This document shows, piece after piece, positions 1 through 64,000 of a DNA stretch of 64,000 nt. The notes under the pieces were generated by a model. That model was given only the letters and a program-made list of their open reading frames with translations. It was not told where the DNA came from and did no database searches. How positions within the stretch are numbered: the stretch's first letter is position 1; every line of letters begins with the position of its first letter. The translations under genes were made by a program, and so were the position numbers. Origin of the DNA: a virus; the IMG/VR virus record IMGVR_UViG_3300042922_001062, positions 15,478 to 79,477 of that record; one strand, written 5' to 3'.

Positions 1-1044
1 ATCCGCCGGTGCGCCACGGTCGGGCAACTCGGCGCTCCCTTCTGCATCGAACTCCGCTCGCTCCTGCGCGTCGTCCAGGGCTATCCGCGCGGCGATGTGC
101 TCTCGCTGTCGATCGTGAAGGTCGGTGATCTGGAGCGGCTGAAGATCACCTCCGGCGGTGACGAATGGCTCCTGCCGACGTTCCCGAATGGTCCCGCCGA
201 CTGGCCCGACAGCTTTCCAGACATTGCCGACACGGCTAAGGCGACACTCTCGCTGGACGCGGGGTTCCGCTCCGATGTCCTGATCCGCGTTCGGCACGCC
301 GTCTCCCGTGAGGAGACGCGCTACTACCTGAACGGCATCAATATCTCGGCGGAGGGCGACGAGCTCATTACCACGGCGACGGACGGCCATCGGCTGGTCT
401 CGGTCCGCAGGCCCTACGCTGGGGCCGCCGACAAACTCGCCATCGTCAAGAAGTCCATCACTGTACCGAATGACTTCGTGAGGGCGATCGTCGAGGGGAC
501 GAGTGGTGCCCTCGAACTCGACTTCTACGAGGATCGACTGATCGCCACTGTTCGCGCCGACGGCGTCGTCATCCATGGCAAGCTGATCGACGGCTCTTAT
601 CCCGATTGGCGTCGCATTGTTCCGAACGCCGGCACCTGCGGCTACGAGGTTGACCGGCTCTCCCTCGTCGCGGGGCTAACGAAGCTCGCGGCAACCGATC
701 GAGACGGCGGCCTTGCGGTGGCGATGGCGCGTCGCGGGGGCCGTGTCGTTCTGGAGGCGAGGCACCCCGACGGCATCTCCAGCGTGCTGGCCGTAACCGC
801 CTCGACCTTCGCGACTTGGCCGGAGCATCCCGTTTCCTTCAATCGAAAGCTGCTGCGCGGTCTCGTTCTGCTCGGGCGCGGGGGGGCACTGCGGCTGACG
901 ATGGGCGGCCCAATGGATTCGGTTCGGATCGAGGACAGCGCGTCCAGCGAACTCACCGTCGTGCTCGCGCCCATGCGTGGCAACGACGGGGTCGTTCACG
1001 AGCCGCCGAGCTCTCCCGCGTCCGAAACGCAATCGGCAGCGTGA
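1..1044 (+). CDS. DNA polymerase III beta sliding clamp-like protein (5' partial; frame is open from base 1)
   Basis: Beta-clamp motifs EETRYYLNGI, ATDGHRL, KLIDGSYPDWRRIVP and C-terminal VLAPMR; divergent and in phage context. Confidence 0.85.
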   Translation: MRRCATVGQLGAPFCIELRSLLRVVQGYPRGDVLSLSIVKVGDLERLKITSGGDEWLLPTFPNGPADWPDSFPDIADTAKATLSLDAGFRSDVLIRVRHAVSREETRYYLNGINISAEGDELITTATDGHRLVSVRRPYAGAADKLAIVKKSITVPNDFVRAIVEGTSGALELDFYEDRLIATVRADGVVIHGKLIDGSYPDWRRIVPNAGTCGYEVDRLSLVAGLTKLAATDRDGGLAVAMARRGGRVVLEARHPDGISSVLAVTASTFATWPEHPVSFNRKLLRGLVLLGRGGALRLTMGGPMDSVRIEDSASSELTVVLAPMRGNDGVVHEPPSSPASETQSAA

Positions 1045-1363
1045 CGTCGTGACCTGGCAAACACAAGCTCGCGCGCTTCACGCGAAGGGGGCTCGGCCGG
1101 CCACTATCGCTCGAGATCTCTGTGTCTCGAAGGAGCTGGTCTACCGCCTGCTGATCGCCGGATACGCCGAACGTCGGGCCGAAAAGGCGAGGGCGTGGCG
1201 AGCCAGAAATCCCGAGCGCAACCAGCGCTATCGCGGCTCCTCCGCGCCGGAAATCCTCCCGACTGAAACGACCGTCGTGAAAGAGCGATGCGACGGCACG
1301 CGCATCTCGCTGCCGCGGGTCATGTGGCTGGAACGCCCGGATCCCCGCATCGCTCACCCCTGA
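977..1363 (+). CDS. Small HTH-like hypothetical protein (true start probably near 1049)
   Basis: HTH-like segment ARPATIARDLCVSKELVYRLL; lies in the operon between the clamp and DnaA genes. Confidence 0.5.
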   Translation: MATTGSFTSRRALPRPKRNRQRDVVTWQTQARALHAKGARPATIARDLCVSKELVYRLLIAGYAERRAEKARAWRARNPERNQRYRGSSAPEILPTETTVVKERCDGTRISLPRVMWLERPDPRIAHP

Positions 1364-1380
1364 CTTATCGAGGCGCCGTC

Positions 1381-2769
1381 ATGGATCAATCCACATGGAC
1401 CCGGCTCCGCACCGTGCTCAAGGCGCGTGTTGGCGATGAGATCTACGCCAGCTGGTTCTCTCGGCTGGAATACGAGGGATGCGCCGACCGCGTTGTCGTG
1501 TTGTCGGTCCCGACCCGATTCCTGAAGGTATGGATCGCGCAGCATTATGAGCCGCTGCTGACGGAACTTTGGCGCATGGTCGAGCCTGAGGCTCGCCTTG
1601 TCATCAATGTCCGGCAGATCACGCTGAACCGGCCGCAAGCGGTCGAGGCGCCGCCGGTGAACATCACCGCGCCGCCTCTGGAACCGGCTGCGCCGCCGGT
1701 TCACGCCGTCGACACGCCGCACGGATCGCCCCTCGATCCTCGGCTGACCTTCGACACCCTCAAGATCGGCGATTCCAACCGCCTCGCCCATGCCGCTGCG
1801 AAGAGGGTCGCGGACGTGCCATTCGCCGGCGATCCGGTGTTCAACCCGCTCTTCATCCATGGGGGTGTCGGCGTCGGCAAGACACACCTGCTTCAGGCCA
1901 TCGCCGCCACCAGCGAGGCGGGCGGCCGCCGCGTCCTCTACCTGACGGCCGAGCGCTTCATGTTCGGCTTCGTCGCTGCCCTGAAGGGCCAATCGGCGGC
2001 GGCATTCCAGGATGCCCTGCGCACAGCCGACACGCTCATCATCGACGACGTGCAGTTCCTGCAGGGCAAGAGCGTCCTTAAGGAGTTCGCCTACACGCTC
2101 AACGCAGTGATCGCCTGCCGGCGCCAGGTTGTGCTTGCCGCCGATCGCTCGCCCGCCGAGCTCGATGCCATGGACGAGCGCGTGCGGTCCCGCATAGCGG
2201 GAGGTCTTGTCGTCGAGATCGCCTCGTTGGAGGACGAGCTCAAGCTCGAAATCCTCACGGCCCGCCTTGCCGTGCTCGCCCGGCAATATCCGAACTTCAG
2301 CATCGAGCCGGACATTTTCCGCTATGTCGCCCGCCGGTGCGGGAAGACGGGGAGGGACCTCGACCGGGCGCTGAATCGACTGCTGGCCCACAACCAGCTG
2401 ACCGGCCGCGGGATCACGCCCGACGAAGCGGAGATGGCATTGCGCGACCTCATCCGCTCCGAGGAGCCGAAGAGGGTGCGCATCGACGACATCCTGCGCA
2501 TCGTCGCCAAGCACTACAACGTCAGCCGCACCGACATCCTCTCGCAGCGTCGCACCGCGAACGTGGTGAAGCCGCGCCAGATTGCGATGTACCTCGCCAA
2601 GACGCTGACCCTGCGATCGCTGCCGGAGATCGGCCGACGTTTCGGCGGTCGCGACCACAAGACCGTGCACCACGCAGTTCACAAAATCGACGGGCTGGTG
2701 ACTTCCGGCACTGAGGTCGCAGCCGAGGTGAAGTCGCTCGAGGCCATGCTGCAGGAGGATGCGGCGTGA
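1381..2769 (+). CDS. dnaA: DnaA-family replication initiator (phage-borne, full length)
   Basis: Domain I (YASWF..L, PTRFLK.WI), Walker A GGVGVGKTHLL, Walker B IDDVQFL, domain IV RQIAMYL...SLPEIGRRFGGRDHKTV. Confidence 0.9.
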   Translation: MDQSTWTRLRTVLKARVGDEIYASWFSRLEYEGCADRVVVLSVPTRFLKVWIAQHYEPLLTELWRMVEPEARLVINVRQITLNRPQAVEAPPVNITAPPLEPAAPPVHAVDTPHGSPLDPRLTFDTLKIGDSNRLAHAAAKRVADVPFAGDPVFNPLFIHGGVGVGKTHLLQAIAATSEAGGRRVLYLTAERFMFGFVAALKGQSAAAFQDALRTADTLIIDDVQFLQGKSVLKEFAYTLNAVIACRRQVVLAADRSPAELDAMDERVRSRIAGGLVVEIASLEDELKLEILTARLAVLARQYPNFSIEPDIFRYVARRCGKTGRDLDRALNRLLAHNQLTGRGITPDEAEMALRDLIRSEEPKRVRIDDILRIVAKHYNVSRTDILSQRRTANVVKPRQIAMYLAKTLTLRSLPEIGRRFGGRDHKTVHHAVHKIDGLVTSGTEVAAEVKSLEAMLQEDAA

Positions 2770-3374
2770 CCGGCTGGCCGTTCTCTCCCCTGTCGATGTT
2801 CGCCTACGACGTCGCCGAGATCGATCCTGCGTGGACCTTCGTCCTTCGCTCGGCCAAGGGAGAGAAGAAGTCCGCCCAAGCGCAGTACCAGACGATGTCA
2901 CTGGACGACATTAAGGCGCTGCCAGTGGGCAACCTGCTCGCGCCCGGCGGGGTGTGCATCATGTGGTGCACCTGGCCTCTGGTGGCGATCGGCGCCCATG
3001 TCGAGGTGATCCGCGGTTGGGGGCTGTTGCCGGTGACCGGCGGCGGATGGACCAAGCGGACACCAAGCGGAAAGATGCGGTGGGGTACGGGCTATGTCGC
3101 CCGCTCGCTCCACGAGCCGTACATCATCGCGCGACTGCCCGGTTCGCCATGGAAAGGCGCCGGCTTCCCGAATCTGGTCGAGACGCTGGAAGCGGAAGCT
3201 ATCGACGGCATTGCCCGCGAGCATTCCCGCAAGCCCGACGAGTTCTATGCGGTCGTGGAGAAGGCATGGCCGGAGGCGCGACGCGTGTCCGTTTTCTCGC
3301 GGCAGTCGCGCGCCGGTTGGGAGACGTGGGGCAACGAAGCGACGAAGTATGATCAGGCGGGATGCGGGCTGTGA
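2766..3374 (+). CDS. MT-A70 family adenine methyltransferase
   Basis: IDPAW (DPPW-like), YQTMSLDDIKALPV, GTGY, REHSRKPDEFY, GWETWGNE. Confidence 0.85.
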   Translation: MTGWPFSPLSMFAYDVAEIDPAWTFVLRSAKGEKKSAQAQYQTMSLDDIKALPVGNLLAPGGVCIMWCTWPLVAIGAHVEVIRGWGLLPVTGGGWTKRTPSGKMRWGTGYVARSLHEPYIIARLPGSPWKGAGFPNLVETLEAEAIDGIAREHSRKPDEFYAVVEKAWPEARRVSVFSRQSRAGWETWGNEATKYDQAGCGL

Positions 3375-3388
3375 GGAGGCTTCGGATC

Positions 3389-3907
3389 TCACAAGCTGGC
3401 GTCGGTGCCCGCATGCGAGAGCTTGACGTAGCGCGCCGTTACGTCTTCGACGTGCTGCTCGATCCAGCGCGACATGGCGACTTCTTCATCCAGCGACTGC
3501 TGCAACAGCGGCACGGCGAATGCCGACCCGTTGATCTCCGCCATCTTCAACAGGGATTTGTAGGCGGCCGTCTCGAAATTCTCGAAGGCGAAGTTGGCGA
3601 AGGTGGCCTTGAGGATCGCGTCGTCGGCCATGCTGGCGGCCATGGAGTTGGCGCTGCCCATGAAACCCATGACCACGTCCTTGAAGGTCGAGGTGTCCTC
3701 GCCGAGCTCCCCGAGGATTCGCTCAAGGCGTTCGTCCTGACCACGGGTCTCCTCGAGGTGCTGCTGCAGCTTTGTCTTCACTTCCGGATAGGTCTCGATC
3801 GACGAAATCTGACTTTCCATCATCGAGATCGCTTCGCGCTCCATGGCGTGAGCGTTGCGAAGGCCTACGACAAAAAGAGAGCGCGGGGTTTCATCGGCAG
3901 AGGACAT
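3389..3907 (-). CDS. Ferritin-like DUF892 (YciE/YciF family) stress protein, moron
   Basis: LRNAHAMERE, HLEETRGQ..RLE, ENFETAAY, LDEE motifs. Confidence 0.88.
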   Translation of the reverse strand: MSSADETPRSLFVVGLRNAHAMEREAISMMESQISSIETYPEVKTKLQQHLEETRGQDERLERILGELGEDTSTFKDVVMGFMGSANSMAASMADDAILKATFANFAFENFETAAYKSLLKMAEINGSAFAVPLLQQSLDEEVAMSRWIEQHVEDVTARYVKLSHAGTDASL

Positions 3908-3944
3908 CAGGGTGCTCCGGACGCTGGCGAGGGACTGTCAATCC

Positions 3945-3969
3945 AACCTTCTGAAGGGAGGAAGGTTCC
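3945..3969 (-). promoter_or_regulatory. EcfG/sigmaT-type promoter
   Basis: Minus strand reads GGAAC-N16-GGTT, about 40 bp upstream of the DUF892 start. Confidence 0.7.
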
Positions 3970-3979
3970 TGACGCGCCG

Positions 3980-4225
3980 TCACAACTGCCCGCGCTGGCG
4001 CAGCAACTGCACGAGCCGCTCTGTAACGTCCTCCACAGCGGAGGGCTCTCCGCTCTGTCCGGCGGCTATGAGCTGATCGATGGTCGCTTCAACCTCGGGG
4101 GAGCGCTGCCCCTCGCTCGAGGCCAGAAACTCAACAGCTGCCAAGAAAGTGTCGATGGTGCGGGGCGGATCGCCCTGCAACACGATCGGCCTCGCAAGTG
4201 GTTGCTGCAGCCTATGGGGCATCAC
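3980..4225 (-). CDS. Small hypothetical protein (moron)
   Basis: 81-aa ORF co-oriented with the neighbouring minus-strand morons. Confidence 0.5.
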   Translation of the reverse strand: MMPHRLQQPLARPIVLQGDPPRTIDTFLAAVEFLASSEGQRSPEVEATIDQLIAAGQSGEPSAVEDVTERLVQLLRQRGQL

Positions 4226-4294
4226 TGCAAACTCCTCGACAAGGATTATACCCCAACCGGCGCGGGCCCGGTCTCAAATGTGCAGAAGTGGGCA

Positions 4295-4600
4295 TTAGTC
4301 CAGCAGGCCGTTGAAGGGAGGCAGAACGCGGAACTCGGCCGTTGTGGTGGTGAGCGGGTGCAGTTCCACTTCGTAGACCGCGCCGGTTTCCAGCGTCAGC
4401 CAGGCGCGACCGTCGCGAGCGCCGAGAAGCGCGGCCATATCGGTCGCAACCTGCCCACTGATTATCACCTCGCCGGCCTTTGGGCCGGTCTTTCGACGCC
4501 TCACCGAAAGCCAGTAGTCAGCTTTGGCGGCCGCCATTCCGGGCGGGCGCAGCATGCCTTTGCCCGTCAGTCTGCGGAGAAATTCCACTGCCGTCCCCAC
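4295..4600 (-). CDS. Hypothetical protein (moron)
   Basis: 101-aa ORF directly downstream of an exact EcfG-type promoter motif. Confidence 0.6.
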   Translation of the reverse strand: MGTAVEFLRRLTGKGMLRPPGMAAAKADYWLSVRRRKTGPKAGEVIISGQVATDMAALLGARDGRAWLTLETGAVYEVELHPLTTTTAEFRVLPPFNGLLD

Positions 4601-4630
4601 GCTTTAGGCGTCACCCCTGATGCAGCGGCG

Positions 4631-4655
4631 AACGCCCCGAGTGCCGTAAGGTTCC
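4631..4655 (-). promoter_or_regulatory. EcfG/sigmaT-type promoter
   Basis: Minus strand reads GGAAC-cttacggcactcgggg-CGTT (exact GGAAC-N16-CGTT). Confidence 0.75.
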
Positions 4656-4701
4656 GCGAAAATCGAAGCAAATTCGTCTGTTCCCGGCCGGGGGAGCGTT
4701 T

Positions 4702-5019
4702 ATGACACGCGAACTGCTCCCCGATCGCCGCGCCGCCGAGAGCTTCGAGATCGAAGTGAAGGGCATCAGCTACACGGCCACCTTCGGCTATTACGACGAC
4801 GGGCGCCTAGGCGAGATCTTCCTCTGTGGTCCCAAGGCCGGCACTGATGTCGAGGTGAATGCCCGCGATGCCGCGGTGGTCACTTCTATCGCCCTGCAGC
4901 ACGGCGCCAGCCCGGACATGCTCCGGCACGGCCTGTCGCGCGATGAAGAGGGCAGGGCGCTCTCTCCGATCGGCACGGTGCTGGACATGCTGGCCTCCGC
5001 CACGGGGGACAGCGAATGA
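4702..5019 (+). CDS. Stand-alone TSCPD-like domain (resembles the class II ribonucleotide reductase C-terminal domain)
   Basis: RELLPDRR...GYYDDGRLGEIF...SIALQHG pattern. Confidence 0.7.
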   Translation: MTRELLPDRRAAESFEIEVKGISYTATFGYYDDGRLGEIFLCGPKAGTDVEVNARDAAVVTSIALQHGASPDMLRHGLSRDEEGRALSPIGTVLDMLASATGDSE

Positions 5020-5363
5020 CGCCGTTCGAGGTCCGCCACCTCCTATCCGCCGTGCGCCTGCCGCTCGACAGCGAGAAAGCGTTGCAGGCCGCCATAGAGG
5101 CTCACCTGACTGCGTCGGGCACGGCGTTCAAGCGCGAGGTCACTCTGGCGCCGGGCGACATCGTCGACTTCATGGTCGGTGCCGTTGCCGTCGAGGTGAA
5201 GATCAAGGGCCAGCGGCGCGCCATCTACCGCCAGTGCGAGCGCTACGCTGCGCATGACAGCGTTGAGGCCATCCTACTCGTCACAAACGTCGCCATGGGC
5301 TTTCCGCCCGAGATAGGCGGCAAGCCGACGGCCGTCCTGCATCTCGGGAGGGCCTGGCTGTGA
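5016..5363 (+). CDS. PD-(D/E)xK nuclease-like protein
   Basis: REV...IVDF...VAVEVK...QCERY motif arrangement. Confidence 0.6.
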   Translation: MTPFEVRHLLSAVRLPLDSEKALQAAIEAHLTASGTAFKREVTLAPGDIVDFMVGAVAVEVKIKGQRRAIYRQCERYAAHDSVEAILLVTNVAMGFPPEIGGKPTAVLHLGRAWL

Positions 5364-7009
5364 AGACCTATGGCTCGCTGCATTACGAAGGTTCGCGCTG
5401 GGTGATGAGCGGCATCGACCCGCATGTCGCCATCAAGCTCAAGGCGATGTTCCCGGCCGTGCCGAAATGGGCCACGGCACCCTTCACCTTTCCCGACACG
5501 GTGAGCATCGCCTCCGATCTCGAATGGTTCCTGCATCGCTACCCGATGGATATGGCGGAGGCGGACCGCTCCCGCATGGTAGCCGGCCGTGTGGCCCTCA
5601 CCGATCAGCGGAACGACGTCGAGCGCATCTTCGTGCCCGAATGGTCGCCGCCTGCCACGCTGGGCTTCAGGCCGGGCAGGGAGCTCTATCGCTATCAGGC
5701 CGAAGCGGCCGAAGTGATCCGCAAGCTGGGCCGCCTGCTGCTCCTGGACGATGTCGGGCTCGGCAAGACGGTGACGGCTCTCGGCGCCCTTTCGGATGGA
5801 AAGCACCTGCCGGCGGCGATCGTCGTGCAGCCGCACCTCCGCACCCAATGGGTGAAGGAGTACATCGCGAAGTTCACCACGCTGCGGGCGCACATCATTA
5901 AGGGCACCGTGCCCTATGAGCTCCCGCCCGCAGACCTCTACGTCTTCGCCTATTCGAACATCGCCGGCTGGGTCGACATCGCCGCCGAAGGGAAGTTCAA
6001 GGCGGTCGTCTACGACGAGGTCCAGGAGCTGCGCACCGGGCCGGACACCGCCAAGGGTGCGGCGGCCAAGGTCTTCACGGCCAATGCTCGCGTGCGCATC
6101 GGCCTGACCGCCACGCCGGTCTACAACTACGGCACCGAGATGTTCCATGTTGTCGAGGCGATCGAGCCCGGCGCCCTCGGAGGATATTGGGACTTCGACC
6201 GCGAGTGGTGCAGCCACAATGGGTCGAAGGCCATCGTGAAGGATCCCGAGGCCCTCGGCACGTACCTGCGCGAGTTGCAGCTGGTGCTGCGCCGCGAGCG
6301 CGCCGGCGGCAACGTGAACACCGTGCCGATCGAGGTCGAATACGACCAGCAGGTCGAGGCCGATTCCGTCGATCTCATGCGCATCCTGGCGACCACCGTC
6401 GTCAGCGGCTCGTTCTCCGAGCGGGGACAGGCGGCGCGCGAACTCGACATCATGGCGCGCATGGTCACCGGCCTCGCCAAGGCCAAGGCGGTTGCCGCCT
6501 ATGTCCGCTTGCTGCTGGAGGCCGGGCTGCCAGTCCTGCTCGCGGGGTGGCATCGCGAGGTCTACGATATCTGGGGCCGCGAGCTCGGCGAGTTCAAGCC
6601 GGTGCTCTACACCGGCTCCGAAAGCCCGGGGCAGAAGGACCGGGCCAAAGAGGCCTTCATCAGCGGCGACACCAACCTGATGATGATCTCTCTGCGGTCC
6701 GGCGCGGGGCTGGACGGGTTGCAGAAGCGATGCAACCACGTCGTCTTCGGCGAACTCGACTGGTCACCGAAGGTGCATGAGCAGGTCATCGGCCGGCTCG
6801 ACCGACCGGGTCAGCAGGAGCAGGTGACGGCGATCTACCTGCATGCCAATGGCGGATCGGATCCTCTGATCCTCAGCATGCTCGGCCTCAAGGCCAGCCA
6901 AGCGCAGGGCATCGTCGATCCGGGCAAGGGCATTGTTCCCGTAACGTCCGACGGCAGCCGCATCCGTGCGCTCGCCGAGCGCTTCCTGCAGGGGAGCGCT
7001 GCGGCATGA
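5360..7009 (+). CDS. SNF2-like superfamily 2 helicase
   Basis: LYRYQ, DDVGLGKT, YDEVQ, LTATP, GLDGLQ, QVIGRLDRPGQ. Confidence 0.88.
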   Translation: MKTYGSLHYEGSRWVMSGIDPHVAIKLKAMFPAVPKWATAPFTFPDTVSIASDLEWFLHRYPMDMAEADRSRMVAGRVALTDQRNDVERIFVPEWSPPATLGFRPGRELYRYQAEAAEVIRKLGRLLLLDDVGLGKTVTALGALSDGKHLPAAIVVQPHLRTQWVKEYIAKFTTLRAHIIKGTVPYELPPADLYVFAYSNIAGWVDIAAEGKFKAVVYDEVQELRTGPDTAKGAAAKVFTANARVRIGLTATPVYNYGTEMFHVVEAIEPGALGGYWDFDREWCSHNGSKAIVKDPEALGTYLRELQLVLRRERAGGNVNTVPIEVEYDQQVEADSVDLMRILATTVVSGSFSERGQAARELDIMARMVTGLAKAKAVAAYVRLLLEAGLPVLLAGWHREVYDIWGRELGEFKPVLYTGSESPGQKDRAKEAFISGDTNLMMISLRSGAGLDGLQKRCNHVVFGELDWSPKVHEQVIGRLDRPGQQEQVTAIYLHANGGSDPLILSMLGLKASQAQGIVDPGKGIVPVTSDGSRIRALAERFLQGSAAA

Positions 7010-7338
7010 GCGGGAGCGTCTTCCTCCGCCGCGGTTACAGCCTCGATGATGCCGGCCGCATCCATTATGACGATGTGTCCGCTACATGGGAGCAAGCTGA
7101 TGCGCTCGCCGGCAGGCGCGTGGATCGTCGGCGAGCCTACGCGATCATCAATGGCGATCTTTGCGAACTCGTTCGCTGGTCACAGCCGTGCACCGGGTGC
7201 TTCGAAGCGCCGGAATGCACCATGTACGACATGGAAACCACGCGCGGCCATGGCTGCTGCGAGTGCGGCTACACAGGTCGCGTGCGGCAAGGTTCGTATG
7301 TCGAGCATTCGATCGCTGAGGCGGGGAGGGACGATTGA
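7006..7338 (+). CDS. Hypothetical protein with two CxxC motifs
   Basis: CTGC and CECG; overlaps neighbours by 4 bp on each side. Confidence 0.55.
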   Translation: MSGSVFLRRGYSLDDAGRIHYDDVSATWEQADALAGRRVDRRRAYAIINGDLCELVRWSQPCTGCFEAPECTMYDMETTRGHGCCECGYTGRVRQGSYVEHSIAEAGRDD

Positions 7339-8354
7339 TCATCCGCCGCCGCTACAACCGCAACTTCACGGTCCTACCCAACTCGGTGCTCGATGATGAT
7401 CGGCTGTCCGCCGAGGCCATGGGCGTGCTCTGCTATCTGCGCTCACGTCCGGCCGACTGGAACGTCGAACTTGCCCACCTTTCCGAACGCTTCAAGATCG
7501 GCCGGGATAAGACGCAGCGCGTGGTCGCGGAGCTTGTCGATGCCGGCTGGATAAAGCGTGAACGCACGCGGGATCCGGTCACCCGCGCCTTCAACGGCAT
7601 CGACTATGTTGTGTACGACGAGCCGGCCGACACCATAGATAGCGGCTCCGACGATGTTGAAGGCGGCGAGCCACAGCCTGAAAATCCGGTTGTGGCTCCC
7701 GACACACCTAAACACCATCCACAACCGGCTTTGCCGCGCGCGGCTTTTCAGGCTGTGCATATAGAAGAACCAAATACGGAAAAGGGAACAAACACCCCCA
7801 TAGCCCCCAAGGGGGCGGTGGGCGAGGGGACTTCGTCAGGGCAGGAGGATGAGCTCTACGCCGAGTTCATCCGTCGGTACGCCGCGCCGCCGACGGCATC
7901 GACCGTCACCCCGCGCCGGCATTGGAACAAACTCTCGGATGCCGAGAGGCGGAAGGCCGTCGACGCCATCGCGCCGTACCGAGCGGCCTGCGCAGCCGAG
8001 AAACCCAAGCCGCGGAAGATGCTCGACCCGAGCGCCTATCTGGCCCGGCACATCTTCGCGAACTTCGCGACGTCGCTGGCACCGAGGCCGCCGGATAGCC
8101 CGGCCGTGGCGGCGCTGCGGCAGGCGCTGGGGCCGAACTTCGCGCACGGCGTCATCGTCGAGGTCGACACTCCCGAATGGCGGGAATGGCAGGCGGTCGC
8201 CGACGAGGCGGGGTTCCCGCTGCGGGCCATCGCATACCCGGCACGTCCGTTCGCTGGCCGACCTAGGGCGATCACCGGCCGGTTACTGCCGAGCGCATGG
8301 CCACCGAGCCGTGACGGGCCGGATAGGCGTCAGCAGGCGGCGGGCGAACGGTAG
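7335..8354 (+). CDS. Phage replication initiator (N-terminal winged HTH)
   Basis: NFTVLPNSVLDDDRLSAEAMGVLCYLRSRPADW; NTPIAPKG linker typical of phage replication proteins. Confidence 0.75.
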   Translation: MIIRRRYNRNFTVLPNSVLDDDRLSAEAMGVLCYLRSRPADWNVELAHLSERFKIGRDKTQRVVAELVDAGWIKRERTRDPVTRAFNGIDYVVYDEPADTIDSGSDDVEGGEPQPENPVVAPDTPKHHPQPALPRAAFQAVHIEEPNTEKGTNTPIAPKGAVGEGTSSGQEDELYAEFIRRYAAPPTASTVTPRRHWNKLSDAERRKAVDAIAPYRAACAAEKPKPRKMLDPSAYLARHIFANFATSLAPRPPDSPAVAALRQALGPNFAHGVIVEVDTPEWREWQAVADEAGFPLRAIAYPARPFAGRPRAITGRLLPSAWPPSRDGPDRRQQAAGER

Positions 8355-8369
8355 CGGCGGAGAGGGACG

Positions 8370-8624
8370 ATGACGGACATACGGAAGCAGGCGGTGATCG
8401 AGATCGCCGAAATCATCGATCCGATGGCGTGGATCAGGATGCGCCATCACATCGACACCCCGCGCTTCGGAAGGCGTCGGCAACGCTCCATCGAGAAAGC
8501 GAGGTCGATCTTGATCGAGCTGGCCCGCAGAGAGCCCGGATGGCGTTCGGGTCTGACGGTGATGCTTCGGCGGAAGGACGGTGGTCGGGTGAAGCAGGAG
8601 GTTCGCGATGGCGCGCAAAGGTAG
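8370..8624 (+). CDS. Hypothetical protein
   Basis: ATG with GAGGG RBS, within the operon. Confidence 0.5.
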   Translation: MTDIRKQAVIEIAEIIDPMAWIRMRHHIDTPRFGRRRQRSIEKARSILIELARREPGWRSGLTVMLRRKDGGRVKQEVRDGAQR

Positions 8625-9303
8625 GAAGAGGAAGGAAGGCGGGCGCACGCGCAGCGGCAAGCTCTCCGAGGCAAACACCGAGCGCGCCGCCCGCGGCCTG
8701 CGGGGCGTGATGGACGTGGCGCTCTCGCAGCCGCATCGGGCCTGGCTCGGCAAGGGGCGCCGCAGCGACCAACTGGCAGAGAATGCCCTGGGTCGCCTGC
8801 TGCTCGGCGGCAAGATCACGGAATCGGAGTATTGGGCCGGCGACCGCTGGCGAAAGCTCGTCGGCGAGTTCCACCAAGTGCTGGCTGCGCCCGTCATGCC
8901 CGGTTCAGCTATGGGGCAGATGGTGGCCGATGAAGTCGACAGCGACAGCCGCAATCGTTCGGAGAGGTCGGGGACGGCGGCTGAGCGCGAGACGGACGAG
9001 GAACGCCGGGAGCGCGTGCTCGTGCAGCACAGCGCGGCCATGAATGCCATACGGCGCCTGTCAGACAAGAGGCAAGTGTTCGCGGTGATGGAGAGCGTCG
9101 TGCTTCGCGATGCCGAGATCGACTTCGCACTTCTCCAGGTGCTGAAGGCGGGTCTGGGTCAACTTGCCCGCCTGTGGCGAATGGAGCGGCCGCACGATCC
9201 CATGGAGGAGAAGCACGGGCCGAAGCCGAGAGTGCGAGCACGGCGGGCGGATAGGCCATTGTGGGGCCACGAGGAAAGGGAGCTCGACATCACGTACAAA
9301 TAG
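8608..9303 (+). CDS. Putative late-gene regulator/antiterminator (positional call)
   Basis: Basic N-terminus MARKGRKRK; last early gene before a terminator and the packaging module. Confidence 0.45.
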   Translation: MARKGRKRKEGGRTRSGKLSEANTERAARGLRGVMDVALSQPHRAWLGKGRRSDQLAENALGRLLLGGKITESEYWAGDRWRKLVGEFHQVLAAPVMPGSAMGQMVADEVDSDSRNRSERSGTAAERETDEERRERVLVQHSAAMNAIRRLSDKRQVFAVMESVVLRDAEIDFALLQVLKAGLGQLARLWRMERPHDPMEEKHGPKPRVRARRADRPLWGHEERELDITYK

Positions 9304-9386
9304 GTGCGCAAGCGACGCTCGCCCTCTTGCGTTGATCGAGCAAATCAGTCCTAATTGCCGACGAAATTCATGATCGGAACGAAATG

Positions 9387-9416
9387 CGCCCGCTGCTCCC
9401 GCCGCGGGCGTTTTTT
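9387..9416 (+). terminator. Rho-independent terminator
   Basis: CGCCCGC...GCGGGCG stem followed by T6. Confidence 0.7.
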
Positions 9417-9441
9417 GTGCCCGGAACGCGTACTCGCCCAA

Positions 9442-9467
9442 GGAACCTTCGTAACCATCCTCCTGTT
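9442..9467 (+). promoter_or_regulatory. Possible EcfG-type promoter
   Basis: GGAAC-N17-TGTT about 100 bp upstream of 9568. Confidence 0.45.
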
Positions 9468-9567
9468 ATCAGGCGCGGTCCTTCACGAGCCGTGAAACCG
9501 CCGGCACGACGGCGATCCTGGGCCCCTCCATGACACGCTCTCGCGCTGTTCAGTCAGGAGGAAATCC

Positions 9568-10482
9568 ATGGTCGAGACATATTCAGCGACGACGACCGCA
9601 GCGACGGTTGAATCGTCTTCATCCGCTGTAAGTTGGGGACCTGTCATTGCGGGCGCCGTTGCCGCTTCGGCTCTGACATTCGTGTTGATGCTGGTCGGCT
9701 CCGGCATCGGGCTCACCATGGTTTCTCCGTGGGTCAACGAGAGCGCAAGCGTTACGACTTTCGCGGTCTCCACGGCCATCTGGCTTGTCGTGGTGCAGTG
9801 GCTTTCGTCCGGGCTAGGAGGCTATCTCACCGGGCGCCTACGGACGAAGTGGACGGGACCCAAGACAGGCGAGGCGATGTTTCGCGATACCGCCCACGGC
9901 TTTCTGGCCTGGGCCCTCGCCACTCTGCTTGTCGTGTCGGTTCTAGGCTCCGCTATTTCGTCGACCGTCAACACCGGCGTGCAGGCTGTATCGACGGTCG
10001 CCTCGGGCGCTGCTCTAGGCGCTTCGGCTGGCGCGACGTCGAATGCTGGAGCCGAGGAGAGTTCAGGCGCCACCGCCTATTTCGTGGATGCGTTGTTCCG
10101 CCCAAGTGATCCTGCTCAACAAGCGGCACCCGGACCCGAGGGTGACGCTGCCGCGGCTGCGCAAGCCTCCCGGATCCTCATGGCCAGCGCGGCCGCGGGA
10201 GAGGTTTCGCCCGGCGACAAGGCCTATCTTGGCCAACTGGTCGCCGCTCGCACGGGTCTATCGGAGGCTGACGCCACGGCGCGGGTCGATGCCGTGCTGA
10301 AGCAGGTGAACGACGCGAAGGTGAAGGCGCAGCAGGCGGCGGATACTGCTCGCAAGGCGAGCGCGACATTCGCCCTCCTTGCCGCACTCTCGATGATGGT
10401 CGGGGCATTCATCGCTGCCGTCGCCGCTGCCATCGGCGGCTATCAGCGCGATGACGACAATCTGTATGTCAGAGCGCGCTAA
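9568..10482 (+). CDS. Multi-pass membrane protein (moron)
   Basis: SAVSWGPVIAG, GGYLTGRLR, RDTAHGFLAWA and several hydrophobic helices; AGGAGG RBS. Confidence 0.8.
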   Translation: MVETYSATTTAATVESSSSAVSWGPVIAGAVAASALTFVLMLVGSGIGLTMVSPWVNESASVTTFAVSTAIWLVVVQWLSSGLGGYLTGRLRTKWTGPKTGEAMFRDTAHGFLAWALATLLVVSVLGSAISSTVNTGVQAVSTVASGAALGASAGATSNAGAEESSGATAYFVDALFRPSDPAQQAAPGPEGDAAAAAQASRILMASAAAGEVSPGDKAYLGQLVAARTGLSEADATARVDAVLKQVNDAKVKAQQAADTARKASATFALLAALSMMVGAFIAAVAAAIGGYQRDDDNLYVRAR

Positions 10483-10627
10483 AGGCGCGAGTAGAGCGGG
10501 CGGAACTCATACCCTCCGTCGGAGCCCGACGTACCGTAATGGCTCGCTCCCTCTGGTCATGCTATGCATCGAGATGCATGTCACGCGAGGCGGACAGCAT
10601 TAGTTTGACGATCTAAGGAATAGGCGA

Positions 10628-10837
10628 GTGGCTACAGGTACTGTGAAGTGGTTTAACGGCCAGAAGGGTTACGGCTTCATTCAGCCAGACCAAGGTGGGC
10701 CGGATGTCTTCGTGCACATTTCCGCCGTAGAGCGTGCCGGCCTCTCGGGCCTCGCCGACGGTCAGAAGGTCAGCTACGAGATCGAAAATGATCGCCGCTC
10801 CGGGAAGGCTTCTGCGGTCAACCTTCGGGCGCAGTGA
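10628..10837 (+). CDS. cspA: Cold-shock protein
   Basis: GTVKWFN, KGYGFI (RNP1), DVFVHISA (RNP2). Confidence 0.93.
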   Translation: MATGTVKWFNGQKGYGFIQPDQGGPDVFVHISAVERAGLSGLADGQKVSYEIENDRRSGKASAVNLRAQ

Positions 10838-10861
10838 CTTTCCAGTCTGTGCAACCATTAG

Positions 10862-10884
10862 ACCCGCCGCACGCGGCGGGTTTT
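10862..10884 (+). terminator. Terminator between the convergent csp and OsmC genes
   Basis: ACCCGCCGC-AC-GCGGCGGGT followed by Ts. Confidence 0.7.
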
Positions 10885-10887
10885 AGA

Positions 10888-11331
10888 TCATCCGGCTCCA
10901 TCCGACACGCTAAGCTCCCCGCTCCGGCGCACAGACGTGTGAACGGTAACGCCTCGCTGAATTGAGTTGCTCACCGTTGAGCTCTCGATCGCCGTGCGGA
11001 TCACCTTATCAATGTCAGCGCCTTGTTCGCAGGCGGTCGCATCAACGGTGACCGATGCAGAGGTAGCGAGGGCGGGAGAGCCTTCGAAGGTCACCTCAAC
11101 ATCGACGGCGATGGACGCTAGTTTCACGCTCATCTCGTGAGCGACATACTGCAGGTCGTTGCAGAGGCACCCGCCGATTGCGAGGGCGAGCAACTCACCC
11201 CCATTGAAGCCGAGACCCTGGCCGCCGGCCTTGCCCGCTGGCCTGTCCACCACGATCGTGTGGGCGCCTGATCGCCCTACCACCGCTTGGGTTTCGGGTA
11301 GGGTTCTCAGGTGGACAGACATCGTCGCCAT
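10888..11331 (-). CDS. OsmC/Ohr-like protein
   Basis: D.P...GG.GLG.NGGELLALAIGGC motif; the second Cys appears replaced (SSTVSNSI). Confidence 0.8.
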   Translation of the reverse strand: MATMSVHLRTLPETQAVVGRSGAHTIVVDRPAGKAGGQGLGFNGGELLALAIGGCLCNDLQYVAHEMSVKLASIAVDVEVTFEGSPALATSASVTVDATACEQGADIDKVIRTAIESSTVSNSIQRGVTVHTSVRRSGELSVSDGAG

Positions 11332-11542
11332 GAATCCCTCCGCTCTTGAAAGCCTGAGCTTAGCAAGGTCACGGGCCGCATGAACACGCCTGCGATCTCG
11401 CGCCGGGGCCGTCAATGAAGAACCGGTGCAGTGAGGCCAGCCGTGTTGGAGAGACCCTTGGGAAGGGTGTCGCCGCCGCGCTCAATGCCGCGGTGAGGGT
11501 CGCCGTCATTGCCGCCTGCGGCCGCTATCTCGGATGGTGGTG

Positions 11543-11752
11543 ATGGCGTGCGGTCCCTGCGGACGGGCGCGGCATGCGTCCAAGCTGGCGCTACGCGCCG
11601 CCATGAAGGGCGACCTACGAGAGGGCGCCATTCGCGCCAAGGAAGCCGCCGCTCACATCGGGGTGAAGATCAGGGGCCACGATGCAGAAGCGACGTCTCA
11701 GGAACCTTCGGCCACGACTGGCAGCGGCGAAGCCTCGCCTCGGCTACGTTGA
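11543..11752 (+). CDS. Small hypothetical protein
   Basis: MACGPCG start with a CxxC motif; immediately upstream of the HNH gene. Confidence 0.4.
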   Translation: MACGPCGRARHASKLALRAAMKGDLREGAIRAKEAAAHIGVKIRGHDAEATSQEPSATTGSGEASPRLR

Positions 11753-12059
11753 AGGTGACGCCAAGGCGCAAGACCGCCACCGCAACGCGCTGTCACCATG
11801 GCGCGCCTGGTACCACACCGAGCGCTGGCAGCGGCTGCGCCTGAAGATATTCGAGAGGGATGCCTACACCTGCCAGCGCACCGGAGAGGTCTGTGCCGGG
11901 CGGCACCCCGCCGCAAACAGCCCCGTGGCGAACCACATCCGCCCGCACAAGGGCGACCCGGCGCTGTTCTGGGATGAGGACAACCTCGAGACCGTGACCA
12001 AGGCGGTGCATGACGGCATCGTGCAGGCGGAGGAGCGGCGCGATGATACTCGCCCTTGA
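11682..12059 (+). CDS. Terminase-associated HNH endonuclease (start uncertain)
   Basis: WY.TERWQRLR..IFERD.Y.C, NHIRPHKGD..LFWD..NL; located upstream of terS like HK97 gp74. Confidence 0.85.
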   Translation: MQKRRLRNLRPRLAAAKPRLGYVEGDAKAQDRHRNALSPWRAWYHTERWQRLRLKIFERDAYTCQRTGEVCAGRHPAANSPVANHIRPHKGDPALFWDEDNLETVTKAVHDGIVQAEERRDDTRP

Positions 12060-12396
12060 CCACCTCATCTTCGGCAATGGCTACGGCATGGCTTCGCCGT
12101 TCTGTGATGCCCGCTATTACTGGCTCGTCGACACCCACCATCAGAAGCGGAGCGGTCGGAACGGAGAGCTCTATCAGTACGGCGCCGGCTTCGGGGCGCA
12201 GCTGAGGAGCCGGCAGTGGACGCACCCCCGGGCCGGCGAACGCCGTAGACTTGCCGGCCGCGAGTTCGTGGTGTTCCACAGCACCCGGCGATGGTTCCGT
12301 GTCGAGGTGGCGTGGTCGATGGTCGGGCTGCCCCGGGCGATCGACGAGGCCAACGCCGCGCTCCGCGAGCTGGAACGGGACCTCGGGCGTGTCTAA
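12043..12396 (+). CDS. Hypothetical protein
   Basis: ATG with GGAGGAG RBS overlapping the HNH 3' end. Confidence 0.55.
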   Translation: MILALDHLIFGNGYGMASPFCDARYYWLVDTHHQKRSGRNGELYQYGAGFGAQLRSRQWTHPRAGERRRLAGREFVVFHSTRRWFRVEVAWSMVGLPRAIDEANAALRELERDLGRV

Positions 12397-12485
12397 TCCC
12401 AACCCCACAAGGTGAAAACAACAGGTCACTTGTTGTTCCGCCGGTTCGTGGGCGACCTCGACCCGGAATTTTCCCTCCATGGGCA

Positions 12486-12597
12486 GGGGGGAGGGTCAAA
12501 AATCGACCATGGGTCAACCTACGGACCGGCGCCCCCTACATGCAGAGATTTTTTCCTCCCTGGACAAATTTCGGGGTGCGTACCAGCACTGCGTACT
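12486..12597. other. Putative helper cos/packaging initiation region
   Basis: Intergenic, between HNH and terS: G-run, GTCAAAA, ACCGGCGCCCCC, AGAGATTTTTT and TGCGTAC repeats; copied in the satellite. Confidence 0.75.
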
Positions 12598-12601
12598 GCC
12601 G

Positions 12602-13171
12602 ATGAGCGATCAGAACTCCACCATCGACTGGCCGGCGATCGAGCGTGATTTTCGTGCTGGATCAATGTCTAACCGCCAACTCGCTGATTGGTACTCGATC
12701 TCGGAAGGCGCGATCCGCAAGCGGGCGAAGAAGGAAGGTTGGACGAAGTCCGGTACGCAGCCGAAAGTGCGTACCGAGAGCGCGCACCGCGCTCCTCTCG
12801 CTCCGACGCCCACAACACCGGAGACCACTGCGCCGGAGGCCATTGTCAGCCGGGGCCGCAATCTCACGCTCCGGCTTCTCGACGAACTCGAGGCCACCAC
12901 CAGCCGCATCGGCGAGCTGGAGATGATGATTGACGCTGTAGCCGACGGTGAAGACGCAGAAGAGCAACGCAAGGTCTTGAAGCAGATCATCTCGCTCAAG
13001 CAGCGCGCTGAAATCCTGAAGTCGCTCGCGCTGTCGGCAAAGACCCTTTCCGAAACGACAACCGCCGCTCCGGCCGGCAAGAAGGCCGAGAAGCAAGCCG
13101 CTGCGGAGAGGGTGGCAAGCAAGTTCGGTGTCCGTACCCCGCCTAAGCTGGTGGTCGACAACAAGCCATGA
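12602..13171 (+). CDS. terS: Terminase small subunit
   Basis: [21 protein letters not shown]...[17 protein letters not shown]; overlaps the terL start. Confidence 0.82.
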
Positions 13172-14847
13172 AGCCGTGGTCCACTGCCTGTCCTGATTGG
13201 GAACGACGGATCGTTGCCAAGCAGTCGCTGATCCCGTTCGCGCCGCTCTTCCCGTCGGAAGCAGAAGCCGCCCTGGAGGTCTTCAAGGCGCTGAAGATCG
13301 TCGACGCTCCTGGCAGTCCAACATTCGGAGAAGCCTGCGAGCAGTGGGTGTTCGACTTCGTCGCCGCCATCTTCGGCGCGGCGGATCCGGAGACGGGCTC
13401 CCGGCTGATCCGAGAGTTCTTCCTGCTGATCAGCAAGAAGAACAGCAAATCGACGATCGCGGCCGGCATCATGCTCACTGCCCTGATCGTCAATTGGCGC
13501 CTCTCGGCGGAGTTGCTCATCCTGGCTCCGACGATCGAAGTCGCCGACAATTCGTTCAAGCCGGCGGCCGATATGGTCCGCCACGATGAGGAACTCTCAG
13601 ATCTCCTGCATGTGCAGGACCATATCCGAACCATCACGCACCGCGTCACCAAGGCCTTCCTGAAGGTGGTCGCTGCGGACGCTGACACAGTGTCCGGCAA
13701 GAAGGCCGCCTTCGTTCTCATGGACGAGCTCTGGGGTTTCGGAAAGAAGCCGCGCGCTGCTGCGATGCTGCGAGAGGCGACGGGTGGTCTCGTCTCGCGG
13801 CCGGAAGGCTTCGTGATCTATCTCTCAACCCAGTCCGACGAGGAACCCGCTGGCGTCTTCAAGGCCAAGCTGGACTATTTCCGGGGCGTTCGCGAAGGCA
13901 CGATTGTCGATCCGACTAGTCTGCCGGTGTTGTATGAATTTCCGGAGCCAATGGTCGAAGCGACGTCGTATCTCGACCCGGCGAACTTCTACATCACGAA
14001 CCCCAACATCGGACGGTCAGTCGATCGGGGCTGGCTGGAAGATGAATATCGCAAGATCAAGGATGCGACCGGCGGCGAGCTGCAGGTCTTCTTGGCGAAG
14101 CATCTGAATGTCGAGATCGGTCTCCGCCTCGCACAGGATCGTTGGTCAGGAGCCGGCTATTGGCCTCGCTGTGCCCACCCGGCGCTGCGCGACCTCGATG
14201 TGTTCCTGGGCCGCTGCGACGTTGTCGTCGCGGGTGGTGACGGTGGAGGTCTCGACGATCTCTTCGGGCTCGTTTTGATCGGCCGTGACCGCGATACGCG
14301 AAAGTGGCTCCTTTGGGCGCACGCGTGGGCGCATCCTGACGTGCTTGAGCGCCGACAGGAAATCGCTCCGCGGCTGCGAGATTTCGAAGCCGAAGGCTCG
14401 CTCACCATCTGCAAGCACCCGACACAGGATCACGAAGAGATCGCTGCCATTCTTCAGCGGGTTCATCGCGCGGGGCTTTTGCCGGAAGAAGCTGCGATTG
14501 GACTTGATCCCTTCGGCGTGACCGCTCTCATCGACGTGCTGATCGAGGCGGGCATCAGCGAAGACCAGATCATCGGTATCGCTCAGGGCTACAAGCTGAA
14601 CGGCGCCGTGCTTGGCCTGGAGCGCAAGCTGGCCGACGGCACCGTCGAACATGACGGCTCGACCATGATGAACTGGGTGGTCGGCAACGCGAAGGTGCAG
14701 AAGCGCGGCAATGCCGTGCTGGTGACCAAGGAAATCGCTGGCAAGGCCAAGATCGATCCACTCATGGCGGCCTTCAACGCAACGATGCTGATGGCGCGTA
14801 ATCCCGAGCCGAAGCAAACCCCTTCCTATCAGATGATCATCATCTGA
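13168..14847 (+). CDS. terL: Terminase large subunit
   Basis: ISKKNSKS Walker A, MDELW Walker B, STQ coupling motif, GDGGGLDDL and KIDPLMA nuclease motifs. Confidence 0.95.
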
Positions 14848-14876
14848 GGCGGCTGCGACCGCCTGGAGATCCCGAC

Positions 14877-15976
14877 ATGAACCGGATGTATTCGGTCCTC
14901 ACCGTCAAGGCGGTGGAGGATGACCAGCGCATTATCCGCGGCACCGCCACCACGCCGTCGCCGGACCGCATGGGCGATATCGTCGAGCCGCTCGGCGTGA
15001 CCTTCCAGAACCCGCTGGTGCTGCTTCACCAGCACGACAGCGACCGGCCGGTCGGCACGGTCACCTTCGACAGGCCGACGGCGAAGGGCATCACCTTCGA
15101 GGCGAGGCTCCCGACGATCGAAGAGCCCGGGCCGCTGAAAGACCGCGTCGACACCGCCTGGGGCGAGATCAAGGCCGGCTTGGTCCGTGCCGTCTCCATC
15201 GGTTTCCGAGCGCTCGAATACTCGTGGATGGATGATGGCGGCATCCGCTTCATCTCCACCGAGGTGCTCGAGCTCTCTCTCGTCTCCGTTCCGGCCAACG
15301 CCGAGGCGGTGATCTCCACCATCAAGTCGATCGACGCCCCTGTGCTCGCCGCGACCGGCAAGGGGCCGAAGGCGTCCGATCGGCCTGCACCTCCCGGCGT
15401 CTCGGGGAAATCCGTCAAACCAGTGAACCTGAGGCCGAAGGAGGCCAGGACCATGAAGACCATCGCTGAGCAGATTGCTGCTCTCGAAGCGTCGCGGCAG
15501 ACCAAGGCCGCGCGCATGGCTGAAGTCATGCAGAAGAGCATCGACGAGGGCCGCTCGACCGACGCCGCGGAGCAGGAGGAGTTCGACACCCTTGAGCAGG
15601 AAGTGTCCGCGCTCGACGGCGACCTCAAGCGCCTCCGCGCGCTGGAGAAGGCGCAGGCCGCCACCGGGAAGCCGGTGATCGCCAATCAGATCCGGACGGC
15701 CGAGCAGGGCACCACCGCGCGTTCGGGTGTCACCCTGAAGTCCGCGGCGCCGGATAAGGGCATCCGCTTCGCGCGGTACGCCAAGTGCCTCGCCATCTCC
15801 ACCAAGACCCATCAGTCCGTGGTGTCGGTGGCCGAGGCCATGTACGGCGGCAAGGATGACGACTTCATCGACATCGTGAAGGCCGCTGTCTCGGCGATGA
15901 CCACCGGCAACACCGATGCGCTCATCGGCAACGAGGGCGGTTTCGCCGACTTCGTGGAATTCCTCCGCCCGATGAC
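14877..15976 (+). CDS. Prohead protease-major capsid fusion, 5' part (interrupted by the satellite; reads on to a stop at 16004)
   Basis: HK97-type protease motifs DRMGDIV, LLHQHD, AVSIGF, ELSLVSVPAN, then coiled-coil delta domain and capsid start. Confidence 0.92.
15959..15976 (+). repeat. attL core (18-bp direct repeat)
   Basis: ATTCCTCCGCCCGATGAC, identical to 31721-31738. Confidence 0.95.
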
Positions 15977-16024
15977 GAGTGTCAACCAAGCGGTCGCGAT
16001 TTAGCGAACACTTTCAATATGTTG

Positions 16025-16049
16025 AGCCCGGCCGTGCGCCGGGCTTTTT
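16025..16049 (+). terminator. Rho-independent terminator just inside attL
   Basis: AGCCCGGC-CGTGC-GCCGGGCT followed by TTTT. Confidence 0.82.
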
Positions 16050-16079
16050 CGTTTCCGTAGTGTCCACAGCGTTCAAGAA

Positions 16080-16092
16080 AATCAATGGCTTA
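16080..16092 (+). promoter_or_regulatory. IHF binding site (second, one-mismatch site at 16012-16024)
   Basis: AATCAA-TGGC-TTA matches WATCAA-N4-TTR exactly. Confidence 0.65.
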
Positions 16093-16114
16093 CACGGGCA
16101 CCCGGTGCCTCCAT

Positions 16115-16132
16115 GCGACAAATGAGCGACAA
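16115..16132 (+). repeat. Putative integrase arm-type sites (left arm)
   Basis: GCGACAA twice, 11 bp apart; the same arrangement occurs at 31669-31686. Confidence 0.65.
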
Positions 16133-16152
16133 CGTAATCGAGGGAACTGGCT

Positions 16153-16425
16153 GTGAACGCGACAAAAAAAGCCGAAGGTGAAATCCTCTACGGGGTAAAG
16201 GCCATCGCGAAGTTTCTCGGGGTGACGCGCCGGCAAGCGCAACACCTCGTCGACTCCAAGGCGGTGCCAAGCTTCAAGATGGGGCGGACGGTGTGCGCCC
16301 GGCCCGAGCGGGTGCGAAGCGTGATTGAAGCAGCGGAGAACGGCAGGGCCGCGCCAAGCGATCAGGTGGACCAACCGCAGGACGGCGGGCAGCTTAACCT
16401 TCTCGGCGGCGGCGAACATGGCTAG
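16153..16425 (+). CDS. AlpA/excisionase-like HTH protein
   Basis: [19 protein letters not shown]...[13 protein letters not shown]; paralogue of 29218-29613. Confidence 0.75.
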
Positions 16426-17482
16426 CGCCAGTATGCTCCCGATCGTCACGGTGTCGAATGGCATCGTGATTGCCTCCAGCCGCGACGTGGCGGCCTATTT
16501 CGACGCAGACCATCGCGTGGTGCTGCTGGCGATCGATACGCTCATGGTTGAGGCCCCCGACGTAGCCGAGGCACACTTCCGCGAGCACCACGGCGAGGCC
16601 AGGCACTACGACATGACGCGCGGTGGCCTAGCGCTGCTGGCGCGCTCGCTGAGCGGTCCGCAGGTCGGGCGGTGGCGTGAGCGCTATCTCGAAGCCTTCG
16701 ACCGCCAGCAGCGCGCGCTGGGGCAGGGCAGCGCGCTCTCGGTGCGTCAGCATCAGCCGAGTCCGTCGCCGGCGTTGGTGCCTGCCCTGCCGGACAACCT
16801 TGCCGATGGTGAGCCTCTCACGATGTCGAGCCGGGAGATCGCCGACCTCACCGGCAAGGAGCACGACAACGTCCGCCGGGACATCAAGAACCTCGCGGAT
16901 GGGCTTTCCCTCAGCTTTGAGGAAAAGTCCGAACCGTCGGCAGGCGGGCGCCCCTCGAAGGTGTTTCTCCTTCCGAAGCGTGAGTGCCTGATCCTCGTCT
17001 CGGGGTACAGCATCGAGCTGCGTGCCCGTATCATCGATCGCTGGATGGAACTTGAGGTGCGGCAGGCGGACCCGGTGGCGATGTTCAACCCGTCCGATCC
17101 GCGCATCGTGTCGGCCGTGCTGTCCCATTGGCATCAGGAGGCCACGACGGCACACGCAGCGCTTGCCAAGGCCGAGGGCACGCTGGCGCGGATCGAGACC
17201 ACTGCCGGCTCTCTCTGCATCACGGACGCTGCGAAGGCGCTCTCGCACCCGCCCAAGGCGCTGTTCGCCAAGCTCTACCGCAACCATTGGACCTATCGGC
17301 GCGGTGGCAAGGGCGATTGGCTGGGCCATGCCGACAAGTGCCGTGCCGGCCTGCTGGATCACCAGCCTACGACTTATCAGCGTGACGGCGAGACGGTGAT
17401 CGGCACGCAGGTCGTCGTGACACCCAAGGGATTGCGGAAGCTGGCCGAGCTGCTCGCTCACGATCCGGATTGGAGGGACTGA
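16418..17482 (+). CDS. Antirepressor-like protein: two Rha-type domains plus a KilA-C (ANT) domain
   Basis: [31 protein letters not shown]...[29 protein letters not shown]...VTPKGL. Confidence 0.85.
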
Positions 17483-17709
17483 TGCCCGACATCATCGACG
17501 TCGACTGGGAATGCTGTGACGCCGAGGGTGAATCCTTTGAGCACCACGCCGAGCCGGACAAGGTGGCGGAAGGCCTGCTGATCGACGAGCCAGTGCTGGT
17601 GCGCTACCCCAACGGCCGTATAGCTGATGGCAACCGCATCGTGGTGACGGAGCGTGGCCTGGAGGCGCTGAAGTCCTTCGTCATCGAGGAATCGAAGGGC
17701 AGCCACTGA
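17482..17709 (+). CDS. Small protein resembling the KilA-C C-terminus
   Basis: RIVVTERGLEALK versus [13 protein letters not shown] in the upstream gene; TGATG coupling. Confidence 0.5.
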   Translation: MPDIIDVDWECCDAEGESFEHHAEPDKVAEGLLIDEPVLVRYPNGRIADGNRIVVTERGLEALKSFVIEESKGSH

Positions 17710-17820
17710 GGGGGGGAGGTCAAAAGGTCAGACGGCGTCCGTCTCTGGACCGGCGCCCCCTACATGCAGAGATTTTTTCCTCCCTGGACAAATTCGGGGT
17801 GCGTACCAGCGCCGCGTACT
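17710..17820. repeat. Satellite copy of the helper putative cos region
   Basis: 17747-17820 matches 12523-12597 at 72/75 positions; upstream G-run and GTCAAAA also conserved. Confidence 0.9.
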
Positions 17821-17919
17821 ACGTAATATCCATATGATATCAGGCAGATAGCCTCGGTACGCACCCTGCGTACCGCGCGTACTAAGTGCGCACTGCGTAC
17901 CACTGATAGCAGAGGCCCC

Positions 17920-17995
17920 GGGGGGGTATGCGGAACGTCAGGGACGCCCTTCTCTGCACCGGCGGCCTCACCAAAACTCTCGCAAAGCCAGATTG
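17920..17995. other. Second, diverged cos-like element
   Basis: G7 run, GTCAG, TCTCTGCACCGGCG with the same G-run to ACCGGCG spacing (38 vs 39 bp). Confidence 0.55.
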
Positions 17996-18005
17996 AGGTC
18001 CCGGA

Positions 18006-18377
18006 ATGTCTAATCTGGCTTCCGAGATGAGCTTCGCGGCGCGCGTCGATGAGCGCGAGCGGATGATGCTGCAGGCGATCAGCCATGCGGGATGGTGGAT
18101 GTCGCCCGACGGCCGGATCGGCGAACGGGATGCCGCGGCGCTCCTGGGGTACGGACACCCGGATTCATTCCGGAACGCGAGACGTCGCGCGGATCCTGGT
18201 GGGTGGCCACGTGTATTTCGCCTCGGCGGGAACGGAAACAAGCTGACCTATCAGGTCCGAGATCTGGCGGAGTTCGTCGAGCGCAAAGCAAATCCGCCGG
18301 CCGAAACCTACGATATTTTCCGCAAAGTCAATCGCGCGGGATCGGCGCTCTCCGACGCCCGTCGTAAGCTTGCTTGA
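18006..18377 (+). CDS. Putative DNA-binding protein (MerR/AlpA-like HTH)
   Basis: IGERDAAALLGY...SFRNAR...GGWPRVFR...LTYQVRDLAEFVE. Confidence 0.6.
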   Translation: MSNLASEMSFAARVDERERMMLQAISHAGWWMSPDGRIGERDAAALLGYGHPDSFRNARRRADPGGWPRVFRLGGNGNKLTYQVRDLAEFVERKANPPAETYDIFRKVNRAGSALSDARRKLA

Positions 18378-19426
18378 CCTTGATAAGGAGCGAGCTGATG
18401 CGCATCAATTCCGCCGGACACCTGCCCGCGATCATGGGCTTTCTCGCCCGGGCGCACCTTGCCGGTGTTTCGCCCTTGGAGATCGCGGCGAAGGATGGTG
18501 CTCCGCCCGACCTTCAGCTCCTCGTCAGGGCTGCGACCGGTGCCGTCATGCTCGGCGACGTCGCTGCTGCTGGCGCGCTGCGCGCGGCGGTCGAAACCTT
18601 CATCGGGACGCTGCGCGGGCGCTCCATATTCTACACGCTCCTCGCTGATGGCGCGTTCGTCCGCGCGCCGATCCGCACACGGCTCACAGCAGTCGAGAAC
18701 GGCGTGGTCGCCTACGTCGTGAGCGAGGGGCGTGCGAAGCCGGTTTCGAGGATCGGGCTCGACGCCGCGGGACTGGAACGCGCCAAGGCCACTTCGCTCA
18801 TCGTGCTGACGCGCGAGGCTGTGTACGCATCCTCGCCGGCGCTGCTCGACTTCCTGACCTCTGAGCTGCAGGGCGCGGTCTCGGCGGCCGTCGACGCGGC
18901 CTTCATCGCAAGGATCATCGACGACGGCTCGCCGAGCCTCACGCCGACCTTCAGCGCGTCGGGAGCGGGCATCGACGACATCAGGTTTGACCTCCGGCGA
19001 CTGCTCGACGCCGTGAACGTCACGGGCAGCGGCCATCTGGCATGGCTGATGTCGGCAGACGTCGCGAACCGCCTCGCCGTGCTCGTGGAGCACTTTCCCG
19101 GTATGGCGCCGAACGGTGGGACATTGCTCGAGCAGCCGGCCTTCGTTTCCGAGGCCATCGACCCGGGCTCGCTGCACTGCCTCAACGCCGCGTCGATCGC
19201 GGCGGACAGCGAGGCCATCATCGTGCGGTCCAGCGACGTCGCCAGCGTCGTTATGGATACCGCCCCAGCGCAGGACAGCTCCACGCCGGCGGCGACGCAG
19301 AACGTGTCGATGTTTCAAACCAACTCGACCGCCGTGCTCGCGGAGGCGTTTTTCGGAGCGCAACGGGTGCGGCCGAACGCGCTGGCGACGCTGACGGACA
19401 TCGCCTGGGGCGACGTGGCCTCATGA
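18374..19426 (+). CDS. Satellite HK97-fold major capsid protein paralogue (no protease domain)
   Basis: Aligns with the helper capsid: FIGTLRGRSI/FVEFLRPMTI, VSEGRAKPV/VGEGKGKPL, QD...VSMFQTNS.A..AE. Confidence 0.85.
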   Translation: MTLIRSELMRINSAGHLPAIMGFLARAHLAGVSPLEIAAKDGAPPDLQLLVRAATGAVMLGDVAAAGALRAAVETFIGTLRGRSIFYTLLADGAFVRAPIRTRLTAVENGVVAYVVSEGRAKPVSRIGLDAAGLERAKATSLIVLTREAVYASSPALLDFLTSELQGAVSAAVDAAFIARIIDDGSPSLTPTFSASGAGIDDIRFDLRRLLDAVNVTGSGHLAWLMSADVANRLAVLVEHFPGMAPNGGTLLEQPAFVSEAIDPGSLHCLNAASIAADSEAIIVRSSDVASVVMDTAPAQDSSTPAATQNVSMFQTNSTAVLAEAFFGAQRVRPNALATLTDIAWGDVAS

Positions 19427-20250
19427 GCAGGGTCGATCCCGCTACCGCAGCAGCGCTGAATAAAATTGACGTCCGCGTCGCGGAGATCGACGCCGCGCTC
19501 AAACGCCTCGACGCTGATGACTACAAGCACTTCAAAGATTTGCACCGCGCCGGTGCAAACGAGAAGGTGCGGCAGCAGCTCAACGCGGAACGCGCGGTGC
19601 AGATGCACAACCGGGCGCGGGTGCTCGCAGGCGAGCCGGTTGAACAGCCAGCACCCACGGAGCAGGCCAAGGCACTGCGGCTGCCGCCGGTGGAGCTCTA
19701 TGGCAAGGCCGAGCGACCCTGCAGAATCGAGCCAGCCATTACCCGCAGAGACGACTTGGTCGGCGTTGGCGATAGAACCGCCGATGAGATTCTCGATGTC
19801 GCCGAAGTTGAAGAGCGCGTGTCAGCGGACATCGCGCAGGCGATCGAGGTCGCCCACGCCAAGATGCGGGAGGCAATGACGCGCAATCCCACGTACGCGT
19901 TCGACTTGTCGACGCTGATCATGCTGAAGACCACCATCATCCAGGCGATGGCGCAGGCGACAATCATCGAAGCCGTCGGCGGTGTGCTGCGGCGCGAGCT
20001 CGAGGTGAAGCTCACCGATCGGATCGCAGTGCTGGAAAAGCGGATCGAGGAGTTTGAGCGCGGCGGCTTCGAGTATCGCGGCATCTATCAGCGCGCCCAA
20101 GCCTACAGACGAGGTCAGGTCGTCACCCATGACGGAAGCATGTGGGTGGCCGCCAAGGACACCGTGCTGCCGCCGGGCGCGCCGGAAGGCATGAACGAGT
20201 GGACTTTGGCCGTTAAGCGTGGCCGGGACGGGAAGGACGCCACCCGATGA
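19423..20250 (+). CDS. Coiled-coil protein with a C-terminal domain paralogous to the helper collagen-like head protein
   Basis: YRGIY....Y.RG.VVT.DGSMW...WTLAVKRGRDGKDA versus helper YRGVF....Y..GDTVT.AGSLW...WTLAAKRGRDGKEA; ATGA coupling. Confidence 0.8.
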   Translation: MSRVDPATAAALNKIDVRVAEIDAALKRLDADDYKHFKDLHRAGANEKVRQQLNAERAVQMHNRARVLAGEPVEQPAPTEQAKALRLPPVELYGKAERPCRIEPAITRRDDLVGVGDRTADEILDVAEVEERVSADIAQAIEVAHAKMREAMTRNPTYAFDLSTLIMLKTTIIQAMAQATIIEAVGGVLRRELEVKLTDRIAVLEKRIEEFERGGFEYRGIYQRAQAYRRGQVVTHDGSMWVAAKDTVLPPGAPEGMNEWTLAVKRGRDGKDATR

Positions 20251-20432
20251 AAGAGCAAGCCGTCGCCCTAACGAAGCGGTGCGTTGCGGCCTTCGTCGAG
20301 AAGATGGGCAGGCAGCCGGATGCGCACGAGCTCGATCTGCTCGCTGCGGCCGCGTGCCGGCATCTCCAAGACCGCGAGCACATGCGCCGATGGCCCGCCG
20401 CGACGGCGTCCGGATCTTCCACGGTGAACTAG
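20247..20432 (+). CDS. Small hypothetical protein
   Basis: ATGA-coupled 61-aa ORF. Confidence 0.45.
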   Translation: MKEQAVALTKRCVAAFVEKMGRQPDAHELDLLAAAACRHLQDREHMRRWPAATASGSSTVN

Positions 20433-20466
20433 CTCAAGCCTAGACCTCATAGCCTTAGGTGAGGCG

Positions 20467-20757
20467 ATGCCAAACTCAGAGATGCTCACAACTTACTCCC
20501 ATGGTACCGTTTCAGTGACCAAGGGATCAAAGACCGTCCGGGGCAAAGGCGTTTTCTGGCTGGACGTGCGGTCGTGCGACAGCCTCGAAGCCGGGGACCG
20601 CTGCCTCACCACCATCGCCTCAGTAGACGCGACCGATTTCACCACATTGGAGCTTGCTGTGCCTTGGTGCGGCGAGACAGCGGAGGACGTCCCTTACGTG
20701 ATCCGCTTCGACGCTCCGCAGCGATTTCCCGGCTACAGGGGGCGCGCCGATGGCTGA
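20467..20757 (+). CDS. Stand-alone tail-fibre N-terminal (anchor) domain paralogue
   Basis: YSHGTVSV...TIAS...LELAVP....DVPYVIRFDAPQRF matches the first ~80 aa of both fibres. Confidence 0.75.
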   Translation: MPNSEMLTTYSHGTVSVTKGSKTVRGKGVFWLDVRSCDSLEAGDRCLTTIASVDATDFTTLELAVPWCGETAEDVPYVIRFDAPQRFPGYRGRADG

Positions 20758-21847
20758 CCTCTACAGCACCGGCACCGTCTCGGTGCCCAGCGGTGGCACG
20801 ACTGTTACGCTGACCGGGGGGCTCTTTAGCGGTGTTCTCGCCGGCGATACGATCGAGATCGGCGAGCTTCCCGCGAAGACGATCGCATCGCCGACCGACG
20901 CCAGTCATCTGGAACTGGCCGTCGCGGTGACGTCCGATCAGGTGGATGTCCCCTATGTGCTTCGCTTCGACGCCCCGTCGCGCTTCACCTCCGGCTATCT
21001 CGCGGAGCAGGTGCGGGCGCTGATCGCGCAGGCGGGCATCATCAAGGCCGCCCGGCCAAACTACGAGGTGCAGAGCCTCGGCGGCAACGCACCGCCTGGC
21101 TCTCCTGTGACGGGAGACATGTACGTCGTCGGCACCGCGCCGACCGGCGCATGGGCTGGGCGGGCGAATAATTTGGCGCAGTGGACCGGCTCGGCGTGGC
21201 TGTTCACAGCGCCGGATCGAGGAACGACGGTCGTTAGCGTGGCGACGGGTATTGTGTCGATCTGGGGCGGCGCGGCGTGGCTACCTTACATAGGCCCTGG
21301 CGCTTTCATGCAGACGCTGATGCCGGCGGCGACGCAGGCCGCGGCGCAGACTACGCTTGGGCTCGATAGGGCCGCCCGCACGCTCTGGACGGCGGATATC
21401 TCCACTCCTGTCGCGGCGATTAACGTCCCGCTCGCGGCGGCGTATCGGGCGTTCAAGCTGACCATCGGCTGCCTCACCGGCTCGGATGCGACAGCCAACT
21501 TGATACACCGCATCAGCCGCGACGGGTCCACGGTCGACACGGGTGCATCGGACTATCAGGGGTCTGCGCTTGTTGTCGTGGGTAGCGGAGTTTCCGCGGC
21601 GGCGCGGACGGCGTCGGATGCGTTTCTCGGCACGTTGACGGCCACGATGGTAGCAATGGACATCACGCCTGGCGCGGCCGGTCTGCCGTACATGTGCACT
21701 TCCCAGTCTATGGAGTTCGCCTCTGGATATCGTCTTGATTTCCGCGGTACCCGTGCCGCGAATGTCGGGCGCGCTCAGTTCATCCAGATCTACCCGTCAG
21801 CCGGCAATCTGACTGCTGGGACGCTGACGCTGGCCGGGTATCCGTGA
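20750..21847 (+). CDS. Satellite tail fibre / receptor-binding protein (DUF2793-like module, distinct C-terminus)
   Basis: First 177 aa are 153/177 identical to helper fibre 49412-50605; the C-termini are unrelated. Confidence 0.9.
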   Translation: MADLYSTGTVSVPSGGTTVTLTGGLFSGVLAGDTIEIGELPAKTIASPTDASHLELAVAVTSDQVDVPYVLRFDAPSRFTSGYLAEQVRALIAQAGIIKAARPNYEVQSLGGNAPPGSPVTGDMYVVGTAPTGAWAGRANNLAQWTGSAWLFTAPDRGTTVVSVATGIVSIWGGAAWLPYIGPGAFMQTLMPAATQAAAQTTLGLDRAARTLWTADISTPVAAINVPLAAAYRAFKLTIGCLTGSDATANLIHRISRDGSTVDTGASDYQGSALVVVGSGVSAAARTASDAFLGTLTATMVAMDITPGAAGLPYMCTSQSMEFASGYRLDFRGTRAANVGRAQFIQIYPSAGNLTAGTLTLAGYP

Positions 21848-21892
21848 CGCCCGCCGCCGGGCTTCGAGGTGGTGGCTCGGCGGTCAGATATG

Positions 21893-21918
21893 AAAAAGGC
21901 CGCCCCGAAGGGCGGCCT
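21893..21918 (-). terminator. Terminator for the minus-strand moron (possibly bidirectional)
   Basis: AAAA-AGGCCGCCC-CGAA-GGGCGGCCT. Confidence 0.75.
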
Positions 21919-21932
21919 CTCTCACCGTCCGG

Positions 21933-22250
21933 CTAGCACGGTGTCTGCTTATTGGTGCAATCGCGACGGCCGTCATCCGAATTGCCGCTGCCGGCGGCCT
22001 TGGCCTCGCCGGGGTTCATGGAGTTGTTGCGCCCCTCGCTGGGCATGGTCGATTTCGGCACACCGGAGCCAACGGCCGGGGACTGGTCCTTGTAGCGGCT
22101 CTCGGTGGTGCCCGAGCTATTGTCGGAGCCGGTTGTAGCTCCCGCCGTGGAACCCGAGTTCCCTTGGCCGCTGCTCTGGGCCATCACAGGTGTGCCGAGC
22201 GCCAGTAATGCTGCCAGCGTGGCGATGGAAGTCGTCTTGGCATAGTTCAT
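21933..22250 (-). CDS. Small secreted Ser/Gly/Thr-rich protein (moron)
   Basis: Signal peptide ending PVMA-Q, low-complexity body, C-terminal CxxxxxxC; AGGAGG RBS. Confidence 0.75.
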   Translation of the reverse strand: MNYAKTTSIATLAALLALGTPVMAQSSGQGNSGSTAGATTGSDNSSGTTESRYKDQSPAVGSGVPKSTMPSEGRNNSMNPGEAKAAGSGNSDDGRRDCTNKQTPC

Positions 22251-22274
22251 GAGTTCCTCCTTCGATATGAGGCG

Positions 22275-22299
22275 AACCCACAGCTCTAGATGACGTTCC
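22275..22299 (-). promoter_or_regulatory. EcfG/sigmaT-type promoter
   Basis: Minus strand GGAAC-N16-GGTT, 25 bp upstream of the start codon. Confidence 0.72.
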
Positions 22300-22464
22300 G
22301 ACCAAATTGGCCGCTGAGGTACACGGCTAATGCACCTCGCGCCAACGTGAGCACTTTCCTGCCAGGCGGCTATGTCGATTTATTCCTTCCGCGAATCGTC
22401 AATCATCGCCTCGATGGCCCCGATCATCACTTCGAGGTCGGCGATCAGATGCAGTAACGATTTG

Positions 22465-22578
22465 CTCGACTTCCGCGGCACCCGCATCGCCAATCCAGGC
22501 CGTGCGCAGTTCATCCAGATATACCCGTTCGCCGGTAATCTGGCAGCCGGCCCTCTCACGCTGAAGGACATTCTGTAG
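22465..22578 (+). pseudogene. Orphan 3' end of an alternative tail-fibre allele
   Basis: 114-bp diverged duplicate of 21734-21847 (LDFRGTR.AN.GRAQFIQIYP.AGNL.AG.LTL). Confidence 0.8.
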
Positions 22579-22589
22579 GAGCATCTCAC

Positions 22590-23027
22590 ATGAACATTCT
22601 GGACGTCGACGGCGTGATCAAGCCGGCCGACCCCGCCTGGATCGCCCAGCGCGCGCTTGACGCCCTCCCGGTGGCTCCGACGCCAGCGGACGTCATCGCC
22701 GAGCGCGAGCGGCGCCTGGCCCTCGGATTCGCCTACGACTTCGAAGACGAACGCGGCGTGCACCACATCGCGACCACCCCGGAAGACATGAAGGGCTGGG
22801 ACGAGGTGACCATGCTCGCCAACGCCGCCATCAATGCCGGCGTGGCGGCGACCGAGATCCTCATCCTCACCAGCACCGGCCCGGTCACCGTGACGGCCGC
22901 CGAGTGGCAGCAGGTGCTCCTCGCCTCGGCGAACTTCCGCCAGCCGATCTGGCAGACCAGCTTCGCGCTGCAGGCGATGGACCCGATCCCGGCTGACGTC
23001 ACCGACGACGTGCACTGGCCGGATTGA
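22590..23027 (+). CDS. Tail fibre assembly/chaperone-like protein (DUF4376-like)
   Basis: DVIAERERRLALGF...IPADVTDDVHWP; AGGAG RBS; follows the fibre 3' end. Confidence 0.7.
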   Translation: MNILDVDGVIKPADPAWIAQRALDALPVAPTPADVIAERERRLALGFAYDFEDERGVHHIATTPEDMKGWDEVTMLANAAINAGVAATEILILTSTGPVTVTAAEWQQVLLASANFRQPIWQTSFALQAMDPIPADVTDDVHWPD

Positions 23028-23231
23028 CCTCCCAAGCGCCGCACGGTCATGACCGCTCGAGTTGATGGGCCGCGCTTGGTCTATTCGGGCACGAGGAAAG
23101 CCCAGCAGAATCCTGATTATCCACCACTGGCCGGAAGAGATCGGAAAGGCCGCTGGCCACGGCAGTAGCGGCTTGAACAAGTCTCGCCCGGCGCGCCACA
23201 ATTGCGGATGGGCATCCGAATCTGTACCGAC

Positions 23232-23879
23232 ATGCAATGCGTCGTCGACTGGCTCTACACGTGGCAGACGCTCATCTCGGGCGTGTTGGCACTGGGGGCG
23301 GCGGCGATGACTGTGGGGCTTCTGCGGATCCAGATCGAGGACGAGCGCGCCCGACACCGTTCCCAGCGGATAGCTAAGACATTGGCGGCCCGAGCGACGT
23401 TGCCAGATGCCCTGAGCGACATCGCGCGATACACCCGGGAGTGCATGGCTTATCTCGTCGGCAAGCGAGCCGAGCCACCGTTGGCGCCGGCCGACGGGAT
23501 AGCCGCGATCAAGGGCGCAATTGAATTCTGCGATGGCGACCCGGCCACCGCTCTCTTCGCTCTCGCCAGCTATTATCAAGTCCAACGAGCCCGGCTGGCG
23601 GAACATCGAGTTCGCCGAGGTCCAGAAAATCTGGACCGAATGCGAGATTGTGCGCACCTCAGAGCGCTGAGCGATCGGCTATTCGATTACGCTCGAGGAG
23701 AAGGCCTCGATGTTCGGACGGGTCGGCCGGATCCTGAAGAAGTTGTGAGGGCACTTGGCCAGATCGTCGGGCCTGGACCCATGATGACTCGTCCGAACGA
23801 ACGTGCTCGGCTCGAGGCCTGGATAAGAGGCACTCCCTTACGCCCCGACGACGAAGATGAGGCCGAGGAAGACGAGTAG
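23232..23879 (+). CDS. Membrane-anchored hypothetical protein (satellite cargo)
   Basis: WQTLISGVLALGAAAMTV N-terminal TM helix; acidic tail. Confidence 0.65.
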   Translation: MQCVVDWLYTWQTLISGVLALGAAAMTVGLLRIQIEDERARHRSQRIAKTLAARATLPDALSDIARYTRECMAYLVGKRAEPPLAPADGIAAIKGAIEFCDGDPATALFALASYYQVQRARLAEHRVRRGPENLDRMRDCAHLRALSDRLFDYARGEGLDVRTGRPDPEEVVRALGQIVGPGPMMTRPNERARLEAWIRGTPLRPDDEDEAEEDE

Positions 23880-24170
23880 ACGTCGGCTTGGCGGGTGCTC
23901 GCCTCCACGGTCTCTCTCGATCCCCGATGCCGCCGAATTGACACTGCTGCCGATCATGATGAACGTGTAGTGGCGGCGTAGGCGCCATGCCGGGCGAGAG
24001 CCTCGGCCTGGCCCTGCAGATCCTGACGGCTTTCCTATTCGGAGCGGAACAGGAGTAGGGACTGCCTCAGAGAATCTTGATTTACGTCCCTATAGTCCGG
24101 CCGCCTTGCGGAGCGCGGCATTGATGCGATCCTGCCAGCCTGGCCCGTCCGAAGACGAACCTTAGTTCGT

Positions 24171-26600
24171 TCAGGCAGCCGCAGGCTTTTGCCGAGCCAC
24201 GTACATTGCCATAGGCACGCACGGCAAATGGTGATTCGAGCTCGACATGAGGAGCAATCGGTTCACGTTGTTGTCCTGGAACCCGCCGATCCGTATCACC
24301 GATTGCAGCCATCCGATGGAATGCGGCACTCTGGCCTTCTTGATAAGGCGTTGGATGGCTGTCCTACTTCGGGAATGTCGCGCCGCCAATTGCGCTTCGA
24401 AGTTTGGCTTCACTTCTTCCGCCTTCAGAGACTTTAGGTAGTTGAACGTGCGACGGATCACCGATCGGAACTCGACGAATTCAGGTGCTTCTCTCAAGCT
24501 AAGGATATCGTCGCACTGGGTCGGAAACTCCAGTGGGGCTGACCGGATGTCTGCCGCAAGCGAATGTAGCGTCGATGAAGTTCCCAAATAGCGGCGGTTC
24601 AAAGCTGCGTTCAGCTCCAGCCAACGATGCTTGCTGTCAGTGAGGATCTGCGCCCCCGTGGCTTGCGCCAAATACATGGCGATTTCGAAGTTGGGTGCCA
24701 ACTTCATGAGCTGGATCTGTCCACCTGTTTCGGGAGCCAAGCTCTCCGGTTGGAGCACGGCAAGCGGGTCGGCCTCTCGGAGCTGGCCGATTTGCGGCAT
24801 CAGTTCGTCGAGATCGACTGTTTCGCCCTGCGGCATTGCTCGAGCGATCTGATTGCGTAGCCCCTCTTCGGACAAAGCGAGGAGTGTGCGCTTGAAGTCG
24901 TCGCGCATCAGTTCCTCCATCCGAGGGTCGTTTGAAATCTCGAACTCAAGGCCGGATGCCCGCGCCCTGGCCATCGCCATCATTTGATCGCGCAGGTGGA
25001 TGTCGAAGTCACAAGGATCGGGGATCAGGTTGACCAGACCCGCCTCGACCAACGGCATCATGCTCACGAAGAAATGGATCGTCTTCAACAGTTCGCCCCG
25101 GTACTGACCCGGGTGCTCGGTCGGACGGAATTTCTTATTCAGGGTGCCGGGGTGGACGAAAGGGTGCTGAATCAGCATTTCACCGAAATACAGCGGCGAA
25201 CCAATCGCGAATTCGTTGATGTGCTGGGGATGGAGGGAGCCGGTATAGACCGATCGAAGCTGCCCGTCCGGCTTTGGGAGTAAGTCGAGCAGGTCGGTTT
25301 CCAGTGGCCATAGGCCTTCGTAAAGGCTATAGGCACTTGCAATCTTTTCGTCGGTCATCTCGCGCCGAACTTGGGTCCAGTCCTTTCTGTCCAGTTCAAG
25401 GAGGTTCGACAAGCCGCGGAGAAGCATAAGGTTTCGCTCGCGGATGCTCCTAGCCGTCCAGCTCGGCCTTAGCTCGGATGGCTTCGGCTCGCAGCATCTG
25501 GCGAAGAGGTCGCCGGACCCACAACCACAAGAGTCCTTCGGTTTCAGCGGTGACACCGGCAGATCCTTTTGAAGGAACGCGCGCGGCTTTTCTGACCGGC
25601 CAAACTCATCCTGATAGTGAACATGTCCGCTGTCGAATTTGGCAAACATTTCACCGCCAAAAAGGTGGAGTTCGGTCTCTGGTGGTCGTAGTGTCTCCCG
25701 CAACTCCTTCCAAGATTTCTTCACCGTTTTCTCTGGATAAAGCCATGCCTCGCGTCCAGCAGCGATGTATCTTTCGGAGCGAGCCTTGAGGATGAAGTTG
25801 ATCTCCGAGACTTGTTGATCATCGAGTTCGCGAGACCGGATGAAATCGATCGTCGATACCATCGTCGGATGAAAGTTCCGAGCGAAGGTCCGGTTCTCAA
25901 GCGGATTCACGTCCGGGTTCTTTGCATACTCAAGATTTGTCAGGATCAGGCAGTGGTCTGGTCCCAGAGGGAAGATGGTCTGCGAACCTTTCCATGCAAT
26001 TGCCGGATCGTCGGTTTGGTCGCAACCAAGGTCTGCGGGAGGAGCAGCATAGTTATAAATCGTTACCGGATGGTCGGTAATGATGAACTTGACAGAGGCA
26101 TTTCCCGCCGAGACAATCTCCCGGACGCCAGTGGTCCAAATGGTACAATTGAGAAAACGAATACCCTGCATCTCAAGCATAAGCTCATTCTGGGAAAGCT
26201 CAGGGTACTGTCGCTTTAGCCACTCTAGGCCCTTTGGAGTGCGAAGCTTTTGGATGTCGATATACTCGAAAAAGGTCTTGAAGTGGGAGTGCCATGCGGC
26301 CTTGTCCAAGCCAGAGAGGGCGCGGACCGCGTCCGCGCCGCGGGTGTCAATGTCGCCGAATAGTTGTCGCTCGATTTCATCGTTTACCGCCGTTCCAAAG
26401 AATGTTGAATAAAGATCCCTTTGAACGAACGCACGGGATGTTGGAGAGTCAAACAATGACCGCCCTGTGTTTTTTCCTCCATCCCTCCGTGTGAAAATCG
26501 GCGGTGACAAGTCGAGATAGAATAAGGTTCTGCCTCCGTCGGTGAGGAAGCGTTCTTGATACCATTGGGGAACGTAGTGATTATTTCTTCTTACTGACAT
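24171..26600 (-). CDS. DUF4238-domain protein with a SEC-C-like motif (candidate anti-phage)
   Basis: N-terminal HYVPQWY, FIITDHPV, IFPLGP; central CGCGSG..FARCC; AT-richer codon usage. Confidence 0.75.
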   Translation of the reverse strand: MSVRRNNHYVPQWYQERFLTDGGRTLFYLDLSPPIFTRRDGGKNTGRSLFDSPTSRAFVQRDLYSTFFGTAVNDEIERQLFGDIDTRGADAVRALSGLDKAAWHSHFKTFFEYIDIQKLRTPKGLEWLKRQYPELSQNELMLEMQGIRFLNCTIWTTGVREIVSAGNASVKFIITDHPVTIYNYAAPPADLGCDQTDDPAIAWKGSQTIFPLGPDHCLILTNLEYAKNPDVNPLENRTFARNFHPTMVSTIDFIRSRELDDQQVSEINFILKARSERYIAAGREAWLYPEKTVKKSWKELRETLRPPETELHLFGGEMFAKFDSGHVHYQDEFGRSEKPRAFLQKDLPVSPLKPKDSCGCGSGDLFARCCEPKPSELRPSWTARSIRERNLMLLRGLSNLLELDRKDWTQVRREMTDEKIASAYSLYEGLWPLETDLLDLLPKPDGQLRSVYTGSLHPQHINEFAIGSPLYFGEMLIQHPFVHPGTLNKKFRPTEHPGQYRGELLKTIHFFVSMMPLVEAGLVNLIPDPCDFDIHLRDQMMAMARARASGLEFEISNDPRMEELMRDDFKRTLLALSEEGLRNQIARAMPQGETVDLDELMPQIGQLREADPLAVLQPESLAPETGGQIQLMKLAPNFEIAMYLAQATGAQILTDSKHRWLELNAALNRRYLGTSSTLHSLAADIRSAPLEFPTQCDDILSLREAPEFVEFRSVIRRTFNYLKSLKAEEVKPNFEAQLAARHSRSRTAIQRLIKKARVPHSIGWLQSVIRIGGFQDNNVNRLLLMSSSNHHLPCVPMAMYVARQKPAAA

Positions 26601-26657
26601 TGCCCTTTAGCATCGCTCCCGCCGCTAGTTGCTGCAATTCTTACCGGCTTGGGCGAA

Positions 26658-27920
26658 TTAAGGATGGCCTCGCAGCGCGATCATCTTGTTCGCGACACGG
26701 GCGGCCAAGTCGGAATGAAACTCCTCAAGGCTCTCCGCGGCTTCGATGAGGGCTTCGTCGGCACCGTCATCGTCCATCGCTTCGACCAGCTGCTCGACCT
26801 GTTGCGCAAGCTCTTCGAGCGCCTGATAGAGCCGGGTGCATTGGTCCAGAGTGAGCGACGGGTCGGCGAGGGCAGCGGGGACATCCTTGGCGAGATGCTT
26901 CGCCCTCTCGCCGCGCTCGCGCAGCAAAGTCATCCAGTCCGTCGCCATGTCGACGCGCTCCAGCAAAGCCGTCAGCTCCGCCCGTTTCAGGGTCGCCTCG
27001 ATAGTGGTCTCCTTCAACGCAGGTCCGCCGGGGCGGTGGGGGGACGTGACGGCCGCCCGAACGGCCAGTGCGCTCGATGGTGGCGCAGCGCCGATCGTGG
27101 CCATGAAATCCCCTTCGGGCACGATGCGCACGATATGGCCGGCGGCGAGCATGGCTTCGGCCTTGAGGTGCTTCGCGCTCTTGGGCGTGCCGAAATGCAC
27201 GTCTCGATCGCCGAGCACGAGCATGGTGGTGTGGCGGGTGACGCCCGGATGAACGTCGGCGCCAGCGGCCGCGGCAAGATCGGCCGCGGCGCTCTTGCCG
27301 AGCTCCAGCTTGCCGGTGAACACCACGACCTGGCCCGACAACGGCCCGTCGCCGACAGCCTCTCGGCGGATCGGAGCCGCCTTCTCGCCGGAGACCGGCA
27401 GTTCAACGCGGCGGAACCAGCCGTCCAGGTCCAGGCCGGTTTCTTCCATGGCGCGGTGCAGGATCACGCCGGCGGCGCGCGCGTCCTCAAGAGCGTCGTG
27501 GTGACGGAAGGCGATGCCGAACTCGGCGGCAATGATCGGCAGGCTGTAGCTCGCCCTGTCGGGCCATGCCCGCCGGGCGACGCGGATTGTGTCGAGCCAG
27601 CGGTTGCCGACGGATGCCAAGCCATGGCGATCGCAGGCCCGCATCAGCGACGTCCGGTCGAAGGGTCCATGGCTGATAACGGGCCGGTCACCGAGAGCAT
27701 TGAGAAGCCAGTCGTGCCGGTGGCGGAAGGGCAGGCACCCCGCGACGGCTTCCTCGTCGATGCCATGAATGCCGACGTTAAAGGCGTCGAAATAGTCCTC
27801 CGGGTCGATGAGGTGACATTCGGCGTGGATCTCTCTGCCGCCATCGAACACGACGACGCCAAGCTGGCAGATGCTGCTGTAGTTCGCGTTCGCGGTTTCT
27901 ACATCGATCGCGACGAACAT
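26658..27920 (-). CDS. DEDDh 3'-5' exonuclease plus BRCT domain and helical C-terminal extension
   Basis: IDVETAN, HHDALEDA; BRCT pattern LSGQVVVFTGKL...GVTRHTTMLVLG. Confidence 0.85.
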   Translation of the reverse strand: MFVAIDVETANANYSSICQLGVVVFDGGREIHAECHLIDPEDYFDAFNVGIHGIDEEAVAGCLPFRHRHDWLLNALGDRPVISHGPFDRTSLMRACDRHGLASVGNRWLDTIRVARRAWPDRASYSLPIIAAEFGIAFRHHDALEDARAAGVILHRAMEETGLDLDGWFRRVELPVSGEKAAPIRREAVGDGPLSGQVVVFTGKLELGKSAAADLAAAAGADVHPGVTRHTTMLVLGDRDVHFGTPKSAKHLKAEAMLAAGHIVRIVPEGDFMATIGAAPPSSALAVRAAVTSPHRPGGPALKETTIEATLKRAELTALLERVDMATDWMTLLRERGERAKHLAKDVPAALADPSLTLDQCTRLYQALEELAQQVEQLVEAMDDDGADEALIEAAESLEEFHSDLAARVANKMIALRGHP

Positions 27921-27991
27921 GGCTCCCTCCCATACCTTCCGGAAGGTTGCACATCGGCTCCGTTCACGGCAAGCGCGCCTGTTCTGCGACG

Positions 27992-28840
27992 CTACTCGGT
28001 GAGCAGCCCCGCCAAACGCCCCTTTGCGATAAGATAGCTAACAAAGGAAGCGCACGCTCCCAGCATGAACAACGCGTCAGCCTCGTCGACGTTCGCGGCG
28101 TCTTGGTCGAGCAGCGAGTGCCGTATGCCTTTCTCGTCGCTGGCATAGCCATAAAGGGCCGAGAATCCTTTCTTCATTGCCTCGTGGATGGCGCCAGCCT
28201 TTTCCAGTTTGACCAGAGCGGGGCCAAGTGTAGTCGATCCCGGCGCTAGCTGTACTGCGACCGCTTCAACAGCATGGATAGCTTCGCGCACGCAGTCCGG
28301 ATACTTTCCTGCAGTGGCAGCTTCTATCGAGGACCTCAAATGGGCATAGGCGCCGGTGATGCCGACAGCGCGTGCGGACTTGAGTGCTGCTTCGAGAGCT
28401 GCAGCCTCCGTCGGATCGGTTATGGGGGCAATAGTATCCCCGTCGACCACGCGATAAGCTGCGTGACAATTAACTAAAACGTCGGCAATATGCTTGCGGA
28501 ATGCGGCTGGCGTATAATTGAATCTTAGTATCCATTCAATAAATCCAAAAACTTCTACGTAGTCGCCGTTCTCTATAATTGTCTGAATTCGTCGTATTTG
28601 TTGAAAGTGCAAAGAAATGTATTCACTAGAGAATCTATTTTGATGAAATACAAACTCCGCCTTGAGAATTGCATTCCATGGCTCGGCAACGGTGTGGTCG
28701 CCGCGCCTTGGAAGAACATGCATGTCGAACACGAAGAACAATTGAGCCCTCAGTTGAGGGGAAAGTTTTTTCAAGGCGAGTTGCGTTGGTAACGGTGCGC
28801 GACCTTCGGCTTGCTCAAAGGAGACTAATTTCCTGTCCAT
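27992..28840 (-). CDS. AbiJ-NTD4-like / HEPN-like abortive-infection candidate
   Basis: SFEQAEG..PLP.QL..LRAQL N-terminus; C-terminal EAIHAVEA, LYGYASDEKGIRHS. Confidence 0.7.
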   Translation of the reverse strand: MDRKLVSFEQAEGRAPLPTQLALKKLSPQLRAQLFFVFDMHVLPRRGDHTVAEPWNAILKAEFVFHQNRFSSEYISLHFQQIRRIQTIIENGDYVEVFGFIEWILRFNYTPAAFRKHIADVLVNCHAAYRVVDGDTIAPITDPTEAAALEAALKSARAVGITGAYAHLRSSIEAATAGKYPDCVREAIHAVEAVAVQLAPGSTTLGPALVKLEKAGAIHEAMKKGFSALYGYASDEKGIRHSLLDQDAANVDEADALFMLGACASFVSYLIAKGRLAGLLTE

Positions 28841-28911
28841 GATCCGCCCCACTTCCAATGCGTGGCAACCTGCCATTGGAGTACCGGCAGCGCAATGAGC
28901 GCCTTCGCGAT

Positions 28912-29064
28912 CCCCTCTTGGCGGAGGGGGCGAAGCAGCGCATAAATGGGATTGGGCTTGAACACCCGGACGAAAGTTATAGCGCGACGCCCTTGGCGGG
29001 GCTTGGCGCCGAAGCACAGCGCCCTTGGCGGGGCGGTGTGCAAGGTCGCACCTTGGCGGGTGCG
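28912..29064 (+). repeat. Four hairpins with an identical TTGGCG loop
   Basis: CCCCTC/GAGGGG (28912-29), GCCC/GGGC (28989-29002), CGCCC/GGGCG (29020-35), CGCACC/GGTGCG (29047-64). Confidence 0.8.
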
Positions 29065-29080
29065 CCGGACCTGGCCATCA

Positions 29081-29167
29081 TGGCCGGGAGCGGTGCGCTA
29101 TGTCCAGAGGGTACGCCCTTAAAAGCGCGTCGGCCTGTAACTTTCGCAGGTGTTCAACTCCCGGCTG
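29081..29167 (+). ncRNA. C4/CI-type antisense RNA with upstream a1b1 and downstream a2b2 targets
   Basis: Closing stem GCCGGGAG/CTCCCGGC; TAACTTTCG and GGTGTTCAA are complementary to CGAAAGTTA/TTGAACACC (28958-79) and TTGAACA/CGAAAGT (29191-210). Confidence 0.75.
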
Positions 29168-29217
29168 CCGGTCTGCTACCGGCGACGGCCTTGAACAGCC
29201 GAACGAAAGTACATCCC

Positions 29218-29613
29218 ATGAACATGAACGCCAGCCGGCCGAGACCGGCCAGCATCCCACCGACCGAGGTCGCGCGGAAGCTTCTCGACATCCGTCACGA
29301 CCTCCAGCGCGAGCTTCAGCGCGTGGACACCCTGCTTGCAATGCTCGGCGCCCCGGTGGCGGCGGCAGGGTGTCAGCCGGACACTCCGGCGGGACGTGGC
29401 CCCAATTTCGGGGAGACGTCGGCGAGTGATCTCCTCTATGGAGCGCCAGCCATTGCGGGCTATCTTGGCCTTACCGAGAAGCAGGCCCGGCACCGTATCG
29501 AGGCGGGGAATATTCCGGCCTTCAAGATCGGCGGCACGGTGTGCGCCCGCCAATCCTCCCTGTCCACATGGCTCGCGAACCTCGAAGCCGCAGCCGCGCA
29601 TGCGGAGGACTGA
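29218..29613 (+). CDS. Excisionase/AlpA-like HTH protein with an N-terminal coiled coil
   Basis: LLYGAPAIAGYLGLTEKQARHRIEAGNIPAFKIGGTVCAR. Confidence 0.75.
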   Translation: MNMNASRPRPASIPPTEVARKLLDIRHDLQRELQRVDTLLAMLGAPVAAAGCQPDTPAGRGPNFGETSASDLLYGAPAIAGYLGLTEKQARHRIEAGNIPAFKIGGTVCARQSSLSTWLANLEAAAAHAED

Positions 29614-29615
29614 TC

Positions 29616-29867
29616 ATGCTGGTGGATCATGATTTCGGCGGACTGCTTCCGCCGGCAAGCGTCGATCGCATCGCCACGCGCCGCGCGCTCGCGTCGATCA
29701 TCGAGCGGGCGCTCGCGCTGCGGGATGCCCTCGATGATGACGCCGATCTTGAGGAGTGCGGCGACGCCGAGCCCAGCCTCGGTGCATCGGAGGCAGGCGC
29801 GCACTTCTGGTCTCAGATCGGATGGGCGAGGGGAGGCGACGGCGACCTTGAATGGGGGGGGTCATGA
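29616..29867 (+). CDS. Small acidic hypothetical protein
   Basis: GGAGG RBS; D.DLEE..D.EPSLG and DGDLE motifs. Confidence 0.55.
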   Translation: MLVDHDFGGLLPPASVDRIATRRALASIIERALALRDALDDDADLEECGDAEPSLGASEAGAHFWSQIGWARGGDGDLEWGGS

Positions 29868-30283
29868 CCGTGCGCTCTATGCTCTCGGTGGTCGGGGGAA
29901 CTGACCTCGCGGAGGGTATGCCCAAATTTGGGGGTACCCCCTTCCGCTCCTCCAAGGTGTTCATCAACCCCGACTGGTCGGCCATCTGCCACGCACTGGA
30001 AGGTATCGACCCTGAGCACCTCCAGACGGCGCCCATAGCGTCGCTGGTGGCCGGTATGGAGGCGCGCCTGCGGTTCTGCTGCCAGACGCTCTCCCTGCCG
30101 TCCTACGCGTGGCAGGAGGGCCATACGGCCATAGCGAAGTGCCTCGACGATGCGTCGGCGCTCTCCGACTTCGCGGCGCAGTGGGGAATCTCCACAGACT
30201 GGATACTACTAGGGGACGCCCGCTCCTATGTTCGGGTGCGCACCTTCGGCGCCGCCGGTAGCATCCGCTGGGCCGCTGACTGA
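29864..30283 (+). CDS. Hypothetical protein with an XRE-like C-terminal motif
   Basis: FAAQWGISTDWILLG; ATGA coupling. Confidence 0.5.
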   Translation: MTVRSMLSVVGGTDLAEGMPKFGGTPFRSSKVFINPDWSAICHALEGIDPEHLQTAPIASLVAGMEARLRFCCQTLSLPSYAWQEGHTAIAKCLDDASALSDFAAQWGISTDWILLGDARSYVRVRTFGAAGSIRWAAD

Positions 30284-30414
30284 CTATCCGCCCGGCGCCG
30301 CCTCGCGCTGGCGCCGGGCATTTCGATACGACATGAGAATTTCATCAAGGCATTGAGCATGCTGGGCTTTCCCGGGCTTCCTAAAGCTGCATGCGACAAC
30401 CGAGGCAAATCACC

Positions 30415-31713
30415 ATGGCGAGTGTTCGCAAGCGCAAGTGGATCCACAACGGCAAAGAGGGTGAAGCGTGGGTCGTCAACTATACCGACCAGGGGGGCAA
30501 GCGCCGGCAGAAGGCTTTCGACCGGAAGAAGGAAGCCGACGCTTATCGGACGGAGATCGAAGCGGAGATCAAGCAGGGAGTGCATACTGCTCTCAACGAG
30601 AGCGTGAAGGTCTCTGAGGCCGTGCGGGCGTTCTGCGTCGACTGCCAGAAGCGCGTGACGGCAGGAACGATGACGAATGGAGGATTCAAGAGCTACCGAT
30701 GGAAGCTCGAAAAGTACGCAGTGCAGAAGTTCGGCACCCGCAAGGTTTCCACGATCACGGCTGAGGAGGTGCAAGATTGGGTGGACGAGTTGCTGCGGAC
30801 GCTGTCGCCGACCTCTGTCACGGGCATCTACGTGGCCTTCGGCGTACTGCTATCGTTCGCGGTCCGGCGCCGTTGGGTGCGTAGGAACATCCTGCGGGAC
30901 ATGCCGTGCAAGCTACCGGCAAGGCCAAAGCGCAAGGCGGTGCCGACCAAGGCAGATATTTTGGCCCTGATGCACGCCGCATCTACGATGGAGCGCGGCG
31001 AGAACCTCCTGACGTTCGTCAATCGGCTGGTCGTTGTGGCCTGCGGCGTGTTCGGCGGCTTCCGCCCTGGAGAAACGTTCGGCCTTCAATGGGAGGACGT
31101 CGACTGGCAGAAGGGCGTCATCCACGTCCGCCACAGCCACACTAAAATGGACGGGCTGAAGGCGCCCAAGACCGAGGCGGGATATCGCGATGTTCCAATA
31201 ACCGCCCCCATTGATCGGGCCTTGCGGCAGTGCGCGCGCTACTGGACGATCCGCCGGCTTGCTGAAGGGCCGGGTTTCGGCAGCGATCACCCGAAGGCGA
31301 TCTTCTCGCGGATCGCGCGCATGTGGGAGGGCGAGTTTATCGCGGTGCGGCCGGAGGACCTGAAGGGGTTCGTAATCCTGACCAAGGTGGGCAAGCCGAT
31401 GACGGCGACGGCGAGCGCAACGACGTTCTGGTCCCGGCTGATGAAGGCGGCGGGCCTGCAAACGGAGGACGGGAAGAACCGCTTCACGCCGCACGCGCTG
31501 CGCCACGCCGCGGCGAGCCTGCTTATTGAGGCGGGTCTCGACGACATGAACCTGAAGCGCTTCATCGGGCACGCCTCGATCCAGACGACGAAGGATATCT
31601 ACGGGCACCTTTTCCCGACAGACGAACGGATGGTTGCAACAACGGCAGCGATTGCGCGCGATCTGGACGCAACAACAGAGCGACAAACATCTGTAAGGCA
31701 CCCGCTGCAATAG
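30415..31713 (+). CDS. int: Tyrosine recombinase (integrase)
   Basis: GFRPGE (R), PKTEAG (K), HALRH, IGHAS, IYGH (Y); N-terminal arm-binding-like domain; stop codon 7 bp before attR. Confidence 0.95.
   Translation: MASVRKRKWIHNGKEGEAWVVNYTDQGGKRRQKAFDRKKEADAYRTEIEAEIKQGVHTALNESVKVSEAVRAFCVDCQKRVTAGTMTNGGFKSYRWKLEKYAVQKFGTRKVSTITAEEVQDWVDELLRTLSPTSVTGIYVAFGVLLSFAVRRRWVRRNILRDMPCKLPARPKRKAVPTKADILALMHAASTMERGENLLTFVNRLVVVACGVFGGFRPGETFGLQWEDVDWQKGVIHVRHSHTKMDGLKAPKTEAGYRDVPITAPIDRALRQCARYWTIRRLAEGPGFGSDHPKAIFSRIARMWEGEFIAVRPEDLKGFVILTKVGKPMTATASATTFWSRLMKAAGLQTEDGKNRFTPHALRHAAASLLIEAGLDDMNLKRFIGHASIQTTKDIYGHLFPTDERMVATTAAIARDLDATTERQTSVRHPLQ
31669..31686 (+). repeat. Putative integrase arm-type sites (right arm, inside the int 3' end)
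   Basis: GCAACAA-CAGA-GCGACAA, 11-bp period; a further GCAACAA at 31636. Confidence 0.6.
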
Positions 31714-31720
31714 GAAAAAT

Positions 31721-31738
31721 ATTCCTCCGCCCGATGAC
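31721..31738 (+). repeat. attR core (18-bp direct repeat)
   Basis: ATTCCTCCGCCCGATGAC. Confidence 0.95.
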
Positions 31739-32612
31739 CATCGTCGGCCGCTTCGGCACCGGCAACATCCCGGCGCTGACCCGCATCCCCTTCCGGGTGC
31801 CGCTGATCTCGGAGACCTCCGAGAGCGACGCCCAGTGGGTCGGTGAGGGCAAGGGCAAGCCGCTGACCAAGTTCGGTGTCGGTCGCACCGAGCTCACTCC
31901 CCTGAAGATCGCCACCATCGCTGTCCAGACGATGGAACTCATCCGCGACAGCTCGCCGTCTTCGGACGTGCTGGTGCGGAACTCGCTGGCGAAGGCCATC
32001 GCGAAGCGCACCGACCTCTCGTTCATCGATCCGTCCTCGGCGGCTTCCGCCGGCGTCCGCCCGGGTTCGGTTCTGAATGGTGTCGCCGCCACGGCGAACA
32101 GCACGGCCACGGGCGCCGACGGTGTCCGCGAGGATGTCCAGGCGATCATTGGCGCCTTCGTGGCGGCGAACAACCCGCTGCAATCCGGCGTCTGGGTGAT
32201 GTCGGCGACCTACGCGCTTCGGCTCATGATGATGCTGAACCCGCTGGGCCAGCGCGAATTCCCCGGCATCACGATGCAGGGCGGCACCTTCTTCGAGCTG
32301 CCGGTCATCGTGTCGAACTACCTCGGCGACTACGTAGCCCTGGTCAATGCCGAGGACATCTGGTTCGCCGATGAAGGCGGGGTCGACGTCGCCATGTCGA
32401 CTGAAGCGTCGCTGGAGATGGTGGACAACCCGACGCAGGACAGCGGCGCCGAAACTCCGGTCGATTCCGAGATGGTGTCGATGTTCCAGACCAACTCGGT
32501 CGCCTTCCGCGCCGAGCGCACGCTGAACTGGGCGCGCCGCCGCTCCAGCGCGGTAGCGTGGATGGACAACATCACCTGGAGTGATCCGGCCGAAGAGAGC
32601 GCCGGCGTCTGA
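31734..32612 (+). CDS. Major capsid protein, 3' part (HK97 fold)
   Basis: AQWVGEGKGKP, LTPLKIA.I, SMFQTNSVAFRAER; in frame with the 5' part across the att core. Confidence 0.93.
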   Translation: MTIVGRFGTGNIPALTRIPFRVPLISETSESDAQWVGEGKGKPLTKFGVGRTELTPLKIATIAVQTMELIRDSSPSSDVLVRNSLAKAIAKRTDLSFIDPSSAASAGVRPGSVLNGVAATANSTATGADGVREDVQAIIGAFVAANNPLQSGVWVMSATYALRLMMMLNPLGQREFPGITMQGGTFFELPVIVSNYLGDYVALVNAEDIWFADEGGVDVAMSTEASLEMVDNPTQDSGAETPVDSEMVSMFQTNSVAFRAERTLNWARRRSSAVAWMDNITWSDPAEESAGV

Positions 32613-32629
32613 TCGCCGCCGCGCGAATG

Positions 32630-32655
32630 AGCCGGCCGCGATCATGCGGCCGGCT
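32630..32655 (+). terminator. Hairpin after the capsid gene (weak terminator or stabiliser)
   Basis: AGCCGGCCGC...GCGGCCGGCT with a poor U-tract. Confidence 0.45.
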
Positions 32656-32677
32656 TCCTCTTGATGGGGAGGCTTCC

Positions 32678-33034
32678 ATGAAGAGCCAGTCCTACATGAC
32701 GCGGGCGCTACGCGCTCGTGACCCCCGCTTCGCACGGATACTGGGGCGGCTCGGTTACGCCGCGCCGGAAATGACCCTCGAAGCTGCCCCCTCCGCAGTT
32801 CCCCTGCAGGCCAGTGAACCGCCAGCCGCTGGCGCTGATCGGTCGGCCTCCGCAAGCTCCGCCGATCCGCTCGACCACGACGGCGACGGCACGAAGGGCG
32901 GCAGCAAGCCGGCCGAGCAGAGCGAAGAACTCAGCGCGCTGCGTGCCGAATATCAGGCTGTACTCAACAAGCGCCCCTTCCACGGCTGGGACGCCGAGAC
33001 CCTGAAGGCGAAGATCGCGGAAGCGAAGGCCTGA
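32678..33034 (+). CDS. Small head-associated hypothetical protein
   Basis: GGAGG RBS; DPLDHDGDG.KGGS and LRAEY...GWDAETLKAKI motifs. Confidence 0.7.
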   Translation: MKSQSYMTRALRARDPRFARILGRLGYAAPEMTLEAAPSAVPLQASEPPAAGADRSASASSADPLDHDGDGTKGGSKPAEQSEELSALRAEYQAVLNKRPFHGWDAETLKAKIAEAKA

Positions 33035-33037
33035 CCG

Positions 33038-34396
33038 ATGCGCATCCTCGGCCTCACCATCACTCGCGAGAAGGCGATGGCCCCTGTCGCCCCGCGTAGT
33101 GGCGGCTGGTGGCCGATCATCCGCGAGAGCTTCGCCGGCGCCTGGCAGCAGAACGTCGAGGTCAAGTTCGACGCCGTATTATCGAACCATGCCGACTTCT
33201 CCTGCCGCACGCTGATCGCCTCCGACATCGGTAAGCTGCGCATCAAGCTGGTGCTGAAGCAGGGAGAGATCTGGCAGGAGACGACGAACCCGGCTTATTC
33301 GCCGGTGCTGCGGAAGCCGAACCATTTCCAAACCCGGCAGCAGTTCATGGAATGCTGGGTGTTCTCCAAGCTCCAGCGCGGCAACACCTATGTGCTGAAG
33401 CAGCGCGATGGCCGCGGCGTCGTCACTCGGCTCTATGTGCTCGATCCCAACTTGGTGACGCCCCTCATCGCTGAGGACGGCAGCGTCTTCTACCAGCTGA
33501 GCGCGGACCCGCTGGCGTCGATCGAAGAGAGCATCGTTGTTCCGGCACGGGAGATCATCCACGACCGCTTCAACTGCTTCTTCCATCCGCTCGTCGGGCT
33601 GTCACCGATCTACGCCGGCGGCCTCGCTGCAATGCACGGGCTGGCGATCCAGAACATGTCGGCCAGCTTCTTCCAGAACGGCGCGCAGCCCGGTGGCATC
33701 CTGACGGCACCCGGCGCGATCTCCGACGAGACCGCCGCACGGCTGAAGGCCACCTGGGAGGCGAACTACGGCGGCAAAAACCGCGGCAGGGTGGCGGTGG
33801 TCGGCGACAACCTCAAATATGAGGCTTTGACCGCCAAGGCCGTCGATTCCCAGCTGTTGGAGCAGCTGAAGTGGACCGCCGAAGTGGTCTGCTCGACCTA
33901 TCATGTCCCGCCGTACAAGGCCGGCGTCGGCGCCGCCCCGACCTACAACAACATTCAGGCGCTCAACGTCGAGTATTACTCGCAGTGCCTGCAGGCGCTC
34001 ATCGAGGCGATCGAGGCCTGCCTTGATGAGGGGCTCGGGATGGACGGTGTCACCATGGGCACCGAGCTCGATCTCGACGGGCTGCTACGCATGGATTCCG
34101 TCACGCAGATGGAAGTGCTCGACAAGGGAAAGTCGATCATGACCCCTGATGAGCAGCGCAAGAAACTGGACCTCCCACCGGTCGACGGTGGCGACGTCGT
34201 TTATCGGCAGCAGCAGGACTACTCGCTGGCGGCGCTGGCCAAGCGCGATGCCAAAGACGATCCGTTTGCCAAAGCCGGAGAGGCGCAGTCGTCGGCTCCA
34301 CCTGCGAACGACAACGGCGAACTTGAAGCGGCCCGTGCGGGGTCTTCCTTCAAGGAGACCCTTGCCAAGCGGAGGCAGGCTTATGTTCGATGGTAA
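33038..34396 (+). CDS. Portal protein (HK97 family)
   Basis: LRKPNHFQT, GNTY, EIIHDR, GLSPI, FFQNGAQPGGIL, VPPYK. Confidence 0.95.
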   Translation: MRILGLTITREKAMAPVAPRSGGWWPIIRESFAGAWQQNVEVKFDAVLSNHADFSCRTLIASDIGKLRIKLVLKQGEIWQETTNPAYSPVLRKPNHFQTRQQFMECWVFSKLQRGNTYVLKQRDGRGVVTRLYVLDPNLVTPLIAEDGSVFYQLSADPLASIEESIVVPAREIIHDRFNCFFHPLVGLSPIYAGGLAAMHGLAIQNMSASFFQNGAQPGGILTAPGAISDETAARLKATWEANYGGKNRGRVAVVGDNLKYEALTAKAVDSQLLEQLKWTAEVVCSTYHVPPYKAGVGAAPTYNNIQALNVEYYSQCLQALIEAIEACLDEGLGMDGVTMGTELDLDGLLRMDSVTQMEVLDKGKSIMTPDEQRKKLDLPPVDGGDVVYRQQQDYSLAALAKRDAKDDPFAKAGEAQSSAPPANDNGELEAARAGSSFKETLAKRRQAYVRW

Positions 34397-35669
34397 GGCT
34401 TTCGGCGAAGGACTGGCCTCGTCTGTAGCTGACCATATCGACGCTATTGTCCAGCCTCTGCTGAAGCGTATCGAGGAACTGGAAGCTCGCCAGCCCCAGC
34501 GCGGCGAAAAGGGTGCCGATGGCCGCGATGGCACCAGCGTGACCTTGGCTGACGTCGAGCCGGTCATTGTGCAGGCCATTCGGCTCGCGATGTCTGGGCT
34601 GCAGCCGGCGCGCGATGGTGCCGATGGAAAGGATGGCCGCAGCATCACGGTCGAGGATGTGGCGCCCCTCATCGCCCAAGAGGTCGCCAAGGCCGTGGAC
34701 GCCCTTCCGGTGCCCGTTGACGGCAAGGACGGCCGTGACGGTGAAACGCCCGGCGACGAGCAGATCGCCGCCGCTGTCGCCCGTCACTTCGAAGCGAACC
34801 CGCCTGCCGCCGGCCGTGACGGCGTCGATGGCGCTCCGGGTCGGGATGGCGCCGACGGCAAGGATGCCGCGCCTATCACCGATGCAGCGCTCCACGATGC
34901 CGTTGCGCGCTATCTCGCCGCCAATCCGCCGCCGGCGGGTCGTGACGGCCGGGACGGTGTTGACGGCAGCCCTGGCAAGGATGGCGCCGATGGAGCGCCG
35001 GGACGGGACGGTGTCAACGGCAAGGACGCTGCGCCTATCACCGACGAAGACATCAACCTCGCTGTCACGCGCCATCTGCAGACCAATCCGCCAGCCGCCG
35101 GCCGGGACGGGCGTGACGGTATCGACGGCGCGCCCGGCCGGGATGGGATCGACGGCAAGGATGGCGCGCCTGGGAAGGATGGGTCTGATGGCCGTGACGG
35201 CGTCGGTCTCGCCGGCGCGCTCATTGACCGGGTCGGCCAACTTGTCGTGACACTCACGGACGGCAGCACGCGCGAGCTCGGACCCGTCATCGGTCGCGAC
35301 GGCCGTGACGGCGCCAACGGGCGGGATGGAGTGCCTGGTCGCGACGGGTTCTCGCTCAAGGATTTCGACGCCGAACTGAAGTCGGACGGCCGGACGCTGG
35401 TCCTGAAGTTCGACGACGGGTCGGACATCGCCTTCGCCGTCGAGCTTTCCTTCCCGGTCATGATCTATCGGGGTGTCTTCAAGGAAGGGCAGCCCTACGA
35501 GTGCGGTGACACCGTGACGTGGGCGGGCTCGCTGTGGCACTGCGATGCCGCCACCTCGGAGCGCCCCGGCGAAGGTTCGAAGGCGTGGACCTTGGCGGCG
35601 AAGCGCGGCCGCGACGGCAAGGAAGCCGTCTCGCTCCCGCGCGACCGCAACGAACCGGTGAAGCTGTGA
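34383..35669 (+). CDS. Collagen-like (Gly-X-Y) head accessory protein
   Basis: Repeated GRDGVDG.PG.DG blocks alternating with AVAR...NPP helices; C-terminal aromatic domain. Confidence 0.8.
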   Translation: MFDGKAFGEGLASSVADHIDAIVQPLLKRIEELEARQPQRGEKGADGRDGTSVTLADVEPVIVQAIRLAMSGLQPARDGADGKDGRSITVEDVAPLIAQEVAKAVDALPVPVDGKDGRDGETPGDEQIAAAVARHFEANPPAAGRDGVDGAPGRDGADGKDAAPITDAALHDAVARYLAANPPPAGRDGRDGVDGSPGKDGADGAPGRDGVNGKDAAPITDEDINLAVTRHLQTNPPAAGRDGRDGIDGAPGRDGIDGKDGAPGKDGSDGRDGVGLAGALIDRVGQLVVTLTDGSTRELGPVIGRDGRDGANGRDGVPGRDGFSLKDFDAELKSDGRTLVLKFDDGSDIAFAVELSFPVMIYRGVFKEGQPYECGDTVTWAGSLWHCDAATSERPGEGSKAWTLAAKRGRDGKEAVSLPRDRNEPVKL

Positions 35670-35965
35670 TGACCCTGATCTCTCTGGAAGAGGCGAAGCA
35701 GCACCTCAAGGTGGATGACGCCGCCGAGGATACCGAGATCGGAAATTTGGTCGCGTCCGCGTCGGACATGATCATGGATTACCTGAAGCGGACGGAGACC
35801 GGCTGGGATGAAGCTACCACGCCTCCGCTGGTGAAGGCGGCGACCAAGATCATCCTGTCCGGGCTCTATGACGATCGTGAGGGCACCGGCGCCGGCGACT
35901 TCTTCGCGCCGAATGGAGCCGTAGCCCGGATCTTGGCCCGCTACCGTGATCCCGCGATCGCCTGA
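35669..35965 (+). CDS. Head-tail connector (HK97 gp6-like)
   Basis: LISLEEAKQHLKV, P.VKAA, YDDRE. Confidence 0.88.
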   Translation: MTLISLEEAKQHLKVDDAAEDTEIGNLVASASDMIMDYLKRTETGWDEATTPPLVKAATKIILSGLYDDREGTGAGDFFAPNGAVARILARYRDPAIA

Positions 35966-36578
35966 GGCCGCCTGGCCGGATTGGAGCGGCCGAACCTGTG
36001 TCGTGGTGGCCTCGGGGCCGAGTGCCGGCAACATTGACGTCGGCCTCGCGCGCGGAGCGTCGCCGGTAATCGTGATCAACGAAAGCTGGCGGCGCGCACC
36101 GTGGGCCGACGTCCTCTATGCCTGCGACCATGCATGGTGGCGGCACCGCGCCGGTGTCCCCGAATTCCGCGGAGTGAAGATCGCCGGCGACAGGCGTGCC
36201 TCCAACGAAGGCTGGGGCGTGCTGGCCGTAAGGGTGCGCCGCGTCGATACGATGGTGTTCGGGGAACCTGATGTGGTCGGGCGCGGCGGCGGCGCCAGCG
36301 GCTTTCAAGCCGTGAACCTCGCCGTGAACCGGGGTGCCCACCGGATCCTGCTTGTCGGCTTCGACATGCTGCCGGGCCGCCGGCACTGGCATCCCGATCA
36401 CAGCGGGCGCCTGAGGAATCCGACAGACCATCTCTTGCGGCTTTGGGCGAGCGCGCTCGATCGTGCGGCCGAGCCGCTTCGGGCGCGAGGCGTCGAGGTC
36501 GTGAACTGCAGCCCAACATCGGCGCTGACGGCATACCCCCAGATCGAATTCAAGGAGGCGGTGAGATGCGCGAACTGA
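35946..36578 (+). CDS. Glycosyltransferase-like protein (MAF/MptE/sialyltransferase-like fold)
   Basis: CVVVASGPS, VIVIN, SGFQAVNLA, ILLVGFD, VVNCS. Confidence 0.65.
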   Translation: MIPRSPEAAWPDWSGRTCVVVASGPSAGNIDVGLARGASPVIVINESWRRAPWADVLYACDHAWWRHRAGVPEFRGVKIAGDRRASNEGWGVLAVRVRRVDTMVFGEPDVVGRGGGASGFQAVNLAVNRGAHRILLVGFDMLPGRRHWHPDHSGRLRNPTDHLLRLWASALDRAAEPLRARGVEVVNCSPTSALTAYPQIEFKEAVRCAN

Positions 36579-37141
36579 CCACCCGCAGCGGCCGCCGGCC
36601 GTCTCAACTCCCGGAAGAGCTCTTCGCCTTCACCGACCTCCTACGCGCTCGCGGGGTGACGTCGTACCTTGAGGTCGGTGCGCGACACGGCGACACCTTC
36701 AATACCGTGATGCGCTCGCTCCCTACGGGCGCTCGCGGTGTTGCCGTCGATCTCGGCGGCGGCCCTTGGGGCACGCTGAAGAGTGTTCGGGCGCTGGAGG
36801 ATACGGTCCGCGCGCTTCGTCTCGACGGCTACGATGCCGATGTCGTCTTCGGCGACAGCACATCGGAGGAGGTCACCTCCGCGGTAGCCGCTACGGCGCC
36901 GTTCGATGCCATCTTCATCGATGGTGATCACCGCTACGACGGCGTAGCTGCGGACTGGAACAACTACGCCCGCATGGGCAAGATCATCGCATTCCATGAC
37001 ATCGCCGGCGACGGCATGACGGATCGCGCTGGCAATCCCGTCGAGGTGCCGCGGCTCTGGGCAGAGATTCGAGCCGTCTGCAACACCGTCGAGTTCATCG
37101 CGCCCGGCTCCGCAATGGGTATCGGCGTCGTTCTGCCGTGA
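36566..37141 (+). CDS. Class I SAM methyltransferase (Methyltransf_24-like)
   Basis: YLEVGARHG, FDAIFIDGDH.YDGV, IIAFHD. Confidence 0.85.
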   Translation: MRELTTRSGRRPSQLPEELFAFTDLLRARGVTSYLEVGARHGDTFNTVMRSLPTGARGVAVDLGGGPWGTLKSVRALEDTVRALRLDGYDADVVFGDSTSEEVTSAVAATAPFDAIFIDGDHRYDGVAADWNNYARMGKIIAFHDIAGDGMTDRAGNPVEVPRLWAEIRAVCNTVEFIAPGSAMGIGVVLP

Positions 37142-37926
37142 GGGCGATCATCGTGGCGGCGCCGCGCGCCGCTCATCAGCAAGGCTTCGGCGGCGCTTTC
37201 GCCGCAGGCCTGCGCCGCCATGGCGTCACGGTGGAGATCCTGCCGGCGCCTGCGCCGTGTGACCTTCTCGTGCTCTGGGGCGTCCGCCAGCGCGGGGCGA
37301 TCGAACGGCAGAAGGCGGCCGAGGGCGAGGTCTGCATCCTCGAGCGCGGTTACGTCGGCGACCGCTTCACATGGACATCGGTGTCATTCGGCGGCGGCTT
37401 GAACGGACGGGGCGAGTTCCGCGGTCCTGTCGATGATCGCAGCCGCTGGGATCGGCATTTCGCTGGCCTCATGCGGCCGTGGCGGCGACAGGCGGGCTAC
37501 GCGCTCATCATGGGTCAGGTGCCCACGGATGCCGCGCTGCGCGGCATCAACCCGATGCGGCTATGGAACGATGCCGCCGCGCGCCTGAGAGAGCAGGGCG
37601 GGGAGGTTCGCTTCCGCCCGCACCCGAAGGCACCCGGCGTCAGGCTCCGCGGTGTCCCGCTGGCGTGTGGCGGCCTCGACGAGGCCTTGGCCGGGGCATC
37701 GGTCGTCGCCACGATCAACAGCAACAGCGGCGTCGATGCCGTCCTAGCCGGTGTTCCGACTGTGGCGCTCGATGCCGGCTCTATGGCCAGGCCCGTGGCC
37801 GCGCACGATGTGGGCGAGATCCTGACGCCGGATCGTGAGGCATGGGCCGCCCGGCTGGCGTGGTGTCAATGGACCATCGATGAACTCGGGTCCGGCCTCT
37901 GCTGGGAGATGGTCGGCCATGGCTAA
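37138..37926 (+). CDS. KpsS/KpsC-like GT-B glycosyltransferase
   Basis: ILERGY, GQVPTD, FRPHP, INSNSGVDAVLAGVP. Confidence 0.7.
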   Translation: MRAIIVAAPRAAHQQGFGGAFAAGLRRHGVTVEILPAPAPCDLLVLWGVRQRGAIERQKAAEGEVCILERGYVGDRFTWTSVSFGGGLNGRGEFRGPVDDRSRWDRHFAGLMRPWRRQAGYALIMGQVPTDAALRGINPMRLWNDAAARLREQGGEVRFRPHPKAPGVRLRGVPLACGGLDEALAGASVVATINSNSGVDAVLAGVPTVALDAGSMARPVAAHDVGEILTPDREAWAARLAWCQWTIDELGSGLCWEMVGHG

Positions 37927-38266
37927 CACCCCGCGTGTCGGCGAGCTTCGGCATCGTCTCGCTTTCGACAAGCGCGGCCAAGGCAATGATGGTTTCGGCA
38001 ACACGGTGACATCCTGGCAGGAGCAGTTCGTTGTTTCCGCCGCCATGCGCCCTCGCGGCGGCTCGGAGGCCGTCATTGCCGCCCGCCTCGAAGGGCGCAA
38101 CCTTGTCGGCGTCTATGTGCGGTCATCGACGCAGACCCGCCAGATCACGACTGACTGGCGTTCGCGCGACGTCCGTCGAGGCACCGAATACGCCATCGTC
38201 CACGTCGATGCCGTCACCGATCCGGCGTGGGTCTATCTCGATATCCGCAGCGGGACGGCGGCCTGA
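37919..38266 (+). CDS. Head-tail adaptor / head closure protein
   Basis: GELRHRL.F, DGFG....W, GGSEAV.AARL.G. Confidence 0.85.
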   Translation: MANTPRVGELRHRLAFDKRGQGNDGFGNTVTSWQEQFVVSAAMRPRGGSEAVIAARLEGRNLVGVYVRSSTQTRQITTDWRSRDVRRGTEYAIVHVDAVTDPAWVYLDIRSGTAA

Positions 38267-38769
38267 TGGCCCGTCGCGGCGGGATCATCGGGCTGGCGAA
38301 GCTCGATCGAAAGTTGAAGCGGCTTCCACAAGTCGCTCTCATCGAAATCCGCTCGGCGATGGAAGCCACCGCCGGGCAGATCGTCGCTCTCGCGAAGTCG
38401 CTGGCGCCGAAGGAAAGCCACGCGCTGGAGAGGTCAATCGGCTGGACGTGGGGCCAGCCGCCTCGGGGCTCGATCACATTGGGCAAGGTGGCCCGCTCCG
38501 CTCTCGGGAAGCAACTCACCATCACAATCTACGCCGGGGACGACGAGGCGTTCTATGCCCGATGGGTGGAGTTCGGCACGGCGCCGCATAGCCTTGCCAG
38601 CGGTGCGGATGTCGGCCGGAGCAAGAGGCAGGACGGCGGTGCCCAGCATCCCGGCGCGGCGGCGCATCCGTTCTTCTTCCCGGCCTACAGGGCAAACCGC
38701 AAGGAAGCGAAACGCAAGGTCCGCGCGGCGACCCGCCGAGCGGCCAAGCGCGTAGCTGCTGGAGGCTGA
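38266..38769 (+). CDS. HK97 gp10-like tail completion protein
   Basis: FYARWVEFGT, AHPFFFPA. Confidence 0.88.
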   Translation: MARRGGIIGLAKLDRKLKRLPQVALIEIRSAMEATAGQIVALAKSLAPKESHALERSIGWTWGQPPRGSITLGKVARSALGKQLTITIYAGDDEAFYARWVEFGTAPHSLASGADVGRSKRQDGGAQHPGAAAHPFFFPAYRANRKEAKRKVRAATRRAAKRVAAGG

Positions 38770-38770
38770 T

Positions 38771-39160
38771 ATGGACGCCTCGCTGGAACTGCAGGGCAAG
38801 CTGTTCGCCGCCCTCACCGCGGCGGGAATCGCCGGCGGCCGTGTCTACGATCACGTCCCGCCCGATGTCGCTTTCCCGTATGTCAGCTTCGGGCCGTGGA
38901 CGTCGACGAGCGATGATGCCGACTGCATCAGCGCCGACGAGATCACCGGGCAGATCGACGTCTGGTCCCGCCAGCCCGGCTTCGTCGAAGCGAAGCAGAT
39001 CGCTCGCGCTGTCCGCGACGTCTTGCGGGATGCCGACCTGACATTGGCAAGCAATGCGCTGGTGCTTCTTGAGCACCGCATCACTCGCAACATGCGCGAG
39101 GCCGACGGCCTGACATCGCGCTCGGCGATCACCTTCACGGCTCTGATCGAAGAGCCCTGA
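38771..39160 (+). CDS. Tail terminator (DUF3168-like)
   Basis: RVYDHVP...FPYV..G, IDVWSR. Confidence 0.85.
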   Translation: MDASLELQGKLFAALTAAGIAGGRVYDHVPPDVAFPYVSFGPWTSTSDDADCISADEITGQIDVWSRQPGFVEAKQIARAVRDVLRDADLTLASNALVLLEHRITRNMREADGLTSRSAITFTALIEEP

Positions 39161-39226
39161 TCCCTCGGCACCGCCCGAGATACCCGCCCGCTCTGCGGGC
39201 TTTCTGTGCTGCGACAGGAGATTTCA

Positions 39227-39664
39227 ATGGCACAGCCCGAAACCATCAAGGGCGGCAAGGTCAAGGTCTTGCTCGGCTCCGGCTCGCCCATCGATTACGG
39301 CGCCCCGTGCGGCTTCACCTCGAAGTCGATCACGCTGACCAAGGGCCTCGAAGAGGTGAACATTCCGGACTGCGACAACCCCGATGCGGTATCGTGGGTC
39401 GGCCGGGATGCTTCCAGCCTCTCGATGGCCGTTTCCGGCGAAGGTGTCACCGCTGCGGAATCGGTCGAGGTCTGGCTCGATGCCTGGGAGAGCGTCGAGA
39501 GCGTTCCGGCTCAGGTCGTGTGGGAGTTCCCGAGCAAGACGATCACCTGGGAGGGCTTCATGCACGTCGAGACCATCGAGGCGACTGCTCCGAACGGGCA
39601 GCGCGTCACGCAGACGGTGAGCATGCAGTCCGACGGCGAGATGGTGCGCGTGGTGACGCCGTGA
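39227..39664 (+). CDS. Major tail tube protein
   Basis: APCGFTSKS, PDCDNPD, VSGEGV, MQSDG; AGGAG RBS. Confidence 0.85.
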   Translation: MAQPETIKGGKVKVLLGSGSPIDYGAPCGFTSKSITLTKGLEEVNIPDCDNPDAVSWVGRDASSLSMAVSGEGVTAAESVEVWLDAWESVESVPAQVVWEFPSKTITWEGFMHVETIEATAPNGQRVTQTVSMQSDGEMVRVVTP

Positions 39665-40232
39665 GCCGAGACGCCAGGTTGGTCACCAAGGTCGCCGGCG
39701 TCGATGTCGAGTTTCGCCTCGGCTGGGGGCAATTGGTGACCCTCCAGGAAACGTGCGACGCCGGTCCCTTCGTTATCCTCAACCGGCTTGCCGACGGATC
39801 GTGGAAGACCGACGACATCGCCGCCACCTTAGTGCTCGGCCTTGTCGGTGCCGGGCGCACGCATATGGAGGCGCTCGGCATCGTCGAAGGCTGGCTCGAC
39901 GAAAAGAACGGGCGGCTGCCGGTCGAGAACCTGACGCTCGCCCAGGCGGTGCTCGGCGCCAGTCTTGTCGGCGCGCCGGATGAACCGCTGGGAAAAGCGG
40001 CGGCGGCGGATCAGAAGATCGCCTAGACGATCTCCCGAACGGCAAGTTCAGGTTCGCCGCCATTTACGGGGCCGGGGCGGTCCTCGGCTTCACCCCGCAG
40101 CAGGTCGACGCCATGTCGATGTGGCAGTTCATGGCCGCCGTCGAAGGCTATGCCGCCGCGCACGATCCGAAGGCCGGGCAGCGGCTTAGCGCCCAAGAAA
40201 AGGACAGCCTCGCCGACTGGCTCGGGATTTAA
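39661..40232 (+). CDS. Tail assembly chaperone G (39661-40026) and -1 frameshift product GT (to 40232)
   Basis: G GGA AAA slippery site at 39990-39996; the -1 frame is open to TAA at 40232 (GFTPQQVDAMSMWQFMA). Confidence 0.8.
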
Positions 40233-40242
40233 CCGGCGCTGG

Positions 40243-40842
40243 TCACCTGTCGGTTATCTCCGGCGGGTGTTGGCCTCTGTCGTCGGTTACACAGCGGGCG
40301 CGCTGCGGCAGATCGAGGCCAAGGCCGTTCTTCGCTGAGAAGTCGAAGGTCACCGCGACGTTGCCCGTCGGCGCTCTGTAGACGTTCGTTGTGAACCATG
40401 ACTTGTCGAACGACGACGGGAAGCGAAGCGTCCTCCTGACGGACGTCTCGCACCGGGCGACGAGCTCGGAATCCGGAATGGCGACCGTCTTCTGCTGGAT
40501 GGATACCGGGGCCAATCCGGCATCAAGGTCGGCGGCAGTGAAATAGAACCGCTGCAGGTTCGTGCAGTCCACAAAGATCACGATCTTATTGGGCGGGGCG
40601 CTCCGGGTATCGGAGAGCTCCGAGACTTCCACCTTGTCGCATGCCGGGTTCGAAGCGGCTCGCTCGGCGGCCACCTTTCGGTAGCCATCGATACGAGCGA
40701 CGGCCTTCGCGCCCCATTTCGCGAATGTCGTCGGATAACCCTTCGGGGTGTACGGCGCGTAGGCGATGGGATCGACCACGCCAGCGGGCGCCGCCGTCGA
40801 CACCCAGGCGCCCAACAATCCGATCAGCAGGCTCTTGAGCAA
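40243..40842 (-). CDS. Secreted/periplasmic moron protein in the tail operon
   Basis: Signal peptide, four Cys; antisense between the chaperone and tape measure genes. Confidence 0.75.
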   Translation of the reverse strand: MLKSLLIGLLGAWVSTAAPAGVVDPIAYAPYTPKGYPTTFAKWGAKAVARIDGYRKVAAERAASNPACDKVEVSELSDTRSAPPNKIVIFVDCTNLQRFYFTAADLDAGLAPVSIQQKTVAIPDSELVARCETSVRRTLRFPSSFDKSWFTTNVYRAPTGNVAVTFDFSAKNGLGLDLPQRARCVTDDRGQHPPEITDR

Positions 40843-40854
40843 GAGAACCCCCCT

Positions 40855-43290
40855 ATGGCCTCTGCAACCGACCTTGAGCGCCTCGTCGTCCAGCTATCGG
40901 CCGACGTCAAAGGCTTCGAAAACTCGATGAACCGCGCGGCCGGTATCATGAACCGGCAGGCCCGCGAAATCGAGCGTCGTAGCTCCCAGATGGCCAGCCG
41001 CCTCAACGGCATCGGTCGTCAGGCGGCGCAGAGCCTTATTGTGCCCTTTTCGGGGATCGCATCGGCACTCAGTGTCCGGGAAGTCGCCGCCTACGCCGAC
41101 ACCTGGACCGAGGCCGGCAACAAGATCCGTGCCGCGGCGACGTCTGCCGGTGTCCAGGCCCGGAGCCTCAACGATCTCAAGGATGCTGCGAACGCCGCGC
41201 GCACCGACCTCGAAAGCTATGTCGACCTCTATGCCCGGCTGATCCGCTCGGCTTCCGGCGTGGCTGAGAGCGAGCAGGAGATCGCGGCGGCAACGCAGAT
41301 CGTGGCGCAGGCCTTCAAGGCCGGCGGCGCCTCCGCCTCGGAACAGGCCGCCGGCATCCTGCAGCTGGGGCAGGCGTTGGGCTCCGGGGTGCTGCAGGGC
41401 GACGAGCTCCGGTCCCTGCGCGAAAACGCGCCGATCCTGGCACAAGCCATTGCCGACGAATTCGGCGTGACGATCGCCGGATTGAAAGAGCTCGGCGCCG
41501 AAGGCGCGCTGACCTCGGAACGGGTGTTCCGGGCGATCCTCAATGCGCAGTCGAAGGTCGCGGCTCAGTTCAAGGCGACCAACGCGACGATCCGTGACGG
41601 CGTCACGGCCGTGAACAATGAGTTCCTTGCCTACATCGGGAACGCGGACAGCTCGGCAGGCGCCAGCCGCGCGCTCGCCGGCGCGCTGCTGGATCTCGCC
41701 GCAAACTTCGGCCCGGTCGCTGACGGTGTGTCCGCGCTTGCTCTCATCATTGCCGGGTCTCTGACCGGTCGCGCTCTTGCCGGCTTGATCGTCACGCTGC
41801 CGAACGCCGTCGCGGCTCTTGGTGCCCTCCTGACGGCGCTGCGCGCTGGAGCGCCGGTGGCGGCGACCTTCACCGCAGCGCTTGGCCCTATCGGGCTGCT
41901 GGTCGGTGCCGCCGCTGCGGCGATGCTCCTCTTGTCGTCTCGGCAGGAGCAGGCCGACGAGGCCGCCCAGGCTCACCGCAAGGCGCTCGTCGACCTACAG
42001 GACGCCTATGCTGCGGTGAAGACCGGGAGCGAGGGCGCCGAGAAGAAGCTCGCCGACCTGTCGGCTAAGCACCTCGAAGCCGCGAAGGCCGCGGTCACCA
42101 ACGCCAAGGCGCAGTTGGAGGCAGCCCGCGCGGTACAGGCCGCCGGCGAATCCACGATGCCGGCTTTCGGCCCGGAAGGTCTGCTGGCTCCGGCCGCGCA
42201 GGCCGGCTTCGTGGAGCGGAACACCGCTGCTGCCATCGAGATGCTGGAGAAGCGGCAGGCCGAGCTCGCCGATCTCGAAAAGAGGCTCGCCAATCCGGAA
42301 ACCGGGCTTGCCGGCGATACTGCCGGCTTCGGAAATGCCCCGGCGGTGACCTCAAGTTCGAAAGTCGGTCGGCGTACCGCTGACGACCGCTTCCGAGAGG
42401 ACATCCAGTCGGTGCGAGACCGCACCGCCGCGCTCGCCGAAGAACAGTCGATGATCGGCCAGAGCCTCGCCGTGCAGGAATCCCGCCGCGTCGCCCTCGA
42501 TCTGGAGCAGCGAGCTCTTGCTGATCTCCGCGAGGAAGCCCGACGCAAGGGCGAGACCGACCTCGAAAGCATCCAATTGGCGCCCGAGCAGATCGCGGCG
42601 ATCCATGAGGTGGCGGACGCCTATGGCCAGCAGGCTGCGGCGCTTCAACAGGCGCAGCAGGCTTTCGCTGAAGGAAATGCCTTGGCGCGCGACTTCACTG
42701 GCGACTTAGTCGACGGCTTGAAGGACGGGAAGCTCGAGGCAGGAGAACTCGCCGACGCCCTTGCTGATGTCGGTGATCAACTTCTCGACCTCGCACTGAA
42801 CGCCCTATTCGACACCAGCAGCGGCGGCGGAATCCTGGGGGCGCTTTTCGGCGGCCTCGCCAAGGGCGGGACGGTCTCCGGTTCGGGCGGTATCGGTCAT
42901 GCCGCGACCGGCGGCAGCATCAGCGGACCTGGAAGCGGAACCAGCGACAGCATCCCCATGATGTTGTCCGACGGCGAGTATGTCGTCCGTGCCAGCCAGG
43001 CCAAGAAGTTCGGCGCCCTGCTTGAAGCGATCAATTCTGGAAGGATCGGGAGGATGGCAGCGGGCGGCCCTGTGTCGGCCCCCCGCTTGCCGCCGCTGAC
43101 GACAATGGGCGGTGCCTCCGGCGGGACCATGCGGTTCTCGTATCAGGGGCCGTCGGTGTCCATCGGGGCCGGGGCCTCGGTGGAATCCGTGGCCGCGCTA
43201 CGCAAGGTGCTGGAAGAAGATCGCCGCAGCTTCGCGCAGCGCACGGTGCGCGTCATCCGCGACGCGCAGCGCCGCAATGTGGGGATCTGA
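40855..43290 (+). CDS. Tape measure protein
   Basis: DLERLVVQLSAD, QLGQALGSGVLQGDELRSLRENAP, GPGSGTSDSIP.MLSDGEYVV. Confidence 0.95.
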   Translation: MASATDLERLVVQLSADVKGFENSMNRAAGIMNRQAREIERRSSQMASRLNGIGRQAAQSLIVPFSGIASALSVREVAAYADTWTEAGNKIRAAATSAGVQARSLNDLKDAANAARTDLESYVDLYARLIRSASGVAESEQEIAAATQIVAQAFKAGGASASEQAAGILQLGQALGSGVLQGDELRSLRENAPILAQAIADEFGVTIAGLKELGAEGALTSERVFRAILNAQSKVAAQFKATNATIRDGVTAVNNEFLAYIGNADSSAGASRALAGALLDLAANFGPVADGVSALALIIAGSLTGRALAGLIVTLPNAVAALGALLTALRAGAPVAATFTAALGPIGLLVGAAAAAMLLLSSRQEQADEAAQAHRKALVDLQDAYAAVKTGSEGAEKKLADLSAKHLEAAKAAVTNAKAQLEAARAVQAAGESTMPAFGPEGLLAPAAQAGFVERNTAAAIEMLEKRQAELADLEKRLANPETGLAGDTAGFGNAPAVTSSSKVGRRTADDRFREDIQSVRDRTAALAEEQSMIGQSLAVQESRRVALDLEQRALADLREEARRKGETDLESIQLAPEQIAAIHEVADAYGQQAAALQQAQQAFAEGNALARDFTGDLVDGLKDGKLEAGELADALADVGDQLLDLALNALFDTSSGGGILGALFGGLAKGGTVSGSGGIGHAATGGSISGPGSGTSDSIPMMLSDGEYVVRASQAKKFGALLEAINSGRIGRMAAGGPVSAPRLPPLTTMGGASGGTMRFSYQGPSVSIGAGASVESVAALRKVLEEDRRSFAQRTVRVIRDAQRRNVGI

Positions 43291-43292
43291 CG

Positions 43293-43943
43293 GTGGCCAT
43301 CACCTATCCTCGCAACCTGCCGGCCTGCGGCGCCCGGCGGGTCGCTTTTGAACTGCTCGATCCGGTCGTCTCGTCGCCAAGCAAGCGCGGACTGGTGATC
43401 AATCGCACGCAGGTGGTTGACCCGATCTGGCACCTGCGCGCGGAAACGTACACCCTGCGCCAGCCGGCGGAATGGGCTGCCTGGGGCGCGAGCCTCGGCG
43501 GCGGGCTTCGCACCTTCCTCGCCTCGGATTCCCGCTATCGCCGGCCTCTGGCCTATCCGAATGCAGAAGCCCCCGGCGACATCTCGCCGGGATGGGCGGG
43601 CACCGCCGCCATCACCGCACTCGGCGCCGGTGGTGCTCTATCTCTGGTCAGCCTGCCGGCAGCCTACAAGATCAAGGCCGGCGACCGCATCGGCATCCAG
43701 CAAGGATCGCCGGAGCGGTATGGCTATTACCAGGCCCTGGAGGATGTGACGGCGACGGCCGGCGGCGCCGCGACCTTGACCGTCGCGCCCTTTCTCCACA
43801 CCAGCATCTTCACGGCGCCGGGCACGGCCCGGCTGTGGCGCCCCAGCGTTGAATTCGTGCTGGACGCATCGTCCTGGCGTGAGGAGCCCGGCGCCCGGCC
43901 GGGATGGTCCACCTTCAGCTTCGAGGCCTGGCAGAAGCTATGA
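43293..43943 (+). CDS. Distal tail-like protein
   Basis: Position after the tape measure gene; RPLAYP and F.F.AWQKL. Confidence 0.7.
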   Translation: MAITYPRNLPACGARRVAFELLDPVVSSPSKRGLVINRTQVVDPIWHLRAETYTLRQPAEWAAWGASLGGGLRTFLASDSRYRRPLAYPNAEAPGDISPGWAGTAAITALGAGGALSLVSLPAAYKIKAGDRIGIQQGSPERYGYYQALEDVTATAGGAATLTVAPFLHTSIFTAPGTARLWRPSVEFVLDASSWREEPGARPGWSTFSFEAWQKL

Positions 43944-43970
43944 TCACGCTTCCTCCCAATCTGCTCGCAG

Positions 43971-44378
43971 CTATTGACGCTCTACCTTCAAGGGCGGCGC
44001 CGCTTCTGCGCTTCTCATTCGAGGACGGAGGGCGGCACTTAGCTCGCGTGGCAGACGAAAGTGGTGAACCGATCCGCCCTCTAACGTTAGAGAAAGCACA
44101 ATTGTCCCCGGCGTCTCGGTCGGCCCAGCGTCGACGGCCGAAACCTCAGTCATTCTGACGAACCCCACCGTGCCGATGGGCGGTTGCATCACGCTCAGGT
44201 TCAAGAGCAGGCCGAGCTGGTAATGCAGTTGTTCCGCTTTCTCTCGGCTGAGGCCCAAGTTCAGAACGCTATCTCCGGCTGCGATCGGCCAGGTTAAAAC
44301 GACCGTATCCCCCTCTGGCGTCATCGCCAGATCAACGCGGTCGCAATCATAGATTTTCTGGCTTGGTTCGTACTGCAT
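43971..44378 (-). CDS. Hypothetical moron inserted in the tail operon
   Basis: GGAGGGG RBS; flanked by a duplicated gene start (43940 and 44450). Confidence 0.65.
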   Translation of the reverse strand: MQYEPSQKIYDCDRVDLAMTPEGDTVVLTWPIAAGDSVLNLGLSREKAEQLHYQLGLLLNLSVMQPPIGTVGFVRMTEVSAVDAGPTETPGTIVLSLTLEGGSVHHFRLPRELSAALRPRMRSAEAAPPLKVERQ

Positions 44379-44449
44379 AGCCCCCTCCCGTTGCGAAATA
44401 CCATCAAACCATCCGCACGACGGACGAGTCGAGCGGAGAACGGGGTTCC

Positions 44450-45076
44450 ATGATCACGCTCCCGTCCGACGTGCTGGCCCTGCTCGATGCCGGGCGGATT
44501 TCCATTCGCGGCCTGATCCGCTTCGACCTCGGGTCCGGCACATATGGCTTCGTGCGCTCGGTGCAGCCGCTCACCTGGTCCGGCGTGACCTACCAGCCGG
44601 GCGGTCTCATCTCCGTTTCCGACCTCGATTCTTCGATGGACGGTTCGGCGCAGGCCTTCACGGTCAAGCTGGCGGCCTCGCCCGATGACGAGCTGACGCC
44701 CGAGGTGTTGCTGACGATCGAAGCCGAGGATTACCGGGACCGGCCGGTGACCATCTATGACGCCTATTTCCATCCCGACACCGGCGGCCTCCTGCATGTG
44801 CAGGCGCTGAAGCGCGGTTACATCGACACGATCGACCACTTCGACGATCCGGAGGACGGCTACACTCTCGAGGCCAAGTGCGAGAGCCGGGCGCTCGATT
44901 ACACCCGCACCAACGGGCGTCGCCGCACCGTCGTCGATCAGGCGCGCCGCGCGCCGGGCGATCTGTTCTTCGAGCACGCCGCCATGCGCGGTCGCGAAGT
45001 CATCTTCTGGGGGCGGGAAAAGGCGGCGGCGCCGCGACCCCAGGTGCCCCGATCGACGACGCCACGCCGGCGCTGA
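44450..45076 (+). CDS. Minor tail protein
   Basis: GVTYQPGG, EDYRDRPVTI, RG.IDTI, GDLFFEH; tail operon position. Confidence 0.75.
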   Translation: MITLPSDVLALLDAGRISIRGLIRFDLGSGTYGFVRSVQPLTWSGVTYQPGGLISVSDLDSSMDGSAQAFTVKLAASPDDELTPEVLLTIEAEDYRDRPVTIYDAYFHPDTGGLLHVQALKRGYIDTIDHFDDPEDGYTLEAKCESRALDYTRTNGRRRTVVDQARRAPGDLFFEHAAMRGREVIFWGREKAAAPRPQVPRSTTPRRR

Positions 45077-45092
45077 AAGCGGACCACTCACC

Positions 45093-45497
45093 ATGCGGAT
45101 CAAGGGATGGGAACGCGAGCTCCGGCTCGTGGTCGAGAAGCATATCGCCCTGCCGTCGGCCTATGGCATCTCGGATTGCTACATCATCGCCGACGACGCC
45201 GTCGAAGCCATCACCGGCAAGCGGATGTTCACCGGGGCGCGGGGCTATCGAACGGGGGCCGGCGCCGCGAAGAAGCTGCGGAAGCGCGGCTTCGCGACCG
45301 TCGCGGACGCCTTCGCGGCACGCTTCGCCGAGATCCCGGCGATGATGGCACAGCGCGGCGACATCGGCGTCATCCACCAGACCAATGGCGAGGTGACCGG
45401 GGGCGTGTTCACCGGGCTCGGCTTCTTTACCCGCGACGGTGATCGCGCCGTGTTCCTGCCCTGCACCGACGTCGCGCGCGCTTTCCGGGTCGACTGA
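45093..45497 (+). CDS. NlpC/P60-like (DUF6950-type) tail protein
   Basis: YGISDC, AVEAITG, AQRGDIGV. Confidence 0.75.
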   Translation: MRIKGWERELRLVVEKHIALPSAYGISDCYIIADDAVEAITGKRMFTGARGYRTGAGAAKKLRKRGFATVADAFAARFAEIPAMMAQRGDIGVIHQTNGEVTGGVFTGLGFFTRDGDRAVFLPCTDVARAFRVD

Positions 45498-45500
45498 CAG

Positions 45501-48017
45501 ATGCCGTTCATTGCACCGATAGTTGGAGCCGTTGGTGCCGCCATCGGCGCCGTCGGTTCGTTCGTCGGCAGCCTCGGCATCGTCGGCCAGGCGCTGCTCG
45601 GCATCGGCGCCAGCGTGCTCTCCAGCGTCATCCAGAAGGAGACGGCCGGAAAGCCGGAGAAGCAGCCCGGCGGCGTGCAGTTCGAACGCCAATATGGCGG
45701 GGACGTACCGCGACAGGTGGCCTGCGGCCTCGTCGGCATTGCCGGGCACGACACCTATGTGAACACCTTCGGGCCGAGCAACGGCATCCTTCAGCAGATC
45801 TACACGCTGTCGGACTTTCCCTGCCATGGCCTGTCGCGCGTGGCGATCGACGGCAAGTGGGTGACGCTCGGTCCCGTTGGCGAAGATGGGATGCAGAAGG
45901 TCACCAGCGGCGAGTACGCCGACTTGATCCGCATCCAGTTCGTCGATGGCACGCAGACCGCCGCGGTGGCGGGGCTCGTTACCGCGGCGAACCCGGCCGA
46001 CCGATGGACGGCCGATCACATCGGCGCCGGCGTCGCCTTCGTCTATGTGGCGCTCGCCTTCACCGAACCGCTCACCAGCTTCCCCGACTTCTTCTTCGAG
46101 TTCTACGGCGCCCGGCTCTACGACTGGCGCAAGGATTCGACGGTCGGCGGCTCCGGCGGGCACCGCTGGGGCAACTACGCCACCTATGAGTTCACCGAGA
46201 ACCCGGTGGTGATGGAATACAACTACCGGCGCGGCATCGCCTGGAATGGCGATTTGTTCTGCGGCATGGGCATGCCGGCCAGCGACCTGCCGCTCGCCAA
46301 ATGGACCGATGCGGCGAACATCTGCGACGAGTCGACGGATTACGGCACGCGCTATCGCTGCTCGATCATGCTCGACTGCACCGCCATGCATGGTGAAAAC
46401 ATCTCGTCGCTACAGCTGTCGTGCGGGGCGAAGAAGGTCGATGCGGTCGATGGGTCCTGGCCGCTGGTCGGCCACGATCAGGCGGTGGTCGCCACCATCG
46501 CCGACGACGACCTGATCGTGGGCGTGCGGGGGCGCTGGACGGCACGCCGTTCGATGAGCGATCTCGTCAACTCGGTCGCGGGCAACTTCCCCGATCCCGA
46601 CCAGCTGTGGTCGATGATCGGCTATGAGACGCAAACCAGCCCGGCGCTGGTGACGCTCGACCGCCGCAACCGCGATATCGCCGTCGACTTCCCGATGGTG
46701 CGGTCGAAGGACCAGGCCGCACAGCTTGCCGGCATCTATCTCGAGGAGAACCGCTACGAGGCGACCGGTGAAGAGGTCTGGCGTCCGCGGTTTCAGGTGC
46801 TGGAGCCTGGAGACTGGATCCGTCGCATCGGGCGCACGCACGGCGACCGCATCTACCAGATCACCGGCCTGTCGCTCGCCTCGCACGACGCCGACGGGCC
46901 GCGCAACGTCTCGGTGACGCTGCAGGAAGTCGATGGGGCGATCTATGACGGCATCACGGCTCCGCCGATCGTCGTGCCGATGCCGCCCGGCGCGCCAGTG
47001 CTGCTCAACGAGGTGCAGTCATTTTCGCTTATCGCGATTTCGCTGCAGGGCTCCAATGGACGACTTCTTCCGGGCATCCGCGCCGCTTGGGCAACGATCG
47101 ACGACGTGACGATCACGGCGGTCGATATCCAGTACTACCCGACGGCGCAGCCGGCGGCGGTGATCACCAAGACCGTGCCCGCGAGCCAGACCGTCATTAT
47201 TCTTGCGGAGGGGCTGGTCTCGAATACCGAGTATACGGTGCGGACCCGCCTGCGCACCGATCCGCCCCGAGTGATCGCCTGGACGGCCGGCGAGACGGTG
47301 ATGACGGACAGCATCACTGATGAGGCCGAGGAATTCGCGCGCTGGGTGGCCGAAGAGGTGGCGCGGCAGAGCGGTGCGGCCTTCGCCGCCATCGACGCGC
47401 TGCGCGAGGATTTCGGCCAGCTGATCGCCGAGCAGGATGCTCAGAACTGGCGCGACAAGGAAGAATGGGGGTTTCAGCTCTCCGCCTCCGCCGAGCGGGT
47501 GACCGCCTCCTACACCGAGAAGATCACCGTCGTCGCCAGCGACGTCGCCGGCATCGCATCTCAGGTCGTGCAGTTGCAGGCGGAACTCGACAATCTCGAC
47601 GCCGGCGTGACCTTTCGTTCGGTGGCGGCGGTCTCGCTACCGGCCGGTGCGCTCGCCGCCTATGAGGCTGCCGCGGAGGTAAGCGACGGCGTGTACACGG
47701 CGCGCGCCGCCATGATGATCGCGGCTTACAGCAATGCCGGCGTCACGTATTCGACCTTCGAAGCCGAGGCCGATCTGTTCGTGCTGACCCGGCGCGTGAA
47801 CGATATCCGCGTCTCGCCCTTTGTGTCGAATGCCTCCGGCATCTTTATTCAGGGCAACCTGATCGTCGACGGGTCGATCACCGCGCCGAAGCTGAACGTG
47901 GCGAGTATAGACGCCATCTCCGGCAATTTTGGCGAGATGTGGGCCGGTCGGATTCGTCCGCCTAGCGGCAAGATGGATATAAACCTCAACTCCGTCTACA
48001 TCGACTTCTGGAGCTGA
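45501..48017 (+). CDS. Tail tip / host-specificity protein (J-like)
   Basis: G.RLYD.RKDST.GGSG.HRW, NPV, LEPGD, DGSITA.KL. Confidence 0.85.
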   Translation: MPFIAPIVGAVGAAIGAVGSFVGSLGIVGQALLGIGASVLSSVIQKETAGKPEKQPGGVQFERQYGGDVPRQVACGLVGIAGHDTYVNTFGPSNGILQQIYTLSDFPCHGLSRVAIDGKWVTLGPVGEDGMQKVTSGEYADLIRIQFVDGTQTAAVAGLVTAANPADRWTADHIGAGVAFVYVALAFTEPLTSFPDFFFEFYGARLYDWRKDSTVGGSGGHRWGNYATYEFTENPVVMEYNYRRGIAWNGDLFCGMGMPASDLPLAKWTDAANICDESTDYGTRYRCSIMLDCTAMHGENISSLQLSCGAKKVDAVDGSWPLVGHDQAVVATIADDDLIVGVRGRWTARRSMSDLVNSVAGNFPDPDQLWSMIGYETQTSPALVTLDRRNRDIAVDFPMVRSKDQAAQLAGIYLEENRYEATGEEVWRPRFQVLEPGDWIRRIGRTHGDRIYQITGLSLASHDADGPRNVSVTLQEVDGAIYDGITAPPIVVPMPPGAPVLLNEVQSFSLIAISLQGSNGRLLPGIRAAWATIDDVTITAVDIQYYPTAQPAAVITKTVPASQTVIILAEGLVSNTEYTVRTRLRTDPPRVIAWTAGETVMTDSITDEAEEFARWVAEEVARQSGAAFAAIDALREDFGQLIAEQDAQNWRDKEEWGFQLSASAERVTASYTEKITVVASDVAGIASQVVQLQAELDNLDAGVTFRSVAAVSLPAGALAAYEAAAEVSDGVYTARAAMMIAAYSNAGVTYSTFEAEADLFVLTRRVNDIRVSPFVSNASGIFIQGNLIVDGSITAPKLNVASIDAISGNFGEMWAGRIRPPSGKMDINLNSVYIDFWS

Positions 48018-48019
48018 TC

Positions 48020-49399
48020 GTGGCGGCGAGCAACTTCACCATCGCAAGCCTCGGCGGGATCGTCCGGATTCGGAGCTGCCTCGCTCCATACGACCCGAAG
48101 AACCTCTCTCTCGATCCGCGCGTGGTGACGTTCGACAGCGGGCGCCGAAACGTCATGCGCCTGCTCACCAGCGGCGTAGCGGGTGCCGGCTCGCTGCCGA
48201 CGAAGAACATCAACTATCCTTCTACCTTCGGTGGCATCGCTGGTACGCGTAATGTGCGCCGCCTGGCGCTTGCCGGGGCCAACGGTCCGACCCGCCCGAC
48301 GCTGGCATGGATGAGGAATGGCGGCGGCACGCTGACGCGGTACCCTGCCGGCTCTCCTGTCTCGGGCAGCGGAATTTCGACGAGCTACGCCCGCGGCTAC
48401 GGCACTTGCGCCGTGACGCTGGAGAATGACGAGATTTGCTTTTCGCCCAGCCGGGCGAACGTGGAATATGCCTACTTCGTCTTCGGGACGAACCCGACAG
48501 CGTTGGAAGGGGCGGGTGGCAATGGCGGCAGATTTGGGCTGCACCCGCTCTACGGCTACGGTGCATTCATCTCACGGCCAGGGTTCGACCATCTGACGTG
48601 CAGCCTCGACGACATGATGTTGTCGACGCGAAACAACCATTTCCAGATCGAGGAAACGGGCACTGTCACCTGCAACACTTATAGCGGCGGCGGCCCCAAT
48701 TTCAGTTCCGACCAGGTGGATGGCGACCCGTTCCCGCTTAATTTCGGCGGCACGCTGCGGCGCTACGCCATTGCCACGCTGAGCAAGGCATACCCGCACT
48801 ATCCCCCGGTCATTGCCTATGCTCCGGACGGCGGCAACCAGCAGCTGGTGAGCATCTTCTGGCTGAATTCGACGCAGATCCTGCTTGCCGGCATGCCGAA
48901 TGACACGACGCCGATCCGCTACGCCGTGGTGGGCAGCGACCCGGCGTATGTTCCAGGGCCCGACACCTCCTCGGTGTGCCGGGTGCACATGGAATCCGGC
49001 GGCCTTTTCGTCACCAAGAAGAATGTCAGCTTCTACAGCGCCGGCGCGAACGACTTCCTCTTTCGCTCCGACCGGATCACGCCCTATTTCCCGGACTTCG
49101 GGGCAATCACCACGGCACAGAACACGAACTGGTACAACCTGCCGGCGGCCGGCGTGCCGCCAGTTGGGGCGGGAACGCCGTTCGGCTTCATCCTGGTGGC
49201 TGACGGCACCTCAGGTTGGTGGTGTGGCTGCGGCAAGGTGCAGTCGCAGGACATCGTCGCGACGGGTGGCGGCGCCTATCAGAACATCTTCCGCGCCACG
49301 ATCACGAGCCGCACCCAATACCTCTGGGAGCGGACTTCCGGCTGGACCGCAGCAGCATTCGGCTGGGTCGCGGCCATGAACATCTCCGACTTCGGCTGA
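48020..49399 (+). CDS. Tail-associated protein with three internal repeats
   Basis: Recurrent G.FISRPGFD....S.DDMML.T-type units (also GLFVTKKNVS....NDFLFRSD). Confidence 0.65.
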   Translation: MAASNFTIASLGGIVRIRSCLAPYDPKNLSLDPRVVTFDSGRRNVMRLLTSGVAGAGSLPTKNINYPSTFGGIAGTRNVRRLALAGANGPTRPTLAWMRNGGGTLTRYPAGSPVSGSGISTSYARGYGTCAVTLENDEICFSPSRANVEYAYFVFGTNPTALEGAGGNGGRFGLHPLYGYGAFISRPGFDHLTCSLDDMMLSTRNNHFQIEETGTVTCNTYSGGGPNFSSDQVDGDPFPLNFGGTLRRYAIATLSKAYPHYPPVIAYAPDGGNQQLVSIFWLNSTQILLAGMPNDTTPIRYAVVGSDPAYVPGPDTSSVCRVHMESGGLFVTKKNVSFYSAGANDFLFRSDRITPYFPDFGAITTAQNTNWYNLPAAGVPPVGAGTPFGFILVADGTSGWWCGCGKVQSQDIVATGGGAYQNIFRATITSRTQYLWERTSGWTAAAFGWVAAMNISDFG

Positions 49400-49411
49400 C
49401 CCGAGGACACC

Positions 49412-50605
49412 ATGCCCGAATTCTACAGCACTGGCACCGTTTCGGTGCCCGCCGGCAGCACGACCGTGACCCTGGCCGATGGTCTCTGGAGCGGCGTCCT
49501 TGCGGGTGACACCATCGAAATCGGTGATCTCCCGGGGAAGACAATCGCATCGCCGACGGATGCCACTCATCTGGAGCTCGCCGTGCCGGTGACCGCCGGC
49601 CAGGTGAATGTTCCCTATGTGCTCCGCTTCGACGCGCCTTCCCGTTTCACCTCCGGCTATCTCGCGGAGCAGGTGCGGGCGCTGATCGCCCAGGCCGGCA
49701 TCATCAAGGCCGCTCGGCCGAATTATGAGGTGCAGAGCCTCGGCAGCAACGCCCCTCCCGGCGCGCCCGTCACGGGCGACTTGTATGTCGTGGGCACCGC
49801 GCCGACGGGCATCTGGGCGGGCCGGGCGAATAATCTGGCACAGTGGACCGGGTCGGCGTGGCTGTTCACCGCGGCTGACCATGGTACGTCCGTGGTCAGC
49901 GTCGCGACGGGCATCGTGTCGATTTGGAACGGCACGGCGTGGACCACGTTCCAGACTGCGCTTGGCTTTGCCCCGGTGAACAAGGCCGGCGATACCATGA
50001 GCGGTCGGCTGATTGCTGACGGTGGCGTACAGGGCAATAACGGCATCGCCACTGCCACCTTGAATCTCGGTGAACTCGAGGTTCAAGGCAACGGCATCGG
50101 CGCCGCGGCCATGGCGTTCCACCGCCCCGGCGGGTTCGCGGCCTACTTCGGACTTGATACCGACAATGCGTGGAAGGTCGGCGGCGGCTCGTATGGAGCC
50201 GTGGCCCACAAGATCTACCACGCGGCCAGCATCGTCGGCACCGTCTCGCAGTCCGGCGGCACGCCGACCGGCGCGATTGTCGAGCGCGGCAGCAACGCGA
50301 GCGGCGAATTCGTCCGCTTCGCAGATGGGACCCAAATATGTTGGCGCACGACTTCCGGCACAACGCTGTCGACGACCACCGTAGCGAACGGGTTGTACCG
50401 AACCGATCCCTTCACCGTTACCTTCCCGGCGTCGTTTGCGGGGGTACCCTTTGGCATCATCAACATTGGTCCGGGTAACGGCTGGATGGGCACCCTGTCA
50501 GGGGTAAACACCACGCAGTGGACCTATCAGCTGCTCGCGGTTCAGGCGATCACGTCTGGCGCGACGAACAATATGCAATTCTTGGCTGTCGGCAGGTGGT
50601 TCTGA
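49412..50605 (+). CDS. Helper tail fibre (DUF2793-like module, gp53-like C-terminus)
   Basis: PVNKAGDTMSG, FHRPG.FAAYFGLD, GAIVERGSNASGEFVRFADGTQICW. Confidence 0.88.
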   Translation: MPEFYSTGTVSVPAGSTTVTLADGLWSGVLAGDTIEIGDLPGKTIASPTDATHLELAVPVTAGQVNVPYVLRFDAPSRFTSGYLAEQVRALIAQAGIIKAARPNYEVQSLGSNAPPGAPVTGDLYVVGTAPTGIWAGRANNLAQWTGSAWLFTAADHGTSVVSVATGIVSIWNGTAWTTFQTALGFAPVNKAGDTMSGRLIADGGVQGNNGIATATLNLGELEVQGNGIGAAAMAFHRPGGFAAYFGLDTDNAWKVGGGSYGAVAHKIYHAASIVGTVSQSGGTPTGAIVERGSNASGEFVRFADGTQICWRTTSGTTLSTTTVANGLYRTDPFTVTFPASFAGVPFGIINIGPGNGWMGTLSGVNTTQWTYQLLAVQAITSGATNNMQFLAVGRWF

Positions 50606-50910
50606 TGCGCATCGACCTTTCACCCATGCGGCGCGACGACGTCCTGATCGTCAGCAAGGCCGGCGACGTGCTTACCATCAACGGCGCGGCGATCGACTTC
50701 TCCGGGCTGCCCGACGGGGCGACCGTTCCCAACGGGGCGGTGCTATCCGACTGGATCGTCGGCGAGGTCAGCCGCGTTGCAGGCGATCTCGAGTTGACTC
50801 TGATCCTGCCGCACCGGCCTGCGCCGTCGCAGGCGGTCGCCTTTCCGGCGCCGATCCTCGATCCGGTCGATGGAGTGATCGTGCTGCCTGCCGATGAGGA
50901 GACCCCTTGA
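50605..50910 (+). CDS. Tail fibre-associated protein
   Basis: MRIDLSP.RRDD, GDVLTING..IDFS.LPDGAT. Confidence 0.7.
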   Translation: MRIDLSPMRRDDVLIVSKAGDVLTINGAAIDFSGLPDGATVPNGAVLSDWIVGEVSRVAGDLELTLILPHRPAPSQAVAFPAPILDPVDGVIVLPADEETP

Positions 50911-51251
50911 TGCGGACGCTCACCCCTGCCGACTACATCACCGCCGACCAGAAGGCGGCCGAGCAGCATGAGCAGCTCCTCGCCATGTACTCGTCCACCA
51001 TCCAGGGCATGCTCGATGCCAAGGCGCAGGAGCGCCAGTATGACGGCATGCTCGCAGCGGTCACCTATCTTGACGATCCGAACCCGGCCTATGCCGCCGA
51101 GGCGACGGCGCTGAAGACCTTTCGTTCGAATGTTTGGACCTATGCCTTTGCCGCCCTGGCCGAGGTTCAGAGCGGCGCGCGAGAAGCTCCAACTGTCGAG
51201 GCTTTCTTGGCAGAGGTCGCTGCGGCCTGCCCGATCACGTGGCCATCGTGA
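50907..51251 (+). CDS. Tail fibre chaperone-like protein
   Basis: LDAKAQERQYD....A.TY, EA......R..VW, C-terminal WP. Confidence 0.7.
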   Translation: MMRTLTPADYITADQKAAEQHEQLLAMYSSTIQGMLDAKAQERQYDGMLAAVTYLDDPNPAYAAEATALKTFRSNVWTYAFAALAEVQSGAREAPTVEAFLAEVAAACPITWPS

Positions 51252-51927
51252 GGTGGCCACGATCGTCGATGTATTGGGCTAGTCTGTCTCGTATAAACCG
51301 GATGGCTTCCGCGGGAAGCCGCTCCGCCGCGTCGCGCGACTTCAACGTCGAAACATGCCGTCGATGATAGAGGGTGCTGCCGTCATATTGGCTAAAGCCG
51401 ATATCCACCAGGCTCCGATCGGCGTTTTCGAGGTTGTCGGTTAGCGCCTTCACGGCGCTCTTAGAATGCCGCTTCGCGATGCGACGGGCCTCGAATGGCG
51501 AAGAATACCCAAGAAACCGCCCGATGCGCCACGCAGCATAGAATGGGCGGCGGTCTATCTCATCATAGTCAATTACCAGAGAGTGAGCTCGGATTTCGGC
51601 GAACATGTCGAGCCACTCTTTGAGGTCGTCAATGGACCTTTCGAGCGTAAAGCCGAAGGTTTCCATCCATGAAGCGATGGCGTCTTCAGGTCGCCTTACC
51701 GTGCATATCGATTTGGCGGCACCAAGATTAATCAGACGACGGCAGCTCGAGCTTACGCTATGCGACTTCATAATTACGAAGTCACTCTCCCCACTACGGC
51801 TGACGACATTCAGAAAGTCGTTTTCCGGCTCCTGATAGACTGACCCTCGGGAAGAGAGGTAGTCCCGCGCCACGTTAAAGCTGAAAGTCGACCCGCTTCG
51901 CTGCATGCCGCCGATCACGACAATCAT
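51235..51927 (-). CDS. Sulfotransferase-family (P-loop) protein, moron
   Basis: GMQRSGST (5'-PSB-like), RRPEDAIAS (3'-PB-like). Confidence 0.75.
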   Translation of the reverse strand: MIVVIGGMQRSGSTFSFNVARDYLSSRGSVYQEPENDFLNVVSRSGESDFVIMKSHSVSSSCRRLINLGAAKSICTVRRPEDAIASWMETFGFTLERSIDDLKEWLDMFAEIRAHSLVIDYDEIDRRPFYAAWRIGRFLGYSSPFEARRIAKRHSKSAVKALTDNLENADRSLVDIGFSQYDGSTLYHRRHVSTLKSRDAAERLPAEAIRFIRDRLAQYIDDRGHLTMAT

Positions 51928-52108
51928 CTGTGCGATTCCAAAGTTCCTTGAAGGGTCGAAGGTGCAGCAGCGGCAAACCCGGGTCAACATGATGCCGCCG
52001 CTGCGCGCAGCGGCTGGTTGGAGCGGGTCTGTCGCAACGGCAAGCTGGCTCGTTAGCGCCCAAGTAGTCGGCGTTTGCCCTCGCCCCGCGGCCAATTGGC
52101 CGAGCCCC

Positions 52109-52291
52109 TCAGCCGTCGTCGGGTAACCCTTTCATTCCGGAAGCAGCAATGCGCCTGGCGCTGCGATTTAGGTGCCGGTGAGCATCGGCGTCTTCTGCCG
52201 TGAACCGTGCGACGCGACGGTCGACCCACCAGCAGAACATGACCGTGATCGTGCCGATGCCCGCAAAGACGAGGCCGAAGCCGTCCACCAT
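52109..52291 (-). CDS. Small membrane protein
   Basis: N-terminal TM segment. Confidence 0.35.
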   Translation of the reverse strand: MVDGFGLVFAGIGTITVMFCWWVDRRVARFTAEDADAHRHLNRSARRIAASGMKGLPDDG

Positions 52292-52338
52292 TCGGCGCTG
52301 AACCGCATTGCCAGATCTCCTCGTGGGTTCGGCCGGGC

Positions 52339-52563
52339 CTATTGAACTGCCGCCTGATCAAGTGCTTTCCAAGCTGCCTCAAGCTGCTTCCATGACTCCC
52401 TACTAACTCTAACGATCGCCAGCCTTTCATCACGGGTCAACGATGGCTTGCGGGCCGCGGCGAGGGCGTAGGAGTGGTCCTCGATCGCGCTCTCCAGCTC
52501 GGAGAGCATTTCGATCAGCCTCTTTTCGTCACTCACCGCATCTTCCCTTCGGACATAGCTCAC
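52339..52563 (-). CDS. Small helical hypothetical protein
   Basis: Coiled-coil-like composition. Confidence 0.4.
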   Translation of the reverse strand: MSYVRREDAVSDEKRLIEMLSELESAIEDHSYALAAARKPSLTRDERLAIVRVSRESWKQLEAAWKALDQAAVQ

Positions 52564-52634
52564 CGTCGTTGCACCGCAGGCCGCCTCAGGGCTGGGCCTG
52601 ATCCTGTTCCTAACTCGACAATCTGGAGACCGCC

Positions 52635-53303
52635 ATGGCGCGTACCGTCACGCCTGAAGTCGTCGCGCATGTGAAGCGCTTCGAAGGTTGCAAACTTGCG
52701 GCCTATCCCGATCCCGGTTCAGTCAAGGGTGAGCCGTGGACCATCGGCTACGGCCACACCTCGGATGCCTTCATGCCGGTCAAGAAGGGCATGAAGATCA
52801 CGCAGGCGCAGGCGGACGCCGCGCTGGAGCACGACCTGAATGAGGTGGCGGACGCTCTCGACCGCCTCGTGAAAGTGCCCCTGAACGACTGGCAGCGGGG
52901 CGCCCTCGCCAGCTTCGTCTTCAACATCGGCGAGGGGGCGTTTGCCAAGTCCACCCTCCTGCGCAAGCTCAATGCCGGCGACTACGACGCCGTGCCCGCC
53001 CAACTCGCCCGCTGGAACAAGAACGACGGCAAGGTCATGAAGGGCCTCACCAACCGTCGCGCGGCCGAGGCAGGCCTGTGGGCGAAGGGCTCCTTCGTGG
53101 CCTCGAACACCATCCCCGCTGCCCCCGGCACCCCGATCAAGGATCTGGTGACGAGCGAGAACATCACGGCGACCGGCGGCCTTCTGGGTGGCGCGGCTGC
53201 GCTCGCGACGGGTAGCGGCCCGGTGCAGATCGCGGTCGGCATCTGCCTCGTGATCGCAGTCGGCGTCATCGCCTTCCTCATCATCCGAAAGGCCACGCGA
53301 TGA
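52635..53303 (+). CDS. GH24 lysozyme (endolysin) with a C-terminal TM segment
   Basis: FEG....YPD...PWTIGYGHT, SFVFNIG, GLTNRRAAE; hydrophobic C-tail. Confidence 0.93.
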   Translation: MARTVTPEVVAHVKRFEGCKLAAYPDPGSVKGEPWTIGYGHTSDAFMPVKKGMKITQAQADAALEHDLNEVADALDRLVKVPLNDWQRGALASFVFNIGEGAFAKSTLLRKLNAGDYDAVPAQLARWNKNDGKVMKGLTNRRAAEAGLWAKGSFVASNTIPAAPGTPIKDLVTSENITATGGLLGGAAALATGSGPVQIAVGICLVIAVGVIAFLIIRKATR

Positions 53304-53545
53304 CATGGCTACTCGCCCTCTGGGGCAAGGCGAAATTCTACATCCTCGCCGCCGCCGCGTTCCTTGCTGCCATCGGGGCAGCGTGGTGGCGGGCAAGGGA
53401 AGACGGGAAGAACGCGATCCGGCTGGAGCAGGCCAAGGCGCGGGAGAGGCTTCAGGAGAAATACGATGAAATCGACCGCGCGCCTGCTGATGTTGACGCT
53501 GCCTATGATCGCCTTGGGCGGATGCGTGACGAACGTCGTCGGTAG
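53300..53545 (+). CDS. Putative i-spanin (Rz-like)
   Basis: N-terminal TM plus coiled coil, after the endolysin. Confidence 0.65.
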   Translation: MTWLLALWGKAKFYILAAAAFLAAIGAAWWRAREDGKNAIRLEQAKARERLQEKYDEIDRAPADVDAAYDRLGRMRDERRR

Positions 53546-53678
53546 CTGCCCCGGCCTGTCGGCGCCTCCGAAAGAGGCTGTAGCGGCCTTGCGCGCGTCC
53601 GGCAGCACTCAGGTTGACGCTTGGGTCGTCGACCTCGATCGCCATTACCAGAAGCTCGATGCGTGTGCGGGGCGCTGA
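53466..53678 (+). CDS. Putative o-spanin lipoprotein (Rz1-like)
   Basis: Lipobox LGGC; overlaps the i-spanin 3' end in another frame. Confidence 0.7.
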   Translation: MKSTARLLMLTLPMIALGGCVTNVVGSCPGLSAPPKEAVAALRASGSTQVDAWVVDLDRHYQKLDACAGR

Positions 53679-53962
53679 TGCACAACGAGCCCACCGAAAA
53701 CCTCGTTCTCTCCATCTCGAAGGACGAACTGTCCCAGATGATGGAGAAGGCGGTGCAGCGCGGCCTCGCCGACGCCGGCCTCTATCTGGAGGACTCGGAC
53801 GACCGCAAGGAGGCGCGCGAGGATTTCCGCTTCCTGCGCCGCTGGAGACGGGCCGCTGACGGCGCTGCCTCCAAGATCGGATATGCCGTCATCACCATCC
53901 TGACGGGCGGCCTGCTGATCGCTCTCTGGGTCGGCATCAAAGTCCATGTGCTCAAGCAGTGA
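53678..53962 (+). CDS. Putative holin-like membrane protein
   Basis: Single C-terminal TM; in the lysis cassette. Confidence 0.5.
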   Translation: MHNEPTENLVLSISKDELSQMMEKAVQRGLADAGLYLEDSDDRKEAREDFRFLRRWRRAADGAASKIGYAVITILTGGLLIALWVGIKVHVLKQ

Positions 53963-54118
53963 CACGGCCTGCTGAGCACTCCAATCCATCGAGGCCGACG
54001 GGTGAATCCCCTGCGTATCGGCCATCCACGGGAAAGGCGGATTCGACAGCTTCTCGTCTCCAGCCGATATCTGTACGATGCCCGACCGCGCCTGAATAGC
54101 TGAGGACCCCGAGCGCAA

Positions 54119-55288
54119 ATGTTCGTCTCTTTCGCCCAGAATAAAGAAGACGTGATGCTCTGGCGAGCTCTAAAAGATGTTGAGCTTGGGTTCTACATCG
54201 ATATCGGGGCCGCCTGGCCACAGTTTCACAGTGTGACGAAGGCGTTCTACGATCGAGGCTGGAGCGGCATAAATATTGAGCCAAATCCAGCTCTACTGAG
54301 CCAGCTCAACCAGCACCGGGTGCGCGACCGCAACCTGGGGGTCGCAGTCGGCGATGCGCCAGGCGAAGTCACAATCAACATCATGAGCAACGAAGGCCTC
54401 TCAACAGTCGTTGACTCCATCGCTGAAGAGCACCACGCAAAAGGCTTCCAGTCCAGCGGCGTCCTTGTGCCCATGGCCACGCTGGAATCGATATGCAGCG
54501 ACTACGTGCCTCCCGGCCAAGACATTCATTTTCTGAAGATCGATGTAGAAGGTTTGGAAGACGCGGTGCTGCGTGGCGGAGACTGGACACGCTTTCGACC
54601 TTGGGTCGTTGTGATCGAGGCGATGGAGCCCATGGTCCAGGTTGAAAGCCACGAAGAATGGGAAATATTCATTCTCGATGCGGGTTACAGGTTCGTCTAT
54701 ACGGATGGATTGAACCGTTTCTACGTTGCAAATGAGCGGGAGAGCTTAGTTCCCCGGTTTAAGTACCCACCAAATATATTTGATGAGTTCATGACGGTCG
54801 ACATGCAGAGCGCATTACTGTCGGCCGCGGAGCTAGGGCAAAGGGCAGAGCTTGAAAGCCGACGTGCTGCGGAGCTGGAACACAGGGTGGAGCTCGAACG
54901 CCAACGTGCCGACCGTCTGAGCGAGCTCGAAGCTGTGCTCGAGGCCGAGCGCCAGCGGAAGAGCGAACTAGAGGGTCAGCTCTTTGCCGCGCATCAGGCG
55001 AGCGAAGAGCTGTCGGGACAACTCCAGACCGCGCGCCGGATGGCAGAGCAATTGGATGTGTTGCAGTCCTATCTGCGACAAAAGGGCTGGGCGGAACGTT
55101 GTCTCTTCAGATGGGATGGGCGTCCCCATCGCCTCGTTCAGCGGCTACTCTTTCATACTGACGGCAGATGCAGGGCGGTGTCGAAAAGTATCGTTCTCGA
55201 TAGCAAGGGGCAGCCCCGTCGCCCGTTCCAGCGGTGGTTGACCAGCGAGGCATACCAGGCGCTTCCAAAGGCGATTAAACTCGATTAA
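54119..55288 (+). CDS. FkbM-family methyltransferase with a coiled coil and basic C-terminal domain
   Basis: SFAQNKED, YIDIGA, GINIEP, FLKIDVEG, DGLNRFYV. Confidence 0.9.
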   Translation: MFVSFAQNKEDVMLWRALKDVELGFYIDIGAAWPQFHSVTKAFYDRGWSGINIEPNPALLSQLNQHRVRDRNLGVAVGDAPGEVTINIMSNEGLSTVVDSIAEEHHAKGFQSSGVLVPMATLESICSDYVPPGQDIHFLKIDVEGLEDAVLRGGDWTRFRPWVVVIEAMEPMVQVESHEEWEIFILDAGYRFVYTDGLNRFYVANERESLVPRFKYPPNIFDEFMTVDMQSALLSAAELGQRAELESRRAAELEHRVELERQRADRLSELEAVLEAERQRKSELEGQLFAAHQASEELSGQLQTARRMAEQLDVLQSYLRQKGWAERCLFRWDGRPHRLVQRLLFHTDGRCRAVSKSIVLDSKGQPRRPFQRWLTSEAYQALPKAIKLD

Positions 55289-55433
55289 AGTGCGACCTAA
55301 AGAGTTGTAGAAGTTCTATCTCCATGCCATCGCAAGTAGTTGATGTAAGTGCTTTCGATGGGGAACAGATTACAATCGACCCTTCGGCCGCAATCTGGCG
55401 GATTGCAAAGATCTCGGAGAAGATGTTTCAGCA

Positions 55434-55925
55434 ATGACAAAGCTTGAGCTTTTGGCCAGTAGCGCGACCGATGATGTCGGCTTTAGTAAAACTCAGGCCG
55501 AGATTATTGAGGCGCTCCGCTCCGAGAACATCGAGTTACTAGAGCGTCACCGGCTTGAGATTCGCAGGCTCGAGATCGCGTCGTATCAAGCGGAACTGCG
55601 GCTTGCCGCCCATCTGCGGCACGCGTCTCAGCAGCTCAACGAAGCTACGGCGCGACTGTCGATTCTAATCGCGGCTGAGGAAGCCAGGGCTATGATACCG
55701 CAGGTAATGACTTATGGAGAGCGGGGAGCCATAGGAAAATTGCTCTTTCGGAGGAATGGAAAGCCGCACAAGCCCCTGAGAGTGCTGCTTTTTTCTCGCT
55801 CGGGTCGCCCGCGGAAATTCTCGCGCTTTCTAGTTATCAACAAGAATGGGATGCCCCGGCGTCGGTTCCGGCAGTGGATGTTAAGTCCCGGCTATCAGAG
55901 ACTGCCCGGCGCTGTGCAGTTTTGA
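55434..55925 (+). CDS. Coiled-coil protein sharing the basic C-terminal domain of the FkbM protein
   Basis: LFRRNGKPH..LLF..SGRPR....NGMPRR.F.QW..S..YQ.LP.A aligns with the 54119 C-terminus. Confidence 0.7.
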   Translation: MTKLELLASSATDDVGFSKTQAEIIEALRSENIELLERHRLEIRRLEIASYQAELRLAAHLRHASQQLNEATARLSILIAAEEARAMIPQVMTYGERGAIGKLLFRRNGKPHKPLRVLLFSRSGRPRKFSRFLVINKNGMPRRRFRQWMLSPGYQRLPGAVQF

Positions 55926-55965
55926 TCCTTTTGGCATCGCGTTTTCACGGCGGGGGAGTTGTAAA

Positions 55966-57954
55966 TTGCTCACAGTATCCAATGTTTCGTCGGGCTCCGG
56001 GTTGTTCTATTACAATTCTGTTGATCCTGAAGTGTCCATTATTATACTTAATCTCAATAAACCGGACATGACCGTCGAATGTCTGGAAAGTATATGGGAA
56101 AATACCAGCGGTGCAACTTACGAGGTTATCGTAGTAGATAATGGGAGCAGGAAAGAAGAGTATCTCTCGCTCGTTCGCTACGAGGGCCCGCATACGCTCA
56201 TTCGCTTGGAGGTGAATAGGTTTTTTGGCGAAGGAAACAATATCGGAGCAGAGGCGGCCAAGGGAAAGTATCTTCTGTTCTTGAACAACGATGTAGTGGT
56301 CACGAAGTGGTGGCTTGAACCTCTGATCCACACGATTCGTACGGAGCCGAATGCCGGTTGTTGCGGTCCAAAGTTTGTCTATCCCGATGGTCAACTGCAA
56401 GAGGCTGGTGCCTTGCTAGATCAGGATGGAAATTCAGTCCAGATCGGCAAATTTCAGTCCCCGGATCAGCCTCGATTTAATAAGATGCGAGAAGTTGATT
56501 ACGTTTCAGCTGCGGCAGTGCTGATGCGGAAGGCTGATTTTGAGAGTGTCTTGGGTTTCGATTTTCGGTATGAGCCAGCTTACTACGAAGACTGCGATCT
56601 GTGTCTGAAGATTGCGACCCTCGGAAAAAGCGTATATTTTGTCCCAGAATCTACGGTTATACATTACGAGAACGCCACGACGTCGGACCCGTCTAACGGA
56701 CTTCGGCTTTCCACGATCGTTGATCTAAATCGCCGGAAATTTGTGAAGCGCTGGGCTTCGTTTCTCGAGAGTGGTCGCCACGATGGGCGGCATTTCACAG
56801 GGCGAATCGTTCCGGCGAATGCGCCGAATGGCAGACGAGCGGGCTTCTATACGCCCTACAATATCAATCCCGGTGGTGGGGAGCGCTATCTGCTGGGCGT
56901 CATAGAAGTGTTTTCGCGGCTTGGGTTCGCGCCGACACTGATTGTGCCCGAGCGGTTTTCGCGCATCCGGATATCGTCAGTCCTCAAGAGCCTCAGTCTG
57001 GAGTTGCCGAGCCTGGACATCGTTACCTACGCCGAGGCGGTCAATGGCGAGCCATATGACGTGTTCTTCGCTCTCGGCAACGAAATTTGCCCCAGTTCGC
57101 CTGGGCTCGGGGTTCGCAACATTTATTGCTGCCAAGTTCCGTTCAAGTCGGCCCCCGAGGAGCTTGAGCGGCGCCTGCCGTGGTTAGCTCGATACGATGC
57201 GATCGTGTGCTATTCGGAGTTCGTCGAGGCATTCATTCGCGAGCAGCTTGCAGGCACAGCGTTCGAACGGATGACGGTTGAGGTCCTTTATCCCTCTGTC
57301 GGGCTTGTAAGCGGCGCGTCGGAGGGAGAGCGGGCGGGAATCCTGGCGATCGGGCGCTTCTTCACGGGAGGACACTGCAAGCGGCAGGACATGATGATCG
57401 AGGCCGTCGATGATCTCGTGTCTCGTGGTAATAATGTCGTCCTGCACCTTGTTGGCTCCCTGCCGCCGGAGCCAGAGCATCGGGCTTATCTTGAGGATTG
57501 CCTGAAGCGGGCGGAAGGCCTACCGGTGCAATTCCATGTCGACGCGGCGCCCGAAGAGGTCGAGGACTTGCTGGCCAGCAGCTCGGTCTACTGGCACGGG
57601 GCGGGATTCGGCGTCGATCCTGCTGAGCGGCCCGACCAATGCGAGCATTTTGGCATCAGCGTCGTCGAGGCGATGTCGGCACGGGTGGTCCCGGTCGTTG
57701 TGAATAATGGAGGGCCCGCGTCGATCGTCGAGGACGGAGTTTCCGGTTTCCACTATGGGGACAGAGATCAGTTGGTGTCGTTGACGGAGGCGCTCCTGAA
57801 TGCCGATGCGGTGGAGCTCGATCGGCTCCGGGGGCGCGCTTATGACAGGGCTCAGCACTACTCTTATGCAGCATTCCGTCAACGGTGGACGGCCTTTGCG
57901 GAAGATCTGCTCATGAGGACGCCGGCTGCGGCCGAGGCGGGATCGGCGAGTTGA
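55966..57954 (+). CDS. Bifunctional GT2 + GT4 glycosyltransferase
   Basis: VSIIIL, VVDNGS, FLNNDV, YYEDCDLC (GT2); GGGERY, EHFGISVVEAM (GT4). Confidence 0.92.
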   Translation: MLTVSNVSSGSGLFYYNSVDPEVSIIILNLNKPDMTVECLESIWENTSGATYEVIVVDNGSRKEEYLSLVRYEGPHTLIRLEVNRFFGEGNNIGAEAAKGKYLLFLNNDVVVTKWWLEPLIHTIRTEPNAGCCGPKFVYPDGQLQEAGALLDQDGNSVQIGKFQSPDQPRFNKMREVDYVSAAAVLMRKADFESVLGFDFRYEPAYYEDCDLCLKIATLGKSVYFVPESTVIHYENATTSDPSNGLRLSTIVDLNRRKFVKRWASFLESGRHDGRHFTGRIVPANAPNGRRAGFYTPYNINPGGGERYLLGVIEVFSRLGFAPTLIVPERFSRIRISSVLKSLSLELPSLDIVTYAEAVNGEPYDVFFALGNEICPSSPGLGVRNIYCCQVPFKSAPEELERRLPWLARYDAIVCYSEFVEAFIREQLAGTAFERMTVEVLYPSVGLVSGASEGERAGILAIGRFFTGGHCKRQDMMIEAVDDLVSRGNNVVLHLVGSLPPEPEHRAYLEDCLKRAEGLPVQFHVDAAPEEVEDLLASSSVYWHGAGFGVDPAERPDQCEHFGISVVEAMSARVVPVVVNNGGPASIVEDGVSGFHYGDRDQLVSLTEALLNADAVELDRLRGRAYDRAQHYSYAAFRQRWTAFAEDLLMRTPAAAEAGSAS

Positions 57955-58024
57955 CGAAGCCCATAATCTTGTCGGACTGAGAGGGGGCGGCGTTGTGCAT
58001 GTTCAGAGATAGGGCAAGTATAAA

Positions 58025-58828
58025 TTGGAACTGAGCATCGATCCCGAAACAACGATCTCGTTCGCGTGCAACATTTGTGGCGCCGGCAATTTGCAACGCG
58101 CAGGGGAATTTCACCGTGAGTTTCCCAATTGTCGGCAGTGTGGATCGACGCCGCGCTTCCGGGGGATTGTCCATGCGCTAAGTCTGGGCCTCATGCGACA
58201 ATCGTTGCCGCTAAAGGAATTTCCCACCGATCGCTTCGTGCGGGGGCTCGGCATGAGCGAGTGGGATGGCTATGCTAGCGTCCTGGCTCAAAAGTTCGAT
58301 TTTACCAATACGTTCTTTCATCAAGAGCCACGCCTTGATGTGTTGAGTGATGATTGGAAAAATTACCAGAATCTCGATTTCATCATCTGTACTGAGGTGT
58401 TCGAACACGTATTGCAGCCGCTTGATCTCGGTTTTCGCAATCTGCGCCGAATGCTGAAAAAGGGCGGTGTCTTGGTTTTCTCAGTGCCGTTCACATCGGC
58501 TCCGGAAACAACCGAACACTTTCCCGGCATGGTGAATTTCGCTTTGTGTCAGATGGATGGCCAATGGGTGGTGGTGAGCCGAAAGGCGGACGGTAGCTAC
58601 GAAGTCTACGACCAGAATATTATCTTCCACGGGGGGCCAGGCACTGTGCTGGAAATGCGGATGTTCGGCCAGGATGCACTGCTCCACCAACTGGGAGAGG
58701 CCGGTTTCGAGCCTACGGTGCTGTCACAAGCTCACATGCCGATCGGCTATTTCTGGCCAACAGTCACAGACAGGCCGGAGCTTGGATATCCGGGGCTGCA
58801 CTACATCATTCTGTGCCGCGCAGTCTGA
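58025..58828 (+). CDS. Class I SAM methyltransferase with an N-terminal Zn ribbon
   Basis: CNICG, CRQCGS, DFIICTEVFEHV, LKKGG. Confidence 0.8.
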   Translation: MELSIDPETTISFACNICGAGNLQRAGEFHREFPNCRQCGSTPRFRGIVHALSLGLMRQSLPLKEFPTDRFVRGLGMSEWDGYASVLAQKFDFTNTFFHQEPRLDVLSDDWKNYQNLDFIICTEVFEHVLQPLDLGFRNLRRMLKKGGVLVFSVPFTSAPETTEHFPGMVNFALCQMDGQWVVVSRKADGSYEVYDQNIIFHGGPGTVLEMRMFGQDALLHQLGEAGFEPTVLSQAHMPIGYFWPTVTDRPELGYPGLHYIILCRAV

Positions 58829-58840
58829 CCTCCAACCGCA

Positions 58841-59851
58841 TCAGATCTTGCGCGCAACCCATCCGAGGCCAAGATATCCCGAGCTGTCGGGAACCGGCTG
58901 GACGGAAAACCCGGTCCGATCAAGGATTTCCCTGAAGAAGTCTTCGGAGAACCCGAGCTCGAGCCACTTGTTGCACGTTATGGCCCACACTGCCTCGCCG
59001 TCGTAACGCAAGCCCCACGGGAAGGTGAAGCCGTTCGAGACGGGCTCTGCGAAGAAGCAGATGCAGCCATTGTCCGTCAGAACGTGCTTATGGATCAGCC
59101 GGAGGAGCTCTTGAAACTCCAGGCAGTGATGGAAACTAGATGAGAAAAGGGCAACGTCATATCGGCGATCGACATTGCGCGCGGCTTCGAGGAATTCGGC
59201 GTTTACCGTTTTGATCCCCACCGACAGGGCCGCCGCTTCGCGCTCAATCCGCTGAAGAAAAGCGAGGTCGATGTCGACGGCGGTGACGTCGAGTCCCGCC
59301 CGCGCGAGGGGGATAGCCGAGTTGCCCCAACCTGCGCCAAACTCGATAACGCTTGTCGCGCCAGGGCAATGTTCGGCAATGACGCGGAATCCCTGAAGCG
59401 CTTTCCCGAGCTCGGAAGCGACGACGCCGAGATTCTTCGACGTCCAAGGATAGCCAACGGCAAAATCTTCGGCCTTCAGATGGGTGGATGTCAGCTCGTT
59501 CTGGACGTTGTAATCGGACTGCACAAGCATCTCATAGAGAGCAAGGACCTCAGCGCGATATGAAGCCGAGAAGGGATCCTGCTCGTTCATCCGATATGGA
59601 AATACGCTGGTGCGCCATAACTCCCGTAGTTCGTCGAAGGTCTTCGCTGCGGTGAGCTTCTGTCGATAAGCGGCTGCCTCCGCGGCAAACTCCCGGGGGC
59701 CGTGTAGGGCTGGCGCACTGCTGGCAGCTACGGTTGTTTCGATGATGTCGGGCTCAACTGCCTCGACCACCGCGGGCTTTTGGGGTTGTGCTGGCGCATC
59801 GGCGAGCGGGGTGACGTTTCGTGCTTTCTGTCGCTTGAGCCAGCGGAGCAT
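58841..59851 (-). CDS. Class I SAM methyltransferase
   Basis: VIEFGAGWG, VTAVDID, YDVALF.SSFHH. Confidence 0.85.
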   Translation of the reverse strand: MLRWLKRQKARNVTPLADAPAQPQKPAVVEAVEPDIIETTVAASSAPALHGPREFAAEAAAYRQKLTAAKTFDELRELWRTSVFPYRMNEQDPFSASYRAEVLALYEMLVQSDYNVQNELTSTHLKAEDFAVGYPWTSKNLGVVASELGKALQGFRVIAEHCPGATSVIEFGAGWGNSAIPLARAGLDVTAVDIDLAFLQRIEREAAALSVGIKTVNAEFLEAARNVDRRYDVALFSSSFHHCLEFQELLRLIHKHVLTDNGCICFFAEPVSNGFTFPWGLRYDGEAVWAITCNKWLELGFSEDFFREILDRTGFSVQPVPDSSGYLGLGWVARKI

Positions 59852-60076
59852 TACAAATCCAGTCAGCGTCGGTGTCTAACGGAGCACAGCATGGTGGGCC
59901 GCTAGAGGTCAATGAGGATTACTCAAAGGGAGCCCTAAATCGGCCATTAAGCCAATGCCGCGCATTGGGTTGCGCTTAGCGGGTGTTAATGCGTCAACTG
60001 GGAGGGGTTCGCGGGCAAGGGGCGGGATTTTGGCTCTCTTGTTGAATGCGCGTTTCGGCATGACGGGGTAGGGATT

Positions 60077-60853
60077 TTGTCTAAGAGATTGTTTCTGGTT
60101 CACATACCCAAAACAGCCGGCACGACGGTGAATGATGTCCTCTCGGAGCAAGTGGCGTCGCGCATCCATATTGAAGGTGTGCCGGCCCTGATGGCGGACT
60201 TGTCTGCTGACATCCCGGAGAGGTTCGTGTCAGGCCACCTGTCTGTGCCGCAAGCCCTGGGCCTTCTGGACCGAAGCAACTGGTTTGTATTTACGTTTCT
60301 GAGAGATCCGGTTGAGCAGCTGATATCCTACCTCAAGTGGATGCAACATAGTGCGAAGTTCGATATTCTGCAAACATTTCCAGATGATCAGAAAGATGTC
60401 TGCAATTTTCTTTTAGAAACCAACCTAAGTGATGTTGGTAGACTTAATGAGATGATGTCGACGCTACCTGCGGCGAGGTATCTTTTTGACAATTGTCAGG
60501 TGCGGTACCTCTCCGGCCATCTGACGGACGATGCATGGGTAGATCGACAGCATCTATACCGGGCCTACGATATGGTTCAGGAGCTTGATCTCGTCGGCTT
60601 CACCGAGAACCTCGATGATGGGCTTGCCAAGCTCGTGCGCGCGTCCGGACTTCCGTTGACCATCAAGTCTCGTCGCTCGAATCCGGGCCCGCCGACAGCT
60701 CGACCCGATTTCAGCCGGCCAGAGGTGCGTGACTTCTACAGGTCGCTCGTAGCGCTCGACTTGGAGCTCTTGGGGGCCATCAAGAGTTGGTCGCGGCGTG
60801 CGCTCTTTCACCTTCGGCGGTTCCGTGATGAACGACGCGTAACAGCGCAATAG
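60077..60853 (+). CDS. Sulfotransferase family 2 protein
   Basis: FLVHIPKTAGTT, FTFLRDPVEQLIS. Confidence 0.85.
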   Translation: MSKRLFLVHIPKTAGTTVNDVLSEQVASRIHIEGVPALMADLSADIPERFVSGHLSVPQALGLLDRSNWFVFTFLRDPVEQLISYLKWMQHSAKFDILQTFPDDQKDVCNFLLETNLSDVGRLNEMMSTLPAARYLFDNCQVRYLSGHLTDDAWVDRQHLYRAYDMVQELDLVGFTENLDDGLAKLVRASGLPLTIKSRRSNPGPPTARPDFSRPEVRDFYRSLVALDLELLGAIKSWSRRALFHLRRFRDERRVTAQ

Positions 60854-61110
60854 CCACCGGCTGCCGCTCGGTGAGCATCGGGCTGACATGATCAAACCCG
60901 GGCTCATGGAGGCCGACACCAGCGGGCGTGAGAGCCGCAGACCGAAGAGTGGAAGCGGATGAAGACCATCGGGCTTGGCTTCGCCGGGCTACTGGCGCTG
61001 GGCGGCATCTCCTTAGGCGCCATGCTGGCCTATGCCAGCGACACCGCGGTAAATGCTGTACGACATTGGCTGCGGATCGGCGGGTGACGGCTGGCAGCGC
61101 AAGGGAGGCG

Positions 61111-62700
61111 CTAGCGGTCTCGTCTTCGATTCTCTCTCATCTTGAGCGCCTTTATGATGCTGCTAGTAAGCGCATGCTCGGGAAACGGCTTGGACAGCCT
61201 GACAAACGGCACGGATCCAGTCTCCCGCAGTTCGGCATATCCGGTGGCGATGATGGAAGCCATGTCAGGCCATAGCCTGTCGACCTCCTCGATGAGCTGA
61301 AGGCCCGTCATCCCCGGCATTGCTTGATCAGTGATGAGCAGGTCGAACTCCTCTCCTCTGAGGGCATGAAGAGCATGAGCCGCCGAGGTGACTTCGGTGA
61401 CGTCGTGACCAAGCTCCCTCAGCATTTCGGCCGTGCTAAGAAGCACCAACGGATCATCATCCACCGCGATGATCCTCAGGCGTTCAGTTGCAGCTGGAGG
61501 CTCCAGTGCGGGTACAACTGATGCGCGCTTCGCCTCCGCTATCGCCATCGGCAGCCAGATCTCTGCCGTAGTGCCGACGTCGGCGCTGCTTTTCAAAAGG
61601 AGCTTTCCGCCTGACTGAGCTGCGAAGCCATGGACCATGGCCAGCCCAAGACCGGTGCCCTTGCCCACGCCCTTGGTGGTGAAAAACGGCTCAGCAGCTC
61701 GGGACAAGGTCGCTTCGTCCATCCCCGTACCGGTGTCTGAGACTGATACGCACACGTAGGTGCCGGCGGTGAGTTCAGTGAGATCATCAACCCGGGTCGA
61801 TGTCCCTACCATTCCGGCGCGCGCTGCGATCGTGATGTTGCCGCCGGTAGGCATGGCATCGCGCGCATTCACCACGAGATTGACCAGCGCCAGCTCAAGC
61901 TGGTTCGCATCTATGTAGGCCTTCGGAAGTCCGATGGAGAAACGCGTCTCCATGTGGATGCTGGGGCCAATCGAGCGCTGCAGCAAATCAGTCATTCCAA
62001 GGACCAATTCGGGGATGTCAACGGCCGTCGCCTTCAGCTCCTGCCGCCGGGCGAACGCTAGCATGCGTTGGGTTAGCGAGGCGCCCCGCTGGGTGGCCTG
62101 AATGGCGTTATCTAATAGCTCGACACCGGTCAGCCGTGGTGGCAGGCGCTTTCGGAACAATTCGAGGCTGCTCTGCACGACCATCAACAAGTTATTGAAG
62201 TCATGCGCGATTCCCCCCGTCAGCTGGCCGATCGCCTCCATCTTCTGCGACTGTAGGAGACGCTCTCGGGTCTCCTCCAGCGCCTTCTGGGCAGCCCGTA
62301 ACTCAGTCACGTCACGAGTGATCTTTGCGTAGCCTACCAACTCGCCATCGGGAGCGAAGATGGGGTCGATCACCACGTGTGCCCAAAAGCGGTCGCCACC
62401 CTTGCGCACACGCCAGCCTTCGGCCTCGAACTTTCCCGTTGTCGCACTCAGATGAAGAGCGCGCGCCGGCAGTCCAACGCTCCGATCTTCCTCGGTGTAG
62501 AAGCGCGAGAAATGCTGGCCAAGAATTTCTTGCTCGGTGTAGCCTTTCAAGCGCTGAGCACCAGCATTCCAGCTCGCAATACGACCATCCGTGTCAAGCA
62601 TATAGATGGCGTAGTCAGTGATCGCGTCGACCAGCAGCCGGAATCGTCCGTCCTCTGTCAAGGCCGCATGAAGTCGTTCACTTTGATCCATACTGTGCAT
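61111..62700 (-). CDS. PAS hybrid sensor histidine kinase with receiver domain
   Basis: PAS (DYAIYMLD..G.IASWN), H-box AHDFNNLL, N/G/F boxes, receiver VDDD...LITD..MPG. Confidence 0.93.
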   Translation of the reverse strand: MHSMDQSERLHAALTEDGRFRLLVDAITDYAIYMLDTDGRIASWNAGAQRLKGYTEQEILGQHFSRFYTEEDRSVGLPARALHLSATTGKFEAEGWRVRKGGDRFWAHVVIDPIFAPDGELVGYAKITRDVTELRAAQKALEETRERLLQSQKMEAIGQLTGGIAHDFNNLLMVVQSSLELFRKRLPPRLTGVELLDNAIQATQRGASLTQRMLAFARRQELKATAVDIPELVLGMTDLLQRSIGPSIHMETRFSIGLPKAYIDANQLELALVNLVVNARDAMPTGGNITIAARAGMVGTSTRVDDLTELTAGTYVCVSVSDTGTGMDEATLSRAAEPFFTTKGVGKGTGLGLAMVHGFAAQSGGKLLLKSSADVGTTAEIWLPMAIAEAKRASVVPALEPPAATERLRIIAVDDDPLVLLSTAEMLRELGHDVTEVTSAAHALHALRGEEFDLLITDQAMPGMTGLQLIEEVDRLWPDMASIIATGYAELRETGSVPFVRLSKPFPEHALTSSIIKALKMRENRRRDR

Positions 62701-62894
62701 TTCATACCCGCCAATGGCGACATTTAGAGGGCCGCGTCATACATCTACAGACATGGCGTGGATTTCTTCCTCAGCCTAGGCGCTCACGAACCGTTTGCCT
62801 GCGTCCGCGGACTTTTTGTATCGGCGTGAGGCAACCTCTTCACCGAAGGAACGTTGGCTCACGACATCGTCGAGGTAACCGACCCGAGGAGCCT

Positions 62895-63140
62895 GTGCCA
62901 AAGTATGTCTTTCGATGGTCCGACCGGCCATTTGTGACCGAGGCCAATCATCCAGACGACAATGGCGCCTGGTCGGAGGCCGTGTCGACGATCGGCCATC
63001 TCCTGCGGGATGTAGACGGTGGATTATCACCTCGTGGGCTGCTCACGCTCGATGTGTATGACGAAGACGGGGCGCTCGTTGCTTCCATCTCGGTAGATGC
63101 TGTGCGCCGGACCGGCCCAAATGGAATGAGGCCGGGCTGA
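62895..63140 (+). CDS. Small DUF6894-like protein
   Basis: PKYVF, AWSEA, LDVYDEDG; GAGGAG RBS. Confidence 0.55.
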   Translation: MPKYVFRWSDRPFVTEANHPDDNGAWSEAVSTIGHLLRDVDGGLSPRGLLTLDVYDEDGALVASISVDAVRRTGPNGMRPG

Positions 63141-63262
63141 GTAGACGATCTTCGAGGCAAGCGAGAAGCCTGTAGAGCGGCTCCGTAAAGCACGTCCAAT
63201 GAACGGCAACGGGAGAGCACGCGAGGCGTCGACCTCCCGTGCTCTCCCTGGTCCTCACTTGA

Positions 63263-63760
63263 TCACGCGGCCTTCTTCGCCTTGATGTTGGCAACCTGAT
63301 CGGCGAGCTTGGTCAGCGTCTCGTCGGTCAGGGTCTCTTCCTTGAGCGTGGCATCGAACAGCAGTGCGGCATCCTTCATGCCGAGCACTTGGGCCCAGCG
63401 CTTCAGCGTGCCGTAGCGGCTGATCTCGTAATGTTCGACGGCCTGCGCGGCGGCGGCGAGCCCGGCGTCGAGGGCCGGCTGGCCCTTGAATTCCTCGAGG
63501 ATCTCCTCGCCTTCCTCGATGATGCCGTCGATGGCCGGGCAGGTCTTGCCCTGCGCCCGCTTGCCGATCATCTCGAACACCTGCTGCAGGCGCTCTATCT
63601 GGCCCTCGGTCTCGTCGCGGTGCTTCTCGAAAGCCGCCTTGAGTTCGGGTGACTGCGCCCCGCGCGCCATCTTAGGCAGTGCCTTAACGATCTTGCGCTC
63701 TGCGTAGTAGATGTCTTTCAGCGTGTCGTGAAAAAGTGTCTCAAGCGTTTTCTCAGCCAT
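63263..63760 (-). CDS. yciF: Ferritin-like DUF892 protein
   Basis: LKDIYYAE, H..ETEGQIERL, AQAVEHYEISRYGTL. Confidence 0.9.
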   Translation of the reverse strand: MAEKTLETLFHDTLKDIYYAERKIVKALPKMARGAQSPELKAAFEKHRDETEGQIERLQQVFEMIGKRAQGKTCPAIDGIIEEGEEILEEFKGQPALDAGLAAAAQAVEHYEISRYGTLKRWAQVLGMKDAALLFDATLKEETLTDETLTKLADQVANIKAKKAA

Positions 63761-63793
63761 GTTCGTCTCCCGCGGAACTGAAACTCGAAGGGC

Positions 63794-63818
63794 AACGAAA
63801 CGGGAGCTGTTACGTTCC
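63794..63818 (-). promoter_or_regulatory. EcfG/sigmaT-type promoter
   Basis: Exact GGAAC-N16-CGTT upstream of yciF. Confidence 0.8.
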
Positions 63819-64000
63819 GAACACAGCCTGACCCACAATCTTGGGGCAGCCCTTTATTGAATTCCGCCTCTGGCGGCACGGAGAGGTTGATCCGCGGCAC
63901 TCCCCATCACCTTAGTGTGACAACCCCGTTTAACCGAGGTGGCCGACTCTCCTCGGCATCGCGGTGCCGACTCCGCCGCCCGCGCGTCGACATCATCTCC

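Follow-up and report, generated by a model that had tools for sequence, protein, structure and literature searches.

A 15.8-kb candidate helper-embedded satellite within the protease-scaffold-capsid gene of an alphaproteobacterial prophage

Satellites of the cf-PICI type encode a complete set of head and packaging proteins (protease, portal, connectors, small terminase) and need helper tails. A second type, the HE-PICIs, comprises the founder Eco567.11capE and 491 helper-embedded PICIs of Enterobacteriaceae (Tommasini, Mageeney & Williams 2023, PMC10111431). The founder, 11capE, lies in a major capsid gene and brings along a further capsid gene and a duplicated helper cos region; in a search of 19,183 'other Proteobacteria' genomes, phage surroundings were found only in Enterobacterales, and late read-through was proposed by the authors (PMC10111431). 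The concept of a helper-embedded satellite, including the capsid gene as target, was already published in 2023 and is not new, and the first-pass annotation of the DNA described here rightly stated that such satellites were known. Its description of the present example as unusually complete was overstated, since 11capE, too, has both a capsid gene of its own and a helper cos copy (PMC10111431).

The window, a stretch of 64,000 nucleotides (IMG/VR record IMGVR_UViG_3300042922_001062, positions 15,478 to 79,477; coordinates below count from its first letter), contains 15,762 bp bounded by an 18-bp direct repeat, ATTCCTCCGCCCGATGAC. Exactly two copies are present in the window, as annotated at first pass for the two junctions, compared with 0 matches in 100 shuffles: the attL core (15959..15976, no strand), where the empty-site contigs described below join, and the attR core (31721..31738, no strand). 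When 14877-15976 is joined to 31739-32612, an in-frame gene of 1974 nt (657 codons and a stop) results, which reads FADFVEFLRPMTIVGRFG across the joint, in agreement with the claim that removal of the insert gives an in-frame 657-aa gene. Indeed (i) the 5' piece of this helper protease-scaffold-capsid gene (14877..16004, +) has 365 native codons that run on into about 9 of foreign origin before a stop, and encodes a Peptidase_S78 domain at residues 47-149, (ii) the 3' piece (31739..32612, +) encodes the capsid shell domain (Phage_capsid, E 2.2e-15), and (iii) the two pieces cover phrog_617 (626 positions) end to end, the N piece at positions 10-372 and the C piece at positions 368-626. Uninterrupted homologues are present in the cultured phages PAJU2, IME307 and BP-4795, in which both halves are one gene and the matches abut (PAJU2, 2041-3177 / 3181-4023; BP-4795, 29901-30986 / 30987-31811); these three phages contradict the possibility, raised at first pass, that homologous phages naturally encode the halves as separate genes. 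The insert is a discrete integrative element within the helper protease-capsid gene, and its removal restores this gene in silico.

The surrounding prophage encodes on the + strand an HNH endonuclease, partner of a cos-type terminase (11682..12059; phrog_589, E 2.6e-23), a small terminase (12479-13171; phrog_1206, E 2.5e-30), a large terminase (13168-14847; phrog_9, E 3.3e-123), a portal protein (33038-34396; phrog_2271, E 4e-133), a collagen-like portal-adjacent protein (34149-35669; phrog_1289 and Collagen) and a tail fibre (49412..50605; DUF2793). The small terminase profile match starts at residue 45 of its ORF, and a cos-like region (12523..12597, no strand) separates the HNH gene from the position at which terS probably starts (~12606). 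Helper competence is assumed from this gene content and from a CheckV estimate of 86%.

An intact tyrosine integrase, as annotated at first pass, is encoded at 30391..31713 (+), with 7 bp between the end of its ORF and the attR core. The protein has a Phage_integrase domain (E 8.6e-22), arm-binding and SAM-like N-domains, a phrog_1 match (E 4.9e-58) and the R...HxxR...H...Y residues, and it is co-oriented with the split capsid gene, both being on the + strand. This integrase falls in a clade of 17 members (SH-aLRT 98), in a quick tree in which the placement of the member L029 (terL) at the base is not settled. All of the resolvable members (16/16) lie in prophage late regions, where each immediately precedes, in the same orientation, a prophage terL, portal, capsid or connector gene; for three members (L029, L034 and L025) the split gene was recovered in both its halves. 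The hosts of the clade are soil- and plant-associated Alphaproteobacteria, namely Microvirga, Methylobacterium, Mesorhizobium, Brucella/Ochrobactrum, Xanthobacter, Azospirillum and Sphingomonas. The integrase shares 22% identity with the 11capE Int, at 27 bits, far below the 400 bits (TBLASTN against 11capE Int) used by the authors to delimit the HE-PICI clade, from which it is thus excluded, and the 11capE Int forms a very long outgroup branch in the tree. As judged from these comparisons, the integrase is that of a separate alphaproteobacterial clade, unrelated to the published HE-PICI clade beyond the superfamily, a point that the first-pass annotation had missed.

Just inside attL, an intrinsic terminator (16024..16046, +; a stem of 9 pairs, 7 being G-C, ahead of a T run) is the best terminator-like site within 14800-33100, and in the excised circle it would come after the integrase gene. 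It is followed by a small HTH protein (copy 1; 16153..16425, +), weakly HTH_17 (AlpA/excisionase-like; 18.8 bits, under the Pfam cut-off), and by a Rha/KilAC (ANT) antirepressor-like regulator (16325..17482, +; Phage_pRha, E 1.2e-27; ANT, E 1.3e-18; phrog_63). A second stretch similar to the helper cos-like region (17747..17820, no strand) is 96% identical over 75 bp to helper positions 12523-12597; a role as cos is suggested by position. Upstream of the capsid gene, a small protein (18006..18377, +) had no Pfam or PHROG match and is a Cox/HTH_17-like DNA-binding candidate, as a lead only, from its ESM Atlas feature score of 0.91-0.92 and TM of 0.52-0.54 to HTH/Cox clusters. The satellite major capsid protein homologue, of HK97 type (18374..19426, +; Phage_capsid, E 9.6e-8, positions 13-279 of 280; phrog_617, 312-626), is devoid of protease and long scaffold. 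Its gene overlaps at an ATGA start/stop with that of a coiled-coil protein (19423..20250, +; phrog_1289 C-terminus), the C-terminal 56 aa of which match the helper collagen-like protein (50% identity, E 1.5e-10). A tail-fibre module (20467..21847, +) then comprises a 96-aa fibre-N-domain ORF (20467-20757) and a 365-aa DUF2793 fibre (20750-21847); residues 1-180 of the latter are 85% identical to the N-terminal 180 aa of the helper fibre, which also has DUF2793, and the distal part differs. A DUF4376 protein (22590..23027, +; Pfam E 4.6e-5; phrog_27624) is a possible fibre chaperone.

Furthermore, a low-GC cargo block on the opposite strand (24171..29017, -) encodes three proteins: a DUF4238 protein (24171-26600), a DEDDh exonuclease-BRCT protein (26658-27920; PADLOC PDC-S48/DEDDh, E 2.9e-23) and an AbiJ_NTD4/PDC-S32 candidate defence protein (27992-29017; PADLOC PDC-S32, E 5.6e-54). 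Upstream of the integrase gene are a second HTH_17-like protein (copy 2; 29218..29613, +), an excisionase/AlpA candidate by a weak match below the Pfam cut-off, and, immediately before int, a 143-aa ORF of no known function (29852..30283, +), for which profile searches gave no family match. Among the likely coding ORFs in 15977-31720, Pfam and PHROG searches found no terminase, portal, tail-shaft or recognisable replication gene, and the structural matches are restricted to the capsid homologue, the head-accessory-like domain and the fibre. The first-pass annotation had regarded all of these, with the cos, as copies of helper parts. This is valid, to unequal degrees, for the cos-like stretch, for the fibre N-terminus and for the head-accessory C-terminal domain; the satellite capsid protein, sharing only 32% identity with the helper C piece, is a diverged homologue and not a copy.

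Like 11capE, the element lies inside, and is co-oriented with, a prophage late gene (capsid) that is restored by excision, carries its own capsid homologue and a copy of the helper cos-like region, has at its far end genes of defence type that face the other way, and shows on the circle the same order of int, AlpA-type HTH, Bro/Rha-type regulators, late genes and cargo. It differs from 11capE in that (i) the integrases are unrelated beyond the superfamily, (ii) the capsid belongs to an HK97-type protease-scaffold-capsid fusion rather than to the lambda E family, and (iii) attP is downstream of int, which is at the right end, whereas it is upstream in 11capE. In contrast to HE-PICIs, no primase or replication zone was found, a terminator lies just inside attL (late read-through was proposed for HE-PICIs), the tail fibre is chimeric and the host is an alphaproteobacterium. 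The element does not follow the genome plan of HE-PICIs and Gram-negative PICIs (int and alpA at the left end, then Bro, primase/replication and late zones), as int occupies the right end, the searches gave no primase or replication gene, and the order fits only as a cyclic permutation. With cf-PICIs it shares an HK97-type capsid protein of its own and a presumed reliance on helper tails, but only the capsid and one head-accessory-like protein were found, plus a tail fibre; the element falls outside that class, the capsid being the only one present of capsid, protease, portal, connectors and small terminase. As with SaPIbov5 Ccm and P4 Sid, a capsid-related satellite protein could redirect head size, and the element is a fraction of the helper (roughly 15.8 kb versus ~52 kb, the helper length being approximate); this ratio is not constant, since relatives measure 9.6-10.7 kb in proviruses of ~40 kb.

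These relatives include elements of 9.6-10.5 kb at the same VEFLRP codons in three other proviruses (L004/L024, from Microvirga lupini AT3.9; L005/L027; L129), with integrases 66-68% identical to the one described here. The capsid genes of the four different proviruses hit at these codons share 56-87% protein identity. A further relative (L105) is a 10,756-bp IMG/VR contig with a 56-bp terminal repeat, classified there as 'direct terminal repeats', in which the order is int, attP core, terminator and HTH gene; this contig represents a free relative, in circular or concatemeric form, with the predicted attP junction. A hairpin and T run with different stems occupy the place of the terminator in L004, L005, L129 and L105, and the small HTH gene directly follows attL in all family members: copy 1 is 47-48% identical to L004:1598-1837 and L005:1040-1261, and copy 2 is 52% identical to L005:1040-1261. 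The ORF directly upstream of int also has a counterpart of similar size across the family (148 aa in L004 and L005), and its product is 69% identical to that upstream of int in L171.

Could the insert be a generic integrative defence island or small-prophage remnant, integrated off target as a composite dead end with the helper simply inactivated? The lower-GC, defence-like cargo block, the replication gene missing from the Pfam and PHROG matches, and the attP/attB joint absent from the source-run contigs would all suit such an origin. It is nevertheless highly improbable, given that the same codons are hit in four proviruses with capsid genes 56-87% identical, that the whole integrase clade lies in late regions, that the contig of one relative represents a free circle or concatemer, and that a cos-like copy, a capsid gene and a helper-matched fibre anchor would be useless to a plain island. 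There is likewise a very slim chance that the element is mainly an anti-phage weapon, a resident copy sabotaging another phage, whether infecting or already resident in the cell, by integration into its capsid gene, with spread in particles being secondary. The target is indeed a conserved motif of an essential gene, a stop codon and a terminator right behind attL would silence the shell domain, and defence genes are on board; however, the putative packaging signal, capsid gene and fibre favour transfer in particles, and the weapon role is compatible with a satellite rather than exclusive of it.

In contigs of three other metagenome runs (X2, X3 and X6), which come from two other studies, position 15958 is followed exactly by 31721, the joint skipping 15762 with 18 letters common to both ends; these contigs represent near-identical phages in which the site is empty. 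X1, the probable source run, contains the integrated form, with even depth over helper and insert and with contigs bridging attR (record 8, 24111-33400) and attL (record 1, 13500-17776). A misassembly of the junctions, which the first-pass annotation had named as a way in which its reading might fail, is excluded by the empty-site contigs from three other runs and by the even depth in X1. No attP or attB joint was found in the X1 contigs; as contigs drop rare variants, this is not evidence of absence. The probability that the record is a chimera of two elements fused at a short repeat is close to nil: it is a metagenome contig and its assembly graph branches at the 75-bp cos repeat (joint 17820 to 13500), but the X1 depth is even, contigs bridge both attachment sites and the same architecture occurs in an isolate genome (L024).

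Taking the explanation as a whole, it is very likely that the 15,762-bp stretch is a helper-embedded satellite inserting site-specifically at the VEFLRP(MT) codons of the protease-scaffold-capsid gene, and that its helper is a cos-type siphovirus prophage of a Microvirga-like alphaproteobacterium. The traits of the helper-embedded class are present, namely an insertion site attested by the repeat, the PHROG profile, the rejoined gene, the uninterrupted homologues and the empty site; an integrase co-oriented with the interrupted late gene; and a gene set devoid of the terminase, portal and tail genes for autonomous particles. For excision and packaging by the helper on induction the signs are indirect, namely the empty site in other samples and the free relative with attP. 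The missing genes suggest that the satellite depends on a helper, and the helper in turn may be unable to build heads until the satellite has excised, as proposed at first pass. While integrated, the stop codon and strong terminator inside attL would cut off the helper capsid shell domain, and would probably also block late transcription of downstream genes. On helper induction, the satellite, having no recognisable replicon of its own, would be replicated passively as part of the helper DNA. Int and the HTH_17-type directionality factor would then excise it and thereby rebuild the helper capsid gene, and the circle or concatemer could be cut and packaged by the helper HNH/TerS/TerL via the copied cos-like site. 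The capsid protein of the satellite may form the heads or influence them, and could in principle stand in for that of the helper, and helper tails would receive the satellite fibre, with the helper anchor kept and another distal domain. The defence cargo may be a payment to the host.

A more far-reaching version, rather doubtful when all of its parts are taken together, is that the insertion point is functional and not arbitrary, with satellite heads using the helper protease and scaffold. The cut near the scaffold/shell boundary would leave a free-standing 375-aa protease-scaffold protein, still expressed with the terminase genes; the satellite would provide a shell-only capsid without protease and scaffold, the helper shell domain being withheld in cis; and, having no replicon, the satellite would multiply only as a passenger in helper DNA. 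If so, it would represent an obligately phage-resident hyperparasite lineage with an origin independent of the enterobacterial HE-PICIs.

Microvirga lupini AT3.9, which is in culture, carries a sister element and makes the helper-embedded satellite model testable. In practical terms, such inserts will break prophage predictions and capsid and terminase annotations in these genomes. The locus adds to the known systems an insertion close to where two domains meet in a fused head gene, the lack of a recognisable replicon, and a satellite fibre with a helper anchor, which may allow a change of host range. Earlier descriptions of helper-embedded satellites were confined to Enterobacteriaceae and to one integrase clade; that an unrelated alphaproteobacterial clade has reached the same solution, with targets in terL, portal, capsid and connector regions, speaks for convergent evolution towards life in helper late genes as a general satellite strategy.

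The head gene of the helper prophage is present in the window as two pieces, between which a satellite of 15,762 bp is integrated. The ORF at 14877-16004 encodes a Peptidase_S78 domain (Pfam) and aligns with the PHROG profile phrog_617 ('major head protein', protease-capsid fusions; 626 positions) at positions 10-372, and the ORF at 31734-32612 encodes the Pfam Phage_capsid domain and aligns with positions 368-626 of the same profile. The direct repeat ATTCCTCCGCCCGATGAC has two exact copies in the window (15959-15976 and 31721-31738) and none in 100 shuffles. Deletion in silico of 15977-31738 (15,762 bp) yields 1974 nt, corresponding to 657 codons and a stop, in which the joint reads FADFVEFLRPMTIVGRFG. 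An integrase ORF ends at 31713, and the attR core follows 7 bp further on. The split gene, the repeat, the in-frame rejoining to 657 codons and the integrase 7 bp from attR had been listed in the first-pass annotation, and all were found as described. Uninterrupted homologues of the rejoined gene were also sought and found in the cultured phages PAJU2, IME307 and BP-4795, where both halves form a single gene and the tblastn matches abut. The insertion cuts the gene approximately 20-30 residues ahead of the point at which capsid-domain profiles begin to align, and the truncated helper product therefore retains the protease and the scaffold.

The window belongs to a 79.5-kb IMG/VR record, nearly all of which is contained in one soil metagenome run (X1, the probable source). 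In Logan contigs from three other runs of two other studies (two plant metagenomes and one coded organism), position 15958 is joined straight to position 31721, with 15762 positions skipped, 18 letters fitting both sides and near-identical flanks (for example, a 3570-nt contig with 19 differences). The joint represents the unoccupied attB site of phages closely related to the helper. Because these contigs join 15958 to 31721, a reading of the two pieces as genes that are naturally separate in these phages is ruled out. The same joints rule out a misassembly, as do contigs of X1 that span both attL and attR, with even depth across helper and insert. No attB or attP joint was detected in X1, where assembled contigs were searched, in which rare excision products would not show.

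The gene set of the helper is complete and comprises HNH, TerS, TerL, the split head gene, portal, tape measure, fibres and endolysin. A tRNA-Asp is located near the left end of the virus record (record positions 1127-1203) and is adjoined by a minus-strand ORF of 445 aa (region 1127-2483). Since the 3' part of this tRNA has no copy within the window and no convincing direct repeat links the two helper ends, the helper length of ~52 kb is an estimate. The 445-aa ORF contains an 'LRWLDVDL'-like motif and has no Pfam or PHROG match and no similarity to the satellite integrase; it is possibly a helper integrase of very divergent sequence. Past the helper endolysin (52635-53303), at 54000-64000 of the window, GC content shifts from ~65% to 50-60% and GC skew becomes positive; this stretch may be another island or host flank.

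At the left end of the insert, the attL core is followed by nine foreign codons and a stop, then by a terminator-like hairpin (16024-16046), the strongest of the whole region, a small HTH_17-like gene (16153-16425) and a Rha/KilAC antirepressor-like gene. Next comes a cos-like stretch of 75 bp (17747-17820) that shares 96% identity with a helper segment (12523-12597) located between the HNH endonuclease gene and terS, the position at which cos is expected in HNH-dependent cos phages. The insert further encodes (i) a small Cox/HTH-like ORF (18006-18377), which is a lead only, (ii) an HK97-type capsid homologue of 350 aa that shares 32% identity with the shell domain of the helper and lacks both a protease and a long scaffold, unlike the truncated helper product, which keeps both, (iii) a coiled-coil protein whose last 56 aa are 50% identical to the collagen-like, portal-adjacent protein of the helper, (iv) a DUF2793 fibre of 365 aa, of which residues 1-180 are 85% identical to the helper fibre and the remainder is unrelated, followed by a DUF4376 protein, and (v) on the opposite strand, a lower-GC block coding for a DUF4238 protein, a DEDDh exonuclease-BRCT protein and an AbiJ_NTD4 protein. 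The AbiJ_NTD4 protein matches the PADLOC candidate system PDC-S32 (E 5.6e-54), and the DUF4238 protein has no match in PADLOC or PHROGs. The right end consists of a second HTH_17-like gene (29218-29613), an ORF of 143 aa (29852-30283) with weak XRE-like leads only in the Atlas (TM <0.4), the integrase and the attR core. A 96-aa ORF (20467-20757) immediately ahead of the complete satellite fibre corresponds to the fibre N-terminal domain alone and is 50% identical to the start of the helper fibre. The satellite encodes three small winged-HTH (HTH_17/Cox-like) proteins (16153-16425, 18006-18377 and 29218-29613), two of which, located at opposite ends of the element, are paralogues (37% identity). 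One of the three may be the directionality factor for excision; a profile built from four HTH_17 members gave nothing meaningful against the PDB. With Pfam and PHROGs, no terminase, portal or tail-shaft gene was recognised in the insert, and no replication gene in the insert or in its relatives L004 and L005.

The integrase query retrieved three more proviruses with integrases 66-68% identical to that of the window, namely L004 (= L024, Microvirga lupini AT3.9), L005 (= L027, a Microvirga MAG) and L129. In all three, the protease-capsid gene is likewise split: its 5' part (to residue ~366) is found 9.6-10.5 kb upstream and its 3' part begins right after the integrase gene. The core, TTCCTSCGSCC or TT(T/C)CTTCGCCC, falls inside the VEFLRP codons, and a capsid homologue is encoded within the element itself. 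The layout common to all is attL, terminator hairpin, HTH_17-like gene, a capsid gene further in, an ORF of ~145 aa, integrase and attR; the hairpin keeps its position behind attL and differs in stem sequence. Another relative, L105, is a contig of 10,756 bp with an exact 56-bp terminal repeat (IMG/VR class 'direct terminal repeats'), its own capsid gene and an integrase 75% identical to that of the window over the best matching segment. Its order is integrase stop, AATATTCCTGCGTCC, AAGAAC..., terminator and HTH gene, and this junction is the attP predicted from the left side of attR and the right side of attL. The attP junction and the terminal repeat therefore indicate that the DNA of one relative occurs in free form, as a circle or concatemer. 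In the circle, the conserved terminator would end the integrase transcript, and the element, once integrated, would place this hairpin behind the truncated helper gene.

An unusual feature for a satellite of 10 kb is a full tape measure protein of 675 aa (L005:6074-8101; phrog_10574, E 2e-119), encoded by the sister satellite of the Microvirga MAG, and tape-measure-like matches occur upstream of the integrase in the more distant loci L029, L033 and L035 as well. In the provirus L171 (7635-11167 and 15962-16585), the embedded integrase is only 36% identical to that of the window, the AbiJ-like gene is 56% and the ORF upstream of the integrase 69% identical to their satellite counterparts, and the downstream fibre has the same N-terminal anchor (71%). 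These similarities suggest that modules are exchanged among satellites whose integrases differ.

In named genomes encoding distant relatives of the integrase (29-40% identity), the ORF starting right after the integrase stop was identified. It is terL in L025, L029, L030, L032, L034, L037 and L090, portal in L028 and L035, a protease-capsid fusion in L048 and a phrog_29 capsid gene in L031; a complete terL follows the integrase in L050 and L059, and head-tail connector genes in L033. Several downstream genes look complete, and there the site may lie at the 5' end of the gene or just upstream. Both halves of a split terL were located in L029, L034 and L025, with a 16-bp repeat in L029 whose copies are ~11 kb apart. 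A 15-bp repeat in L032 sits inside the integrase gene and is probably due to chance. In L025 (Azospirillum sp. A26 chromosome, ~2253308-2269628), a prophage terL is split by an element of ~16 kb that encodes a complete terL-like gene of its own as well as a capsid gene; in this respect it resembles a capsid-forming satellite more than the element of the window does. In a quick IQ-TREE phylogeny of 78 integrases, sampled on the basis of two peptide patterns, an alphaproteobacterial clade of 17 (SH-aLRT 98) contains the integrase of the window and 13 of the examined late-gene cases, and L029 is unresolved at the base. All resolvable members of this clade (16/16) are located in prophage late regions, and none of those tested in the sister clade of 55 is. 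The same late-region pattern recurs in the IMG/VR loci L108-L123.

Alongside the structure, the gene restoration in silico, the empty site, the recurrent use of the site and the free relative with its attP, a mechanism may be proposed. The satellite would be replicated passively inside helper DNA and, after induction, excised by the integrase and an HTH_17 protein. It could then be packaged by the helper terminase and HNH endonuclease via the copied cos-like site, with its capsid protein having a role in head assembly and helper tails being fitted with the satellite fibre, which has a different distal domain. Until excision, the helper shell domain would be blocked, and probably downstream late transcription too. 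It is plausible that the helper is unable to build heads before excision, and the same inference was drawn in 2023 for 11capE (PMC10111431). The satellite capsid might substitute for that of the helper; redirection of head size is given little weight because the length ratio varies from one relative to another.

The principle and the capsid-gene target are already published, in the description of helper-embedded PICIs by Tommasini, Mageeney and Williams (PMC10111431). The founder of these PICIs, Eco567.11capE (11capE), interrupts capsid gene E (lambda type) in an E. coli prophage. It encodes a capsid protein of its own, and a 258-bp copy of the cos region is common to it and its helper. Another 491 elements occupy 14 late-gene sites, all in Enterobacteriaceae, and when the authors used the 11capE integrase to search other Proteobacteria, phage surroundings were found in Enterobacterales only (PMC10111431). 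The 11capE integrase is related to that of the window at superfamily level only (22% identity, 27 bits), and its capsid belongs to a different family. Furthermore, 11capE begins on the left with int-alpA and encodes a primase, whereas in the satellite of the window the integrase gene is the rightmost and no replicon could be recognised. On the circle, both show a similar order of integrase, HTH, Rha/Bro-type regulator, late genes and opposite-strand defence genes. Full-text literature searches returned no paper on such elements in Alphaproteobacteria. The kind of element is known, and the satellite described here is a new lineage of it at a new target site.

Follow-up and report, generated by a model that had tools for sequence, protein, structure and literature searches.

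The window analysed here is a 64,000-nt stretch of a metagenome-derived IMG/VR record, 79.5 kb in full. PHROG and Pfam scans indicated that a helper prophage on its + strand carries, in this order, replication genes, an HNH gene, an unknown ORF, the first copy of a putative cos site, terS, and terL. The HNH endonuclease gene (11682..12059; phrog_589, E = 2.6e-23) is the upstream neighbour of the cos copy, and the small and large terminase genes are located at 12602..13171 (terS; phrog_1206, E = 1.2e-30) and 13168..14847 (terL; phrog_9, E = 3e-123). In IMG/VR, only distant relatives of the helper terS were found. Next to terL, a 375-aa ORF (14877-16004, + strand) matched positions 10-372 of phrog_617, a family of fused prohead protease/scaffold/capsid proteins, and a 292-aa ORF located much further downstream (31734-32612, + strand) matched positions 368-626 of the same family (E = 2e-71). 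As these two stretches of phrog_617 are carried by two ORFs, the protease-capsid gene of the helper is split by an insertion. The portal gene, tail genes, and endolysin gene come after the 292-aa capsid part. In related prophages of Luteimonas, Stenotrophomonas, and one metagenome-assembled genome (MAG), the protease-capsid gene is uninterrupted and the portal gene comes after it; it is likewise contiguous in loci L016-L018 and in approximately 25 metagenome loci. Contigs of the helper type were 44-49 kb in length.

The inserted DNA is an element of 15,762 bp bounded by 18-bp att repeats. The attL core (ATTCCTCCGCCCGATGAC, 15959..15976, + strand) lies within the protease-capsid gene, and the attR core, with the same sequence (31721..31738, + strand), starts 7 nt past the stop codon of a tyrosine integrase gene (30391..31713, + strand; phrog_1, E = 4.9e-58). 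From the left, the element carries a gene for an Ant/Rha protein (16325-17482, + strand), a 79-aa ORF, the second copy of the putative cos site, orf123, a capsid homologue, and fibre-like genes; its right part consists of a lower-GC cargo block (DUF4238, RNase_T/BRCT, and AbiJ_NTD4) followed by the integrase gene. The capsid homologue (18374..19426, + strand; PF05065) corresponds to positions 312-626 of phrog_617, is without the protease/scaffold part, and shows 32% identity to the capsid part of the helper; zero relatives of this protein were found in IMG/VR. PHROG and Pfam scans of the main ORFs of 15977-31720 detected no terS, terL, complete portal, tail-tube, or tape-measure gene, and the virion-type genes among them were only the capsid homologue and the fibre-like genes. 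Directly 3' of the second cos copy, orf123 (18006..18377, + strand) encodes a winged-helix protein according to an AF2 model (pLDDT 74). Fold matches of this model were weak (Z about 5) and included an excisionase, MerR types, and small domains from a study of a DNA-packaging motor; an excisionase and a DNA-binding domain of the TerS type could not be told apart by them. BLASTP gave zero similarity between orf123 and TerS, and an Rpp-like role of orf123 is possible but unsupported.

The element was also missing from, and present in, other samples. In three further runs (X2, X3, and X6), which come from two other studies, Logan contigs join position 15958 directly to 31721, skipping 15762 nt with 18 nt shared, so a near-identical helper with an intact capsid gene exists. 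Pieces of the element were found at 100% identity in run X3. Its size is approximately one-third of that of the helper-type contigs, and its closest sister is a satellite on a 17.9-kb contig (P0005 at 54% and P0012 at 62%). The pair was found in soil and plant-associated samples. The 15.76-kb element is a mobile satellite embedded in its helper, and the att repeats, the integrase, the empty site in three runs, and the lack of terminase genes in the scanned ORFs bear out the initial annotation, which had called the carrier of the second cos copy a satellite.

Comparison of the two cos copies revealed that helper positions 12523-12597 and satellite positions 17747-17820 (+ strand) are identical at 72/75 positions. 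The differences are one 1-nt indel, located in AAATTT/AAATT, and two substitutions (CAGCACTG vs CAGCGCCG). The part from 12523 to 12575 aligned with 17747-17799 without gaps at 96% identity. The repeat finder detected no other direct repeat between helper and satellite above approximately 79% over 47 nt; the block is the sole strong DNA similarity between them. Exactly two copies of it are present in the full IMG/VR record, and scanning of IMG/VR with the exact 21-nt cos core gave zero matches beyond this record. In a megablast search of 11500-20500 against GenBank phages, the only match was 170 nt of terL. To the left of the block the two sequences diverge, and a G-run plus TCAAAA(A) motif alone is retained at an equal distance from the block, and reads GGGGGGAGGG-TCAAAAA at 12486..12502 in the helper and GGGGGGGAGG-TCAAAA at 17710..17725 in the satellite (both + strand). 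This motif is conserved in D3, phiE125, Bcep176, PHB09, and IME307 at an equal distance from the genome end. Both the 72/75 match, on which alignment and repeat finder agree, and the retention of the upstream motif had been read from the letters in the initial annotation. In the stretch from the CAAAA motif to cosN, dyad symmetry was seen for the satellite, phiE125, and Bcep176 (z about -2); as a general feature it was ruled out, being missing from the helper, D3, PHB09, and IME307.

The helper TerL is approximately 60% identical to those of the Burkholderia phages Bcep176 and phiBt-TXDOH, and groups with those of D3-like Pseudomonas phages, phiE125, and staphylococcal cos phages. In D3, phiE125, and Bcep176, the ends of the linear GenBank record fall between the HNH gene and terS. 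We joined the record ends of these three phages and aligned them with the helper and satellite copies. The aligned set has a common architecture, consisting of a G-run, (C)AAAA, approximately 22 nt, GAC, a 10-nt G+C-rich core, an A/T tract, and CC, with terS beginning 35-90 nt beyond the last two elements, and the record ends of the relatives fall right after the 10-nt core. In Bcep176, CGCACGTTCC is present at both record ends. The D3 record ends in GCGCCCCCA, whose counterpart in helper and satellite is GCGCCCCCT; the length assumed for the D3 overhang draws on these record ends. The last 10 nt of the phiE125 record are CGCCCGCTTC, equal to the published overhang, a 10-base 3' extension at the cos site of phiE125/phi644-2 (PMC2920897).

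From these ends we infer the position of the cut in both copies. The predicted helper cosN occupies 12527..12536 (+ strand), where the alignment with the ends of phiE125, Bcep176, and D3 would place a 10-nt 3' overhang CGGCGCCCCC and a top-strand cut at 12536|12537. The predicted satellite cosN, identical to it, occupies 17751..17760 (+ strand), with the top-strand cut predicted at 17760|17761. A T-tract at 12549..12554 of the helper (+ strand), +13 to +18 past the predicted cut, lies in the identical block; at this place, all relatives conserve an A/T tract with CC after it. The left edge of the near-identical block is 4 nt ahead of the predicted overhang, and from there the block extends toward the terS side. 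With the G-run and TCAAAA retained upstream, all conserved elements of this cos type are therefore kept by the satellite.

Ends of metagenome contigs pointed to the same position. Many helper-type phage contigs break off 400-800 nt 5' of terL. Their opening bases match the position immediately past the predicted cut: contig L036 starts with CTCACGCGCAGAA, like the left end of Bcep176; L044 and L046 start with CCCTTTTAGAGATTT, to be compared with TACATGCAGAGATTT in helper and satellite; and L049, L050, and L051 start with CTC/T-tract, as D3 does. Since a linear cos genome should yield contigs that end at its physical termini, these ends support the predicted cos position. Contig breaks in the source run at 12541-12552 and 17765-17776 were also considered as termini and were rejected, as they are caused in assembly by the repeat.

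The helper copy is located between the HNH gene (11682-12059) and terS (from 12602). The satellite copy is without such neighbours, as would be expected of a mimic. Taken together, these observations make it very probable that the block is a cos site of the D3/phiE125/HK97 type, that is, HNH-assisted and with a predicted 3' overhang. The alignment with the three record ends, the published overhang, and the ends of helper-type contigs thus agree with the initial annotation in seeing the block as a copy of the helper cos site. The satellite region 17710-17901 is best explained as a packaging site that mimics the helper cos, a reading to which we assign a probability of about 0.7-0.8.

The same cos architecture is present in three loci with a standalone capsid gene (L014 in Rhodanobacter, L033, and L034), where it is followed by CCGAGTGMA repeats. 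These loci, in Rhodanobacter and in metagenomes, hint at a wider, undescribed satellite family. In the Rhodanobacter genome the cos-like stretch of L014 is single-copy, and no second helper/satellite pair was found there.

On the terS side of the predicted cut, both copies carry boxes of the word GCGTAC. Counted on both strands, this word occurs 23 times in the window against 21 in shuffled sequences, and hence shows no overall excess. Its distribution is uneven: 10 of the 23 sites fall in the two cos regions, four in the helper (12578, 12591, 12753 on the - strand, and 12769) and six in the satellite (17801, 17814, 17857 on the - strand, 17868, 17877, and 17895), and the other 13 are distributed over the remaining 63.7 kb. 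The four helper boxes and the six satellite boxes within 17800-17900 were thereby reproduced as initially counted. Against a Poisson background of the 13 other sites, the probability of at least six sites in 100 nt is 1e-13, a value to be read with the caveat that six copies of any hexamer arose in 100 nt in 5/40 Markov simulations; with the same background, the four extra satellite boxes in 44 nt have a probability of 3e-10. For the 8-mer YGCGTACY, 10 of the 14 sites in the window are inside the two cos regions. The box signal was considered strong because GCGTAC is a rare word and because one and the same word is clustered at both sites.

The arrangement of the boxes is partly shared by the two copies. 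They begin +41 and +54 after the predicted cut. In the helper, boxes 1 and 2 (TGCGTACC and TGCGTACT; 12577..12597, + strand), spaced by 13 nt, lie just 5' of the terS ATG, and boxes 3 and 4 (12752..12775) form an inverted-then-direct pair, GGTACGCA-N8-TGCGTACC, inside terS, directly 3' of the codons for AKKEGWTK. In the satellite, boxes 1 and 2 (TGCGTACC and CGCGTACT; 17800..17820, + strand) keep the 13-nt spacing. They are separated from the remaining boxes by a spacer of 35 nt (17821..17855), which on reading of the sequence is AT-rich and partly palindromic, whereas the corresponding spacer in the helper is 155 nt of terS coding sequence. Boxes 3-6 of the satellite (17856..17901) comprise GGTACGCA in inverted and TGCGTACC, CGCGTACT, and TGCGTACC in direct orientation, together with a degenerate TGCGCAC, all in non-coding DNA. 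The inverted-then-direct pair is tightened here from N8 to N3 (GGTACGCA-N3-TGCGTACC, 17856-17874), its presence in non-coding satellite DNA being as first described, and the array has gained two more direct boxes and the degenerate one. Consequently, four boxes spread over 200 nt in the helper, two of them within terS, stand against six in 100 nt of non-coding DNA in the satellite. In a variant helper from run X2, the SNPs spare the boxes; this is not significant, about 3 SNPs being expected per stretch.

Relatives of the helper provide two indications of what the boxes may do. Firstly, the slot between the cut and terS contains phage-specific repeats. Bcep176, PHB09, IME307, and CF53a share the cos core architecture with the helper and have a terS of a different, small family; in these phages, 3-4 GTTAAC boxes stand between the cut and the terS ATG. 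Among other helper-type contigs, the same slot contains GTTCCACGG twice in L049, GTGTTAC/GTGTAAC in L044, and GAAACATC twice in L046. Across these relatives, the core motifs go with terL and the HNH gene, and the boxes go with terS. Secondly, each terS gene of the phrog_1206 family has an intragenic array of short inverted and direct repeats, starting immediately past the AKKEGWTK codons, which mark the conserved end of the N-terminal domain. The repeats are GTTCGCA twice and then TGCGAAC three times in L010, GTTTCCA/TGGAAAC in L013, and GCTACAG three times and CAATCGGACA twice in L011 and L012, and the GGTACGCA-N8-TGCGTACC pair of the helper occupies the exact place of these arrays. As peptide repeats cannot explain inverted repeats, the signal in these arrays is in the DNA. 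One terS family is thereby shown to carry phage-specific box arrays within its own gene.

There are precedents for TerS recognition of such elements. Lambda cosB is made up of R elements (R1-R3) bound by TerS, and pac sites within terS genes are classical in P22, SPP1, and P1. Together with the repeats in the slot and within terS, these precedents make the boxes the likeliest TerS specificity elements. In HK97, TerS has one 15-bp site, located at +15 to +29, in which an A-tract is essential (PMC11331095). The conserved T-tract at 12549-12554 therefore competes with the boxes as a candidate for some of the TerS contact, and could be the main contact in their place. On balance, we favour by a little the view that the boxes are TerS recognition sites similar to lambda cosB. 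The initial proposal that the boxes are TerS-binding elements has accordingly gained indirect support, from phage-specific repeats at the same positions in relatives; its part on binding itself stays a prediction.

We propose the following model for the satellite. Its packaging site would consist, from left to right, of the G-run/TCAAAA motif, cosN CGGCGCCCCC with the cut after 17760, the T-tract, and the YGCGTACY array, which would be cosB-like and would be read by the DNA-binding domain of the helper TerS. Upon induction, the integrase would drive excision of the 15.76-kb element at the 18-bp att core, which would also restore the capsid gene of the helper. The helper TerS would then bind the boxes, TerL and HNH would nick at cosN, and the TerS/TerL/HNH complex of the helper would package satellite DNA from the satellite's own cos copy, in units of 15.76 kb or multimers. 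With a size of approximately one-third of the helper, the satellite would fit small capsids formed by way of its capsid homologue, which would then resemble Ccm of SaPIbov5 in its role, and would equally fit as trimers into full-size heads.

Unlike EcCICFT073, the satellite has retained the box word of its helper, which suggests that it uses the unmodified helper TerS. The compact six-box array probably keeps or raises TerS occupancy, and any packaging advantage from the extra boxes is speculation. A bolder proposal, which we regard as doubtful, is that the array acts as a 'super-cosB' that captures TerS better than the helper cos does, so that competition between sites would suffice for interference and no Rpp- or Ppi-like protein would be needed. 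In the same proposal, a second co-oriented cos 5.2 kb downstream of the first would make the unexcised composite unpackageable and would thereby tie virion production to excision.

Three other explanations of the duplicated block were weighed. The block and its boxes may represent a transcription control region, namely a late promoter/operator copied from the helper, which would switch on the orf123-capsid operon with the helper late genes, the boxes serving as half-sites of a regulator. Its location would suit such a role, as it directly precedes terS in the helper and, in the satellite, precedes orf123 and the capsid homologue by approximately 100-190 nt; so would the dyads (GGTACGCA-N3-TGCGTACC), which are typical of HTH dimers, and a TAATAT in the AT-rich spacer. 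Satellite P4 copies the late-promoter logic of P2. However, consensus scans of the two regions detected neither a sigma-70-type promoter nor a terminator, and the architecture fits the mapped genome ends of relatives. Moreover, two of the helper boxes are within terS coding sequence, which would be odd for an operator, and the type of box varies with the terS family among relatives. We consider a control region unlikely as the explanation of the block, and operator and packaging roles are not mutually exclusive.

Another possibility is that cosN and the T-tract form a complete functional site and that the boxes are irrelevant to packaging, being leftovers of the 5' end of a former satellite terS or the result of local duplication. 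Sufficiency of the T-tract would be in line with HK97, whose TerS needs only a 15-bp A-tract site beside the cut (PMC11331095), and islands of the SaPIbov5 type retain a 3' remnant of their own terS beside the acquired cos (PMC5052747). After the box pair, the helper terS has GCGCGCAC and the satellite has GTGCGCAC, which hints at descent from terS sequence. Nevertheless, the six satellite boxes are perfect while their surroundings have diverged beyond recognition, which argues for selection on the boxes themselves, and arrays recur at equal positions in unrelated sequence of relatives. We therefore judge functionless boxes to be quite improbable. Finally, an assembly or recombination artefact, with the 'satellite' as a chimeric metagenome join, might be suspected from a metagenome-derived record in which source-run Logan contigs break at the 53-nt repeat, but it is extremely improbable, as the composite is not an assembly chimera given that separate, independent source-run contigs span attL (12541-17776) and attR (24111-32200) at even depth (41-56), and as the insertion has an 18-bp repeat beside an integrase, a precise empty site in three other runs, and 100%-identical pieces in run X3.

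We compared the pair, with the satellite region read as a mimic of the helper cos, with known satellites and packaging systems. The P4 cos is nearly identical to the P2 cos and is packaged by the P2 terminase, a likeness to the present satellite; P4 differs from it in redirecting capsid size by Sid, in having its own primase, and in not being embedded in P2. The cos-type SaPIs SaPIbov4 and SaPIbov5, with helpers phi12 and phiSLT, resemble the present element in being terminase-less satellites with a highly conserved copy of the helper cos, in having an HNH-assisted cos phage as helper, in encoding an HK97-fold capsid homologue (Ccm), and in being approximately one-third as large as the helper (PMC5052747). 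Unlike these SaPIs, the present element has a high-GC soil proteobacterium as host, is located inside the helper capsid gene and not in the chromosome, and has a multiplied rather than simply copied box array. A SaPI-type regulatory or replication module was not detected in PHROG and Pfam scans of the main satellite ORFs.

The HE-PICI of Escherichia coli (11capE in prophage 50icd) is likewise within, and co-oriented with, the major capsid gene of its helper, and has its own capsid homologue, no terS, and a Bro/Ant-type gene (PMC10111431). The stretch shared with the helper at the cos position is 258 bp at 90% in the HE-PICI (PMC10111431), compared with 75 bp at 96% here, and the cos and terminase are of the lambda type there and of the D3/phiE125/HK97 type with HNH here. 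Unlike in the HE-PICI, the integrase gene is at the downstream end of the present element and the host clade is not enterobacterial. PHROG and Pfam scans of the main satellite ORFs detected no AlpA-primase-ori module: HTH_17 matches were weak and under the Pfam cut-off, primase/replicase matches were zero, and several ORFs were without a family.

Gram-negative PICIs of the EcCICFT073 type that encode Rpp also keep the cosQ and cosN of the helper and need the helper TerS (PMC6739421). Their divergent cosB is read by an Rpp-TerS heterodimer (PMC6739421), whereas the present satellite keeps the box word of its helper. As in lambda cosB and the HK97 TerS site, short putative TerS elements stand on the terS side of cosN (PMC11331095 for HK97). 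In contrast to lambda cosB, they are 8-mer boxes, and two of them are inside terS coding sequence, which is closer to pac sites within terS; the HK97 site differs in being single and A-tract-based.

Mimicry of a helper cos by a satellite is already established for P4, SaPIbov5, and the helper-embedded PICIs of E. coli, and the present pair represents the same strategy in a different phage and host lineage. New but unproven are the multiplication of an array of the same word and the shift of this array out of coding into non-coding DNA. If read correctly, the pair would show that piracy of cos sites and embedding in a helper are not confined to staphylococci and enterobacteria, but also occur in a group of phages, common in soil and rhizosphere, that combines D3/phiE125-like packaging with a fused protease-capsid gene. 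For a phage and a satellite that are uncultured, it also yields testable predictions, to the base, of where cosN lies and which word TerS recognizes. EcCICFT073, with a different cosB plus Rpp, and the present satellite, with the same boxes in larger number, form a useful contrast. If it is true that site multiplication alone biases packaging, a satellite would have in it a simple means, undocumented to date, of competing with its helper.

The helper gene encoding a fused protease-scaffold-capsid protein is split in frame by the 15,762-bp satellite at an 18-bp att core, whose left and right copies lie at 15959-15976 and 31721-31738. The left part of the gene occupies 14877-16004 and the displaced capsid part 31734-32612. 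Because contigs from three other runs, belonging to two studies, carry the exact joint of 15958 to 31721, the empty site exists elsewhere. An in-frame ATG at 31734 falls within the att core, and the displaced capsid part therefore has its own start codon.

The first large satellite gene (16325-17482) encodes a 385-aa antirepressor-type protein of the Rha/Ant (KilAC) kind. P4 epsilon is known to derepress P2, and by analogy this protein could allow the satellite to derepress its helper. Directly 3' of the satellite cos site lies orf123 (18006-18377), whose only homologue in a large protein collection (62% identity) is encoded on the contig of the closest sister satellite. Its predicted winged-helix fold is of the type found in MerR proteins, excisionases and TerS-DBDs, with weak matches (Z about 5), and its role may be Xis-like or Rpp-like. 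On the minus strand, a cargo block of lower GC (24171-29017) encodes an 809-aa DUF4238 protein, an RNase_T exonuclease that also matches BRCT weakly, and an AbiJ_NTD4 protein; these are probably anti-phage defence genes borne by the satellite.

The satellite also encodes a standalone HK97-fold capsid homologue (18374-19426), which shares 32% identity with the helper capsid part, lacks the protease/scaffold region and is reminiscent of Ccm, a protein of SaPIbov5. Its family is rare: 8 matches were found among 5.8 billion proteins searched, including a Sinorhizobium medicae protein (42%). In three compared loci, L014 from Rhodanobacter sp. Col0626 (11649-11800), L033 (11542-11700) and L034 (1878-2030), a cos-like site of the D3 type lies 650-850 nt downstream of a standalone capsid gene, and two CCGAGTG[CA]A repeats come after the site. 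No terminase, portal or protease was found within the available DNA of each locus, and the three may also belong to a satellite family that is so far undescribed.

For helper-type phages, metagenome contigs of 44-49 kb (L035, L036, L044, L046 and L049-L051) terminate, at the first bases of each locus, where the predicted cos cut lies by homology; these contigs are probably linear virion genomes. A dyad symmetry closed by GTC...GAC lies between the CAAAA motif and cosN in the satellite (17722-17750) and in the ends of Bcep176 and phiE125, with a different sequence in each and a DNA fold z of about -2; it was absent from the same stretch of the helper, D3, PHB09 and IME307. Within terS genes of the phrog_1206 family in IMG/VR loci (L010:6133-6192, L013:6121-6211 and L011:540-630), inverted and direct 7-9-nt boxes form a phage-specific array in each gene, directly 3' of the conserved AKKEGWTK codons. 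These arrays look like a packaging recognition site shared across the family.

In the embedded state, one replicon carries two co-oriented cos sites (12523-12575 and 17747-17799) 5.2 kb apart, and this 53-nt repeat could mediate a terS-terL deletion. In the unexcised composite, a unit running from one cos site to the next would measure 5.2 kb, or the helper length plus about 10 kb.

Follow-up and report, generated by a model that had tools for sequence, protein, structure and literature searches.

The window analysed here is a 64,000-nucleotide stretch of an IMG/VR virus record, in which a helper prophage is interrupted, within the gene that fuses its protease to its capsid protein, by an integrase-bearing element of 15,762 bp with an 18-bp repeat at both ends. 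The element carries a capsid gene of its own, the satellite capsid paralogue (satMCP), and the genes and sites under discussion are the following:

12523-12597, + strand: helper copy of a shared segment, between the HNH gene (11682-12059) and terS (ATG 12602)
14877-16004, + strand: truncated helper gene, S78 protease and scaffold, ending in 8 foreign residues
15959-15976, + strand: attL core, 18 bp, ATTCCTCCGCCCGATGAC
16024-16046, + strand: intrinsic terminator, just inside attL
16153-16425, + strand: HTH_17/excisionase-like gene, just inside attL
16325-17482, + strand: Rha/KilAC antirepressor-type (Bro-network) protein
17747-17820, + strand: satellite copy of the shared segment, non-coding, 96% identical over 75 nt to helper 12523-12597
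17800-17901, no strand assigned: cluster of six YGCGTACY octamers, adjoining the satellite copy of the shared segment
18006-18377, + strand: 123-aa ORF directly upstream of satMCP, its stop overlapping TTG 18374
18398-19426, + strand: satMCP, 342 aa from ATG 18398
19429-20250, + strand: gene after satMCP, coiled-coil N-terminal part and C-terminal domain
20467-21847, + strand: satellite tail-fibre genes
30391-31713, + strand: tyrosine integrase of the element, stopping 7 nt short of attR
31721-31738, + strand: attR core, 18 bp, identical to the attL core
31739-32612, + strand: 3' part of the helper capsid gene (shell domain)

The integrase, satMCP and the late genes of the helper all lie on the + strand. 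The att site occupies the codons for FLRPMT of the helper fusion gene, a region that by eye aligns with the HK97 N-arm; with the element removed, 31739-32612 is in frame with 14877-15976 and a helper protein of 657 aa results. Contigs from two runs of one study (X2 and X3) and from a run of another study (X6) join 15958 to 31721, skipping 15,762 nt with 18 ambiguous letters, the helper being ~99.7% identical; because the same phage is found in them with an uninterrupted gene, the element is a discrete and mobile insertion. That a satellite disrupts the capsid gene of the helper, as the sequence-only reading had proposed, is thus borne out both by the 18-bp cores and by the empty site in the contigs of other runs, while the excision junction was not seen in the source metagenome run. 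The truncated helper ORF had been expected to supply protease and delta domain even during integration, and it indeed appears to keep both, as indicated by the S78 His and Ser motifs and a coiled-coil scaffold region; it also includes the first ~25 residues past the K-A-A-V motif. The ends of the helper prophage were not found, the sole repeat, of 15 bp, being no more significant than expected by chance, and BLAST gave no second integrase.

The ORF claimed for the capsid paralogue at 18374-19426 (+) is present in the window, but its length of 350 aa depends on a TTG start at 18374 that would lengthen the protein by 8 residues and is the less likely one. ATG 18398, preceded by the ribosome-binding site AGGAG at 18386-18390, is the likely start, and the 342-aa form is identical to a database protein (P0001); with a GC3 of 0.85 in frame, satMCP is a real, intact gene. 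Its product matches Pfam PF05065 (Phage_capsid) with 32.2 bits against a cut-off of 24.2, positions 13-279 of 280 being covered, and in the PHROG scan it matches positions 312-626 of phrog_617 (E 9e-21) and also phrog_10, both annotated as "major head protein". A fold prediction had been suggested as a check: the AlphaFold2 model (pLDDT 88.4, pTM 0.86) has HK97 Prohead II as its top structural match (Z 13.6, rmsd 3.9 over 221 residues), Foldseek E-values are as low as 6e-12, and all of the top 50 structural matches listed are HK97-fold capsids or encapsulins, so that the HK97 capsid fold is predicted with confidence. Ccm, the capsid homologue of the satellite SaPIbov5, is absent among these 50 listed matches, which is uninformative either way. 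In its architecture, satMCP comprises ~52 helical N-terminal residues followed by a complete HK97 shell domain, and is accordingly a PF05065-family, HK97-fold protein with neither a protease nor a long scaffold.

Compared with the capsid part of the helper protein (frame 31530-32612), satMCP is 32% identical over 276 aa (BLASTP, E 8e-27), and this, with the common HK97 fold, upholds its description as a diverged paralogue; the motifs quoted in support of it are in place, VSEGRAKPV at 18719 and VGEGKGKPL at 31839, and VSMFQTNS in both genes (19304 in satMCP, 32475 in the helper). At the level of profiles, columns 10-349 of the satellite type align with columns 307-680 of the fusion protein with a probability of 100% (E 5e-57). 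A [K/R]-A-A motif precedes the shell domain in both satellite-type and helper-type protein families, and its longer form, [K/R]-A-A(T)-V, is kept in satMCP, in the helper and in the paralogues of three other loci (L001, L077 and L078). What differs is the part before it, which counts ~52 residues in satMCP and ~336, comprising protease and scaffold, in the helper; of the scaffold region satMCP retains the final ~50 residues, followed by the motif and the full shell domain, and its N-terminal scaffold (delta) part is smaller than that of the helper. The codons of satMCP equivalent to the att site match it at only 4 of 21 bases, and nowhere in the gene is the core matched at more than 12 of its 18 bases. 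Since satMCP clusters with a clade of stand-alone capsid proteins, away from the capsid protein of its helper, and is only 32% identical to the latter, a recent duplication of the helper gene is ruled out. Likewise ruled out is that satMCP serves as a substitute 3' end by which the target gene is restored, since it belongs to an operon of its own, 2.4 kb away from attL, and ~80 of its residues extend upstream of the att-equivalent position.

No other head gene is found in the element. When the entire 79.5-kb record is searched in six frames, Peptidase_S78, portal and TerL are each detected once, in the helper, and the Pfam and PHROG scans of the element ORFs agree with the earlier statement that the satellite has no protease, portal or terminase; lacking a head or packaging module, it is therefore not a cf-PICI, in keeping with the distinction originally drawn. 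The integrase is of the P4 type (phrog_1, with a weak, sub-cut-off match to Arm-DNA-bind_4), and an HTH gene paralogous to that at 16153-16425 lies at 29404-29550. The scanned element ORFs revealed no primase or replication gene, the primase seeds from L001 and L002 giving no tblastn match, nor was a C4 or isrK immunity RNA found in the element by Rfam at E up to 1. The C-terminal domain encoded at 19429-20250 is common to a collagen-like protein of the helper (34149-35669), which itself has a weak CBM5/12-like match. The element also carries candidate defence cargo, PDC-S32 and PDC-S48.

The shared 75-nt segment, which in the helper lies upstream of terS, is a candidate cos/packaging site, although it is possibly a late promoter instead. 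The octamer YGCGTACY occurs 14 times in the window, against 5.3 expected; four of these copies lie in the helper at 12577-12775, besides the six of the element. Over its first 180 residues, the 20750-21847 product shares 85% identity with a helper fibre (49412-49951), and this helper-like N-terminus of the tail fibre, the octamer arrays and the copied terS-upstream DNA together suggest that the element depends on its helper.

The layout recurs. In two further proviruses (records G403 and G404), sister elements of 9,907 and 10,495 bp (L077, from IMG/VR record UViG_2823949316, and L078, respectively) encode integrases 66-67% identical to that of the element, have their att cores in the same FVEFLRP codons, and each carry a stand-alone capsid paralogue and a 43-59 nt copy of the terS-upstream DNA of their own helper, detected by self-comparison of the two records; the version of this DNA present in the window has no match in either of them. 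Insertion codons, capsid paralogue and copied DNA are thus found together in three proviruses, that of the window included. The capsid paralogues of the sisters belong to a different lineage from satMCP, and so it is the short-scaffold capsid paralogue that is kept as a trait, while the gene itself is exchanged. The satMCP family comprises 113 clusters at E < 1e-30, nearly all of 330-360 aa, whereas the phage-type homologues sampled, those truncated at a contig end left aside, measure 470-704 aa, with one exception of 381 aa. In five of six other loci (L001, L002, L068, L074 and L075), PHROG scans find integrase and primase matches near the capsid-like gene, the sixth (L069) having only weak tblastn matches to primase and integrase, with in-frame stops; a helper-type terminase or portal was not found by tblastn in the flanks of the six. 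In the island L001, whose att repeat was not found within the flank examined, the capsid-like gene is the sole structural gene. A search of IMG/VR with the capsid alignment returned helper-type phages in all cases (27-44% identity), and in the GenBank phage collection no close relative was found, the best match having 30% identity; a class-level survey gave matches in 3 of 401 genomes, the centre genome included, which is too sparse for statistics.

[quoted passage not shown] Both elements carry a capsid homologue with a diverged att-equivalent stretch, a cos-region segment (here the candidate one) common to satellite and helper with no terS in the satellite, an HTH_17/AlpA-type gene, a Bro-network protein and a dynamic late zone (PMC10111431). 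Unlike that of 11capE, the present helper is not lambdoid, its TerL being closest, at ~60% identity, to that of Burkholderia phage Bcep176; its capsid protein is of the PF05065 family fused to an S78 protease rather than lambda E, the att site lies just past the K-A-A-V motif of the fusion gene, and tail-fibre genes and candidate defence cargo are on the element. Of the four HE-PICI zones (Int with AlpA/HTH_17, Bro, Replication and Late), those represented here are Int, HTH_17, Rha/KilAC and the late genes, while a primase/replication zone was not found. As to the protein, a close known parallel is Ccm of SaPIbov5 (Carpena 2016, PMC5052747; Hawkins 2021, PMC8569155), which is likewise encoded by a satellite, homologous to the capsid protein of its helper and of HK97 fold, with a length of ~350 aa (355 aa in Ccm). 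Both proteins have a shortened N-terminal scaffold (delta domain of 87 vs 128 aa in Ccm) and low identity to the helper (24% for Ccm, 32% for satMCP), in satellites without a protease; the Ccm satellite carries the cos of its helper, where the present element carries the 75-nt candidate copy (PMC8569155). Ccm differs in having a Gram-positive host and a helper whose protease is a separate gene, rather than fused to the capsid protein; moreover, its redirection of head size and its occupancy of the pentons of T=4 heads are demonstrated (PMC8569155), while satMCP is known here from sequence and model. Among Gram-negative PICIs, a lone capsid homologue is also present in EcCICFT073 (c1499/c1500) and in PmCI172, with capsid families and helpers other than those found here; deletion of c1499 did not restore normal lambda plaquing, and PmCI172 makes small heads, the role of its homologue never having been tested (Fillol-Salom 2018, PMC6092414). 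The cf-PICIs encode capsid, protease, portal, connectors, HNH, TerS and TerL (Alqurainy et al., bioRxiv 10.1101/2022.09.08.507074); their capsid protein, like satMCP, falls in a clade apart from its phage homologues, but the present element encodes the capsid protein alone, the protease, portal and TerL of the record being all of the helper.

The best reading of these observations is that satMCP plays a Ccm-like role, and to its full form, a functional HK97-fold shell subunit of a helper-embedded satellite that co-assembles with the helper protein, probably into smaller heads, we would give about an even chance. Upon induction, the satellite would excise, restoring the capsid gene and the late operon of the helper; satMCP would be expressed alongside the helper late proteins and would co-assemble, on the helper portal, with the helper fusion protein, from which alone protease and full scaffold can come, and be processed there, its mature N-terminus being predicted just past the [K/R] of the [K/R]-A-A motif, near residue 45 of the 342-aa form; assembly would be biased towards heads suited to the satellite, probably smaller ones as with SaPIbov5 Ccm, and helper terminase and HNH would package the satellite DNA through the copied cos-like site. 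Whether satMCP would occupy pentons as Ccm does is not inferable from sequence. The sequence-only reading had regarded it as a size determinant or a replacement shell, which may hold, but the argument that it is suited to a ~16-kb genome is weakened by the sister elements of 9.9 and 10.5 kb at the same site; indeed, sizes of 9.9, 10.5 and 15.8 kb point to no single head size. Three copies of 15.76 kb amount to 47.3 kb and could also fill a full-size head, should the helper genome measure ~45-47 kb, so that packaging of trimers in full-size heads fits a length of one third of the helper equally well.

Such multimers in ordinary helper heads would leave satMCP a captured late gene, dispensable or of subtle effect on fitness, which is rather unlikely but is how EcCICFT073 c1499 has been reported (PMC6092414; PMC10111431); Gram-negative PICIs are described as having dynamic late zones that fill by capture, and in keeping with this the capsid paralogues of the sisters are of another lineage, in L078 together with Neck1-like and tail-tube-like ORFs. 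Against a mere capture, a capsid paralogue is kept, despite replacement, in all three elements of this integrase and att type, it is the sole structural gene in islands as small as L001, and the satMCP family is large, intact and constrained in length. An improbable alternative assigns the function to the integrated state, where the truncated helper product and satMCP would form a complete capsid pair, either giving satellite-type heads first or compensating for the disruption: the truncated ORF retains catalytic motifs and scaffold, the split falls just past the scaffold and the K-A-A-V motif, and islands that bring along a homologue of their disrupted target gene form a recognised class (PMC10111431). 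However, the terminator at 16024-16046 and 15.8 kb of inserted DNA then lie between the late promoter of the helper and its portal and tail genes. Binding of the satellite shell by the truncated scaffold is not indicated by any similarity, and the composite, if unexcised, should fail to be packaged properly because it holds two cos-like sites in the same orientation at a distance of 5.2 kb.

Slightly less probable still is that satMCP is a poison subunit against helper head assembly, without productive satellite heads; such interference would protect the host population or favour the satellite. Ccm, too, strongly lowers the yield of its helper (PMC8569155), and the candidate defence genes would suit this role, but a cos-like site and tail-fibre genes are useful to the satellite only with heads, and poisoning largely overlaps with the Ccm-like reading. 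Very improbable, finally, is a decaying, nested second prophage, of which the capsid gene would be a relic, or an encapsulin-like shell unrelated to virions. It is true that terS-upstream DNA, capsid gene, fibre-like gene with the shared C-terminal domain and tail fibre are colinear in both genomes, and that encapsulins are among the structural matches; yet satMCP is an intact ORF of high GC3 that has a ribosome-binding site, the element is precisely bounded and its site is found empty elsewhere, the layout is kept in three proviruses, and satMCP sorts with the stand-alone clade and not with its helper, while an encapsulin is opposed by the absence of any cargo or encapsulin context and by a Pfam family of phage capsids.

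The wider interest of satMCP lies in the fact that lone capsid homologues are the commonest late gene of Gram-negative PICIs, the single one knocked out having shown no effect on phage interference. Here the helper has protease and scaffold fused in cis to its own shell domain, and satMCP has neither, so that a mature head containing satMCP would be a mixed assembly or would draw on the product of the truncated helper ORF. With three proviruses occupied at the same codon position, the helper-embedded lifestyle extends beyond the lambdoid phages of enterobacteria. A bolder combination, which we hold to be improbable, joins a one-codon-targeting helper-embedded lineage, possibly outside the enterobacterial HE-PICI clade, with a two-piece capsid and a satellite-specific capsid family. 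If it were true, the cut would leave a protease-scaffold half to be used in trans by the short-scaffold shell protein of the satellite, the interrupted helper gene and the satellite gene would build satellite heads before or instead of helper heads, the ~345-aa stand-alone clade (>100 clusters at 50% identity) would be satellite-specific across Proteobacteria, and the stand-alone capsid would be the main piracy gene of integrase-primase-capsid islands.

The immediate neighbours of satMCP also have counterparts elsewhere. The 123-aa ORF at 18006-18377 has no match in Pfam or PHROG and a weak similarity (E 0.002) to an excisionase/HTH-type ORF, and in L001 and L075, too, the capsid paralogue has a comparable small ORF ahead of it. 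The 19429-20250 product is a possible head fibre or decoration partner; in EcCICFT073 a head-decoration gene adjoins the capsid homologue (PMC6092414), and the pair formed by a capsid gene and a gene of the 19429-20250 type recurs in L002, L068 and L074.

The gene of the satellite's capsid-like protein is a genuine coding sequence (in-frame GC3 0.85), and both peptide pairs with which the sequence-only reading had aligned it to the helper protein are in place. The open reading frame does extend over 18374-19426 (+); its product, however, is most likely of 342 aa from ATG 18398 and not of 350 aa as proposed, since AGGAG lies seven bases 5' of this ATG, and the 342-aa product is identical to database entry P0001. 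Colinearity with the capsid part of the helper gene is borne out (32% identity over 276 residues, E 8e-27, against frame 31530-32612); the protein matches Pfam Phage_capsid above cut-off over 13-279 of 280 positions and phrog_617 'major head protein' over positions 312-626. The anticipated HK97 fold is likewise firmly predicted: an AlphaFold2 model built from a 60-sequence alignment (pLDDT 88.4, pTM 0.86) matched, in Foldseek and VIA-align searches, the structures of Bxb1, Cozz and HK97 at E 6e-12 to 1e-9, with a Z of 13.6 against HK97 Prohead II.

This gene lies within an element that splits the protease-scaffold-capsid fusion gene of the helper prophage, the relevant features of the window being:

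11682-12059, helper HNH
12479/12602-13171, helper terS
13168-14847, helper terL
14877-16004, helper protease-capsid fusion, phrog_617 positions 10-372
15959-15976 and 31721-31738, 18-bp repeat
about 31722 to 32612, helper protease-capsid fusion, phrog_617 positions 363-626
33038-34396, helper portal

The tyrosine integrase of the element ends 7 nt before the right repeat copy, and an uninterrupted 657-aa protein results once the 15,762 bp between the repeats are taken out. The strongest confirmation of the insertion comes from contigs of public reads: in three runs, which belong to two studies apart from the probable source, 15958 is joined exactly to 31721, with 18 letters assignable to either side; the phage in these contigs is ~99.7% identical, and next to nothing of the element is present. 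What was inserted is thus a discrete mobile element, and the helper also occurs on its own. The observation of a satellite capsid paralogue in a helper-splitting element is confirmed. For the helper, BLAST turned up no integrase. An AT-rich direct repeat of 15 bp (positions 12745-12759 and 71505-71519 of the record, G000, the latter being window 56028-56042) has its copies at two low-GC transitions, a match at chance level (E 0.42); were these the ends of the helper, it would measure 43.0 kb without the satellite.

As had been claimed, the satellite is devoid of protease, portal and TerL; indeed, a six-frame search of the 79.5-kb record yields a single S78 protease, a single portal and a single TerL, all belonging to the helper, and the element is accordingly not a cf-PICI, a satellite with a full head module. 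From attL to attR it carries:

HTH_17/excisionase-like gene and Rha/KilAC antirepressor-type protein
capsid paralogue, its 5' neighbour being an ORF of 123 aa with weak similarity to ORFs of excisionase/HTH type
coiled-coil protein, sharing its C-terminal domain with the helper's collagen-like protein, encoded after portal
tail-fibre genes, with 85% identity to the helper fibre at the N-terminus
cargo on the opposite strand, candidate defence genes among it
second HTH, then integrase

The cargo at 24171-29017 (-), of lower GC, includes genes for a DUF4238 protein of 809 aa and for two products with PADLOC matches, a DEDDh exonuclease (PDC-S48) and an AbiJ_NTD4 protein (PDC-S32, E 6e-54), all three being candidates for anti-phage defence. 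Rfam, C4 and isrK included, gave no match anywhere in the element, window 28958-29217 included, at E up to 1, a result that speaks neither for nor against a new kind of RNA at this place.

At the DNA level, satellite and helper are similar in two stretches only, namely the fibre N-terminus (82% over 521 nt) and a non-coding segment of 75 nt (96% identical), whose helper copy lies just upstream of the terS start. After each 75-nt copy comes a cluster of YGCGTACY octamers, the larger one in the satellite; together the two clusters hold 10 of the 14 occurrences in the window (5.3 expected in the whole window):

17800-17901, six copies, satellite
12577-12775, four copies, helper

These octamers could be binding repeats of the terminase small subunit. 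The cos of HK97-like phages lies downstream of HNH and upstream of terS; since the helper copy of the 75-nt segment occupies the same interval, a packaging site is its likeliest reading, a late promoter being possible instead.

A search of IMG/VR with the satellite integrase retrieved two proviruses (records G403 and G404) with integrases 66-67% identical, whose elements, of 9,907 and 10,495 bp, cut the protease-capsid gene at the same FVEFLRP codons (cores of 11 bp). Each contains an HTH gene and a stand-alone capsid paralogue (phrog_617 from position 294 or 273), and in both the integrase adjoins the 3' capsid fragment, then portal; the anatomy is that of the window element. Each sister element shares 43-59 nt, at 86-96% identity, with the terS-upstream region of its own helper, and the terS-upstream DNA of the window finds no match in G403 or G404; this co-variation is an argument that each satellite is functionally matched to its own helper. 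Extended by the empty sites, the two sister composites and the helper-specific copied DNA, the satellite reading is strongly supported. The G404 element has two copies of its helper's segment, flanking the capsid paralogue on each side:

record 24619-24661 (about 2420-2462 of the locus, L078)
record 26916-26973 (about 4717-4774 of L078)

An exhaustive HMMER search for the protein's family returned 2,106 related clusters (113 at E below 1e-30), the best matches being nearly all of 330-360 aa and aligning from about residue 10-50 to the end. Phage-type homologues sampled from 48 loci are 470-704 aa long (excluding those cut by a contig end) and are protease-fused or have a long scaffold, with the exception of one of 381 aa. 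In profile-profile comparison, it is the final ~375 columns of the fusion proteins that the stand-alone family matches (probability 100%, E 5e-57); its members have therefore retained the last two helices of the scaffold, a conserved motif, [K/R]-A-A(T)-V, and the entire shell domain. This motif is a putative maturation cleavage site; ~25 residues after it lies the helper att site, FLRPMT (residues 362-367), which a by-eye alignment suggests to be equivalent to 'LRRLTI' of the HK97 N-arm. In a maximum-likelihood tree, one branch (99% SH-aLRT) splits 63 of the 64 stand-alone proteins from the phage-type ones, the neighbours of the satellite protein being the database proteins P0002 and P0010. 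The sister paralogues, 67% identical to each other, are nonetheless placed with the phage-type proteins; satellites that are close relatives thus differ in the origin of their capsid paralogue, the tree indicating that the trait is kept and the gene itself replaced. Between the two groups falls the 381-aa capsid gene of a 4.1-kb viral contig (L055); over 339-3642 of this contig, terL is directly followed by the capsid gene, with no protease between, and then by a small gene for the C-terminal domain.

The satellite protein has no protease and its scaffold is reduced to a stub; in the helper's phage group, protease and scaffold come fused to the helper's own shell domain. Its most economical reading is that of a shell subunit which would co-assemble with the helper fusion protein on the helper portal, altering the product, most likely its size, while satellite DNA would be packaged by the helper terminase from the copied site. 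SaPIbov5 Ccm is the precedent: a protein of 355 aa, whose delta domain has 87 residues against 128 in the helper's capsid protein, to which it is 24% identical, it occupies the pentons of T=4 heads, and its satellite carries the helper cos (PMC8569155). The Ccm-like function earlier proposed is, by this analogy, no more than plausible, and for an analogous gene a negative result is published: in EcCICFT073, lambda plaquing did not return to normal when c1499 was deleted (PMC6092414). Named phages with TerL ~60% identical are mostly of 37-56 kb, and 41.8 kb remain of G403 once its element is subtracted; the three elements therefore amount to ~0.22-0.37 of helper length. The size argument is weak, since this ratio is as compatible with multimers in full heads as with small heads.

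The headline configuration, a satellite in the helper's capsid gene with a capsid gene of its own, is already published: 11capE (Tommasini, Mageeney and Williams 2023) is a PICI that sits in its helper prophage's capsid gene, of lambda-E type, which it disrupts, and has its own capsid gene aboard. The authors report 201 such cases, a cos-region segment in common with the helper, and the zone order Int/AlpA, Bro, Replication, Late; by their account, 21 of 29 reference Gram-negative PICIs have a capsid gene, but transfer does not need it (PMC10111431). The window element differs in helper type (TerL closest to Bcep176), in capsid family (HK97-type, fused to protease), in target position, in the apparent absence of a primase and in its fibre module.

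Stand-alone capsid paralogues also occur in other contexts:

L001, Rhodanobacter: tRNA-Leu, integrase, primase-helicase, 175-aa ORF, 122-aa excisionase/regulator-like ORF, capsid paralogue, opposite-strand genes
L002 and L068, alphaproteobacterial MAG (G002): integrase, primase, capsid paralogue, small protein with the C-terminal domain of window 20074-20250
L069, same MAG: capsid paralogue with two in-frame TGA stops, weak tblastn matches to primase and integrase
L074 and L075, two other genomes: capsid paralogue beside integrase and primase

In the flanks of these loci, a small set of six, tblastn found no helper-type terminase or portal, a search that distant homologues could escape. In the MAG there are at least three satellite-type capsid genes of full length, as well as fragments (contigs C23, C22, C9, C5 and C35; L060-L071), one copy being that with the two stops. 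In the genome of L074 (G169), a tape-measure-like gene at 7065-9056 (-) directly follows the satellite-type capsid gene and its small partner; the arrangement stems either from a further helper-embedded insertion, this time into a tail module, or from capture of a tail gene. Several unrelated islands have the C-terminal-domain gene 3' of a capsid gene of satellite type:

window 19429-20250
L002 10691-11029
L068 ~11032-11298
L074 9613-9981

In helper-type phages the same domain is the end of the collagen-like gene after portal, the helper's product having a weak CBM5/12-like match; by comparison with EcCICFT073 c1499/c1500, the small gene may encode a head fibre or decoration partner.

Follow-up and report, generated by a model that had tools for sequence, protein, structure and literature searches.

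A satellite element inserted in a prophage capsid gene encodes a tail fibre with the anchor of its helper's fibre and an unrelated tip

The window, by which we mean the whole 64,000-nt stretch of viral DNA analysed here, holds two tail fibre genes with a common N-terminal anchor. One (20750..21847, plus strand; 365 aa) lies within an integrative satellite element, and the other (49412..50605, plus strand; 397 aa; phrog_2712, tail fibre) belongs to the surrounding prophage, hereafter the helper. On BLASTP alignment, residues 1-180 of the two proteins are 85% identical without a gap (153/180 identities, E 7e-107), which equals the 153/177 reported in an earlier note on this DNA, and the identical 45-residue run given there is present in the same alignment at residues 67-111 of both fibres. 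Beyond residue ~180, BLASTP detected no significant similarity between the two fibres, and the DNA identity collapses at codon 180, in agreement with the same note's claim of unrelated C-termini; identity per 30 nt drops abruptly past nt 540, from 20-30/30 to 7-13/30. With blastn, 20760-21280 matches 49422-49942 at 82.3% over 521 nt, and this anchor region is the sole match between the two halves of the window (1-30300 against 30301-64000). The satellite fibre ORF is intact over its 365 codons and carries a GC3 coding signal along its whole length.

Both ORFs are DUF2793-family tail fibres, the family to which RcGTA Rcc00171, DMS3 gp49 and the roseophage R4C fibre belong. Pfam DUF2793 (PF10983) matches residues 106-177 of each, with 61.8 bits for the satellite fibre and 57.5 bits for the helper fibre against a gathering cut-off of 27. 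The similarity between the two fibres breaks where this domain ends, and the anchor/tip junction thus sits at a domain boundary. We found 67 proteins of the family, and for about 45 of them the match is confined to the first 42-62% of the query (44-85% identity), their C-termini being different.

AlphaFold2 models of both fibres have pLDDT >90 for residues 11-180 and an identical secondary-structure plan, with a beta-domain (1-72), a helix (76-100) and a beta-rich knob (103-182). The satellite fibre can accordingly be divided into the beta-domain, a rod helix, the DUF2793 knob and a variable tip (181-365). Structure prediction, which the earlier note had proposed for trimers of both fibres, revealed the same N-terminal architecture but modelled the tips poorly, with pLDDT <50 over residues 209-365 of the satellite fibre and mostly <55 in the helper tip. 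The satellite knob (model residues 103-182) superposes on residues 33-112 of the R4C fibre (8gtc_T) with Z 11.3 and an rmsd of 2.1 Å over 79 aligned residues (23% identity), the next structural match having Z 9.1 and an rmsd of 8 Å. Searches of the tip folds with Foldseek returned nothing at E 0.001 or better, and the satellite fibre has no match in a PDB sequence search. The helper tip matches the gp47 tail fibre of PDB 9b45 (E 1.4e-9).

In R4C, the N-terminal rod of the fibre binds the fibre-binding domain of the megatron protein and is followed by the knob and by a C-terminal, lectin-like carbohydrate-binding foot (PMC10276861). DMS3 gp49 and JBD26 gp59, which contain DUF2793, are virion proteins that decide the pilin used and pilus specificity, and in the view of their authors the conserved N-terminus attaches to the particle and the variable C-terminus contacts the receptor (bioRxiv 10.1101/150227). 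Rcc00171 also contains DUF2793 and is described among the RcGTA genes involved in host recognition (PMC5026251). A conserved N-terminus joined to a hypervariable C-terminus is common to these fibres and to the pair in the window. The models support equating the 180 N-terminal residues common to the two fibres with the rod and knob that lie nearest the particle in the solved R4C structure. The DUF2793 knob is common to both, whereas an extra N-terminal beta-domain of ~72 residues precedes the rod only in the fibres described here. Together with the baseplate gene set of the helper, this superposition and the DMS3/JBD26 literature make the assignment of anchor and tip in the earlier note well founded.

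The element that carries the satellite fibre spans 15,762 bp (15977..31738, plus strand) between 18-bp direct repeats at 15959-15976 and 31721-31738, with the sequence ATTCCTCCGCCCGATGAC. A tyrosine integrase gene (30391..31713, plus strand; phrog_1, E 4.9e-58; Pfam Phage_integrase, 78 bits) ends 7 nt before the right repeat. On either side lie the parts of a split protease-capsid gene of the helper, the 5′ part at 14877..16004 (plus strand; phrog_617, prohead protease-major capsid fusion, positions 10-372) and the 3′ part at 31734..32612 (plus strand; phrog_617 positions 368-626). In-silico excision of one repeat copy with the intervening sequence (15,762 bp) restores a 657-aa ORF. At 50% identity (residues 2-647 against 4-664 of 667), this ORF is collinear from end to end with gp03 of Pseudomonas phage PAJU2, whose annotation is prohead protease fused capsid protein, and the Rhizobium phage RHph_X2_26 capsid protein is collinear with it too. 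At the restored junction FVEFLRPMT is followed directly by IVGRFGT, where PAJU2 has FVEYLRPQTILGRFGT. The fusion gene is unbroken in ~50 related viral contigs.

The empty site was recovered from public data searched through Logan. Contigs of three other runs, namely X2 and X3 (study P2, plant metagenome) and X6 (study P3), join 15958 to 31721 with an 18-nt overlap and so lack exactly 15,762 bp. These contigs differ from the window at 4/1,159 flanking bases, and nearly identical fragments of the element occur at low depth in X2 and X3 as well. The source run has six contigs that together cover the element along with both junctions, match the window without a single difference and have depths of ~39-47. 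The exact empty-site contigs, the restored gene and the integrase together establish that the satellite is a mobile insertion that is polymorphic in nature. They also bear out the earlier note's description of a satellite, here a discrete integrative element in the very prophage that encodes the other fibre.

Upstream of the fibre, the element encodes a Rha/KilAC anti-repressor-like protein (16325-17482; PHROG and Pfam), a capsid homologue (18374..19426, plus strand; Pfam Phage_capsid, 32 bits) that is 32% identical to the helper capsid part, and a 275-aa protein (19423-20250) of which only the C-terminal domain is shared with a 506-aa collagen-like protein of the helper. Further downstream are DUF4238, DnaQ-like exonuclease and AbiJ-like genes (24171-26600, 26658-27920 and 27992-29017, all minus strand) and a gene for an HTH protein (28858-29613). 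PHROG and Pfam scans of the satellite ORFs across 15977-31738 other than 16153-16425 and 22372-22578 showed no terminase, portal, tail, baseplate or lysis gene; four small ORFs have no match, and 29852-30283 gave none in two passes. Neither a primase nor a clear AlpA was recognised in the satellite, the HTH_17 match of the HTH protein being weak (E 0.005). Upstream of the capsid-fibre operon of the satellite lies a 75-nt copy (17747..17820, plus strand; 96%) of helper sequence 12523-12597. In the helper, the original lies immediately before the probable start of terS (the PHROG match begins at residue 45 of ORF 12479-13171), and the satellite copy is the only lead on helper-dependent induction, packaging or transfer.

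Without the element, the head genes of the helper follow the PAJU2 order of terS, terL, fusion gene, small ORF and portal. Its baseplate genes run from Dit through a hub with a phiJL001 Gp84 attachment domain, DUF6950, an 838-aa protein and a 459-aa protein to the fibre. The 838-aa protein is central-fibre/megatron-like (Pfam Phage-tail_3 and Phage_Tail_Tip) and is encoded with the 459-aa protein at 45501..49399 (plus strand; phrog_5616). The fibre anchor probably docks on these two proteins, which have no counterpart in the satellite. The same 838-aa/459-aa order also precedes the fibres of four other contigs (L007-L010), so that a DUF2793 copy is found downstream of the central-fibre/megatron gene in the helper and in L007-L010. 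It is not found there in the satellite, whose fibre gene follows the capsid gene and small ORFs instead, a difference of context and not of the protein itself. Unlike the fibres of the known DUF2793 systems, the satellite copy thus lies away from any baseplate gene and on a different mobile element from its prospective tail; the nearest parallel is RcGTA, whose fibre gene likewise lies outside the main structural cluster. Relatives of the helper fibre come from Ancylobacter, Microvirga, Devosia and Xanthobacteraceae, and the fibre relatives suggest Ancylobacter, Starkeya or Microvirga as the host group.

All ORFs of the satellite capsid-fibre operon lie downstream of the terS-upstream copy, with the fibre as the last gene. 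From 18006 to 21847 they are tightly packed, with stop/start overlaps at 4/5 junctions, which measure 4 nt among e_123, capsid, e_275 and e_61 and 8 nt between e_96 and the fibre. The last of these upstream ORFs (20467..20757, plus strand; 96 aa) is a truncated older fibre N-terminus. It resembles fibre residues 1-80, matches 49400-49648 at 50% by tblastn, and its alignment ends at RFDAPQRF. Downstream of the intact fibre is the 3′ remnant of an older fibre of the same tip family (22465..22563, plus strand), which has 76% nt identity over 99 nt to 21734-21832 and in translation resembles the satellite fibre end over the last ~33-37 residues. Between the intact fibre and this remnant lie a GC-rich hairpin (~21893-21921) and a convergent small gene (21933..22250, minus strand; 105 aa) with a signal-peptide-like N-terminus and no Pfam match. 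A consensus scan of 17400-23300 for promoters and terminators gave nothing above shuffled expectation.

Directly after the 3′ remnant is a chaperone-like gene (22590..23027, plus strand; 145 aa). The earlier note had assigned each fibre its own chaperone-like gene, which holds only in part. For the satellite, the product is indeed DUF4376-like (E 4.6e-5), but its 24.3 bits fall just under the cut-off of 25, and the gene starts 742 nt past the fibre stop, behind the convergent gene and the hairpin. For the helper, neither 50518-50910 nor 50907-51251 matches any family of known function.

With the fibre gene closing the capsid operon and stumps of an older fibre on either side of it, the locus looks like a late-gene cassette that was captured and then replaced. 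The simplest history would start from an ancestral fibre with its accessory gene, similar to the arrangement in L007, the middle of which was later replaced by a cassette made up of a complete fibre with a helper-type knob and a cargo gene. That the fibre appears to have been renewed rather than lost is mild evidence for function.

Among the family members returned from a search of 5.8 billion proteins, the satellite and helper anchors are each other's best match (85%), followed by matches at 74-76%. The anchor dN/dS is 0.11-0.12 at a dS of ~0.75, and at this synonymous divergence the satellite fibre is no recent copy from this helper. This dN/dS is low next to the 0.24-0.47 of other pairs, which had led us to consider co-adaptation, and we dropped that reading once block analysis revealed a mosaic anchor. 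Codons 1-90 are synonymously closer to L007 than to the helper, while codons 91-180, which encode the knob, are of helper type and unlike L007. The anchor match is therefore to a phage group and not to this helper alone.

L007 is a helper-like phage contig with the 838-aa, 459-aa, fibre gene order, and its 838-aa homologue has 71% identity. The L007 fibre matches that of the satellite at 46% identity over residues 32-365 (tblastn), and the gene directly after it is 80% identical in amino acids and 90% in nucleotides to 22590-23027. On this sequence comparison, the satellite tip is a true tip of phage fibres that comes with an accessory gene, though a rare one, as a protein search yielded only two relatives besides L007, both at 31% identity. 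Given these two distant relatives and the poor tip model, we regard the tip as no more than a putative receptor binder.

Satellites related to this one were sought through the capsid. With the satellite capsid protein alone, a search of viral contigs returned no related satellites. A second survey used a 7-sequence capsid alignment against genome, viral and metagenome contigs, and nearly all of its matches were ordinary phages with the protease-capsid fusion intact. A stand-alone satellite-type capsid gene occurred only in L012, L068, L071, L011, L070 and L080, a small sample in which some contigs are short. No DUF2793 fibre lies in the flanks of the putative satellite loci L012, L068, L071 and L011, which have enough flanking sequence, and L070 and L080 show no fibre. 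The earlier note had proposed to survey related satellites for tip diversity; none of these six loci shows a fibre, and a satellite fibre with a helper-type anchor is at present a single instance. As a candidate second helper-embedded junction, L069 was rejected, since an uninterrupted stand-alone helper-type capsid gene follows its satellite-type one. The closest relative of the satellite capsid protein itself is P0075 (54% identity).

Satellites are generally held to inherit the host range of their helper because they borrow its tail. We hypothesize, with somewhat better than even confidence, that the captured DUF2793 fibre docks on helper baseplates through the common anchor and adds or substitutes a different tip, thereby re-targeting helper tails. 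For the satellite fibre we infer late expression, incorporation into tails and an effect on host range. The fibre would have entered, by capture, the late operon of a PICI-like satellite that is embedded in its helper and has no tail of its own. Upon induction, terminase, portal, tail tube and baseplate would come from the helper, and the satellite fibre would be produced along with the satellite capsid proteins. As both fibres have the same type of N-terminal beta-domain, rod and knob, we propose that trimers of the satellite fibre would dock at the same baseplate sites as the helper fibre, probably on the 838-aa central-fibre/megatron-like protein, and display the different C-terminal tip, whose folding may be aided by the 145-aa protein. 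Since tails form a common pool and are assembled apart from heads, helper virions would be affected too, and both kinds of particle could carry a mixture of the two fibres. Transducing particles would in this way gain a second receptor specificity.

The alternative that fares best, unlikely in our judgement yet to be taken seriously, is that the fibre is passive cargo, a late gene picked up by recombination that plays no role in transfer and is decaying. HE-PICIs have a dynamic late zone of captured helper late genes (PMC10111431), and the locus has features expected of such a zone, with fibre stumps scarring both sides, a chaperone-like gene uncoupled from the fibre, and no fibre at the other stand-alone satellite-type capsid loci with sufficient flanks. 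Against decay, the ORF is intact with coding signal throughout, the fibre start overlaps the upstream ORF like the rest of the operon, and the old fibre gave way to a new intact one instead of being lost, which suggests that a fibre is kept. The anchor is also under purifying selection, though much of its divergence may predate capture.

We find it distinctly improbable that the satellite fibre serves interference, competing, perhaps together with the anchor-only 96-aa protein, for baseplate sites of the helper and lowering helper infectivity on the local host. The shared anchor type and the persistence of the stand-alone anchor stump as an open frame would fit such a role, and reduced helper yield is common with satellites (PMC10111431). 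However, the tails are common to both kinds of particle, so that poisoning them would harm the satellite equally, and the 96-aa ORF, which stops at a recombination scar, shares only ~50% identity with the helper anchor. We give hardly any credence to the idea that there is no satellite at all and that the window was wrongly assembled or represents an ordinary mosaic prophage that has a pair of paralogous fibres, for while the record is a soil-metagenome viral contig and the 75-nt repeat locally confuses the assembly graph (joint 17820 to 14800), the precise skip of 15,762 bp with its 18-nt overlap in three other runs, the tiling of element and junctions by six source-run contigs, the integrase abutting the junction and the collinearity of the restored gene with PAJU2 gp03 all speak against it.

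More tentatively, and with less than even confidence, we suggest that stolen tails are actively re-targeted through the helper-type anchor and a tip that the helper lacks, which may let the satellite, and with mixed tails the helper too, reach new cells. The anchor would be renewed by recombination at each change of helper lineage, of which the flanking stumps may be traces.

Several parts of this arrangement have precedents. Helper-embedded PICIs (HE-PICIs) insert most commonly in the capsid gene and encode a capsid homologue themselves (Tommasini, Mageeney and Williams 2023; PMC10111431). A Bro/Ant-type gene, a late zone in which helper late genes have been captured, and a length of 10-20 kb are further features common to HE-PICIs and the satellite described here. 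HE-PICIs differ from the present case in that the helper here has a PAJU2-like head order (terS, terL, protease-capsid fusion, portal) and the satellite has its integrase at the downstream end, pointing outward, with no clear AlpA or primase found. MiniFlayer, a satellite of the Streptomyces phage MindFlayer, likewise encodes a tail-fibre protein of its own (PMC10690885), but it is non-integrating, its helper phage is virulent, and its short fibres are reported to bind the helper neck without replacing the receptor-binding protein; no anchor in common with the helper fibre is described (PMC10690885). Capsids of cf-PICIs join whole tails from different phages, which uncouples their host range from that of any one helper through a changed adsorption apparatus (bioRxiv 10.1101/2025.02.11.637232), as we propose here. 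These satellites encode no fibre and swap whole tails, whereas in our proposal the helper tail is kept and the fibre alone is exchanged.

Helper-embedded satellites, DUF2793 fibres and one fibre-bearing satellite have already been published. In the literature that we searched, there is no integrated satellite without tail genes that nonetheless carries a fibre with the helper's anchor, and this combination is new within that scope. Tail fibres are not mentioned in a large satellite census (PMC10085698) or in the HE-PICI paper (PMC10111431). The earlier note had called such a fibre unusual for satellites. This fits the literature searched but has to be qualified by the tail fibre of MiniFlayer and by the capture of helper late genes in HE-PICIs (PMC10111431).

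Should the proposed re-targeting hold, a helper tail fitted with the satellite's own fibre would uncouple satellite host range in a simpler and more modular way than a whole-tail swap, and would give satellites a third means of controlling their host range, besides remodelled capsids and whole-tail swaps. A satellite could then also alter how its helper's virions adsorb. The case extends helper-embedded satellites past the lambda-type late-gene sites of their first mapping to PAJU2-ordered head genes, and the end of the DUF2793 knob, where anchor and tip naturally join, marks a point at which fibres of this family can recombine.

Two minor observations concern the fibre relatives. In the ESM Atlas, the tips matched only unnamed viral clusters (TM 0.82-0.85), which we note as a lead and not as an identification. 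The closest relatives of the fibre in the protein search were P0009, P0011 and P0013.

Beyond its tail fibre, the satellite may also carry a head- or neck-fibre-like protein of its own, a 275-aa product encoded at 19423-20250. The helper encodes a 506-aa protein 3′ of the portal gene (34149-35669). This protein contains collagen-like G-x-D-G repeats, its gene is internally repetitive at the DNA level (34800-35171), and its terminal domain of ~55 residues shares 50% identity with the C-terminal end of the satellite protein. We base the suggested fibre-like role on this common domain.

The same C-terminal domain recurs in a possible related satellite, found at positions 2357-13545 of the MAG alphaproteobacterium contig CAWBFP010000009.1. 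Here the domain is borne by a 112-aa ORF, which is accompanied by an integrase gene, a capsid homologue (43% across the C-terminal portion), a 545-aa ORF and small ORFs; a DUF2793 fibre was sought across the locus and none was found. On the metagenome contig Ga0207659_10088422 (positions 356-2307), a satellite-type capsid gene sharing 42% identity with that at 18374-19426 is followed by two 80-aa ORFs and then by a stand-alone helper-type capsid gene, which runs uninterrupted across the counterpart of the att site. These tandem capsid paralogues prompt the question whether a "satellite-type" capsid protein is always satellite-borne.

Two other public runs, X2 and X3, contain the helper with an empty site when compared with window positions 14800-32700 (depth 14 and 6.8, respectively). 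Short, near-identical pieces of the satellite are present in the same samples at a depth of about 2-4. In addition, the fibre anchor, small-gene region and chaperone-like 145-aa gene are represented in these samples by diverged variants (about 92-95%).

A 75-nt direct repeat (96% identity) is shared by helper and satellite, with copies at 12523-12597 and 17747-17820, respectively. In the helper it lies just 5′ of the probable terS start, near 12602, and in the satellite it lies 5′ of the capsid-fibre operon. The repeat may serve as a cos/pac site or, alternatively, as a late promoter or regulatory site. It also causes the "goes back" joint in contigs from the source run, the run of the window's own sample.

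Just within the left end of the satellite, directly 3′ of the stop codon of the truncated helper capsid ORF, is a canonical intrinsic-terminator-like hairpin at 16024-16052 (GCCCGGCC...GCCGGGC, then TTTTTCGTTT). This hairpin would bar helper late transcription from entering the satellite unless antiterminated. Further in, a low-GC block (0.56-0.61) of three minus-strand genes at 24171-29017 encodes an 809-aa DUF4238 protein, a DnaQ-like exonuclease with a weak BRCT match and a protein with an AbiJ N-terminal domain, and looks like defence or cargo.

An MT-A70 methyltransferase, an SNF2 helicase and a full-length DnaA-like protein are encoded in the early region of the helper prophage (1-9303), together with a beta-clamp fragment whose ORF extends past the start of the window. 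At the other flank, beyond the endolysin gene (52635-53303), GC falls to 0.56-0.60 across 54000-64000. Methyltransferase-like and glycosyltransferase-like proteins are among those encoded there, and this stretch may be the right end of the prophage or a cargo region.
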